A stretch of DNA of 64,000 bases from Schmidtea polychroa (Eukaryota): contig CM097885.1 of NCBI GenBank assembly GCA_044892525.1, forward strand, positions 3,226,001-3,290,000, given 5' to 3'. The notes below the pieces were generated by a model, which saw only the letters and a list, made by a program, of their open reading frames with translations, was not told the origin of the DNA and did not search any database. Positions within the stretch are counted from its first letter, which is position 1, and the number at the start of each line of letters is the position of its first letter. A program made the translations under genes and the position numbers. Shown here piece by piece: positions 1 through 64,000 of the stretch.

Positions 1-479
1 TGAATCGCCAACAGATCCCGCAGCTCGTTGTTTTCCCGGTACTGATCACTGGTTGCTATGGCGGTGTTTGCCATTGGCAACGGGCCATTATATCCAGCCC
101 TCCTCGTATTGGCCGTCTCAGCGTTCAGTTTCTCTCTCAACAACTGAATTTCTTCTCCGTGTTTTTGATTGCTGGCCACCAAATCCTCCCGAGCTTCCTT
201 CAGCAGCTGCTCATACCGCATGAGGCTCTCATCCTTGGCTCGCAACCGTTCCTGGAGCCCCGAAAGAGTGGTTTGAGCAGCCCACATTGTCTTCTCGTCT
301 ACATAATTGCTCTTGTCAGCATTCAGCAATGACGTCACTGCCGCATCAGAAATCTGGCTTATTTGTTGCGGTCTGTCTTCGGATGCTGGCAGTCGCAGCC
401 GTAACTCATTTATATACCTTTCCCTTTTCAATAATGCGCCTTCCAATTCCCGGATCTTATTTTCGTGATCTTTCCCGTG
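1..479 (-). CDS. CEP290: CEP290-like, exon G, running off the window edge (HGKDHENKIRELEGALLKRERYINELRLRLPAS...AQTTLSGLQERLRAKDESLMRYEQLLKEARED...); absent from the supplied ORF track
   Basis: Acceptor atttcAG at 481-480. My manual translation is open from 479 to base 1. Matches recalled SRDKVINELRLRLPAT and AHQTIANMQARLNQKEEVLKKYQRLLEKAREE. Confidence 0.87.
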
Positions 480-662
480 CTGAAATTATAAATAAAATGA
501 TTAAGATAATTTACCGATAAATCGATTTATTGATACTAATCAATTGATACTCATTATTATTATTATTATTATTATTGATGAATAAATAATAAATAATTGA
601 TAAATAAATAATAAATTAATAATTGATAAATTATTGATTAAAAATATTCATTATTGATTAAC
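480..662 (-). other. GT-AG intron, 183 nt, very AT-rich, containing a (TTA)n microsatellite at ~553-574
   Basis: GTTAAT...ttcAG ends; sharp compositional switch from the flanking exons; removal keeps the frame. Confidence 0.85.
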
Positions 663-1031
663 CTTCTTCAGCGCCTTATTTTCGTTCTCCTTGTCAAATA
701 TAACTCGAATGTGCTTTTTGATGGTGGCCATGGCTTGATCCAATTGATTAGGCAGCGGGGCGCTGGGATCTGGCATCGTTCCCAGATATTGTTCCTTTTG
801 TGTTCCTGTTGCTTGTTGGAATGAACTGGCTGCGATGATAACTTCCCCTTGAATATTTTCCAGGTTGACAATGGTGCGCTCCAGCTCATTTTCACGCTGC
901 TCCCATAGCAACTGCTTGTCCTCGTGATCCCTTGTGACCCTGGCAATATCCTCATCGACCTGGGCCAGCTGTGACTCCTGGCACTTGATCACACTCTCCA
1001 GGTGCTCCACCTCGTGCCGCAGCAAATCACA
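663..1031 (-). CDS. CEP290: CEP290-like, exon F (CDLLRHEVEHLE...HEDKQLLWEQRENELER...MPDPSAPLPNQLDQAM...ALKK)
   Basis: Acceptor gatttAG at 1033-1032 and donor AAG|GTTAAT at 662; 369 nt. Matches recalled HEERQMAWDQREVDLER and IPDPSLPLPNQLEIAL. Confidence 0.92.
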
Positions 1032-1088
1032 CTAAATCAATACCGATCGATCAATACCAATTGAATGGATATATCGATTATTTCTCAC
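1032..1088 (-). other. GT-AG intron, 57 nt
   Basis: GTGAGA...tttAG; the acceptor TAG is an in-frame stop if the intron is retained. Confidence 0.87.
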
Positions 1089-1379
1089 CTGGCGTTTCTG
1101 CTTCAAGCTTTCTAATCTCAGCGCTTCCATCTTGTTGCTCCACGACTCCAGCACGCTTTTCTCATTCCGCTTGGTTCCCATGGCCTCTTTCAGTTCCTTC
1201 TCGGTTTCCTTGGCGATATTAGCAGCCTCGAATTCCGTTTCCATGTCGAATTTTGCGCGAAGGGTTAGCTGGAGCTCCTGATCCAGTTTGACCTTGTCCT
1301 CCGTCAGCCGGATCAGCGTGGCGGTGAACCGCTCGTGCCGCGACAGCGGGATGCTGCCTGAGAACTGGCTGCGCAGCGA
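1089..1379 (-). CDS. CEP290: CEP290-like, exon E (SLRSQFSGSIPLSRHERF...WSNKMEALRLESLKQKRQ)
   Basis: Acceptor gttccAG at 1381-1380 and donor CAG|GTGAGA at 1088; 291 nt. Matches recalled SLRRQFSGALPLAQQEKF...WHMKIEELRLQELKLNR. Confidence 0.9.
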
Positions 1380-1436
1380 CTGGAACATGAGAGATAGGTA
1401 ACCATATCGGTAGCCATAGCAACCAATGCAACTAAC
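1380..1436 (-). other. GT-AG intron, 57 nt, in frame and stop-free
   Basis: GTTAGT...ttccAG; removal gives HLRETIN|SLRSQFSG, colinear with recalled HLRQTIQSLRRQFSG. Confidence 0.85.
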
Positions 1437-1772
1437 ATTGATTGTCTCCCTCAAGTGTTTCACTCGGGTCCGCCCGTCCAATCGCGTCTGATACAAATTC
1501 TGATCCTTCTCGTCACAATTCTGCTCCGTCCTCAGCAGCTGGGCCTCCAATCGCTTCTGGACCCGGTGCATATCATCCAGCTTCCTCAATGCTGATGTTT
1601 CTGACATTTGCAATAGGATGATGTGCCGATGCAGCTTGCCTATCAGGCTCTTCTCGTCGCTCTGGCACTGGATGTCTGATAATTGCTGTCGTAATGATGA
1701 CGTTTCCTTGTCCCTTGATAGCTGCTGCTGTTGCAATGCATTTGTCTGCATCGTGGCGATCTCCGCTATTTC
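1437..1772 (-). CDS. CEP290: CEP290-like, exon D (EIAEIATMQTNALQQQQLSRDKETSSLRQQLSDIQCQSDEKSLIGKLHRHII...RLDGRTRVKHLRETIN)
   Basis: Acceptor attgtcAG at 1774-1773 and donor GTTAGT at 1436; 336 nt, phase 0/0. Strong match to recalled QQQSRDKEVESLRMQLLDYQAQSDEKSLIAKLHQH...RLEGRNRAKHLRQTIQ. Confidence 0.92.
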
Positions 1773-3429
1773 CTGACAATCACAATCATCATCATCATTC
1801 ACTGTATCCAATAATCAATCAGCAAATCAATAAATTAATTCATTAACCAATAAAGCAACAAGTCAACCAATAAAGCAACAAATCAACCAATAAAGCAACA
1901 AATCAACCAATAAAGCAACAAATCAACCAATAAAGCAACCAATCAACCAATAAAGCAACCAATCAACCAATAAAGCAACAAATTAACCAATAAAGCAACA
2001 AATCAACCAATAAAGCAACAAATCAATCAATAAAGCAACAAATCAACCAATAAAGCAACCAATAAAGCAACCAATCAATCAATAAAGCAACCAATCAACC
2101 AATAAAGCAACCAATCAACCAATAAAGCAACAAATCAATCAATAAAGCAACAAGTCAACCAATAAAGCAACAAATCAATCAATAAAGCAACCAATAAATC
2201 AATAAAGCAACCAATAAAGCAACCAATAAATCAATAAAGCAACCAATAAATCAATAAAGCAACCAATCAACCAATAAAGCAACAAATCAACCAATAAAGC
2301 AACAAATCAATCAATAAAGCAACCAATCAACCAATAAAGCAACCAATCAACCAATAAAGCAACCAATCAACCAATAAAGCAACAAATCAATCAATAAAGC
2401 AACAAGTCAACCAATAAAGCAACCAATCAACCAATAAAGCAACCAATCAACCAATAAAGCAACAAATCAATCAATAAAGCAACAAGTCAACCAATAAAGC
2501 AACAAATCAACCAATAAAGCAACCAATCAATCAATAAAGCAACCAATCAACCAATAAAGCAACAAATCAATCAATAAAGCAACAAGTCAACCAATAAAGC
2601 AACCAATCAACCAATAAAGCAACCAATAAATCAATAAAGCAACCAATCAACCAATAAAGCAACAAATCAATCAATAAAGCAACCAATCAACCAATAAAGC
2701 AACCAATCAATCAATAAAGCAACCAATCAACCAATAAAGCAACAAATCAATCAATAAAGCAACAAGTCAACCAATAAAGCAACAAATCAATCAATAAAGC
2801 AACAAATCAATCAATAAAGCAACCAATCAACCAATAAAGCAACAAATCAACCAATAAAGCAACCAATAAATCAATAAAGCAACCAATCAACCAATAAAGC
2901 AACAAATCAACCAATAAAGCAACCAATAAATCAATAAAGCAACCAATCAACCAATAAAGCAACAAATCAACCAATAAAGCAACAAATCAATCAATAAAGC
3001 AACCAATAAATCAATAAAGCAACCAATCAACCAATAAAGCAACAAATCAACCAATAAAGCAACAAATCAATCAATAAAGCAACCAATAAATCAATAAAGC
3101 AACCAATCAACCAATAAAGCAACAAATCAACCAATAAAGCAACCAATAAATCAATAAAGCAACCAATCAACCAATAAAGCAACAAATCAATCAATAAAGC
3201 AACCAATCAACCAATAAAGCAACCAATCAATCAATAAAGCAACCAATCAACCAATAAAGCAACAAATCAACCAATAAAGCAACAAATCAATCAATAAAGC
3301 AACAAATCAACCAATAAAGCAACCAATCAACCAATAAAGCAACCAATCAACCAATAAAGCAACCAATAAATCAATAAAGCAACCAATAAATCAATAAAGC
3401 AACCAATCAACCAACAAATCAGCAATCAC
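1773..3429 (-). other. GT-AG intron, 1657 nt, almost entirely minisatellite
   Basis: GTGATT...tgtcAG; removal gives IEKLK|EIAEIA, colinear with recalled VSKLREISDIA. Confidence 0.88.
1845..3420. repeat. 20-bp tandem minisatellite, ~79 copies, consensus (+) CAATAAAGCAAC[A/C]AATCAA[C/T]
   Basis: Visible 20-bp period. Variants include AAGTCAA and CCAATAAATC, with two 11-bp partial units near 2060 and 2212. Copy number is span divided by 20. Confidence 0.97.
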
Positions 3430-3527
3430 CTTCAGCTTCTCGATCTCATGCTTGCCTTGCATCTCCCGTTGCTCCAGCTCCAGAACCCGGCGCCTCTCTG
3501 CATCATTCACCTCCTTGGACACGGAAT
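3430..3527 (-). CDS. CEP290: CEP290-like, exon C (DSVSKEVNDAERRRVLELEQREMQGKHEIEKLK)
   Basis: Acceptor ccactAG at 3529-3528 completes the split codon G|AT (Asp); donor AAG|GTGATT at 3429; 98 nt. Matches recalled DSVSKAVSDADRQRILELEKNEMELKVEVSKLR. Confidence 0.88.
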
Positions 3528-3588
3528 CTAGTGGTAATATCACGGTTATATCTGATTGGGTAATGATAATAATAATAATTCCAATCAC
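3528..3588 (-). other. GT-AG intron, 61 nt, phase 1
   Basis: GTGATT...cactAG; accounts for the frame change between ORFs 3503..3964 and 3391..3588. Confidence 0.87.
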
Positions 3589-3910
3589 CGATCAATTCAT
3601 CCCGCAACTCCCGCTCAACCTTTTGCAGCTCCAAATTGTGATTGGTCAGCTCGTTCAGCTTTTCCTCGAGTTCTTTGTTTCTTTTCTCCGCCTCGTTCCA
3701 GGTATGTTTAATGTTCTCGTACATGCGCACGGCATGATCCGCGCGTTCCTGCTCATTGATCTGCTTCATTTCCAGGGTAGCGATCTGCTTGGCTATCGAT
3801 ACGAGGTGGCTGTCGGTTGCTGCCTTGTTGCCTCTGTCCTTTATCCTCCTGCTCCTGCTGCTGCTGCTCGGTGAGTTGCCGCCGCCTCTGCTCTGCCCCG
3901 ATCCGCACCA
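3589..3910 (-). CDS. CEP290: CEP290-like, exon B (WCGSGQSR...DSHLVSIAKQIATLEMKQINEQERADHAVRMYE...ELTNHNLELQKVERELRDELI)
   Basis: Acceptor aattctcAG at 3912-3911 and donor G|GTGATT at 3588; 322 nt, phase 0/1. Matches recalled CEP290 segment SISKKITMLEMKELNERQRAEH...ELTKINLDAQKVEQMLRDELA. The exact acceptor is less certain because the 5' part is a low-complexity linker. Confidence 0.85.
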
Positions 3911-4012
3911 CTGAGAATTATATCGATTATATCGCTGCGCAATCATCAGCATCGGAAACCGCAAAATTAATCAGCCAATTTCCTGGACCGGCACAAACAT
4001 CAAAAATGTTAC
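3911..4012 (-). other. GT-AG intron, 102 nt
   Basis: GTAACA...tctcAG; contains an in-frame TGA at 3973-3971. Confidence 0.8.
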
Positions 4013-4378
4013 CGTTTCATCGAGTTCCTCCAAGGTTGCTTCTAGCACGTGCCGCCGCTGCTTCTCTGCTTCTAGAATCTTTTTCAATGCTTCGTGGTCC
4101 ATTTTCATCTTGCTGAGCTCACTCTCGATCTGAATTATCGATTCGCCACGCCCAATGAGAATGTTCTGCTTCTCTAGGAAGTTCCTGTACTTCTCCGTCA
4201 CCTCATCGAATCTCGATTGCAGCTTTGTCATGTCCATTCGGGGCACGGACTCGTCCAGCTCTTTCTGGAGGACATTCAGCTTATAATTGGCCGTTTCCTT
4301 GAACCGGCGGTAATAACCCATCCGGTCAGTGACAACGGCCTCGATTTGGATCATTTCATTCTTCAGTTTGTTATTCTC
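4013..4378 (-). CDS. CEP290: CEP290-like, internal exon A (5'-most exon in window; 122 codons, ENNKLKNEMIQIEAVVTDRMGYYRRFKETANYKLNVLQKELDESV...LEELDET)
   Basis: Acceptor gtgctgtAG at 4380-4379 and donor GTAACA at 4012. The 366 nt are stop-free, phase 0/0. The peptide parallels vertebrate CEP290 as I recall it (EAEVCEKIGCLQRFKEMAIFKIAALQKVVDNSV...YNELTAKYRDILQK). Recognised from memory, not by a database search. Confidence 0.88.
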
Positions 4379-4394
4379 CTACAGCACCCGATTT

Positions 4395-4710
4395 CATCAA
4401 TCAATCAATATTTATAATTCCAATAATCAATGAAATGACAATGAAAGAAATAATGAAAAAGATTATAAAAAATTATTTATTAATTGATATTTAAATGAAT
4501 AATTAATAAATAATAATTAAATAATTATCAGAATAAACAATAATAATCAAAAACGGGCAATAATAATAATCAATACCAAGAAATAAATAATCAATAATAA
4601 TGAATGACAATAGATAATGAATCGATAATAATATTCAATAATAATCAATAAAAATAATAATCAATAACAATAATATATAATAATAAATAGTAATCAATAT
4701 AATTTATTAT
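4395..4710. repeat. AT-rich low-complexity tract of degenerate AAT/AATC/AATAATC units
   Basis: Recurrent aataataatcaat-like words between the acceptor and the satellite. Confidence 0.75.
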
Positions 4711-4732
4711 ACGATGTGATCGAAATGTGCGT

Positions 4733-7700
4733 GATAGATATATAGAGTGAGAGAGATAGAGATATAGAGATAGAGAGAGATATAGAGATATAGAGATAGA
4801 GAGAGATATAGAGATATAGAGAGAGATAGCGATATAGAGATAGAGATAGAGATAGAGATAGAGAGATATAGATATAGAGACAGATAGAGTTATAGAGATA
4901 GAGAGATAGAGATATAGAGATAGAAATATAGATATAGAGATAGCGATATAGAGATAGAGATAGCGATATAGAGATATATATAGAGATAGAGAGATATAGA
5001 TAGCGATATAGAGATAGAGAGATATAGATATAGAGACAGATAGAGTTATAGAGATAGAGAGATAGAGATATAGAGATAGAAATATAGATAGAGATATAGA
5101 AATAGAGATATAGAGATATAGAGATAGCGATATAGAGATAGAGATAGCGATATAGAGATATAGATAGAGATAGAGAGGTATAGATATAGAGACAGATAGA
5201 GTTATAGAGATAGAGAGAGAGATATAGAGAGAGATAGAGATATAGAGATATAGAGAGAGATATAGATATAGAGAGAGATATAGAGATAAAGAGAGATATA
5301 GAGATATAGAGAGAAATATAGATAGAGAGATATAGATAGAGAGATATAGAGATAGAGATATAGAGATAGAGATAGGGAGATAGAGATAGGGAGATATAGA
5401 GATAGAGATAGGGAGATAGAGATATAGATATAGAGAGATAGAGATAGGGAGATAGAGATAGGGAGATAGAGATAGGGAGATAGAGATAGGGAGATATGGA
5501 GATAGAGATATAGAGATATAGATAGAGATATAGATATAGAGAGATAGAGATAGGGAGATATAGAGATAGGGAGATATAGAGATAGGGAGATATAGAGATA
5601 GAGATAGGGAGATAGAGATAGAGATATAGAGATAGAGATAGAGAGATATAGATATAGAGACAGATAGAGTTATAGAGATAGAGAGAGAGATATAGAGAGA
5701 GATAGAGATATAGAGAGAGATATAGATATAGAGAGAGATATAGAGATAAAGAGAGATATAGAGATATAGAGAGAAATATAGATAGAGAGATATAGATAGA
5801 GAGATATAGAGATAGAGATATAGAGATAGAGATAGGGAGATATAGAGATAGAGATAGAGATAGGGAGATAGAGATATAGATATAGAGAGATAGAGATAGG
5901 GAGATAGAGATAGGGAGATAGAGATAGGGAGATAGAGATAGGGAGATATAGAGATAGAGATAGAGATAGAGATATAGAGAGATAGAGATAGGGAGATAGA
6001 TATAGAGATATAGAGATAGAGATATAGATATAGAGAGATAGAGATAGGGAGATAGAGATAGGGAGACATAGAGATAGAGATAGGGAGATAGAGATAGGGA
6101 GATAGAGATAGGGAGATATAGAGATAGAGATAGAGATATAGATATAGAGAGATAGAGAAAGGGAGATAGAGATAGGGAGATAGAGATATAGATATAGAGA
6201 GATAGAGATAGAGATATAGATAGAGAGATATAGAGATAGAGATATAGAGATAGAGATAGGGAGATAGAGATAGGGAGATATAGAGATAGAGATAGGGAGA
6301 TAGAGATAGGGAGATAGAGATAGGGAGATAGAGATAGGGAGATAGAGATAGGGAGATATAGAGATAGAGATATAGAGATAGAGATAGATATAGAGATAGA
6401 GATAGAGATATAGATATAGAGAGATAGAGATAGGGAGATAGAGATAGGGAGATAAAGAGATAGGGAGATATAGAGATAGAGATAGGGAGATAGAGATAGA
6501 GATAGAGATAGGGAGATATAGAGATAGAGATATAGAGATAGAGATATAGATATAGAGAGATAGAGATAGGGAGATAGAGATAGGGAGATATAGAGATAGA
6601 GATAGGGATAGAGATAGAGATATAGAGAGATAGAGATAGAGATATAGATATAGAGATAGAGATAGGGAGATATAGAGATAGAGAGAGAGAGATAGGGAGA
6701 TAGAGATATAGATATAGAGAGATAGAGATAGGGAGATATAGAGATAGAGATAGAGATATAGAGATAGAGATAGAGATATAGAGATAGAGATAGAGATAGA
6801 GATAGAGATATAGAGAGATAGAGATAGGGAGATATAGAGATAGAGATAGAGATAGGGAGATAGAGATATAGATATAGAGAGATAGAGATAGGGAGATATA
6901 GAGATAGAGATAGAGATATAGAGATAGAGATATAGAGATAGAGATATAGATATAGAGAGAGAGATATAGAGATAGAGATATAGAGAGAGAGAGAGAGATA
7001 GGGAGATAGAGATAGGGAGATATAGAGATAGGGAGATATAGAGATAGGGAGATATAGAGATAGGGAGATATAGAGATAGGGAGATATAGAGATAGGGAGA
7101 TATAGAGATAGGGAGATATAGAGATAGAGATAGGGAGATAGAGATAGGGAGATATAGAGATAGAGATAGGGAGATAGAGATAGGTAGATAGAGATAGGGA
7201 GATATAGAGATAGGGAGATATAGAGATAGGGAGATATAGAGATAGGGAGATATAGAGATAGAGATAGGGAGATAGAGATATAGATATAGAGAGATAGAGA
7301 TAGGGAGATAGAGATAGGGAGATAGAGATAGGGAGATAGAGATAGGGAGATAGAGATAGGGAGATATAGAGATAGAGATATAGAGATAGGGAGATAGAGA
7401 TAGGGAGATATAGAGATAGAGATGGGGAGATAGAGATATAGATATAGAGAGATAGAGATAGGGAGATAGAGATAGGGAGAAAGAGATAGAGATATAGAGA
7501 TAGGGAGATATAGAGATAGGGAGATATAGAGATAGGGAGATATAGAGATAGGGAGATAGAGATAGAGATATAGATATAGAGAGATAGGGAGATATAGAGA
7601 TAGGGAGATATAGAGATAGAGATAGGGAGATAGAGATATAGATATAGAGAGATAGAGATAGGGAGATAGAGATAGGGAGATAGAGATAGGGAGATATAGA

Positions 7701-10700
7701 GATAGGGAGATATAGAGATAGGGAGATATAGAGATAGGGAGATATAGAGATAGGGAGATATAGAGATAGAGATAGGGAGATAGAGATAGGGAGATATAGA
7801 GATAGAGATAGGGAGATAGAGATAGGTAGATAGAGATAGGGAGATATAGAGATAGGGAGATATAGAGATAGGGAGATAGAGATAGGGAGATATAGAGATA
7901 GAGATGGGGAGATAGAGATATAGATATAGAGAGATAGAGATAGGGAGATAGAGATAGGGAGAAAGAGATAGAGATATAGAGATAGGGAGATATAGAGATA
8001 GGGAGATATAGAGATAGGGAGATATAGAGATAGGGAGATAGAGATAGAGATATAGATATAGAGAGATAGGGAGATATAGAGATAGGGAGATATAGAGATA
8101 GAGATAGGGAGATAGAGATATAGATATAGAGAGATAGAGATAGGGAGATAGAGATAGGGAGATAGAGATAGGGAGATATAGAGATAGGGAGATATAGAGA
8201 TAGGGAGATATAGAGATAGGGAGATATAGAGATAGGGAGATATAGAGATAGAGATAGGGAGATAGAGATAGGGAGATATAGAGATAGAGATAGGGAGATA
8301 GAGATAGGTAGATAGAGATAGGGAGATATAGAGATAGGGAGATATAGAGATAGGGAGATATAGAGATAGGGAGATATAGAGATAGAGATAGGGAGATAGA
8401 GATATAGATATAGAGAGATAGAGATAGGGAGATAGAGATAGGGAGATAGAGATAGGGAGATAGAGATAGGGAGATAGAGATAGGGAGATATAGAGATAGA
8501 GATATAGAGATAGGGAGATAGAGATAGGGAGATATAGAGATAGAGATGGGGAGATAGAGATATAGATATAGAGAGATAGAGATAGGGAGATAGAGATAGG
8601 GAGAAAGAGATAGAGATATAGAGATAGGGAGATATAGAGATAGGGAGATATAGAGATAGGGAGATATAGAGATAGGGAGATAGAGATAGAGATATAGATA
8701 TAGAGAGATAGGGAGATATAGAGATAGGGAGATATAGAGATAGAGATAGGGAGATAGAGATATAGATATAGAGAGATAGAGATAGGGAGATAGAGATAGG
8801 GAGATAGAGATAGGGAGATATAGAGATAGGGAGATATAGAGATAGGGAGATATAGAGATAGGGAGATATAGAGATAGGGAGATATAGAGATAGGGAGATA
8901 TAGAGATAGAGATAGGGAGATATAGAGATAGAGATATAGATATAGATATAGAGAGATAGAGATATAGATATAGAGAGATAGAGATAGGGAGATAGAGATA
9001 GGGAGATAGAGATAGGGAGATAGAGATAGGGAGATAGAGATAGAGATATAGAGATAGGGAGATATAGAGATAGGGAGATATAGAGATAGGGAGATATAGA
9101 GATAAGGAGATATAGAGATAGGGAGATATAAAGATAGGGAGATATAGAGATAGAGATATAGATATAGAGATAGGGAGATATAGAGATAGGGAGATATAGA
9201 GATAGGGAGATATAGAGAGAGATAGAGATATAGATATAGAGAGATAGGGAGATAGAGATAGGGAGATAGAGATATAGAGAGATAGAGATAGGGAGATAGA
9301 GATAGGGAGATATAGATATAGGGAGATATAGAGATAGGGAGATATAGAGATAGGGAGATATAGAAATAGGGAGATATAGAGATAGGGAGATATAGAGATA
9401 GGGAGATATAGAGATAGGGAGATATAGAGATAGGGAGATATAGAGATAGGAAGATAGAGATAGAGATATAGATATAGAGAGATAGGGAGATAGAGATAGG
9501 GAGATAGAGATAGGGAGATATAGAGATAGGGAGATATAGAGATAGGGAGATAGAGATAGAGATATAGATATAGAGATAGGGAGATATAGAGATAGGGAGA
9601 TATAGAGATAGGGAGATATAGAGATAGAGATATAGATATAGAGATAGGGAGATATAGAGATAGAGATATAGAGAGATAGAGATAGGGAGATAGAGATAGG
9701 GAGATATAGAGATAGGGAGATATAGTGATAGGGAGATATAGAGATAGGGAGATATAGAGATAGGGAGATATAAAGATAGGGAGATATAGAGATAGAGATA
9801 TAGATATAGGGATAGGGAGATATAGAGATAGGGAGATAGAGATAGGGAGATATAGAGATAGAGATAGGGAGATAGAGATATAGATATAGAGAGATAGAGA
9901 TAGGGAGATAGAGATAGGGAGATATAGAGATAGAGATAGAGATATAGATATAGAGAGATAGAGATAGGGAGATAGAGATATAGAGATAGGGAGATAGAGA
10001 TATAGATATAGAGAGATAGAGATATAGAGATAGAGATAGGGAGATATAGAGATAGAGATAGAGATAGAGATATAGATATAGAGAGATAGAGATAGGGAGA
10101 TAGAGATAGGGAGATAGAGATATAGATATAGAGAGATAGAGATAGAGATATAGATAGAGAGATATAGAGATAGAGATATAGAGATAGAGATAGGGAGATA
10201 GAGATAGGGAGATATAGAGATAGAGATAGGGAGATAGAGATATAGATATAGAGAGATAGAGATAGGGAGATAGAGATAGGGAGATAGAGATAGGGAGATA
10301 GAGATAGGGAGATAGAGATAGGGAGATATAGAGATAGAGATATAGAGATAGAGATAGATATAGAGATAGAGATAGAGATATAGATAAAGAGAGATAGAGA
10401 TAGGGAGATAGAGATAGGGAGATATAGAGATAGGGAGATATAGAGATATAGGGAGATAGAGATAGAGATATAGAGATAGAGATAGGGAGATATAGAGATA
10501 GAGATATAGAGAGATAGAGATAGAGATATAGATATAGAGATAGAGATAGGGAGATATAGAGATAGAGAGAGATAGGGAGATAGAGATATAGATATAGAGA
10601 GATAGAGATAGGGAGATATAGAGATAGAGATAGAGATATAGAGATAGAGATATAGAGATAGGGAGATAGAGATATAGATATAGGGAGATAGAGAGGGAGA

Positions 10701-13700
10701 TATAGAGATAGAGATATAGAGATATAGATAGAGATAGAGAGATAAAGAGAGATATAGAGATATAGAGAAATATAGATAGAGAGATATAGATAGAGATATA
10801 GAGATAGAGATATAGAGATAGAGATAGGGAGATATAGAGATAGAGATAGGGAGATAGAGATAGGGAGATATAGAGATAGGGAGATATAGATATAGGGAGA
10901 TAGAGAGGGAGATATAGAGATAGAGATATAGAGATATAGATAGAGATAGAGAGATAAAGAGAGATATAGAGATATAGAGAAATATAGATAGAGAGATATA
11001 GATAGAGATATAGAGATAGAGATATAGAGATAGAGATAGGGAGATAAAGATATAGATATAGAGAGATAGAGATAGGGAGATATAGAGATAGAGATAGATA
11101 TAGATATAGGGAGATAGAGTGGGAGATATAGAGATAGAGATATAGAGATATAGATAGAGATAGAGAGATAGAGATAGGGAGATATAGAGATAGAGATATA
11201 GAGATAGAGATAGAGATATAGATATAGAGAGAGAGATAGGGAGATAGAGATAGGGAGATAGAGATAGGGAGATATAGAGATAGGGAGATATAGAGATAGG
11301 GAGATATAGAGATAGAGATAGGGAGATAGAGATAGGGAGATAGAGATAGGGAGATATAGAGATAGAGATAGGTAGATAGAGATATGGAGATATAGAGATA
11401 TGGAGATATAGAGATAGGGAGATATAGAGATAGGGAGATATAGAGATAGGGAGATATAGAGATAGGGAGATAGAGATAGGGAGATATAGAGATAGAGATA
11501 GGGAGATAGAGATATAGATATAGAGAGATAGAGATAGGGAGATAGAGATAGGGAGATAGAGATAGGGAGATAGAGATAGGGAGATATAGAGATAGAGATA
11601 GGTAGACAGAGATATGGAGATATAGAGATAGGGAGATATAGAGATAGGGAGATATAGAGATAGGGAGATATAGAGATAGGGAGATAGAGATAGGGAGATA
11701 GAGATAGGGAGATATAGAGATAGAGATAGGTAGATAGAGATATGGAGATATAGGGAGATATAGAGATAGGGAGATATAGAGATAGGGAGATATAGAGATA
11801 GGGAGATATAGAGATAGGGAGATAGAGATAGGGAGATATAGAGATAGAGATAGGGAGATAGAGATATAGATATAGAGAGATAGAGATAGGGAGATAGAGA
11901 TAGGGAGATAGAGATAGGGAGATATAGAGATAGAGATATGGAGATATAGAGATAGGGAGATATAGAGATAGGGAGATATAGAGATAGGGAGATATAGAGA
12001 TAGGGAGATATAGAGATAGGGAGATATAGAGATAGGGAGATAGAGATAGGGAGATATAGAGATAGAGATAGGGAGATAGAGATATAGATATAGAGAGATA
12101 GAGATAGGGAGATAGAGATAGGGAGATATAGAGATAGGGAGATATAGAGATAGGGAGATATAGAGATAGGGAGATAGAGATAGGGAGATAGAGATAGGGA
12201 GATATAGAGATAGAGATAGGTAGATAGAGATATGGAGATATAGAGATAGGGAGATATAGAGATAGGGAGATATAGAGATAGGGAGATATAGAGATAGGGA
12301 GATATAGAGATAGGGAGATAGAGATAGGGAGATATAGAGATAGAGATAGGGAGATATAGAGATAGGGAGATATAGAGATAGGGAGATATAGAGATAGGGA
12401 GATATAGAGATAGGGAGATATAGAGATAGGGAGATAGAGATAGGGAGATATAGAGATAGAGATAGGGAGATAGAGATATAGATATAGAGAGATAGAGATA
12501 GGGAGATAGAGATAGGGAGATATAGAGATAGGGAGATATAGAGATAGGGAGATATAGAGATAGGGAGATATAGAGATAGGGAGATATAGAGATAGGGAGA
12601 TATAGAGATAGGGAGATATAGAGATAGGGAGATATAGAGATAGGGAGATATAGAGATAGGGAGATAGAGATAGAGATATAGATATAGAGAGATAGGGAGA
12701 TAGAGATAGGGAGATAGAGATAGGGAGATATAGAGATAGGGAGATATAGAGATAGGGAGATATAGAGATAGGGAGATATAGAGATAGGGAGATATAGAGA
12801 TAGGGAGATATAGAGATAGGGAGATATAGAGATAGGGAGATATAGAGATAGGGAGATATAGAGATAGGGAGATATAGAGATAGGGAGATATAGAGATAGG
12901 GAGATATAGAGATAGGGAGATATAGAGATAGGGAGATATAGAGATAGGGAGATATAGGGATAGGGAGATATAGAGATATAGATATAGATATAGAGAGATA
13001 GAGATATAGATATAGAGAGATAGAGATAGGGAGATAGAGATAGGGAGATAGAGATAGGGAGATATAGAGATAGGGAGATATAGAGATAGGGAGATATAGA
13101 GATAGGGAGATATAGAGATAGGGAGATATAAAGATAGGGAGATATAGAGATAGAGATATAATAGAGATAGGGAGATATAGAGATAGGGAGATATAGAGAT
13201 AGGGAGATATAGAGAGAGATAGAGATATAGATATAGAGAGATAGGGAGATAGAGATAGGGAGATAGAGATATAGAGAGATAGAGATAGGGAGATAGAGAT
13301 AGGGAGATATAGAGATAGGGAGATATAGAGATAGGGAGATATAGAGATAGGGAGATATAGAGATAGGGAGATATAGAGATAGGGAGATATAGAGATAGGG
13401 AGATATAGAGATAGGGAGATATAGAGATAGGGAGATATAGATAGAGATATAGATATAGAGAGATAGGGAGATAGAGATAGGGAGATATAGAGATAGGGAG
13501 ATATAGAGATAGGGAGATAGAGATAGAGATATAGATATAGAGATAGGGAGATATAGAGATAGGGAGATATAGAGATAGGGAGATATAGAGATAGGGAGAT
13601 ATAGAGATAGGGAGATATAGAGATAGAGATATAGATATAGAGATAGGGAGATATAGAGATAGAGATATAGATATAGATATAGAGAGATAGAGATATAGAT

Positions 13701-16700
13701 ATAGAGAGATAGAGATAGGGAGATAGAGATAGGGAGATATAGAGATAGGGAGATATAGAGATAGGGAGATAGAGATAGGGAGATATAGAGATAGAGATAG
13801 GGAGATATAGAGATAGGGAGATATAGAGATAGGGAGATATAGAGATAGGGAGATATAGAGATAGGGAGATATAGAGATAGGGAGATAGAGATAGGGAGAT
13901 ATAGAGATAGAGATAGGGAGATAGAGATATAGATATAGAGAGATAGAGATAGGGAGATAGAGATAGGGAGATATAGAGATAGGGAGATATAGAGATAGGG
14001 AGATATAGAGATAGGGAGATATAGAGATAGGGAGATATAGAGATAGGGAGATATAGAGATAGGGAGATATAGAGATAGGGAGATATAGAGATAGGGAGAT
14101 ATAGAGATAGGGAGATAGAGATAGAGATATAGATATAGAGAGATAGGGAGATAGAGATAGGGAGATAGAGATAGGGAGATAGAGATAGGGAGATATAGAG
14201 ATAGGGAGATATAGAGATAGGGAGATATAGAGATAGGGAGATATAGAGATAGGGAGATATAGAGATAGGGAGATATAGAGATAGGGAGATATAGGGATAG
14301 GGAGATATAGAGATATAGATATAGATATAGAGAGAGAGATAGGGAGATAGAGATAGGGAGATAGAGATAGGGAGATATAGAGATAGGGAGATATAGAGAT
14401 AGGGAGATATAGAGATAGAGATAGGGAGATAGAGATAGGGAGATAGAGATAGGGAGATATAGAGATAGAGATAGGTAGATAGAGATATGGAGATATAGAG
14501 ATATGGAGATATAGAGATAGGGAGATATAGAGATAGGGAGATATAGAGATAGGGAGATATAGAGATAGGGAGATAGAGATAGGGAGATATAGAGATAGAG
14601 ATAGGGAGATAGAGATATAGATATAGAGAGATAGAGATAGGGAGATAGAGATAGGGAGATAGAGATAGGGAGATAGAGATAGGGAGATATAGAGATAGAG
14701 ATAGGTAGACAGAGATATGGAGATATAGAGATAGGGAGATATAGAGATAGGGAGATATAGAGATAGGGAGATATAGAGATAGGGAGATAGAGATAGGGAG
14801 ATAGAGATAGGGAGATATAGAGATAGAGATAGGTAGATAGAGATATGGAGATATAGGGAGATATAGAGATAGGGAGATATAGAGATAGGGAGATATAGAG
14901 ATAGGGAGATATAGAGATAGGGAGATAGAGATAGGGAGATATAGAGATAGAGATAGGGAGATAGAGATATAGATATAGAGAGATAGAGATAGGGAGATAG
15001 AGATAGGGAGATAGAGATAGGGAGATATAGAGATAGAGATATGGAGATATAGAGATAGGGAGATATAGAGATAGGGAGATATAGAGATAGGGAGATATAG
15101 AGATAGGGAGATATAGAGATAGGGAGATATAGAGATAGGGAGATAGAGATAGGGAGATATAGAGATAGAGATAGGGAGATAGAGATATAGATATAGAGAG
15201 ATAGAGATAGGGAGATAGAGATAGGGAGATATAGAGATAGGGAGATATAGAGATAGGGAGATATAGAGATAGGGAGATAGAGATAGGGAGATAGAGATAG
15301 GGAGATATAGAGATAGAGATAGGTAGATAGAGATATGGAGATATAGAGATAGGGAGATATAGAGATAGGGAGATATAGAGATAGGGAGATATAGAGATAG
15401 GGAGATATAGAGATAGGGAGATAGAGATAGGGAGATATAGAGATAGAGATAGGGAGATATAGAGATAGGGAGATATAGAGATAGGGAGATATAGAGATAG
15501 GGAGATATAGAGATAGGGAGATATAGAGATAGGGAGATAGAGATAGGGAGATATAGAGATAGAGATAGGGAGATAGAGATATAGATATAGAGAGATAGAG
15601 ATAGGGAGATAGAGATAGGGAGATATAGAGATAGGGAGATATAGAGATAGGGAGATATAGAGATAGGGAGATATAGAGATAGGGAGATATAGAGATAGGG
15701 AGATATAGAGATAGGGAGATATAGAGATAGGGAGATATAGAGATAGGGAGATATAGAGATAGGGAGATAGAGATAGAGATATAGATATAGAGAGATAGGG
15801 AGATAGAGATAGGGAGATAGAGATAGGGAGATATAGAGATAGGGAGATATAGAGATAGGGAGATATAGAGATAGGGAGATATAGAGATAGGGAGATATAG
15901 AGATAGGGAGATATAGAGATAGGGAGATATAGAGATAGGGAGATATAGAGATAGGGAGATATAGAGATAGGGAGATATAGAGATAGGGAGATATAGAGAT
16001 AGGGAGATATAGAGATAGGGAGATATAGAGATAGGGAGATATAGAGATAGGGAGATATAGGGATAGGGAGATATAGAGATATAGATATAGATATAGAGAG
16101 ATAGAGATATAGATATAGAGAGATAGAGATAGGGAGATAGAGATAGGGAGATAGAGATAGGGAGATATAGAGATAGGGAGATATAGAGATAGGGAGATAT
16201 AGAGATAGGGAGATATAGAGATAGGGAGATATAAAGATAGGGAGATATAGAGATAGAGATATAATAGAGATAGGGAGATATAGAGATAGGGAGATATAGA
16301 GATAGGGAGATATAGAGAGAGATAGAGATATAGATATAGAGAGATAGGGAGATAGAGATAGGGAGATAGAGATATAGAGAGATAGAGATAGGGAGATAGA
16401 GATAGGGAGATATAGAGATAGGGAGATATAGAGATAGGGAGATATAGAGATAGGGAGATATAGAGATAGGGAGATATAGAGATAGGGAGATATAGAGATA
16501 GGGAGATATAGAGATAGGGAGATATAGAGATAGGGAGATATAGATAGAGATATAGATATAGAGAGATAGGGAGATAGAGATAGGGAGATATAGAGATAGG
16601 GAGATATAGAGATAGGGAGATAGAGATAGAGATATAGATATAGAGATAGGGAGATATAGAGATAGGGAGATATAGAGATAGGGAGATATAGAGATAGGGA

Positions 16701-19528
16701 GATATAGAGATAGGGAGATATAGAGATAGAGATATAGATATAGAGATAGGGAGATATAGAGATAGAGATATAGATATAGATATAGAGAGATAGAGATATA
16801 GATATAGAGAGATAGAGATAGGGAGATAGAGATAGGGAGATATAGAGATAGGGAGATATAGAGATAGGGAGATAGAGATAGGGAGATATAGAGATAGAGA
16901 TAGGGAGATATAGAGATAGGGAGATATAGAGATAGGGAGATATAGAGATAGGGAGATATAGAGATAGGGAGATATAGAGATAGGGAGATAGAGATAGGGA
17001 GATATAGAGATAGAGATAGGGAGATAGAGATATAGATATAGAGAGATAGAGATAGGGAGATAGAGATAGGGAGATATAGAGATAGGGAGATATAGAGATA
17101 GGGAGATATAGAGATAGGGAGATATAGAGATAGGGAGATATAGAGATAGGGAGATATAGAGATAGGGAGATATAGAGATAGGGAGATATAGAGATAGGGA
17201 GATATAGAGATAGGGAGATAGAGATAGAGATATAGATATAGAGAGATAGGGAGATAGAGATAGGGAGATAGAGATAGGGAGATAGAGATAGGGAGATATA
17301 GAGATAGGGAGATATAGAGATAGGGAGATATAGAGATAGGGAGATATAGAGATAGGGAGATATAGAGATAGGGAGATATAGAGATAGGGAGATATAGGGA
17401 TAGGGAGATATAGAGATATAGATATAGATATAGAGAGATAGAGATATAGATATAGAGAGATAGAGATAGGGAGATAGAGATAGGGAGATAGAGATAGGGA
17501 GATATAGAGATAGGGAGATATAGAGATAGGGAGATATAGAGATAGAGAGATATAGAGATAGGGAGATATAAAGATAGGGAGATATAGAGATAGAGATATA
17601 ATAGAGATAGGGAGATATAGAGATAGGGAGATATAGAGATAGGGAGATATAGAGAGAGATAGAGATATAGATATAGAGAGATAGGGAGATAGAGATAGGG
17701 AGATAGAGATATAGAGAGATAGAGATAGGGAGATAGAGATAGGGAGATATAGAGATAGGGAGATATAGAGATAGGGAGATATAGAGATAGGGAGATATAG
17801 AGATAGGGAGATATAGAGATAGGGAGATATAGAGATAGGGAGATATAGAGATAGGGAGATATAGAGATAGGGAGATATAGATAGAGATATAGATATAGAG
17901 AGATAGGGAGATAGAGATAGGGAGATATAGAGATAGGGAGATATAGAGATAGGGAGATAGAGATAGAGATATAGATATAGAGATAGGGAGATATAGAGAT
18001 AGGGAGATATAGAGATAGGGAGATATAGAGATAGGGAGATATAGAGATAGGGAGATATAGAGATAGAGATATAGATATAGAGATAGGGAGATATAGAGAT
18101 AGAGATATAGATATAGATATAGAGAGATAGAGATATAGATATAGAGAGATAGAGATAGGGAGATAGAGATAGGGAGATATAGAGATAGGGAGATATAGAG
18201 ATAGGGAGATATAGAGATAGGGAGATATAGAGATAGGGAGATATAAAGATAGGGAGATATAGAGATAGAGATATAGATATAGAGATAGGGAGATATAGAG
18301 ATAGGGAGATATAGAGAGAGATAGAGATATAGATATATAGAGATAGGGAGATATAGAGATAGGGAGATATAGAGATAGGGAGATATAGAGATAGGGAGAT
18401 AGAGATAGGGAGATATAGAGATAGGGAGATATAGAGATAGGGAGATAGAGATAGAGATATAGATATAGAGATAGGGAGATATAGAGATAGGGAGATATAG
18501 AGATAGGGAGATATAGAGATAGGGAGATATAGAGATAGGGAGATATAGAGATAGAGATATAGATATAGAGATAGGGAGATATAGAGATAGAGATATAGAT
18601 ATAGATATAGAGAGATAGAGATAGGGAGATAGAGATAGGGAGATATAGAGATAGGGAGATATAGAGATAGGGAGATATAAAGATAGGGAGATATAGAGAT
18701 AGAGATATAGATATAGAGATAGGGAGATATAGAGATAGGGAGATATAAAGATAGGGAGATATAGAGATAGGGAGATATAGAGATAGGGAGATATAGAGAT
18801 AGGGAGATATAAAGATAGGGAGATATAGAGATAGAGATATAGATATAGAGATAGGGAGATATAGAGATAGAGATATAGATATAGATATAGAGAGATAGAG
18901 ATAGGGAGATAGAGATAGGGAGATATAGAGATAGGGAGATATAGAGATAGGGAGATATAGAGATAGGGAGATATAGAGATAGGGAGATATAAAGATAGGG
19001 AGATATAGAGATAGAGATATAGATATAGAGATAGGGAGATATAGAGATAGGGAGATATAAAGATAGGGAGATATAGAGATAGAGATATAGATATAGAGAT
19101 AGGGAGATATAGAGATAGGGAGATATAAAGATAGGGAGATATAGAGATAGAGATATAGATATAGAGATAGGGAGATAGAGAGATAGGGAGACAGAGATAG
19201 GGAGATAGAGATAAAGAGAGATATAGAGATATAGAGAGAAATATAGATAGAGAGATATAGATAGAGATATAAAGAGATAGAGATAGAGATAGGGAGATAT
19301 AGAGATAGAGATAGGGAGATAGAGATAGGGAGATAGAGATAGGGAGATATAGAGATAGAGATTGAGATAGAGATAGAGATATAGAGAGATAGAGATAGGG
19401 AGATATAGAGATAGAGATAGAGATATAGAGAGATAGAGATAGGGAGATATAGAGATAGAGATAGAGATATAGAGATAGAGATATAGAGATAGAGATATAG
19501 ATATAGAGAGAGAGATATAGAGATAGAG

Positions 19529-19559
<31 letters not shown>

Positions 19560-22500
19560 TAGGGAGATAGAGATAGGGAGATAGAGATAGGGAGATATAG
19601 AGATAGGGAGATATAGAAATAGGGAGATATAGAGATAGGGAGATATAGAGATAGAGATAGGGAGATATAGAGATAGGGAGATATAGAGATAGAGATAGGG
19701 AGATAGAGATATAGATATAGAGAGATAGAGATAGGGAGATAGAGATAGGGAGATAGAGATAGGGAGATAGAGATAGGGAGATATAGAGATAGAGATATAG
19801 AGATAGGGAGATAGAGATAGGGAGATATAGAGATAGGGAGATATAGAGATAGGGAGATAGAGATAGAGATATAGATATAGAGATAGGGAGATATAGAGAT
19901 AGGGAGATATAGAGATAGGGAGATATAGAGATAGGGAGATATAGAGATAGGGAGATATAGAGATAGAGATATAGATATAGAGATAGGGAGATATAGAGAT
20001 AGAGATATAGATATAGATATAGAGAGATAGAGATATAGATATAGAGAGATAGAGATAGGGAGATAGAGATATAGAGATAGGGAGATATAGAGATAGGGAG
20101 ATATAGAGATAGGGAGATATAGAGATAGGGAGATAGAGATAGAGATAAAGATATAGAGAGATAGGGAGATAGAGATAGGGAGATAGAGATAGGGAGATAG
20201 AGATAGAGATATAGAGATAGAGATAGGGAGATATAGAGATAGAGATATAGAGAGATAGAGATAGAGATATAGATATAGAGATAGAGATAGGGAGATATAG
20301 AGATAGAGAGAGATAGGGAGATAGAGATATAGATATAGAGAGATAGAGATAGGGAGATATAGAGATAGAGATAGAGATATAGAGATAGAGATATAGAGAT
20401 AGGGAGATAGAGATATAGATATAGGGAGATAGAGAGGGAGATATAGAGATAGAGATATAGAGATATAGATAGAGATAGAGAGATAAAGAGAGATATAGAG
20501 ATATAGAGAAATATAGATAGAGAGATATAGATAGAGATATAGAGATAGAGATATAGAGATAGAGATAGGGAGATATAGAGATAGAGATAGGGAGATAGAG
20601 ATAGGGAGATATAGAGATAGGGAGATATAGATATAGGGAGATAGAGAGGGAGATATAGAGATAGAGATATAGAGATATAGATAGAGATAGAGAGATAAAG
20701 AGAGATAGAGAAATATAGATAGAGAGATATAGATAGAGATATAGAGATAGAGATATAGAGATAGAGATAGGGAGATAAAGATATAGATATAGAGAGATAG
20801 AGATAGATATAGATATAGGGAGATAGAGAGGGAGATATAGAGATAGAGATATAGAGATATAGATAGAGATAGAGAGATAGAGATAGGGAGATATAGAGAT
20901 AGAGATATAGAGATAGAGATAGAGATATAGATATAGAGAGAGAGATAGGGAGATAGAGATAGGGAGATAGAGATAGGGAGATATAGAGATAGGGAGATAT
21001 AGAGATAGGGAGATATAGAGATAGAGATAGGGAGATAGAGATAGGGAGATAGAGATAGGGAGATATAGAGATAGAGATAGGTAGATAGAGATATGGAGAT
21101 ATAGAGATATGGAGATATAGAGATAGGGAGATATAGAGATAGGGAGATATAGAGATAGGGAGATATAGAGATAGGGAGATAGAGATAGGGAGATATAGAG
21201 ATAGAGATAGGGAGATAGAGATATAGATATAGAGAGATAGAGATAGGGAGATAGAGATAGGGAGATAGAGATAGGGAGATAGAGATAGGGAGATATAGAG
21301 ATAGAGATAGGTAGACAGAGATATGGAGATATAGAGATAGGGAGATATAGAGATAGGGAGATATAGAGATAGGGAGATATAGAGATAGGGAGATAGAGAT
21401 AGGGAGATAGAGATAGGGAGATATAGAGATAGAGATAGGTAGATAGAGATATGGAGATATAGAGATAGGGAGATATAGAGATAGGGAGATATAGAGATAG
21501 GGAGATATAGAGATAGGGAGATATAGAGATAGGGAGATATAGAGATAGGGAGATAGAGATAGGGAGATATAGAGATAGAGATAGGGAGATAGAGATATAG
21601 ATATAGAGAGATAGAGATAGGGAGATAGAGATAGGGAGATAGAGATAGGGAGATATAGAGATAGAGATATGGAGATATAGAGATAGGGAGATATAGAGAT
21701 AGGGAGATATAGAGATAGGGAGATATAGAGATAGGGAGATATAGAGATAGGGAGATATAGAGATAGGGAGATAGAGATAGGGAGATATAGAGATAGAGAT
21801 AGGGAGATAGAGATATAGATATAGAGAGATAGAGATAGGGAGATAGAGATAGGGAGATATAGAGATAAGGAGATATAGAGATAGGGAGATATAGAGATAG
21901 GGAGATAGAGATAGGGAGATAGAGATAGGGAGATATAGAGATAGAGATAGGTAGATAGAGATATGGAGATATAGAGATAGGGAGATATAGAGATAGGGAG
22001 ATATAGAGATAGGGAGATATAGAGATAGGGAGATATAGAGATAGGGAGATAGAGATAGGGAGATATAGAGATAGAGATAGGGAGATATAGAGATAGGGAG
22101 ATATAGAGATAGGGAGATATAGAGATAGGGAGATATAGAGATAGGGAGATATAGAGATAGGGAGATATAGAGATAGGGAGATAGAGATAGGGAGATATAG
22201 AGATAGAGATAGGGAGATAGAGATATAGATATAGAGAGATAGAGATAGGGAGATAGAGATAGGGAGATATAGAGATAGGGAGATATAGAGATAGGGAGAT
22301 ATAGAGATAGGGAGATATAGAGATAGGGAGATATAGAGATAGGGAGATATAGAGATAGGGAGATATAGAGATAGGGAGATATAGAGATAGGGAGATATAG
22401 AGATAGGGAGATATAGAGATAGGGAGATAGAGATATAGATATAGAGAGATAGGGAGATAGAGATAGGGAGATAGAGATAGGGAGATAGAGATAGGGAGAT

Positions 22501-25500
22501 AGAGATAGGGAGATATAGAGATAGGGAGATATAGAGATAGGGAGATATAGAGATAGGGAGATATAGAGATAGGGAGATATAGAGATAGGGAGATATAGAG
22601 ATAGGGAGATATAGAGATAGGGAGATATAGAGATAGGGAGATATAGAGATAGGGAGATATAGAGATAGGGAGATATAGGGATAGGGAGATATAGAGATAT
22701 AGATATAGATATAGAGAGATAGAGATATAGATATAGAGAGATAGAGATAGGGAGATAGAGATAGGGAGATAGAGATAGGGAGATATAGAGATAGGGAGAT
22801 ATAGAGATAGGGAGATATAGAGATAGGGAGATATAGAGATAGGGAGATATAAAGATAGGGAGATATAGAGATAGAGATATAGATATAGAGATAGGGAGAT
22901 ATAGAGATAGGGAGATATAGAGATAGGGAGATATAGAGATAGGGAGATATAGAGAGAGATAGAGATATAGATATAGAGAGATAGGGAGATAGAGATAGGG
23001 AGATAGAGATATAGAGAGATAGAGATAGGGAGATAGAGATAGGGAGATATAGAGATAGGGAGATATAGAGATAGGGAGATATAGAGATAGGGAGATATAG
23101 AGATAGGGAGATATAGAGATAGGGAGATATAGAGATAGGGAGATATAGAGATAGGGAGATATAGAGATAGGGAGATATAGATAGAGATATAGATATAGAG
23201 AGATAGGGAGATAGAGATAGGGAGATATAGAGATAGGGAGATATAGAGATAGGGAGATATAGAGATAGGGAGATATAGAGATAGAGATATAGATATAGAT
23301 ATAGAGAGATAGAGATATAGATATAGAGAGATAGAGATAGGGAGATAGAGATATAGAGATAGGGAGATATAGAGATAGGGAGATATAGAGATAGGGAGAT
23401 ATAGAGATAGGGAGATAGAGATAGAGATAAAGATATAGAGAGATAGGGAGATAGAGATAGGGAGATAGAGATAGGGAGATAGAGATAGAGATATAGAGAT
23501 AGAGATAGGGAGATATAGAGATAGAGATATAGAGAGATAGAGATAGAGATATAGATATAGAGATAGAGATAGGGAGATATAGAGATAGAGAGAGATAGGG
23601 AGATAGAGATATAGATATAGAGAGATAGAGATAGGGAGATATAGAGATAGAGATAGAGATATAGAGATAGAGATATAGAGATAGGGAGATAGAGATATAG
23701 ATATAGGGAGATAGAGAGGGAGATATAGAGATAGAGATATAGAGATATAGATAGAGATAGAGAGATAAAGAGAGATATAGAGATATAGAGAAATATAGAT
23801 AGAGAGATATAGATAGAGATATAGAGATAGAGATATAGAGATAGAGATAGGGAGATATAGAGATAGAGATAGGGAGATAGAGATAGGGAGATATAGAGAT
23901 AGGGAGATATAGATATAGGGAGATAGAGAGGGAGATATAGAGATAGAGATATAGAGATATAGATAGAGATAGAGAGATAAAGAGAGATAGAGAAATATAG
24001 ATAGAGAGATATAGATAGAGATATAGAGATAGAGATATAGAGATAGAGATAGGGAGATAAAGATATAGATATAGAGAGATAGAGATAGATATAGATATAG
24101 GGAGATAGAGAGGGAGATATAGAGATAGAGATATAGAGATATAGATAGAGATAGAGAGATAGAGATAGGGAGATATAGAGATAGAGATATAGAGATAGAG
24201 ATAGAGATATAGATATAGAGAGAGAGATAGGGAGATAGAGATAGGGAGATAGAGATAGGGAGATATAGAGATAGGGAGATATAGAGATAGGGAGATATAG
24301 AGATAGAGATAGGGAGATAGAGATAGGGAGATAGAGATAGGGAGATATAGAGATAGAGATAGGTAGATAGAGATATGGAGATATAGAGATATGGAGATAT
24401 AGAGATAGGGAGATATAGAGATAGGGAGATATAGAGATAGGGAGATATAGAGATAGGGAGATAGAGATAGGGAGATATAGAGATAGAGATAGGGAGATAG
24501 AGATATAGATATAGAGAGATAGAGATAGGGAGATAGAGATAGGGAGATAGAGATAGGGAGATAGAGATAGGGAGATATAGAGATAGAGATAGGTAGACAG
24601 AGATATGGAGATATAGAGATAGGGAGATATAGAGATAGGGAGATATAGAGATAGGGAGATATAGAGATAGGGAGATAGAGATAGGGAGATAGAGATAGGG
24701 AGATATAGAGATAGAGATAGGTAGATAGAGATATGGAGATATAGAGATAGGGAGATATAGAGATAGGGAGATATAGAGATAGGGAGATATAGAGATAGGG
24801 AGATATAGAGATAGGGAGATATAGAGATAGGGAGATAGAGATAGGGAGATATAGAGATAGAGATAGGGAGATAGAGATATAGATATAGAGAGATAGAGAT
24901 AGGGAGATAGAGATAGGGAGATAGAGATAGGGAGATATAGAGATAGAGATATGGAGATATAGAGATAGGGAGATATAGAGATAGGGAGATATAGAGATAG
25001 GGAGATATAGAGATAGGGAGATATAGAGATAGGGAGATATAGAGATAGGGAGATAGAGATAGGGAGATATAGAGATAGAGATAGGGAGATAGAGATATAG
25101 ATATAGAGAGATAGAGATAGGGAGATAGAGATAGGGAGATATAGAGATAAGGAGATATAGAGATAGGGAGATATAGAGATAGGGAGATAGAGATAGGGAG
25201 ATAGAGATAGGGAGATATAGAGATAGAGATAGGTAGATAGAGATATGGAGATATAGAGATAGGGAGATATAGAGATAGGGAGATATAGAGATAGGGAGAT
25301 ATAGAGATAGGGAGATATAGAGATAGGGAGATAGAGATAGGGAGATATAGAGATAGAGATAGGGAGATATAGAGATAGGGAGATATAGAGATAGGGAGAT
25401 ATAGAGATAGGGAGATATAGAGATAGGGAGATATAGAGATAGGGAGATATAGAGATAGGGAGATAGAGATAGGGAGATATAGAGATAGAGATAGGGAGAT

Positions 25501-27096
25501 AGAGATATAGATATAGAGAGATAGAGATAGGGAGATAGAGATAGGGAGATATAGAGATAGGGAGATATAGAGATAGGGAGATATAGAGATAGGGAGATAT
25601 AGAGATAGGGAGATATAGAGATAGGGAGATATAGAGATAGGGAGATATAGAGATAGGGAGATATAGAGATAGGGAGATATAGAGATAGGGAGATATAGAG
25701 ATAGGGAGATAGAGATATAGATATAGAGAGATAGGGAGATAGAGATAGGGAGATAGAGATAGGGAGATAGAGATAGGGAGATAGAGATAGGGAGATATAG
25801 AGATAGGGAGATATAGAGATAGGGAGATATAGAGATAGGGAGATATAGAGATAGGGAGATATAGAGATAGGGAGATATAGAGATAGGGAGATATAGAGAT
25901 AGGGAGATATAGAGATAGGGAGATATAGAGATAGGGAGATATAGAGATAGGGAGATATAGGGATAGGGAGATATAGAGATATAGATATAGATATAGAGAG
26001 ATAGAGATATAGATATAGAGAGATAGAGATAGGGAGATAGAGATAGGGAGATAGAGATAGGGAGATATAGAGATAGGGAGATATAGAGATAGGGAGATAT
26101 AGAGATAGGGAGATATAGAGATAGGGAGATATAAAGATAGGGAGATATAGAGATAGAGATATAGATATAGAGATAGGGAGATATAGAGATAGGGAGATAT
26201 AGAGATAGGGAGATATAGAGAGAGATAGAGATATAGATATAGAGAGATAGGGAGATAGAGATAGGGAGATAGAGATATAGAGAGATAGAGATAGGGAGAT
26301 AGAGATAGGGAGATATAGAGATAGGGAGATATAGAGATAGGGAGATATAGAGATAGGGAGATATAGAGATAGGGAGATATAGAGATAGGGAGATATAGAG
26401 ATAGGGAGATATAGAGATAGGGAGATATAGAGATAGGGAGATATAGATAGAGATATAGATATAGAGAGATAGGGAGATAGAGATAGGGAGATATAGAGAT
26501 AGGGAGATATAGAGATAGGGAGATATAGAGATAGGGAGATATAGAGATAGGGAGATATAAAGATAGGGAGATATAGAGATAGAGATATAGATATAGAGAT
26601 AGGGAGATATAGAGATAGGGAGATATAAAGATAGGGAGATATAGAGATAGAGATATAGATATAGAGATAGGGAGATATAGAGATAGGGAGATATAAAGAT
26701 AGGGAGATATAGAGATAGAGATATAGATATAGAGATAGGGAGATAGAGAGATAGGGAGACAGAGATAGGGAGATAGAGATAAAGAGAGATATAGAGATAT
26801 AGAGAGAAATATAGATAGAGAGATATAGATAGAGATATAAAGAGATAGAGATAGAGATAGGGAGATATAGAGATAGAGATAGGGAGATAGAGATAGGGAG
26901 ATAGAGATAGGGAGATATAGAGATAGAGATTGAGATAGAGATAGAGATATAGAGAGATAGAGATAGGGAGATATAGAGATAGAGATAGAGATATAGAGAG
27001 ATAGAGATAGGGAGATATAGAGATAGAGATAGAGATATAGAGATAGAGATATAGAGATAGAGATATAGATATAGAGAGAGAGATATAGAGATAGAG

Positions 27097-27143
<47 letters not shown>

Positions 27144-28612
27144 TAGAGATAGGGAGATAGAGATAGGGAGATATAGAGATAGGGAGATATAGAAATAGGG
27201 AGATATAGAGATAGGGAGATATAGAGATAGAGATAGGGAGATAGAGATAGGGAGATATAGAGATAGGGAGATATAGAGATAGAGATAGGGAGATAGAGAT
27301 ATAGATATAGAGAGATAGAGATAGGGAGATAGAGATAGGGAGATAGAGATAGGGAGATAGAGATAGGGAGATATAGAGATAGAGATATAGAGATAGGGAG
27401 ATAGAGATAGGGAGATATAGAGATAGAGATAGGGAGATAGAGATATAGATATAGAGAGATAGAGATAGGGAGATAGAGATAGGGAGAAAGAGATAGAGAT
27501 ATAGAGATAGGGAGATATAGAGATAGGGAGATATAGAGATAGGGAGATATAGAGATAGGGAGATAGAGATAGAGATAAAGATATAGAGAGATAGGGAGAT
27601 AGAGATAGGGAGATAGAGATAGGGAGATAGAGATAGGGAGATATAGAGATAGGGAGATATAGAGATAGGGAGATATAGAGATAGAGATAGGGAGATATAG
27701 AGATAGGGAGATATAGAGATAGGGAGATATAGAGATAGGGAGATATAGAGATAGGGAGATATAGAGATAGGGAGATATAAAGATAGGGAGATATAGAGAT
27801 AGAGATATAGATATAGAGATAGGGAGATATAGAGATAGGGAGATATAAAGATAGGGAGATATAGAGATAGGGAGATATAGAGATAGGGAGATATAGAGAT
27901 AGGGAGATATAAAGATAGGGAGATATAGAGATAGAGATATAGATATAGAGATAGGGAGATATAGAGATAGAGATATAGATATAGATATAGAGAGATAGAG
28001 ATAGGGAGATAGAGATAGGGAGATATAGAGATAGGGAGATATAGAGATAGGGAGATATAGAGATAGGGAGATATAAAGATAGGGAGATATAGAGATAGAG
28101 ATATAGATATAGAGATAGGGAGATATAGAGATAGGGAGATATAAAGATAGGGAGATATAGAGATAGAGATATAGATATAGAGATAGGGAGATATAGAGAT
28201 AGGGAGATATAGAGATAGGGAGATATAGAGATAGGGAGATATAGAGAGAGATAGAGATAAAGATATAGAGAGATAGGGAGATAGAGATAGGGAGATAGAG
28301 ATAAAGAGAGATATAGAGATATAGAGAGAAATATAGATAGAGAGATATAGATAGAGATATATAGAGATAGAGATAGAGATAGGGAGATATAGAGATAGAG
28401 ATAGGGAGATAGAGATAGGGAGATAGAGATAGGGAGATATAGAGATAGAGATTGAGATAGAGATAGAGATATAGAGAGATAGAGATAGGGAGATATAGAG
28501 ATAGAGATAGAGATATAGAGAGATAGAGATAGGGAGATATAGAGATAGAGATATAGAGATAGAGATATAGAGATAGAGATATAGATATAGAGAGAGAGAT
28601 ATAGAGATAGAG

Positions 28613-28650
<38 letters not shown>

Positions 28651-30776
28651 GGAGATAGAGATAGGGAGATAGAGATAGGGAGATATAGAGATAGGGAGAT
28701 ATAGAGATAGGGAGATATAGAGATAGGGAGATATAGAGATAGAGATAGGGAGATAGAGATAGGGAGATATAGAGATAGAGATAGGGAGATAGAGATAGGG
28801 AGATATAGAGATAGGGAGATATAGAGATAGGGAGATATAGAGATAGAGATAGGGAGATAGAGATATAGATATAGAGAGATAGAGATAGGGAGATAGAGAT
28901 AGAGAGATATAGAGATAGAGATATAGAGATAGGGAGATAGAGATAGGGAGATATAGAGATAGAGATAGGGAGATAGAGATATAGATATAGAGAGATAGAG
29001 ATAGGGAGATAGAGATAGGGAGAAAGAGATAGAGATATAGAGATAGGGAGATATAGAGATAGGGAGATATAGAGATAGGGAGATATAGAGATAGGGAGAT
29101 ATAGAGATAGGGAGATAGAGATAGAGATATAGATATAGAGATAGGGAGATATAGAGATAGGGAGATATAGAGATAGGGAGATATAGAGATAGGGAGATAT
29201 AGAGATAGGGAGATATAAAGATAGAGATATAGATATAGAGATAGGGAGATATAGAGATAGAGATATAGATATAGATATAGAGAGATAGAGATATAGATAT
29301 AGAGAGATAGAGATAGGGAGATAGAGATAGGGAGATATAGAGATAGGGAGATATAGAGATAGGGAGATATAGAGATAGGGAGATATAAAGATAGGGAGAT
29401 ATAGAGATAGAGATATAGATATAGAGATAGGGAGATATAGAGATAGGGAGATATAGAGATAGGGAGATATAGAGATAGGGAGATATAGAGATAGGGAGAT
29501 ATAAAGATAGGGAGATATAGAGATAGAGATATAGATATAGAGATAGGGAGATATAGAGATAGGGAGATATAGAGATAGGGAGATATAGAGATAGGGAGAT
29601 AGAGATAGGGAGATATAGAGATAGGGAGATATAGAGATAGGGAGATAGAGATAGAGATATAGATATAGAGATAGGGAGATATAGAGATAGGGAGATATAG
29701 AGATAGGGAGATATAGAGATAGGGAGATATAGAGATAGGGAGATATAGAGATAGAGATATAGATATAGAGATAGGGAGATATAGAGATAGAGATATAGAT
29801 ATAGATATAGAGAGATAGAGATAGGGAGATAGAGATAGGGAGATATAGAGATAGGGAGATATAGAGATAGGGAGATATAGAGATAGGGAGATATAGAGAT
29901 AGGGAGATATAAAGATAGGGAGATATAGAGATAGAGATATAGATATAGAGATAGGGAGATATAGAGATAGGGAGATATAAAGATAGGGAGATATAGAGAT
30001 AGGGAGATATAGAGATAGGGAGATATAGAGATAGGGAGATATAAAGATAGGGAGATATAGAGATAGAGATATAGATATAGAGATAGGGAGATATAGAGAT
30101 AGAGATATAGATATAGATATAGAGAGATAGAGATAGGGAGATAGAGATAGGGAGATATAGAGATAGGGAGATATAGAGATAGGGAGATATAGAGATAGGG
30201 AGATATAGAGATAGGGAGATATAGAGATAGGGAGATATAAAGATAGGGAGATATAGAGATAGAGATATAGATATAGAGATAGGGAGATATAGAGATAGGG
30301 AGATATAAAGATAGGGAGATATAGAGATAGAGATATAGATATAGAGATAGGGAGATATAGAGATAGGGAGATATAAAGATAGGGAGATATAGAGATAGAG
30401 ATATAGATATAGAGATAGGGAGATAGAGAGATAGGGAGACAGAGATAGGGAGATAGAGATAAAGAGAGATATAGAGATATAGAGAGAAATATAGATAGAG
30501 AGATATAGATAGAGATATAAAGAGATAGAGATAGAGATAGGGAGATATAGAGATAGAGATAGGGAGATAGAGATAGGGAGATAGAGATAGGGAGATATAG
30601 AGATAGAGATTGAGATAGAGATAGAGATATAGAGAGATAGAGATAGGGAGATATAGAGATAGAGATAGAGATATAGAGAGATAGAGATAGGGAGATATAG
30701 AGATAGAGATAGAGATATAGAGATAGAGATATAGAGATAGAGATATAGATATAGAGAGAGAGATATAGAGATAGAG

Positions 30777-30816
<40 letters not shown>

Positions 30817-32290
30817 GGAGATAGAGATAGGGAGATAGAGATAGGGAGATATAGAGATAGGGAGATATAGAAATAGGGAGATATAGAGATAGGGAGATAT
30901 AGAGATAGAGATAGGGAGATAGAGATAGGGAGATATAGAGATAGGGAGATATAGAGATAGAGATAGGGAGATAGAGATATAGATATAGAGAGATAGAGAT
31001 AGGGAGATAGAGATAGGGAGATAGAGATAGGGAGATAGAGATAGGGAGATATAGAGATAGAGATATAGAGATAGGGAGATAGAGATAGGGAGATATAGAG
31101 ATAGAGATAGGGAGATAGAGATATAGATATAGAGAGATAGAGATAGGGAGATAGAGATAGGGAGAAAGAGATAGAGATATAGAGATAGGGAGATATAGAG
31201 ATAGGGAGATATAGAGATAGGGAGATATAGAGATAGGGAGATAGAGATAGAGATAAAGATATAGAGAGATAGGGAGATAGAGATAGGGAGATAGAGATAG
31301 GGAGATAGAGATAGGGAGATATAGAGATAGGGAGATATAGAGATAGGGAGATATAGAGATAGAGATAGGGAGATATAGAGATAGGGAGATATAGAGATAG
31401 GGAGATATAGAGATAGGGAGATATAGAGATAGGGAGATATAGAGATAGGGAGATATAAAGATAGGGAGATATAGAGATAGAGATATAGATATAGAGATAG
31501 GGAGATATAGAGATAGGGAGATATAAAGATAGGGAGATATAGAGATAGGGAGATATAGAGATAGGGAGATATAGAGATAGGGAGATATAAAGATAGGGAG
31601 ATATAGAGATAGAGATATAGATATAGAGATAGGGAGATATAGAGATAGAGATATAGATATAGATATAGAGAGATAGAGATAGGGAGATAGAGATAGGGAG
31701 ATATAGAGATAGGGAGATATAGAGATAGGGAGATATAGAGATAGGGAGATATAAAGATAGGGAGATATAGAGATAGAGATATAGATATAGAGATAGGGAG
31801 ATATAGAGATAGGGAGATATAAAGATAGGGAGATATAGAGATAGAGATATAGATATAGAGATAGGGAGATATAGAGATAGGGAGATATAGAGATAGGGAG
31901 ATATAGAGATAGGGAGATATAGAGAGAGATAGAGATAAAGATATAGAGAGATAGGGAGATAGAGATAGGGAGATAGAGATAAAGAGAGATATAGAGATAT
32001 AGAGAGAAATATAGATAGAGAGATATAGATAGAGATATATAGAGATAGAGATAGAGATAGGGAGATATAGAGATAGAGATAGGGAGATAGAGATAGGGAG
32101 ATAGAGATAGGGAGATATAGAGATAGAGATTGAGATAGAGATAGAGATATAGAGAGATAGAGATAGGGAGATATAGAGATAGAGATAGAGATATAGAGAG
32201 ATAGAGATAGGGAGATATAGAGATAGAGATATAGAGATAGAGATATAGAGATAGAGATATAGATATAGAGAGAGAGATATAGAGATAGAG

Positions 32291-32330
<40 letters not shown>

Positions 32331-33204
32331 GGAGATAGAGATAGGGAGATAGAGATAGGGAGATATAGAGATAGGGAGATATAGAGATAGGGAGATATAG
32401 AGATAGGGAGATATAGAGATAGAGATAGGGAGATAGAGATAGGGAGATATAGAGATAGAGATAGGGAGATAGAGATAGGGAGATATAGAGATAGGGAGAT
32501 ATAGAGATAGGGAGATATAGAGATAGAGATAGGGAGATAGAGATATAGATATAGAGAGATAGAGATAGGGAGATAGAGATAGAGAGATATAGAGATAGAG
32601 ATATAGAGATAGGGAGATAGAGATAGGGAGATATAGAGATAGAGATAGGGAGATAGAGATATAGATATAGAGAGATAGAGATAGGGAGATAGAGATAGGG
32701 AGAAAGAGATAGAGATATAGAGATAGGGAGATATAGAGATAGGGAGATATAGAGATAGGGAGATATAGAGATAGGGAGATAGAGATAGAGATAAAGATAT
32801 AGAGAGATAGGGAGATAGAGATAGGGAGATAGAGATAGGGAGATAGAGATAGGGAGATATAGAGATAGGGAGATATAGAGATAGGGAGATATAGAGATAG
32901 GGAGATATAGAGATAGGGAGATATAGAGATAGGGAGATATAGAGATAGGGAGATATAGAGATAGGGAGATATAGAGATAGGGAGATATAGAGATAGAGAT
33001 AGGGAGATATAGAGATAGAGATATAGATATAGATATAGAGAGATAGAGATATAGATATAGAGAGATAGAGATAGGGAGATATAGAGATAGAGATAGAGAT
33101 ATAGAGAGATAGAGATAGGGAGATATAGAGATAGAGATAGAGATATAGAGATAGAGATATAGAGATAGAGATATAGATATAGAGAGAGAGATATAGAGAT
33201 AGAG

Positions 33205-33246
<42 letters not shown>

Positions 33247-34720
33247 GGAGATAGAGATAGGGAGATAGAGATAGGGAGATATAGAGATAGGGAGATATAG
33301 AAATAGGGAGATATAGAGATAGGGAGATATAGAGATAGAGATAGGGAGATAGAGATAGGGAGATATAGAGATAGGGAGATATAGAGATAGAGATAGGGAG
33401 ATAGAGATATAGATATAGAGAGATAGAGATAGGGAGATAGAGATAGGGAGATAGAGATAGGGAGATAGAGATAGGGAGATATAGAGATAGAGATATAGAG
33501 ATAGGGAGATAGAGATAGGGAGATATAGAGATAGAGATAGGGAGATAGAGATATAGATATAGAGAGATAGAGATAGGGAGATAGAGATAGGGAGAAAGAG
33601 ATAGAGATATAGAGATAGGGAGATATAGAGATAGGGAGATATAGAGATAGGGAGATATAGAGATAGGGAGATAGAGATAGAGATAAAGATATAGAGAGAT
33701 AGGGAGATAGAGATAGGGAGATAGAGATAGGGAGATAGAGATAGGGAGATATAGAGATAGGGAGATATAGAGATAGGGAGATATAGAGATAGAGATAGGG
33801 AGATATAGAGATAGGGAGATATAGAGATAGGGAGATATAGAGATAGGGAGATATAGAGATAGGGAGATATAGAGATAGGGAGATATAAAGATAGGGAGAT
33901 ATAGAGATAGAGATATAGATATAGAGATAGGGAGATATAGAGATAGGGAGATATAAAGATAGGGAGATATAGAGATAGGGAGATATAGAGATAGGGAGAT
34001 ATAGAGATAGGGAGATATAAAGATAGGGAGATATAGAGATAGAGATATAGATATAGAGATAGGGAGATATAGAGATAGAGATATAGATATAGATATAGAG
34101 AGATAGAGATAGGGAGATAGAGATAGGGAGATATAGAGATAGGGAGATATAGAGATAGGGAGATATAGAGATAGGGAGATATAAAGATAGGGAGATATAG
34201 AGATAGAGATATAGATATAGAGATAGGGAGATATAGAGATAGGGAGATATAAAGATAGGGAGATATAGAGATAGAGATATAGATATAGAGATAGGGAGAT
34301 ATAGAGATAGGGAGATATAGAGATAGGGAGATATAGAGATAGGGAGATATAGAGAGAGATAGAGATAAAGATATAGAGAGATAGGGAGATAGAGATAGGG
34401 AGATAGAGATAAAGAGAGATATAGAGATATAGAGAGAAATATAGATAGAGAGATATAGATAGAGATATATAGAGATAGAGATAGAGATAGGGAGATATAG
34501 AGATAGAGATAGGGAGATAGAGATAGGGAGATAGAGATAGGGAGATATAGAGATAGAGATTGAGATAGAGATAGAGATATAGAGAGATAGAGATAGGGAG
34601 ATATAGAGATAGAGATAGAGATATAGAGAGATAGAGATAGGGAGATATAGAGATAGAGATATAGAGATAGAGATATAGAGATAGAGATATAGATATAGAG
34701 AGAGAGATATAGAGATAGAG

Positions 34721-34764
<44 letters not shown>

Positions 34765-37700
34765 GGAGATAGAGATAGGGAGATAGAGATAGGGAGATAT
34801 AGAGATAGGGAGATATAGAGATAGGGAGATATAGAGATAGGGAGATATAGAGATAGAGATAGGGAGATAGAGATAGGGAGATATAGAGATAGAGATAGGG
34901 AGATAGAGATAGGGAGATATAGAGATAGGGAGATATAGAGATAGGGAGATATAGAGATAGAGATAGGGAGATAGAGATATAGATATAGAGAGATAGAGAT
35001 AGGGAGATAGAGATAGAGAGATATAGAGATAGAGATATAGAGATAGGGAGATAGAGATAGGGAGATATAGAGATAGAGATAGGGAGATAGAGATATAGAT
35101 ATAGAGAGATAGAGATAGGGAGATAGAGATAGGGAGAAAGAGATAGAGATATAGAGATAGGGAGATATAGAGATAGGGAGATATAGAGATAGGGAGATAT
35201 AGAGATAGGGAGATAGAGATAGAGATAAAGATATAGAGAGATAGGGAGATAGAGATAGGGAGATAGAGATAGGGAGATAGAGATAGGGAGATATAGAGAT
35301 AGGGAGATATAGAGATAGGGAGATATAGAGATAGGGAGATATAGAGATAGGGAGATATAGAGATAGGGAGATATAGAGATAGGGAGATATAGAGATAGGG
35401 AGATATAGAGATAGGGAGATATAGAGATAGAGATAGGGAGATATAGAGATAGAGATATAGATATAGATATAGAGAGATAGAGATATAGATATAGAGAGAT
35501 AGAGATAGGGAGATAGAGATAGGGAGATAGAGATAGGGAGATAGAGATAGGGAGATAGAGATATAGAGATAGGGAGATATAGAGATAGGGAGATATAGAG
35601 ATAGGGAGATATAGAGATAAGGAGATATAGAGATAGGGAGATATAAAGATAGGGAGATATAGAGATAGAGATATAGATATAGAGAGATAGGGAGATAGAG
35701 ATAGGGAGATAGAGATATAGAGAGATAGAGATAGGGAGATAGAGATAGGGAGATATAGATATAGGGAGATATAGAGATAGGGAGATATACAGATAGGGAG
35801 ATATAGAGATAGGGAGATATAGAGATAGGGAGATATAGAGATAGGGAGATATAGAGATAGGGAGATATAGAGATAGGGAGATATAGAGATAGGGAGATAG
35901 AGATAGAGATATAGATATAGAGAGATAGGGAGATAGAGATAGGGAGATAGAGATAGGGAGATAGAGATAGGGAGATATAGAGATAGGGAGATATAGAGAT
36001 AGGGAGATATAGAGATAGGGAGATATAGAGATAGGGAGATATAAAGATAGGGAGATATAGAGATAGAGATATAGATATAGAGATAGGGAGATATAGAGAT
36101 AGGGAGATATAAAGATAGGGAGATATAGAGATAGAGATATAGATATAGAGATAGGGAGATATAGAGATAGGGAGATATAAAGATAGGGAGATATAGAGAT
36201 AGAGATATAGATATAGAGATAGGGAGATAGAGAGATAGGGAGACAGAGATAGGGAGATAGAGATAAAGAGAGATATAGAGATATAGAGAGAAATATAGAT
36301 AGAGAGATATAGATAGAGATATAAGAGATAGAGATAGAGATAGGGAGATATAGAGATAGAGATAGGGAGATAGAGATAGGGAGATAGAGATAGGGAGATA
36401 TAGAGATAGAGATTGAGATAGAGATAGAGATATAGAGAGATAGAGATAGGGAGATATAGAGATAGAGATAGAGATATAGAGAGATAGAGATAGGGAGATA
36501 TAGAGATAGAGATAGAGATATAGAGATAGAGATATAGAGATAGAGATATAGATATAGAGAGAGAGATATAGAGATAGAGATATAGAGAGAGAGAGAGAGA
36601 GAGAGAGATAGGGAGATAGAGATAGGGAGATAGAGATAGGGAGATATAGAGATAAGGAGATATAGAAATAGGGAGATATAGAGATAGAGATAGGGAGATA
36701 GAGATAGGGAGATATAGAGATAGGGAGATATAGAGATAGAGATAGGGAGATAGAGATATAGATATAGAGAGATAGAGATAGGGAGATAGAGATAGGGAGA
36801 TAGAGATAGGGAGATAGAGATAGGGAGATATAGAGATAGAGATATAGAGATAGGGAGATAGAGATAGGGAGATATAGAGATAGAGATAGGGAGATAGAGA
36901 TATAGATATAGAGAGATAGAGATAGGGAGATAGAGATAGGGAGAAAGAGATAGAGATATAGAGATAGGGAGATATAGAGATAGGGAGATATAGAGATAGG
37001 GAGATATAGAGATAGGGAGATAGAGATAGAGATAAAGATATAGAGAGATAGGGAGATAGAGATAGGGAGATAGAGATAGGGAGATAGAGATAGGGAGATA
37101 TAGAGATAGGGAGATATAGAGATAGGGAGATATAGAGATAGGGAGATATAGAGATAGGGAGATATAGAGATAGGGAGATATAGAGATAGGGAGATAGAGA
37201 TAGGGAGATATAGAGATAGGGAGATATAGAGATAGGGAGATATAGAGATAGGGAGATATAGAGATAGGGAGATATAGAGATAGGGAGATATAGAGATAGG
37301 GAGATATAGAGATAGGGAGATATAAAGATAGGGAGATATAGAGATAGAGATATAGATATAGAGATAGGGAGATATAGAGATAGGGAGATATAAAGATAGG
37401 GAGATATAGAGATAGGGAGATATAGAGATAGGGAGATATAGAGATAGGGAGATATAAAGATAGGGAGATATAGAGATAGAGATATAGATATAGAGATAGG
37501 GAGATATAGAGATAGAGATATAGATATAGATATAGAGAGATAGAGATAGGGAGATAGAGATAGGGAGATATAGAGATAGGGAGATATAGAGATAGGGAGA
37601 TATAGAGATAGGGAGATATAAAGATAGGGAGATATAGAGATAGAGATATAGATATAGAGATAGGGAGATATAGAGATAGGGAGATATAAAGATAGGGAGA

Positions 37701-38157
37701 TATAGAGATAGAGATATAGATATAGAGATAGGGAGATATAGAGATAGGGAGATATAGAGATAGGGAGATATAGAGATAGGGAGATATAGAGAGAGATAGA
37801 GATAAAGATATAGAGAGATAGGGAGATAGAGATAGGGAGATAGAGATAAAGAGAGATATAGAGATATAGAGAGAAATATAGATAGAGAGATATAGATAGA
37901 GATATATAGAGATAGAGATAGAGATAGGGAGATATAGAGATAGAGATAGGGAGATAGAGATAGGGAGATAGAGATAGGGAGATATAGAGATAGAGATTGA
38001 GATAGAGATAGAGATATAGAGAGATAGAGATAGGGAGATATAGAGATAGAGATAGAGATATAGAGAGATAGAGATAGGGAGATATAGAGATAGAGATAGA
38101 GATATAGAGATAGAGATATAGAGATAGAGATATAGAGAGAGAGATATAGAGATAGAG

Positions 38158-38197
<40 letters not shown>

Positions 38198-41100
38198 GGA
38201 GATAGAGATAGGGAGATAGAGATAGGGAGATATAGAGATAGGGAGATATAGAGATAGGGAGATATAGAGATAGGGAGATATAGAGATAGAGATAGGGAGA
38301 TAGAGATAGGGAGATATAGAGATAGAGATAGGGAGATAGAGATAGGGAGATATAGAGATAGGGAGATATAGAGATAGGGAGATATAGAGATAGAGATAGG
38401 GAGATAGAGATATAGATATAGAGAGATAGAGATAGGGAGATAGAGATAGAGAGATATAGAGATAGAGATATAGAGATAGGGAGATAGAGATAGGGAGATA
38501 TAGAGATAGAGATAGGGAGATAGAGATATAGATATAGAGAGATAGAGATAGGGAGATAGAGATAGGGAGAAAGAGATAGAGATATAGAGATAGGGAGATA
38601 TAGAGATAGGGAGATATAGAGATAGGGAGATATAGAGATAGGGAGATAGAGATAGAGATAAAGATATAGAGAGATAGGGAGATAGAGATAGGGAGATAGA
38701 GATAGGGAGATAGAGATAGGGAGATATAGAGATAGGGAGATATAGAGATAGGGAGATATAGAGATAGGGAGATATAGAGATAGGGAGATATAGAGATAGG
38801 GAGATATAGAGATAGGGAGATATAGAGATAGGGAGATATAGAGATAGGGAGATATAGAGATAGAGATAGGGAGATATAGAGATAGAGATATAGATATAGA
38901 TATAGAGAGATAGAGATATAGATATAGAGAGATAGAGATAGGGAGATAGAGATAGGGAGATAGAGATAGGGAGATAGAGATAGGGAGATAGAGATATAGA
39001 GATAGGGAGATATAGAGATAGGGAGATATAGAGATAGGGAGATATAGAGATAAGGAGATATAGAGATAGGGAGATATAAAGATAGGGAGATATAGAGATA
39101 GAGATATAGATATAGAGAGATAGGGAGATAGAGATAGGGAGATAGAGATATAGAGAGATAGAGATAGGGAGATAGAGATAGGGAGATATAGATATAGGGA
39201 GATATAGAGATAGGGAGATATAGAGATAGGGAGATATAGAGATAGGGAGATATAGAGATAGGGAGATATAGAGATAGGGAGATATAGAGATAGGGAGATA
39301 TAGAGATAGGGAGATATAGAGATAGGGAGATAGAGATAGGATATAGATATAGAGAGATAGGGAGATAGAGATAGGGAGATAGAGATAGGGAGATATAGAG
39401 ATAGGGAGATATAGAGATAGGGAGATAGAGATAGAGATATAGATATAGAGATAGGGAGATATAGAGATAGGGAGATATAGAGATAGGGAGATATAGAGAT
39501 AGAGATATAGATATAGAGATAGGGAGATATAGAGATAGAGATATAGAGAGATAGAGATAGGGAGATAGAGATAGGGAGATATAGAGATAGGGAGATATAG
39601 TGATAGGGAGATATAGAGATAGGGAGATATAGAGATAGGGAGATATAAAGATAGGGAGATATAGAGATAGAGATATAGATATAGAGATAGGGAGATATAG
39701 AGATAGGGAGATAGAGATAGGGAGATATAGAGATAGAGATAGGGAGATAGAGATATAGATATAGAGAGATAGAGATAGGGAGATAGAGATAGGGAGAAAG
39801 AGATAGAGATATAGAGATAGGGAGATATAGAGATAGGGAGATATAGAGATAGGGAGATATAGAGATAGGGAGATAGAGATAGAGATAAAGATATAGAGAG
39901 ATAGGGAGATAGAGATAGGGAGATAGAGATAGGGAGATAGAGATAGGGAGATATAGAGATAGGGAGATATAGAGATAGGGAGATATAGAGATAGGGAGAT
40001 ATAGAGATAGGGAGATATAGAGATAGGGAGATATAGAGATAGGGAGATATAGAGATAGGGAGATATAGAGATAGGGAGATATAGAGATAGAGATAGGGAG
40101 ATATAGAGATAGAGATATAGATATAGATATAGAGAGATAGAGATATAGATATAGAGAGATAGAGATAGGGAGATAGAGATAGGGAGATAGAGATAGGGAG
40201 ATAGAGATATGGAGATAGAGATATAGAGATAGGGAGATATAGAGATAGGGAGATATAGAGATAGGGAGATATAGAGATAAGGAGATATAGAGATAGGGAG
40301 ATATAAAGATAGGGAGATATAGAGATAGAGATATAGATATAGAGAGATAGGGAGATAGAGATAGGGAGATAGAGATATAGAGAGATAGAGATAGGGAGAT
40401 AGAGATAGGGAGATATAGATATAGGGAGATATAGAGATAGGGAGATATAGAGATAGGGAGATATAGAGATAGGGAGATATAGAGATAGGGAGATATAGAG
40501 ATAGGGAGATATAGAGATAGGGAGATATAGAGATAGGGAGATATAGAGATAGGGAGATAGAGATAGAGATATAGATATAGAGAGATAGGGAGATAGAGAT
40601 AGGGAGATAGAGATAGGGAGATAGAGATAGGGAGATATAGAGATAGGGAGATATAGAGATAGGGAGATATAGAGATAGGGAGATATAGAGATAGGGAGAT
40701 ATAAAGATAGGGAGATATAGAGATAGAGATAGGGAGATAGAGATAGGGAGATATAGAGATAGGGAGATATAGAGATAGGGAGATATAGAGATAGAGATAG
40801 GGAGATAGAGATATAGATATAGAGAGATAGAGATAGGGAGATAGAGATAGAGAGATATAGAGATAGAGATATAGAGATAGGGAGATAGAGATAGGGAGAT
40901 ATAGAGATAGAGATAGGGAGATAGAGATAGGGAGATATAGAGATAGGGAGATATAGAGATAGGGAGATATAGAGATAGAGATAGGGAGATAGAGATATAG
41001 ATATAGAGAGATAGAGATAGGGAGATAGAGATAGAGAGATATAGAGATAGAGATATAGAGATAGGGAGATAGAGATAGGGAGATATAGAGATAGAGATAG

Positions 41101-43772
41101 GGAGATAGAGATATAGATATAGAGAGATAGAGATAGGGAGATAGAGATAGGGAGAAAGAGATAGAGATATAGAGATAGGGAGATATAGAGATAGGGAGAT
41201 ATAGAGATAGGGAGATATAGAGATAGGGAGATAGAGATAGAGATAAAGATATAGAGAGATAGGGAGATAGAGATAGGGAGATAGAGATAGGGAGATAGAG
41301 ATAGGGAGATATAGAGATAGGGAGATATAGAGATAGGGAGATATAGAGATAGGGAGATATAGAGATAGGGAGATATAGAGATAGGGAGATATAGAGATAG
41401 GGAGATATAGAGATAGGGAGATATAGAGATAGGGAGATATAGAGATAGAGATAGGGAGATATAGAGATAAAGATATAGATATAGATATAGAGAGATAGAG
41501 ATATAGATATAGAGAGATAGAGATAGGGAGATAGAGATAGGGAGATAGAGATAGGGAGATAGAGATAGGGAGATAGAGATATAGAGATAGGGAGATATAG
41601 AGATAGGGAGATATAGAGATAGGGAGATATAGAGATAAGGAGATATAGAGATAGGGAGATATAAGATAGGGAGATATAGAGATAGAGATATAGATATAGA
41701 GAGATAGGGAGATAGAGATAGGGAGATAGAGATATAGAGAGATAGAGATAGGGAGATAGAGATAGGGAGATATAGATATAGGGAGATATAGAGATAGGGA
41801 GATATAGAGATAGGGAGATATAGAGATAGGGAGATATAGAGATAGGGAGATATAGAGATAGGGAGATATAGAGATAGGGAGATATAGAGATAGGGAGATA
41901 TAGAGATAGGGAGATAGAGATAGGATATAGATATAGAGAGATAGGGAGATAGAGATAGGGAGATAGAGATAGGGAGATATAGAGATAGGGAGATATAGAG
42001 ATAGGGAGATAGAGATAGAGATATAGATATAGAGATAGGGAGATATAGAGATAGGGAGATATAGAGATAGGGAGATATAGAGATAGAGATATAGATATAG
42101 AGATAGGGAGATATAGAGATAGAGATATAGAGAGATAGAGATAGGGAGATAGAGATAGGGAGATATAGAGATAGGGAGATATAGTGATAGGGAGATATAG
42201 AGATAGGGAGATATAGAGATAGGGAGATATAAAGATAGGGAGATATAGAGATAGAGATATAGATATAGAGATAGGGAGATATAGAGATAGGGAGATAGAG
42301 ATAGGGAGATATAGAGATAGAGATAGGGAGATAGAGATATAGATATAGAGAGATAGAGATAGGGAGATAGAGATAGGGAGAAAGAGATAGAGATATAGAG
42401 ATAGGGAGATATAGAGATAGGGAGATATAGAGATAGGGAGATATAGAGATAGGGAGATAGAGATAGAGATAAAGATATAGAGAGATAGGGAGATAGAGAT
42501 AGGGAGATAGAGATAGGGAGATAGAGATAGGGAGATATAGAGATAGGGAGATATAGAGATAGGGAGATATAGAGATAGGGAGATATAGAGATAGGGAGAT
42601 ATAGAGATAGGGAGATATAGAGATAGGGAGATATAGAGATAGGGAGATATAGAGATAGGGAGATATAGAGATAGAGATAGGGAGATATAGAGATAGAGAT
42701 ATAGATATAGATATAGAGAGATAGAGATATAGATATAGAGAGATAGAGATAGGGAGATAGAGATAGGGAGATAGAGATAGGGAGATAGAGATAGGGAGAT
42801 AGAGATATAGAGATAGGGAGATATAGAGATAGGGAGATATAGAGATAGGGAGATATAGAGATAAGGAGATATAGAGATAGGGAGATATAAAGATAGGGAG
42901 ATATAGAGATAGAGATATAGATATAGAGAGATAGGGAGATAGAGATAGGGAGATAGAGATATAGAGAGATAGAGATAGGGAGATAGAGATAGGGAGATAT
43001 AGATATAGGGAGATATAGAGATAGGGAGATATAGAGATAGGGAGATATAGAGATAGGGAGATATAGAGATAGGGAGATATAGAGATAGGGAGATATAGAG
43101 ATAGGGAGATATAGAGATAGGGAGATATAGAGATAGGGAGATATAGAGATAGGGAGATAGAGATAGAGATATAGATATAGAGAGATAGGGAGATAGAGAT
43201 AGGGAGATAGAGATAGGGAGATAGAGATAGGGAGATATAGAGATAGGGAGATATAGAGATAGGGAGATATAGAGATAGGGAGATATAGAGATAGGGAGAT
43301 ATAAAGATAGGGAGATATAGAGATAGAGATATAGATATAGAGATAGGGAGATATAGAGATAGGGAGATATAAAGATAGGGAGATATAGAGATAGAGATAT
43401 AGATATAGAGATAGGGAGATAGAGAGATAGGGAGACAGAGATAGGGAGATAGAGATAAAGAGAGATATAGAGATATAGAGAGAAATATAGATAGAGAGAT
43501 ATAGATAGAGATATAAAGAGATAGAGATAGAGATAGGGAGATATAGAGATAGAGATAGGGAGATAGAGATAGGGAGATAGAGATAGGGAGATATAGAGAT
43601 AGAGATTGAGATAGAGATAGAGATATAGAGAGATAGAGATAGGGAGATATAGAGATAGAGATAGAGATATAGAGAGATAGAGATAGGGAGATATAGAGAT
43701 AGAGATAGAGATATAGAGATAGAGATATAGAGATAGAGATATAGATATAGAGAGAGAGATATAGAGATAGAG

Positions 43773-43816
<44 letters not shown>

Positions 43817-45204
43817 GGAGATAGAGATAGGGAGATAGAGATAGGGAGATATAGAGATAGGGAGATATAGAAATAGGGAGATATAGAGATAGAGATAGGG
43901 AGATAGAGATAGGGAGATATAGAGATAGGGAGATATAGAGATAGAGATAGGGAGATAGAGATATAGATATAGAGAGATAGAGATAGGGAGATAGAGATAG
44001 GGAGATAGAGATAGGGAGATAGAGATAGGGAGATATAGAGATAGAGATATAGAGATAGGGAGATAGAGATAGGGAGATATAGAGATAGAGATAGGGAGAT
44101 AGAGATATAGATATAGAGAGATAGAGATAGGGAGATAGAGATAGGGAGAAAGAGATAGAGATATAGAGATAGGGAGATATAGAGATAGGGAGATATAGAG
44201 ATAGGGAGATATAGAGATAGGGAGATAGAGATAGAGATAAAGATATAGAGAGATAGGGAGATAGAGATAGGGAGAGAGAGATAGGGAGATAGAGATAGGG
44301 AGATATAGAGATAGGGAGATATAGAGATAGGGAGATATAGAGATAGGGAGATATAGAGATAGGGAGATATAGAGATAGGGAGATATAGAGATAGGGAGAT
44401 AGAGATAGGGAGATATAGAGATAGGGAGATATAGAGATAGGGAGATATAGAGATAGGGAGATATAGAGATAGGGAGATATAGAGATAGGGAGATATAGAG
44501 ATAGGGAGATATAGAGATAGGGAGATATAAAGATAGGGAGATATAGAGATAGAGATATAGATATAGAGATAGGGAGATATAGAGATAGGGAGATATAAAG
44601 ATAGGGAGATATAGAGATAGGGAGATCTAGAGATAGGGAGATATAGAGATAGGGAGATATAAAGATAGGGAGATATAGAGATAGAGATATAGATATAGAG
44701 ATAGGGAGATATAGAGATAGGGAGATATAAAGATAGGGAGATATAGAGATAGAGATATAGATATAGAGATAGGGAGATATAGAGATAGGGAGATATAGAG
44801 ATAGGGAGATATAGAGATAGGGAGATATAGAGAGAGATAGAGATAAAGATATAGAGAGATAGGGAGATAGAGATAGGGAGATAGAGATAAAGAGAGATAT
44901 AGAGATATAGAGAGAAATATAGATAGAGAGATATAGATAGAGATATATAGAGATAGAGATAGAGATAGGGAGATATAGAGATAGAGATAGGGAGATAGAG
45001 ATAGGGAGATAGAGATAGGGAGATATAGAGATAGAGATTGAGATAGAGATAGAGATATAGAGAGATAGAGATAGGGAGATATAGAGATAGAGATAGAGAT
45101 ATAGAGAGATAGAGATAGGGAGATATAGAGATAGAGATAGAGATATAGAGATAGAGATATAGAGATAGAGATATAGATATAGAGAGAGAGATATAGAGAT
45201 AGAG

Positions 45205-45235
<31 letters not shown>

Positions 45236-48200
45236 TAGGGAGATAGAGATAGGGAGATAGAGATAGGGAGATATAGAGATAGGGAGATATAGAGATAGGG
45301 AGATATAGAGATAGGGAGATATAGAGATAGAGATAGGGAGATAGAGATAGGGAGATATAGAGATAGAGATAGGGAGATAGAGATAGGGAGATATAGAGAT
45401 AGGGAGATATAGAGATAGGGAGATATAGAGATAGAGATAGGGAGATAGAGATATAGATATAGAGAGATAGAGATAGGGAGATAGAGATAGAGAGATATAG
45501 AGATAGAGATATAGAGATAGGGAGATAGAGATAGGGAGATATAGAGATAGAGATAGGGAGATAGAGATATAGATATAGAGAGATAGAGATAGGGAGATAG
45601 AGATAGGGAGAAAGAGATAGAGATATAGAGATAGGGAGATATAGAGATAGGGAGATATAGAGATAGGGAGATATAGAGATAGGGAGATAGAGATAGAGAT
45701 AAAGATATAGAGAGATAGGGAGATAGAGATAGGGAGATAGAGATAGGGAGATAGAGATAGGGAGATATAGAGATAGGGAGATATAGAGATAGGGAGATAT
45801 AGAGATAGGGAGATATAGAGATAGGGAGATATAGAGATAGGGAGATATAGAGATAGGGAGATATAGAGATAGGGAGATATAGAGATAGGGAGATATAGAG
45901 ATAGGGAGATATAGAGATAGAGATAGGGAGATATAGAGATAGAGATATAGATATAGATATAGAGAGATAGAGATATAGATATAGAGAGATAGAGATAGGG
46001 AGATAGAGATAGGGAGATAGAGATAGGGAGATAGAGATAGGGAGATAGAGATATAGAGATAGGGAGATATAGAGATAGGGAGATATAGAGATAGGGAGAT
46101 ATAGAGATAAGGAGATATAGAGATAGGGAGATATAAAGATAGGGAGATATAGAGATAGAGATATAGATATAGAGAGATAGGGAGATAGAGATAGGGAGAT
46201 AGAGATATAGAGAGATAGAGATAGGGAGATAGAGATAGGGAGATATAGATATAGGGAGATATAGAGATAGGGAGATATAGAGATAGGGAGATATAGAGAT
46301 AGGGAGATATAGAGATAGGGAGATATAGAGATAGGGAGATATAGAGATAGGGAGATATAGAGATAGGGAGATATAGAGATAGGGAGATAGAGATAGGATA
46401 TAGATATAGAGAGATAGGGAGATAGAGATAGGGAGATAGAGATAGGGAGATATAGAGATAGGGAGATATAGAGATAGGGAGATAGAGATAGAGATATAGA
46501 TATAGAGATAGGGAGATATAGAGATAGGGAGATATAGAGATAGGGAGATATAGAGATAGAGATATAGATATAGAGATAGGGAGATATAGAGATAGAGATA
46601 TAGAGAGATAGAGATAGGGAGATAGAGATAGGGAGATATAGAGATAGGGAGATATAGTGATAGGGAGATATAGAGATAGGGAGATATAGAGATAGGGAGA
46701 TATAAAGATAGGGAGATATAGAGATAGAGATATAGATATAGAGATAGGGAGATATAGAGATAGGGAGATAGAGATAGGGAGATATAGAGATAGAGATAGG
46801 GAGATAGAGATATAGATATAGAGAGATAGAGATAGGGAGATAGAGATAGGGAGATATAGAGATAGAGATATAGAGATAGAGATATAGATATAGAGAGATA
46901 GAGATAGGGAGATAGATATAGAGATAGAGATAGGGAGATATAGAGATAGAGATAGAGATAGAGATATAGATATAGAGAGATAGAGATAGGGAGATAGAGA
47001 TAGGGAGATAGAGATATAGATATAGAGAGAAGGAGATAGAGATATAGATAGAGAGATATAGAGATAGAGATATAGAGATAGAGATAGGGAGATAGAGATA
47101 GGGAGATATAGAGATAGAGATATGGAGATAAAGATATAGATATAGAGAGATAGAGATAGGGAGATAGAGATAGGGAGATAGAGATAGGGAGATAGAGATA
47201 GGGAGATAGAGATAGGGAGATATAGAGATAGAGATATAGAGATAGAGATAGATATAGAGATAGAGATAGAGATATAGATATAGAGATAGGGAGATATAAG
47301 ATAGGGAGATATAGAGATAGAGATATAGATATAGAGATAGGGAGATATAGAGATAGGGAGATATAGAGATAGGGAGATATAGAGAGAGATAGAGATATAG
47401 ATATAGAGAGATAGGGAGATAGAGATAGGGAGATAGAGATATAGAGAGATAGAGATAGGGAGATAGAGATAGGGAGATATAGATATAGGGAGATATAGAG
47501 ATAGGGAGATATAGAGATAGGGAGATATAGAGATAGGGAGATATTGAGATAGGGAGATATAGAGATAGGGAGATATAGAGATAGGGAGATATAGAGATAG
47601 GGAGATATAGAGATAGGGAGATATAGAGATAGGGAGATAGAGATAGAGATATAGATATAGAGAGATAGGGAGATAGAGATAGGGAGATAGAGATAGGGAG
47701 ATATAGAGATAGGGAGATATAGAGAGAGATAGAGATATAGATATAGAGAGATAGGGAGATAGAGATAGAGATATAGATATAGAGAGATAGGGAGATAGAG
47801 ATAGGGAGATAGAGATAGGGAGATATAGAGATAGGGAGATAGAGATAGAGATATAGATATAGAGATAGGGAGATATAGAGATAGGGAGATATAGAGATAG
47901 GGAGATATAGAGATAGGGAGATAGAGATAGAGATATAGATATAGAGATAGGGAGATATAGAGATAGGGAGATATAGAGATAGGGAGATATAGAGATAGGG
48001 AGATATAGAGATAGGGAGATATAGAGATAGGGAGATATAAAGATAGGGAGATATAGAGATAGAGATATAGATATAGAGATAGGGAGATATAGAGATAGAG
48101 ATATAGATATAGATATAGAGAGATAGAGATAGGGAGATAGAGATAGGGAGATATAGAGATAGGGAGATATAGAGATAGGGAGATATAGAGATAGGGAGAT

Positions 48201-51200
48201 ATAGAGATAGGGAGATATAAAGATAGGGAGATATAGAGATAGAGATATAGATATAGAGATAGGGAGATATAGAGATAGGGAGATATAGAGATAGGGAGAT
48301 ATAGATAGAGATATAGATATAGAGAGATAGGGAGATAGAGATAGGGAGAGATAGAGATAGGGAGATATAGAGATAGGGAGATATAGAGATAGGGAGATAT
48401 AGAGATAGGGAGATATAGAGATAGGGAGATATAGAGATAGGGAGATATAGAGATAGAGATATAGATATAGAGATAGGGAGATATAGAGATAGAGATATAG
48501 ATATAGATATAGAGAGATAGAGATATAGATATAGAGAGATAGAGATAGGGAGATAGAGATAGGGAGATATAGAGATAGGGAGATATAGAGATAGGGAGAT
48601 ATAGAGATAGGGAGATATAGAGATAGGGAGATATAAAGATAGGGAGATATAGAGATAGGGAGATATAGAGATAGGGAGATATAGATATAGGGAGATATAG
48701 AGATAGGGAGATATAGAGATAGGGAGATATAGAGATAGGGAGATAGAGATAGAGATATAGATATAGAGAGATAGGGAGATAGAGATAGGGAGATAGAGAT
48801 AGGGAGATATAGAGATAGGGAGATATAGAGAGAGATAGAGATATAGATATAGAGAGATAGGGAGATAGAGATAGAGATATAGATATAGAGAGATAGGGAG
48901 ATAGAGATAGGGAGATAGAGATAGGGAGATATAGAGATAGGGAGATATAGAGATAGGGAGATAGAGATAGAGATATAGATATAGAGATAGGGAGATATAG
49001 AGATAGGGAGATATAGAGATAGGGAGATATAGAGATAGGGAGATATAGAGATAGGGAGATATAGAGATAGGGAGATATAAAGATAGGGAGATATAGAGAT
49101 AGAGATATAGATATAGAGATAGGGAGATATAGAGATAGAGATATAGATATAGATATAGAGAGATAGAGATAGGGAGATAGAGATAGGGAGATATAGAGAT
49201 AGGGAGATATAGAGATAGGGAGATATAGAGATAGGGAGATATAGAGATAGGGAGATATAAAGATAGGGAGATATAGAGATAGAGATATAGATATAGAGAT
49301 AGGGAGATATAGAGATAGGGAGATATAGAGATAGGGAGATATAGATAGAGATATAGATATAGAGAGATAGGGAGATAGAGATAGGGAGAGATAGAGATAG
49401 GGAGATATAGAGATAGGGAGATATAGAGATAGGGAGATATAGAGATAGGGAGATATAGAGATAGGGAGATATAGAGATAGGGAGATATAGAGATAGAGAT
49501 ATAGATATAGAGATAGGGAGATATAGAGATAGAGATATAGATATAGATATAGAGAGATAGAGATATAGATATAGAGAGATAGAGATAGGGAGATAGAGAT
49601 ATAGATATAGAGAGATAGAGATAGGGAGATAGAGATAGGGAGAAAGAGATAGAGATATAGAGATAGGGAGATATAGAGATAGGGAGATATAGAGATAGGG
49701 AGATATAGAGATAGGGAGATAGAGATAGAGATAAAGATATAGAGAGATAGGGAGATAGAGATAGGGAGATAGAGATAGGGAGATAGAGATAGGGAGATAT
49801 AGAGATAGGGAGATATAGAGATAGGGAGATATAGAGATAGGGAGATATAGAGATAGGGAGATATAGAGATAGGGAGATATAGAGATAGGGAGATATAGAG
49901 ATAGGGAGATATAGAGATAGGGAGATATAGAGATAGAGATAGGGAGATATAGAGATAGAGATATAGATATAGATATAGAGAGATAGAGATATAGATATAG
50001 AGAGATAGAGATAGGGAGATAGAGATAGGGAGATAGAGATAGGGAGATAGAGATAGGGAGATAGAGATATAGAGATAGGGAGATATAGAGATAGGGAGAT
50101 ATAGAGATAGGGAGATATAGAGATAAGGAGATATAGAGATAGGGAGATATAAAGATAGGGAGATATAGAGATAGAGATATAGATATAGAGAGATAGGGAG
50201 ATAGAGATAGGGAGATAGAGATATAGAGAGATAGAGATAGGGAGATAGAGATAGGGAGATATAGATATAGGGAGATATAGAGATAGGGAGATATAGAGAT
50301 AGGGAGATATAGAGATAGGGAGATATAGAGATAGGGAGATATAGAGATAGGGAGATATAGAGATAGGGAGATATAGAGATAGGGAGATATAGAGATAGGG
50401 AGATAGAGATAGAGATATAGATATAGAGAGATATGGAGATAGAGATAGGGAGATAGAGATAGGGAGATAGAGATAGGGAGATATGGAGATAGGGAGATAT
50501 AGAGATAGGGAGATATAGAGATAGGGAGATATAGAGATAGGGAGATATAAAGATAGGGAGATATAGAGATAGAGATATAGATATAGAGATAGGGAGATAT
50601 AGAGATAGGGAGATATAAAGATAGGGAGATATAGAGATAGAGATATAGATATAGAGATAGGGAGATATAGAGATAGGGAGATATAGAGATAGGGAGATAT
50701 AGAGATAGGGAGATATAGAGATAGGGAGATAGAGATAGAGATAGGGAGATATAGAGATAGGGAGATATAGAGATAGGGAGATATAGAGAGAGATAGAGAT
50801 ATAGATATAGAGAGATAGGGAGATAGAGATAGGGAGATAGAGATATAGAGAGATAGAGATAGGGAGATAGAGATAGGGAGATATAGAGATAGGGAGATAT
50901 AGAGATAGGGAGATATAAAGATAGGGAGATATAGAGATAGAGATATAGATATAGAGATAGGGAGATATAGAGATAGGGAGATATAAAGATAGGGAGATAT
51001 AGAGATAGAGATATAGATATAGAGATAGGGAGATATAGAGATAGGGAGATATAGAGATAGGGAGATATAGAGATAGGGAGATATAGAGAGAGATAGAGAT
51101 AAAGATATAGAGAGATAGGGAGATAGAGATAGGGAGATAGAGATAAAGAGAGATATAGAGATATAGAGAGAAATATAGATAGAGAGATATAGATAGAGAT

Positions 51201-51416
51201 ATATAGAGATAGAGATAGAGATAGGGAGATATAGAGATAGAGATAGGGAGATAGAGATAGGGAGATAGAGATAGGGAGATATAGAGATAGAGATTGAGAT
51301 AGAGATAGAGATATAGAGAGATAGAGATAGGGAGATATAGAGATAGAGATAGAGATATAGAGATAGAGATATAGAGATAGAGATATAGATATAGAGAGAG
51401 AGATATAGAGATAGAG

Positions 51417-51458
<42 letters not shown>

Positions 51459-54400
51459 GGAGATAGAGATAGGGAGATAGAGATAGGGAGATATAGAGAT
51501 AGGGAGATATAGAGATAGGGAGATATAGAGATAGGGAGATATAGAGATAGAGATAGGGAGATAGAGATAGGGAGATATAGAGATAGAGATAGGGAGATAG
51601 AGATAGGGAGATATAGAGATAGGGAGATATAGAGATAGGGAGATATAGAGATAGAGATAGGGAGATAGAGATATAGATATAGAGAGATAGAGATAGGGAG
51701 ATAGAGATAGAGAGATATAGAGATAGAGATATAGAGATAGGGAGATAGAGATAGGGAGATATAGAGATAGAGATAGGGAGATAGAGATATAGATATAGAG
51801 AGATAGAGATAGGGAGATAGAGATAGGGAGAAAGAGATAGAGATATAGAGATAGGGAGATATAGAGATAGGGAGATATAGAGATAGGGAGATATAGAGAT
51901 AGGGAGATAGAGATAGAGATAAAGATATAGAGAGATAGGGAGATAGAGATAGGGAGATAGAGATAGGGAGATAGAGATAGGGAGATATAGAGATAGGGAG
52001 ATATAGAGATAGGGAGATATAGAGATAGGGAGATATAGAGATAGGGAGATATAGAGATAGGGAGATATAGAGATAGGGAGATATAGAGATAGGGAGATAT
52101 AGAGATAGGGAGATATAGAGATAGAGATAGGGAGATATAGAGATAGAGATATAGATATAGATATAGAGAGATAGAGATATAGATATAGAGAGATAGAGAT
52201 AGGGAGATAGAGATAGGGAGATAGAGATAGGGAGATAGAGATAGGGAGATAGAGATATAGAGATAGGGAGATATAGAGATAGGGAGATATAGAGATAGGG
52301 AGATATAGAGATAAGGAGATATAGAGATAGGGAGATATAAAGATAGGGAGATATAGAGATAGAGATATAGATATAGAGAGATAGGAAGATAGAGATAGGG
52401 AGATAGAGATATAGAGAGATAGAGATAGGGAGATAGAGATAGGGAGATATAGATATAGGGAGATATAGAGATAGGGAGATATAGAGATAGGGAGATATAG
52501 AGATAGGGAGATATAGAGATAGGGAGATATAGAGATAGGGAGATATAGAGATAGGGAGATATAGAGATAGGGAGATATAGAGATAGGGAGATAGAGATAG
52601 AGATATAGATATAGAGAGATAGGGAGATAGAGATAGGGAGATAGAGATAGGGAGATATAGAGATAGGGAGATATAGAGATAGGGAGATAGAGATAGAGAT
52701 ATAGATATAGAGATAGGGAGATATAGAGATAGGGAGATATAGAGATAGGGAGATATAGAGATAGAGATATAGATATAGAGATAGGGAGATATAGAGATAG
52801 AGATATAGAGAGATAGAGATAGGGAGATAGAGATAGGGAGATATAGAGATAGGGAGATATAGTGATAGGGAGATATAGAGATAGGGAGATATAGAGATAG
52901 GGAGATATAAACATAGGGAGATATAGAGATAGAGATATAGATATAGAGATAGGGAGATATAGAGATAGGGAGATAGAGATAGGGAGATATAGAGATAGAG
53001 ATAGGGAGATAGAGATATAGATATAGAGAGATAGAGATAGGGAGATAGAGATAGGGAGATATAGAGATAGAGATATAGAGATATAGATATAGAGAGATAG
53101 AGATAGGGAGATAGATATAGAGATAGAGATAGAGAGATATAGAGATAGAGATAGAGATAGAGATATAGATATAGAGAGATAGAGATAGGGAGATAGAGAT
53201 AGGGAGATAGAGATATAGATATAGAGAGATAGAGATAGAGATATAGATAGAGAGATATAGAGATAGAGATATAGAGATAGAGATAGGGAGATAGAGATAG
53301 GGAGATATAGAGATAGAGATATGGAGATAAAGATATAGATATAGAGAGATAGAGATAGGGAGATAGAGATAGGGAGATAGAGATAGGGAGATAGAGATAG
53401 GGAGATAGAGACAGGGAGATATAGAGATAGAGATATAGAGATAGAGATAGATATAGAGATAGAGATAGAGATAGAGATATAGATATAGAGATAGGGAGAT
53501 ATAAAGATAGGGAGATATAGAGATAGAGATATAGATATAGAGATAGGGAGATATAGAGATAGGGAGATATAGAGATAGGGAGATATAGAGAGAGATAGAG
53601 ATATAGATATAGAGAGATAGGGAGATAGAGATAGGGAGATAGAGATATAGAGAGATAGAGATAGGGAGATAGAGATAGGGAGATATAGATATAGGGAGAT
53701 ATAGAGATAGGGAGATATAGAGATAGGGAGATATAGAGATAGGGAGATATTGAGATAGGGAGATAAAGAGATAGGGAGATATAGAGATAGGGAGATATAG
53801 AGATAGGGAGATATAGAGATAGGGAGATATAGAGATAGGGAGATAGAGATAGAGATATAGATATAGAGAGATAGGGAGATAGAGATAGGGAGATAGAGAT
53901 AGGGAGATATAGAGATAGGGAGATATAGAGAGAGATAGAGATATAGATATAGAGAGATAGGGAGATAGAGATAGAGATATAGATATAGAGAGATAGGGAG
54001 ATAGAGATAGGGAGATAGAGATAGGGAGATATAGAGATAGGGAGATATAGAGATAGGGAGATAGAGATAGAGATATAGATATAGAGATAGGGAGATATAG
54101 AGATAGGGAGATATAGAGATAGGGAGATATAGAGATAGGGAGATATAGAGATAGGGAGATATAGAGATAGGGAGATATAAAGATAGGGAGATATAGAGAT
54201 AGAGATATAGATATAGAGATAGGGAGATATAGAGATAGAGATATAGATATAGATATAGAGAGATAGAGATAGGGAGATAGAGATAGGGAGATATAGAGAT
54301 AGGGAGATATAGAGATAGGGAGATATAGAGATAGGGAGATATAGAGATAGGGAGATATAAAGATAGGGAGATATAGAGATAGAGATATAGATATAGAGAT

Positions 54401-57400
54401 AGGGAGATATAGAGATAGGGAGATATAGAGATAGGGAGATATAGATAGAGATATAGATATAGAGAGATAGGGAGATAGAGATAGGGAGAGATAGAGATAG
54501 GGAGATATAGAGATAGGGAGATATAGAGATAGGGAGATGTAGAGATAGGGAGATATAGAGATAGGGAGATATAGAGATAGGGAGATATAGAGATAGAGAT
54601 ATAGATATAGAGATAGGGAGATATAGAGATAGAGATATAGATATAGATATAGAGAGATAGAGATATAGATATAGAGAGATAGAGATAGGGAGATAGAGAT
54701 AGGGAGATATAGAGATAGGGAGATATAGAGATAGGGAGATATAGAGATAGGGAGATATAGAGATAGGGAGATATAAAGATAGGGAGATATAGAGATAGAG
54801 ATATAGATATAGAGATAGGGAGATATAGAGATAGGGAGATATAGAGATAGGGAGATATAGAGAGAGATAGAGATATAGATATAGAGAGATAGGGAGATAG
54901 AGATAGAGATATAGATATAGAGAGATAGGGAGATAGAGATAGGGAGATAGAGATAGGGAGATATAGAGATAGGGAGATAGAGATAGGGAGATATAGAGAT
55001 AGGGAGATAGAGATAGAGATATAGATATAGAGATAGGGAGATATAGAGATAGGGAGATATAGAGATAGGGAGATATAGAGATAGGGAGATATAGAGATAG
55101 GGAGATATAGAGATAGGGAGATATAGAGATAGGGAGATATAAAGATAGGGAGATATAGAGATAGAGATATAGATATAGAGATAGGGAGATATAGAGATAG
55201 GGAGATAGAGATAGGGAGATATAGAGATAGAGATAGGGAGATAGAGATATAGATATAGAGAGATAGAGATAGGGAGATATAGAGATAGGGAGATATAGAG
55301 ATAGGGAGATATAGAGATAGGGAGATATAGAGATAGGGAGATATAGAGATAGAGATAGGGAGATAGAGATAGGGAGATATAGAGATAGAGATTGAGATAG
55401 AGATAGAGATATAGAGAGATAGAGATAGGGAGATATAGAGATAGAGATAGAGATATAGAGAGATAGAGATAGGGAGATATAGAGATAGAGATAGAGATAT
55501 AGAGATAGAGATATAGAGATAGAGATATAGATATAGAGAGAGAGATATAGAGATAGAGATATAGAGAGAGAGAGAGAGAGAGAGAGATAGGGAGATAGAG
55601 ATAGGGAGATAGAGATAGGGAGATATAGAGATAGGGAGATATAGAGATAGGGAGATATAGAGATAGGGAGATATAGAGATAGGGAGATATAGAGATAGGG
55701 AGATATAGAGATAGGGAGATATAGAGATAGGGAGATATAGAGATAGGGAGATATAGAGATAGGGAGATAGGGAGATAGGGAGATATAGAGATAGGGAGAT
55801 ATAGAGATAGGGAGATATAGAGATAGGGAGATATAGAGATAGGGAGATATAGAGATAGGGAGATATAAAGATAGGGAGATATAGAGATAGAGATATAGAT
55901 ATAGAGATAGGGAGATATAGAGGTAGAGATATAGATATAGATATAGAGAGATAGAGATAGGGAGATAGAGATAGGGAGATATAGAGATAGGGAGATATAG
56001 AGATAGGGAGATATAGAGATAGGGAGATATAGAGATAGGGAGATATAAAGATAGGGAGATATAGAGATAGAGATATAGATATAGAGATAGGGAGATATAG
56101 AGATAGGGAGATATAAAGATAGGGAGATATAGAGATAGAGATATAGATATAGAGATAGGGAGATATAGAGATAGGGAGATATAGAGATAGGGAGATATAG
56201 AGATAGGGAGATATAGAGAGAGATAGAGATATAGATATAGAGAGATAGGGAGATAGAGATAGGGAGATAGAGATAAAGAGAGATATAGAGATATAGAGAG
56301 AAATATAGATAGAGAGATATAGATAGAGATATATAGAGATAGAGATAGAGATAGGGAGATATAGAGATAGAGATAGGGAGATAGAGATAGGGAGATAGAG
56401 ATAGGGAGATATAGAGATAGAGATTGAGATAGAGATAGAGATATAGAGAGATAGAGATAGGGAGATAGAGATAGAGATAGAGATATAGAGAGATAGAGAT
56501 AGGGAGATATAGAGATAGAGATAGAGATATAGAGATAGAGATATAGAGATAGAGATATAGATATAGAGAGAGAGATATAGAGATAGAGATATAGAGAGAG
56601 AGAGAGAGAGAGAGATAGGGAGATAGAGATAGGGAGATAGAGATAGGGAGATATAGAGATAGGGAGATATAGAGATAGGGAGATATAGAGATAGGGAGAT
56701 ATAGAGATAGGGAGATATAGAGATAGGGAGATATAGAGATAGGGAGATATAGAGATAGGGAGATATAGAGATAGGGAGATATAGAGATAGGGAGATAGGG
56801 AGATAGGGAGATATAGAGATAGGGAGATATAGAGATAGGGAGATATAGAGATAGGGAGATATAGAGATAGGGAGATATAGAGATAGGGAGATATAGAGAT
56901 AGGGAGATATAGAGATAGAGATAGGGAGATATAGAGATAGAGATATAGATATAGATATAGAGAGATAGAGATATAGATATAGAGAGATAGAGATAGGGAG
57001 ATAGAGATAGGGAGATATAGATATAGGGAGATATAGAGATAGGGAGATATAGAGATAGGGAGATATAGAGATAGGGAGATATAGAGATAGGGAGATATAG
57101 AGATAGGGAGATATAGAGATAGGGAGATAGAGATAGAGATATAGATATAGAGAGATAGGGAGATAGAGATAGGGAGATAGAGATAGGGAGATATAGAGAT
57201 AGGGAGATATAGAGATAGGGAGATAGAGATAGAGATATAGATATAGAGATAGGGAGATATAGAGATAGGGAGATATAGAGATAGGGAGATATAGAGATAG
57301 AGAGATATAGAGATAGGGAGATATAGAGATAGGGAGATATAGAGATAGGGAGATATAGAGATAGGGAGATATAGAGATAGGGAGATATAGAGATAGGGAG

Positions 57401-60400
57401 ATATAGAGATAGAGATAGGGAGATATAGAGATAGAGATATAGATATAGATATAGAGAGATAGAGATATAGATATAGAGAGATAGAGATAGGGATATAGAG
57501 ATAGGGAGATAGAGATAGGGAGATAGAGATAGGGAGATAGAGATATAGAGATAGGGAGATATAGAGATAGGGAGATATAGAGATAGGGAGATATAGAGAT
57601 AAGGAGATATAGAGATAGGGAGATATAAAGATAGGGAGATATAGAGATAGGGAGATATAGAGATAGGGAGATATAGAGATAGGGAGATATAGAGATAGAG
57701 ATATAGATATAGAGATAGGGAGATATAGAGATAGGGAGATATAGAGATAGGGAGATATAGAGAGAGATAGAGATATAGATATAGAGAGATAGGGAGATAG
57801 AGATAGGGAGATAGAGATATAGAGAGATAGAGATAGGGAGATAGAGATAGGGAGATATAGAGATTGGGAGATATAGAGATAGGGAGATAGAGATAGGGAG
57901 ATATAGAGATAGCGAGATATAGAGATAGGGAGATATAGAGATAGGGAGATATAGAGATAGGGAGATATAGAGATAGGGAGATATAGAGATAGAGATAGGG
58001 AGATATAGAGATAGAGATATAGATATAGATATAGAGAGATAGAGATATAGATATAGAGAGATAGAGATAGGGAGATAGAGATAGGGAGATAGAGATAGGG
58101 AGATAGAGATAGGGAGATAGAGATATAGAGATAGGGAGATATAGAGATAGGGAGATATAGAGATAGGGAGATATAGAGATAAGGAGATATAGAGATAGGG
58201 AGATATAAAGATAGGGAGATATAGAGATAGAGATATAGATATAGAGATAGGGAGATATAGAGATAGGGAGATATAGAGATAGGGAGATATAGAGAGAGAT
58301 AGAGATATAGATATAGAGAGATAGGGAGATAGGGAGATAGAGATATAGAGAGATAGAGATAGGGAGATAGAGATAGGGAGATATAGATATAGGGAGATAT
58401 AGAGATAGGGAGATATAGAGATAGGGAGATATAGAGATAGGGAGATATAGAGATAGGGAGATATAGAGATAGGGAGATATAGAGATAGGGAGATATAGAG
58501 ATAGGGAGATATAGAGATAGGGAGATAGAGATAGAGATATAGATATAGAGAGATAGGGAGATAGAGATAGGGAGATAGAGATAGGGAGATATAGAGATAG
58601 GGAGATATAGAGATAGGGAGATAGAGATAGAGATATAGAGATAGGGAGATATAGAGATAGGGAGATATAGAGATAGGGAGATATAGAGATAGAGATATAG
58701 ATATAGAGATAGGGAGATATAGAGATAGAGATATAGAGAGATAGAGATAGGGAGATAGTGATAGGGAGATATAGAGATAGGGAGATATAGAGATAGGGAG
58801 ATATAAAGATAGGGAGATATAGAGATAGAGATATAGATATAGAGATAGGGAGATATAGAGATAGGGAGATAGAGATAGGGAGATATAGAGATAGAGATAG
58901 GGAGATAGAGATATAGATATAGAGAGATAGAGATAGGGAGATATAGAGATAGGGAGATATAGAGATAGGGAGATATAGAGATAGGGAGATATAGAGATAG
59001 GGAGATATAGAGATAGAGATAGGGAGATAGAGATAGGGAGATATAGAGATAGAGATAGGGAGATATAGAGATAGGGAGATAGAGATAGGGAGATATAGAG
59101 ATAGGGAGATATAGAGATAGAGATATAGAGATAGAGATATAGATATAGAGAGATAGAGATAGGGAGATAGATATAGAGATAGAGATAGGGAGATATAGAG
59201 ATAGAGATAGAGATAGAGATATAGATATAGAGAGATAGAGATAGGGAAATAGAGATAGGGAGATAGAGATATAGATATAGAGAGATAGAGATAGAGATAG
59301 AGATAGAGAGATATAGAGATAGAGATATAGAGATAGAGATAGGGAGATAGAGATAGGGAGATATAGAGATAGAGATAGGGAGATAAAGATATAGATATAG
59401 AGAGATAGAGATAGGGAGATAGAGATAGGGAGATAGAGATAGGGAGATAGAGATAGGGAGATAGAGATAGGGAGATATAGAGATAGAGATATAGAGATAG
59501 AGATATAGAGAGATAGAGATATAGAGATAGGGAGATAGAGATAGAGATAGAGATATAGATATAGAGAGATAGAGATAGGGAGATAGAGATAGGGAGATAT
59601 AGAGATATAGGGAGATAGAGATAGAGATATAGAGATAGAGATAGGGAGATATAGAGATAGAGATATAGAGAGATAGAGATATAGGGAGATAGAGATATAG
59701 ATATAGAGATAGAGATAGGGAGATATAGAGATAGAGAGAGATAGGGAGATAGAGATATAGATATAGAGAGATAGAGATAGGGGGATATAGAGATAGAGAT
59801 AGAGATATAGAGATAGAGATATAGAGATAGGGAGATAGAGATATAGATAGAGGGAGATAGAGAGGGAGATATAGAGATAGAGATATAGAGATATAGATAG
59901 AGATAGAGAGATAAAGAGAGATATAGAGATATAGAGAAATATAGATAGAGAGATATAGATAGAGATATAGAGATAGAGATATAGAGATAGAGATAGGGAG
60001 ATATAGATAGGGAGATAGAGAGGGAGATATAGAGATAGAGATATAGAGATATAGATAGAGATAGAGAGATAAAGAGAGATATAGAGATATAGAGAAATAT
60101 AGATAGAGAGATATAGATAGAGATATAGAGATAGAGATATAGAGATAGAGATAGGGAGATAAAGATATAGAGATAGGGAGATATAGATATAGAGAGATAG
60201 AGATAGGGAGATAGAGATAGGGAGATATAGAGATAGAGATAGAGATAGAGATAGAGATATAGAGAGATAGAGATAGGGAGATATAGAGATAGAGATAGTG
60301 ATAGGGAGATAGAGATATAGATATAGAGAGATAGAGATAGGGAGATATAGAGATAGAGATAGATATAGATATAGGGAGATAGAGAGGGAGATATAGAGAT

Positions 60401-63400
60401 AGAGATATAGAGATATAGATAGAGATAGAGAGATAGAGATAGGGAGATATAGAGATAGAGATATAGAGATAGAGATATAGATATAGAGAGATAGGGAGAT
60501 AGAGATAGGGAGATAGAGATAGGGAGATATAGAGATAGAGAGATAGAGATAGGGAGATAGAGATAGGGAGATAGAGATAGGGAGATAGAGATAGGGAGAT
60601 AGAGATAGGGAGATAGAGATAGGGAGATATAGAGATAGGGAGATATAGAGATAGGGAGATATAGAGATAGGGAGATATAGAGATAGGGAGATATAGAGAT
60701 AGGGAGATATAGAGATAGGGAGATAGAGATAGAGATATAGATATAGAGAGATAGGGAGATAGAGATAGGGAGAAAGAGATAGGGAGATAGAGATAGGGAG
60801 ATAGAGATAGGGAGATATAGAGATAGGGAGATATAGAGATAGGGAGATATAGAGATAGGGAGATATAGAGATAGGGAGATATAGAGATAGGGAGATATAG
60901 AGATAGAGATAGGGAGATATAGAGATAGGGAGATATAGAGATAGGGAGATATAGAGATATAGATATAGATATAGACAGATAGAGATATAGATATAGAGAG
61001 ATAGAGATAGGGAGATAGAGATAGGGAGATAGAGATAGGGAGATATAGAGATAGGGAGATATAGAGATAGGGAGATATAGAGATAGGGAGATATAGAGAT
61101 AGGGAGATATAGAGATAGGGAGATATAAAGATAGGGAGATATAGAGATAGAGATATAGATATAGAGATAGGGAGATATAGAGATAGGGAGATATAGAGAT
61201 AGGGAGATATAGAGAGAGATAGAGATATAGATATAGAGAGATAGGGAGATAGAGATAGGGAGATAGAGATATAGAGAGATAGAGATAGGGAGATAGAGAT
61301 AGGGAGATATAGAGATAGGGAGATATAGAGATAGGGAGATATAGAGATAGGGAGATATAGAGATAGAGATATAGAGATAGAGATAGATATAGAGATAGAG
61401 ATAGAGATAGAGATATAGATATAGAGATAGGGAGATATAAAGATAGGGAGATATAGAGATAGAGATATAGATATAGAGATAGGGAGATATAGAGATAGGG
61501 AGATATAGAGATAGGGAGATATAGAGAGAGATAGAGATATAGATATAGAGAGATAGGGAGATAGAGATAGGGAGATAGAGATATAGAGAGATAGAGATAG
61601 GGAGATAGATATAGGGAGATATAGAGATAGGGAGATATAGAGATAGGGAGATATAGAGATAGGGAGATATTGAGATAGGGAGATATAGAGATAGGGAGAT
61701 ATAGAGATAGGGAGATATAGAGATAGGGAGATATAGAGATAGGGAGATATAGAGATAGGGAGATAGAGATAGAGATATAGATATAGAGATAGGGAGATAG
61801 AGATAGGGAGATAGAGATAGGGAGATAGAGATAGGGAGATATAGAGAGAGATAGAGATATAGATATAGAGAGATAGGGAGATAGAGATAGAGATATAGAT
61901 ATAGAGAGATAGGGAGATAGAGATAGGGAGATAGAGATAGGGAGATATAGAGATAGGGAGATATAGAGATAGGGAGATAGAGATAGAGATATAGATATAG
62001 AGATAGGGAGATATAGAGATAGGGAGATATAGAGATAGGGAGATATAGAGATAGGGAGATATAGAGATAGGGAGATATAGAGATAGGGAGATATAAAGAT
62101 AGGGAGATATAGAGATAGAGATATAGATATAGAGATAGGGAGATATAGAGATAGAGATATAGATATAGATATAGAGAGATAGAGATAGGGAGATAGAGAT
62201 AGGGAGATATAGAGATAGGGAGATATAGAGATAGGGAGATATAGAGATAGGGAGATATAGAGATAGGGAGATATAAAGATAGGGAGATATAGAGATAGAG
62301 ATATAGATATAGAGATAGGGAGATATAGAGATAGGGAGATATAGAGATAGGGAGATATAGATAGAGATATAGATATAGAGAGATAGGGAGATAGAGATAG
62401 GGAGAGATAGAGATAGGGAGATATAGAGATAGGGAGATATAGAGATAGGGAGATATAGAGATAGGGAGATATAGAGATAGGGAGATATAGAGATAGGGAG
62501 ATATAGAGATAGAGATATAGATATAGAGATAGGGAGATATAGAGATAGAGATATAGATATAGATATAGAGAGATAGAGATATAGATATAGAGAGATAGAG
62601 ATAGGGAGATAGAGATAGGGAGATATAGAGATAGGGAGATATAGAGATAGGGAGATATAGAGATAGGGAGATATAGAGATAGGGAGATATAAAGATAGGG
62701 AGATATAGAGATAGAGATATAGATATAGAGATAGGGAGATATAGAGATAGGGAGATATAGAGATAGGGAGATATAGAGAGAGATAGAGATATAGATATAG
62801 AGAGATAGGGAGATAGAGATAGAGATATAGATATAGAGAGATAGGGAGATAGAGATAGGGAGATAGAGATAGGGAGATATAGAGATAGGGAGATAGAGAT
62901 AGGGAGATATAGAGATAGGGAGATAGAGATAGAGATATAGATATAGAGATAGGGAGATATAGAGATAGGGAGATATAGAGATAGGGAGATATAGAGATAG
63001 GGAGATATAGAGATAGGGAGATATAGAGATAGGGAGATATAGAGATAGGGAGATATAAAGATAAGGAGATATAGAGATAGAGATATAGATATAGAGATAG
63101 GGAGATATAGAGGTAGAGATATAGATATAGATATAGAGAGATAGAGATAGGGAGATAGAGATAGGGAGATATAGAGATAGGGAGATATAGAGATAGGGAG
63201 ATATAGAGATAGGGAGATATAGAGATAGGGAGATATAAAGATAGGGAGATATAGAGATAGAGATATAGATATAGAGATAGGGAGATATAGAGATAGGGAG
63301 ATATAAAGATAGGGAGATATAGAGATAGAGATATAGATATAGAGATAGGGAGATATAGAGATAGGGAGATATAGAGATAGGGAGATATAGAGATAGGGAG

Positions 63401-64000
63401 ATATAGAGAGAGATAGAGATATAGATATAGAGAGATAGGGAGATAGAGATAGGGAGATAGAGATAAAGAGAGATATAGAGATATAGAGAGAAATATAGAT
63501 AGAGAGATATAGATAGAGATATATAGAGATAGAGATAGAGATAGGGAGATATAGAGATAGAGATAGGGAGATAGAGATAGGGAGATAGAGATAGGGAGAT
63601 ATAGAGATAGAGATTGAGATAGAGATAGAGATATAGAGAGATAGAGATAGGGAGATATAGAGATAGAGATAGAGATATAGAGAGATAGAGATAGGGAGAT
63701 ATAGAGATAGAGATAGAGATATAGAGATAGAGATATAGAGATAGAGATATAGATATAGAGAGAGAGATATAGAGATAGAGATATAGAGAGAGAGAGAGAG
63801 AGAGAGAGATAGGGAGATAGAGATAGGGAGATAGAGATAGGGAGATATAGAGATAGGGAGATATAGAGATAGGGAGATATAGAGATAGGGAGATATAGAG
63901 ATAGGGAGATATAGAGATAGGGAGATATAGAGATAGGGAGATATAGAGATAGGGAGATATAGAGATAGGGAGATATAGAGATAGGGAGATAGGGAGATAG
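4733..64000. repeat. Purine-rich GATA/GAGA-type satellite, ~59.3 kb and continuing past the window edge, with higher-order duplications
   Basis: Built from GAGATA, GATATA and GGGAGATA words. Commonest units are 16-bp TATAGAGATAGGGAGA and 14-bp TAGAGATAGGGAGA. C is nearly absent from the + strand; about 15 embedded (AG)n tracts. Confidence 0.98.

What the first reader, a model, noticed from the sequence alone, without database searches (positions are those of the whole stretch)
4379..64000. Giant satellite-filled intron inside an otherwise compact ciliary gene (CEP290)
Seen: exon A starts at a phase-0 acceptor with no upstream exon for at least 59.6 kb, and after a ~350-bp AT-rich tract the interval is pure satellite. 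The ordinary introns of this gene are only 57-183 nt. Known: exon A maps to the middle of CEP290, so several hundred N-terminal residues must be encoded elsewhere. Satellite-driven intron gigantism is established for the Drosophila Y-linked fertility genes kl-3, kl-5 and ORY, where it needs dedicated RNA-binding factors. Inference: this may be an independent case in a cilium gene, with an intron about 1000-fold larger than its neighbours. It could delay transcription or act as an RNA scaffold. The exons look intact, so the gene appears functional.
Basis: partly seen in the sequence, partly recalled or inferred. Interest (0 to 1): 0.8.

Follow-up and report, generated by a model that had tools for sequence, protein, structure and literature searches.

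The report
66-kb satellite intron in flatworm CEP290
A flatworm's single, intact cilia gene CEP290 carries a real 66-kilobase intron made almost wholly of one simple repeat found nowhere else in the assembly and still splices it out, most likely a tolerated runaway local expansion rather than a dedicated timing device.

Summary
Confirmed and completed. The missing upstream exon lies 6.6 kb beyond the window on the same strand. This defines a 66,214-nt, phase-0, GT-AG intron (window 4379-70592), 99% simple repeat, about 1000 times the gene's median intron. Contigs from two studies' runs (RNA by guess) join the two exons exactly. The gene is single-copy and stop-free over 2310 modelled residues. 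'Otherwise compact' is wrong: other introns reach 21.3, 1.7 and 1.1 kb, and four more hold their own arrays. The array is locus-private (890 of 890 matches) and hierarchically duplicated. Its sense RNA has one AG, no AATAAA and no predicted structure. The Drosophila parallel is weak: 66 kb against megabases, and dynein genes show no higher intron load than myosins. The gene lies 3.2 Mb from a contig end, with codon GC peaking beside the arrays, which fits a recombination-active site. Array length in reads was not tested. The scan had no earlier report of this.

The parts
4379..64000 (-). Giant intron of CEP290 (intron 7 of my model). It continues beyond the window to 70592 (G000:C1:3230379-3296592): 66,214 nt, GT..AG, phase 0. 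Its upstream exon 7 (915 nt) lies outside the window at G000:C1:3296593-3297507 (L002:6593-7507), with the donor about 20 nt from the array
   Evidence: spliced junction in contigs of X8 and X9
4735..64000 (.). Locus-private compound simple-sequence array (plus-strand units GGGAGATA, TAGAGATA, GAGATA, TAGATA, TAGAGAGATA), 65.8 kb in all (to about 70572), with nested duplications of 1-14 kb. The sense RNA is 81% pyrimidine and 0.06% G
4379..4734 (-). AT-rich 3' spacer of the intron, ending in the TAG acceptor at 4381-4379
44627..44629 (-). The only AG dinucleotide on the sense strand of the array (a TAG after a pyrimidine run, not followed by GT)
4013..4378 (-).
3589..3910 (-). Exon 9; contigs from other individuals differ here by in-frame indels
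3430..3527 (-). Exon 10
1773..3429 (-). 1,657-nt intron holding a second locus-private array (20-mer, 79.5 copies, 1845-3418); spliced
   Evidence: 25 of 25 genome matches lie here
1437..1772 (-). Exon 11
1089..1379 (-). Exon 12
   Evidence: homology and frame only
663..1031 (-). Exon 13
   Evidence: homology and frame only
1..479 (-). Exon 14, which continues past the window start; the gene ends about 3.9 kb beyond it
   Evidence: homology and frame only

Best explanation
This is an ordinary GT-AG intron of the single CEP290 gene of a flatworm that has swollen to 66 kb by local runaway amplification of a simple repeat.
Shown: the boundaries, the splicing, an intact gene, an array private to this intron, and its nested duplications.
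Inferred, growth: slippage made a few 6-10-nt GATA-ending units, and unequal exchange or gene conversion then copied blocks of 1-14 kb.
Inferred, setting: the gene sits in a recombination-active spot near a chromosome end, which would also explain the other intronic arrays and the raised codon GC of the flanking exons.
Inferred, tolerance: the expansion persists because this orientation gives a nascent RNA that the splicing and 3'-end machinery can ignore (one AG, no AATAAA, no predicted structure). The polymerase transcribes through it, the small flanking exons are defined normally, and the intron is removed in one step, probably while coated by pyrimidine-binding hnRNPs. The cost is roughly half an hour of extra transcription, with no dedicated function.
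For: Junction: contigs of X8 (study P3) and X9 (study P4) cover exon 8, stop at 4379, and continue with the 30 nt that lie at window 70594 onward; neither covers the intron side. Intact gene: 21 exons joined give 2310 residues with no stop, all 20 introns are GT-AG, and the model is 34% identical to P0003 over 1814 columns. All 8 genome matches of P0003 are at this locus. Private array: 890 of 890 matches of a 40-mer lie in this intron. A simpler 24-mer occurs here 21 times and at three other short loci, 52 matches in all. Nested growth: exact repeats of 3,122 and 2,967 nt, and 83% of the array lies in low-copy exact 150-mer duplicates with spacings of about 1-13 kb. Local tendency: six arrays in five introns of this gene. 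Codon GC (GC3s) is 0.56 for CEP290, 0.69 in exons 8-12 and 0.32 in exon 1, against 0.33 pooled over 16 control loci. Among those controls GC3s falls with distance from a contig end (Spearman -0.66, p=0.006, n=16). The 3 controls within 3.5 Mb of an end have 0.48-0.53, and 2 of these 3 carry minisatellites between their coding matches. Tolerance: the sense strand has 1 AG and 0 AATAAA, while the antisense strand has 265 AG per kb. A 300-nt piece folds with MFE 0. Precedent: human VNTRs are enriched within 5 Mb of chromosome ends (PMC7608644, passages), and human intronic expansions reach 44 kb (DM2) or are spliced out (SCA10) (PMC2883596, passages).
Against: No recombination map or population data was available. 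The GC3 signal is indirect, the 16 controls were picked by me from dynein and myosin hits rather than at random, and the two nearest genes have ordinary GC3s (0.34 and 0.31), so any hot region must be gene-local. I did not show that the start of C1 is a telomere. AG avoidance is not a rule: the last intron's array has 42.9 AG per kb on the sense strand, and both control arrays carry sense AGs (17 in 826 nt, 9 in 200 nt). One AG observed against 7 expected from base composition is weak. The spliced contigs come from other individuals (about 1% different), whose array length is unknown, and their RNA status is a guess by the tool. Neutrality is assumed, not tested. The two cytoplasmic-type dyneins are the two most compact of 22 loci, which leaves room for longer introns in ciliary genes.
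Confidence: 0.68

Rival explanations
1. Functional gigantism as in Drosophila Y-loop genes: the satellite intron is selected as a transcription timer or an RNA scaffold in multiciliated or sperm-forming cells, and needs dedicated RNA-binding proteins (a PTB/Heph-like factor).
For: It is a real, spliced, satellite-filled intron about 1000x the median, in a ciliary gene. The RNA is unstructured and pyrimidine-rich, with 5,784 TCTCT and 2,905 TCCC words. Heph, the PTB homolog, acts on Y-loop transcripts (PMC6508621, passages). PMC11207136 notes that proposed intron-timer genes are about 10-80 kb (passage), a range this intron fits. Two axonemal-type dynein loci span 158 and 245 kb across the motor domain.
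Against: Y-loop introns hold megabases, and their transcription takes about 3.5 days; here the extra time is about 22-66 min at assumed rates. Genomic span per coding base has a median of 2.9-3.4 for 22 dynein loci against 5.1 for 12 myosin loci. 0 of 20 samples of 1.2 kb from the three longest dynein loci were satellite (tandem cover 0-0.19). The repeat is not shared with other genes.
Confidence: 0.12
2. The intron is real, but its length is an assembly or haplotype peculiarity: the true array is much shorter or longer, or is this large only in the sequenced individual.
For: No read-level test of the array was possible: X1 gave only 18-nt chance matches and X5 none. Two exact duplicates of about 3 kb could be false duplications. 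GA-rich sequence is error- and dropout-prone in some long-read chemistries (recalled).
Against: There is no gap in 264 kb. Every 3.2-kb window of the array is unique, so long accurate reads can resolve it. Rare variants recur in consistent contexts along the array. The exons on both sides are colinear and spliced, which rules out a misjoin to foreign DNA.
Confidence: 0.1
3. The array acts at DNA level, as a dense bank of GATA-factor or GAGA-type binding sites (a sink, insulator or enhancer) that sets the chromatin state of the gene.
For: There are 5,121 WGATAR and 870 GAGAG words in one locus, in a genome where such runs are otherwise very rare. That these are factor-binding consensus words is recalled.
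Against: Motif counts follow trivially from the repeat unit. There are no binding, accessibility or conservation data.
Confidence: 0.06
4. The two halves of the gene are transcribed separately and joined by trans-splicing, so the array is never transcribed through.
For: Contigs cannot tell cis from trans joining. Flatworms have spliced-leader trans-splicing (recalled).
Against: The exons are colinear on one strand with canonical sites. The first half has no AATAAA between its donor and the far end of the array, and no separate promoter is evident in the 356-nt spacer.
Confidence: 0.03

Closest known systems
Drosophila Y-linked gigantic genes kl-3, kl-5, ORY (satellite-containing introns; PMC6508621, PMC11207136, passages read)
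   Same: Small exons of a cilium or flagellum gene separated by an intron of simple satellite more than about 1000x a typical intron; the mature mRNA is correctly spliced.
   Different: 66 kb against megabases. The repeat is private to one intron rather than an abundant satellite family. The gene lies near a contig end on the largest chromosome, with raised codon GC, rather than in Y heterochromatin. No loop, dedicated factor or testis restriction has been shown.
Human intronic simple-repeat expansions: DM2 (CCTG, up to 44 kb, intron 1 of ZNF9/CNBP) and SCA10 (ATTCT, up to 4,500 copies, spliced out) (PMC2883596, passages read)
   Same: A locus-private, pyrimidine-rich sense repeat of tens of kb inside one intron of an intact gene, removed by splicing.
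   Different: Larger than the quoted DM2 maximum; a mosaic of five or more units with nested block duplications rather than a pure run; found in a reference assembly with no known disease; RNA foci are untested.
Subtelomeric intronic VNTRs/minisatellites (human; PMC7608644, passages read)
   Same: Locus-specific tandem arrays in introns within about 5 Mb of a chromosome end, with several in one gene.
   Different: Far longer than a usual VNTR (recalled scale), 36% GC rather than over 60%; length polymorphism was not tested here.
CEP290 (PF16574, CEP209_CC5 domain)
   Same: Full-length colinear ortholog: 34% identity over 1814 columns to Patella CEP290, single copy.
   Different: The gene spans about 100 kb, two thirds of it in one intron; the first exon or exons were not located.

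Membership tests
Spliceosomal (U2-type) intron of an intact CEP290 | GT donor and AG acceptor joining colinear exons in frame | tested here: met
Spliceosomal (U2-type) intron of an intact CEP290 | Junction present in transcript-like sequence | tested here: met
   2 of 4 runs laid (X8, X9; two studies); RNA status is a guess, but the contigs skip all introns in the stretch
Spliceosomal (U2-type) intron of an intact CEP290 | Host gene is a full-length CEP290 ortholog without stops, and the only copy | tested here: met
   the first exon was not found
Drosophila-type satellite intron gigantism (Y-loop programme) | Intron about 1000x typical and filled with simple satellite | tested here: met
   1027x the median of this gene's 20 modelled introns; 99% array
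Drosophila-type satellite intron gigantism (Y-loop programme) | Hundreds of kb to megabases, with transcription over days | tested here: not met
   66.2 kb in the assembly; 22-66 min at assumed rates
Drosophila-type satellite intron gigantism (Y-loop programme) | Shared by a set of axonemal genes | tested here: inconclusive
   19 of 22 dynein loci span 45 kb or less across the motor domain, and 0 of 20 samples of the three longest were satellite; only 24 kb was sampled and there is no genome-wide annotation
Drosophila-type satellite intron gigantism (Y-loop programme) | Lampbrush-like loop and dependence on dedicated RNA-binding proteins (Blanks, Heph) | not testable with these tools
   needs RNA-FISH and RNAi
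Intronic tandem-repeat expansion / VNTR-like locus | Array private to one locus | tested here: met
   890 of 890 matches
Intronic tandem-repeat expansion / VNTR-like locus | Signs of stepwise growth by slippage and block duplication | tested here: met
Intronic tandem-repeat expansion / VNTR-like locus | Length varies between individuals | not testable with these tools
   no reads could be laid on the array
Recursive splicing | AG|GT ratchet sites inside the long intron | tested here: not met
   the single sense AG is followed by AT, not GT

The most novel reading that the evidence does not exclude
This is an independently evolved, non-insect case of a satellite-intron expression programme. The 66-kb unstructured C/U-rich nascent RNA forms a loop or focus in multiciliated or sperm-forming cells of a flatworm, recruits PTB/hnRNP K-type proteins, and times or gates CEP290 output during ciliogenesis. 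It would be a healthy, RNAi-tractable counterpart of both Y loops and human repeat-expansion RNA foci.
Probability: 0.12. Interest if true: 0.78.

Novelty: new member of a known kind. Interest (0 to 1): 0.45.

Why it matters
Satellite-filled giant introns are studied almost only in Drosophila Y genes, and tens-of-kb simple-repeat introns otherwise mainly as human disease alleles. Here a fully assembled, exactly bounded 66-kb example sits in a single-copy cilia gene that is still spliced. That allows direct tests of whether such introns are tolerated by-products or functional: length polymorphism, RNA foci, dependence on PTB or hnRNP K, and comparison across related species. No paper in the searched library held all of 'flatworm', 'satellite DNA', 'intron' and 'CEP290', and nothing on this locus appeared in the listings. 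Most subscription journals and bioRxiv supplements are outside that library. If it is neutral, it is a striking but explicable extreme of a local repeat expansion.

Tried and rejected
(1) Coding reading: exon 7's frame stays open for 21,945 codons into the array. Rejected, because all three sense frames are nearly stop-free for lack of G and AA, the product would be Y/L/I/S/P low complexity, and spliced contigs use the donor. (2) Recursive splicing: no AG|GT site. (3) Known RNA families: 0 Rfam matches in window 1-8000. (4) Solved structures: no meaningful match for exon 8 (best E 0.053). (5) Enrichment of satellite introns in ciliary genes: not seen in dyneins against myosins or in 20 samples. 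The long dynein loci were sampled at 24 kb of about 470 kb, so arrays between samples could be missed. Rows left out: two AAA1 hits with no paired AAA6 hit (C1:134.7 Mb, C4:65.7 Mb), and partial or duplicated myosin hits (C1:11.2-11.4 Mb, 6.65 Mb, 238.9 Mb; C2:115.585 Mb). The dynein coding length was assumed (2000-2400 residues). Two dynein loci at C1:268.3 and 270.4 Mb look like duplicates, and both were counted. (6) Purifying selection against new AGs in the array: too few independent variants to test. (7) Shared intron position with human intron 25: a passage in PMC6562928 puts that boundary at K939. By my recall of the human protein this falls inside exon 8 here, not at the giant intron; it was not tested with a tool-supplied human sequence. 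(8) Read test of array length: no RNA holder was listed as on record; X1 gave only short chance matches and X5 none, which is no evidence either way. (9) A direct Pfam scan of the exons did not run; family identity rests. (10) Host identity: the GlnRS search was uninformative. For a myosin exon, the five highest-identity named hits (75-78%) were flatworms, although two rotifer and two fish proteins ranked higher by whole-protein E-value. Four chromosome-scale contigs and about 28-30% GC would fit a planarian (recalled; inference only).
Full report
Setting. The window is G000:C1:3226001-3290000 of a 781-Mb assembly; C1 is 271.6 Mb. Coordinates below are window coordinates, extended beyond 1-64000 where needed. 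For a myosin exon from this genome, the five highest-identity named hits (75-78%) are flatworm proteins, though rotifer and fish proteins ranked higher by whole-protein E-value. I treat the host as a flatworm; that it is a planarian is inference from recall.

Exon A (4378-4013, minus strand) begins at a phase-0 TAG acceptor. It is preceded by 356 nt of AT-rich sequence and then by GA-rich repeat to the window end. A search with a neighbouring frame returned 9 proteins of 3950 candidates, 8 of them with PF16574 and the best named one Patella CEP290.

The other end is found. I fetched 160 kb to the right and 40 kb to the left. tblastn with four homologs gave colinear minus-strand exons on both sides of the array; P0006 matches up to residue 734 at 70593 and resumes with residue 735 at 4378. 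The donor GT is at 70592, about 20 nt from the array. The intron is 66,214 nt, phase 0. All 8 genome-wide matches of P0003 lie at this locus. A 21-exon model gives 2310 residues without a stop, all 20 introns GT-AG, and 34% identity to P0003 over 1814 columns. A last exon at -3764 to -3904 closes the frame. The first exon was not located.

It is spliced. Of 4 runs laid on 3425-4490, X8 (study P3) and X9 (study P4) gave contigs that skip the two short introns and stop at 4379. Their loose end is identical to the genomic sequence from 70594 onward. Their other loose end matches 1742-1771, so the 1,657-nt intron is spliced too. Both runs are RNA only by the tool's guess and come from individuals about 1% different, so they prove the junction but not the array length. 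X1 gave short chance matches and X5 nothing.

The gene is not otherwise compact. The 20 modelled introns are 49-183 nt (15 of them), 734, 1,113, 1,657, 21,267 and 66,214 nt; the median is 64.5 and the ratio 1027. The last intron is 482 nt. Six tandem arrays sit in five introns. Without the giant intron, span per coding base is 4.7, near the myosin median of 5.1.

Anatomy of the array. It runs from about 4735 to 70572 with no N. Five units ending in GATA make up 90% of it. Exact repeats reach 3,122 and 2,967 nt, 83% of positions lie in low-copy exact 150-mer duplicates with spacings of about 1-13 kb, and every 3.2-kb window is unique. This is the pattern of slippage followed by block duplication, and it is resolvable by long reads. 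A 40-mer has 890 matches in the genome, all in this intron. A simpler 24-mer has 52 matches, 21 here and 31 at three short loci. The 20-mer array of the 1,657-nt intron is private as well (25 of 25).

Why it can be tolerated (inference from sequence). The sense strand is 81% pyrimidine and 0.06% G, with one AG, 24 GT and no AATAAA; the antisense strand has 265 AG per kb. A 300-nt piece has a minimum free energy of 0. There is no recursive site. Against making this a rule: one AG against 7 expected from composition is weak, the last intron's array has 42.9 sense AG per kb, and two control arrays carry sense AGs. A by-product of the composition is a frame open for 21,945 codons from exon 7 into the array; I do not read it as coding.

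Why here (inference). The gene lies 3.2-3.3 Mb from the start of C1. GC3s is 0.56 overall, 0.69 in exons 8-12 and 0.32 in exon 1, against 0.33 pooled over 16 control loci; the two-fold-site contrast for exons 8-12 has p=4e-24. Among controls, GC3s falls with distance from a contig end (rho -0.66, p=0.006). The three controls within 3.5 Mb of an end have 0.48-0.53, and two of them hold minisatellites between their coding matches. This fits a recombination-active site in which GC-biased conversion and unequal exchange act together, as with human subtelomeric VNTRs (PMC7608644, passages). Against it: the flanking GlnRS and P450-like genes have 0.34 and 0.31, the controls were not random, and there is no map.

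Is it a ciliary programme? Pairing AAA1 and AAA6 matches gave 22 dynein heavy-chain loci with motor-domain spans of 8.8-245 kb, median 20.5 kb. Their span per coding base (median 2.9-3.4, coding length assumed) is not above that of 12 myosin heads (5.1). None of 20 samples of 1.2 kb from the three longest loci was satellite. On the other side, the two cytoplasmic-type dyneins are the two most compact, and two axonemal-type paralogs span 158 and 245 kb (type assigned from recalled motifs). In Schmidtea mediterranea, epidermal and intestinal genes have more and longer introns than stem-cell or brain genes (PMC10558129, passage), so longer introns in ciliated-cell genes need no special programme. 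The Drosophila genes hold megabases of satellite, take about 3.5 days to transcribe and need Blanks and Heph (PMC6508621 and PMC11207136, passages). Here the added time is 22-66 min at an assumed 1-3 kb/min.

Comparison and verdict. It works most like a human intronic expansion of the DM2 or SCA10 kind (up to 44 kb in DM2; spliced out in SCA10; PMC2883596, passages) or an extreme subtelomeric VNTR. It resembles Y-loop genes in anatomy but fails their size criterion. For every paper named I saw only keyword passages, and no supplements. Verdict: real, spliced and exactly bounded; a new member of a known kind; most likely a tolerated local expansion (0.68), with a 0.12 chance of a functional loop or timer. 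Interest 0.45.

Noticed in passing
G000:C1:115525705-115770540 (+) and 115835640-115993822 (-); L022-L038, L054, L055: Two convergent axonemal-type dynein heavy-chain paralogs (alike in AAA1 motifs, and like the compact locus L044; DNAH10-like by recall) span 245 and 158 kb across the motor domain alone. They have the lowest or near-lowest GC3s of the controls (0.20, 0.13), and their intron samples are not satellite. They may be closer analogues of the giant Drosophila dynein genes than CEP290 is.
   Followed up: partly
L002-L004 (extended window coordinates 71810-93076): A 21.3-kb intron of the same gene holds two blocks of a 12-mer array and several repeats that recur in inverted order near 76-81 kb and 86-92 kb, suggesting a large inverted-repeat element.
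   Followed up: no
window 5673-64000 and on into L002 (extended coordinate 71507), minus strand: A reading frame open for 21,945 codons runs from exon 7 into the array, and another of 22,001 codons lies beside it; both follow from the G-free, AA-free sense strand.
   Followed up: yes
CEP290 exons 2-20: Codon GC rises from 0.32 in exon 1 to 0.69 beside the arrays and falls again, while the neighbouring genes are ordinary (0.31-0.34).
   Followed up: partly
L052:1255-2080 (C4, 0.44 Mb from the contig end) and L049:429-628: A myosin gene has a 51-mer x16 array, and a dynein gene a 41-mer x5 array, between coding matches; both genes have high GC3 and lie near contig ends.
   Followed up: partly
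window 3814-3906: Exon 9 has a Ser/Arg/Gly-rich stretch with in-frame length differences between the assembly and the contigs of X8 and X9.
   Followed up: no
G000:C1:268.25 Mb and 270.35 Mb; C1:11.18-11.22 Mb: Pairs of dynein and myosin matches with identical scores suggest recent segmental duplications or uncollapsed haplotypes.
   Followed up: no
L010-L017 (extended window coordinates about 149,000-215,000): A cluster of Polinton/Maverick-like open frames (integrase-, ATPase-, capsid- and polymerase-like by recall) lies upstream of the gene; observed only.
   Followed up: no
L006:7127-8815 (+) and L019 (extended window coordinates -17537 to -19054, minus strand): The nearest long open frames are a glutaminyl-tRNA synthetase and a cytochrome P450-like gene (recalled label).
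   Followed up: partly
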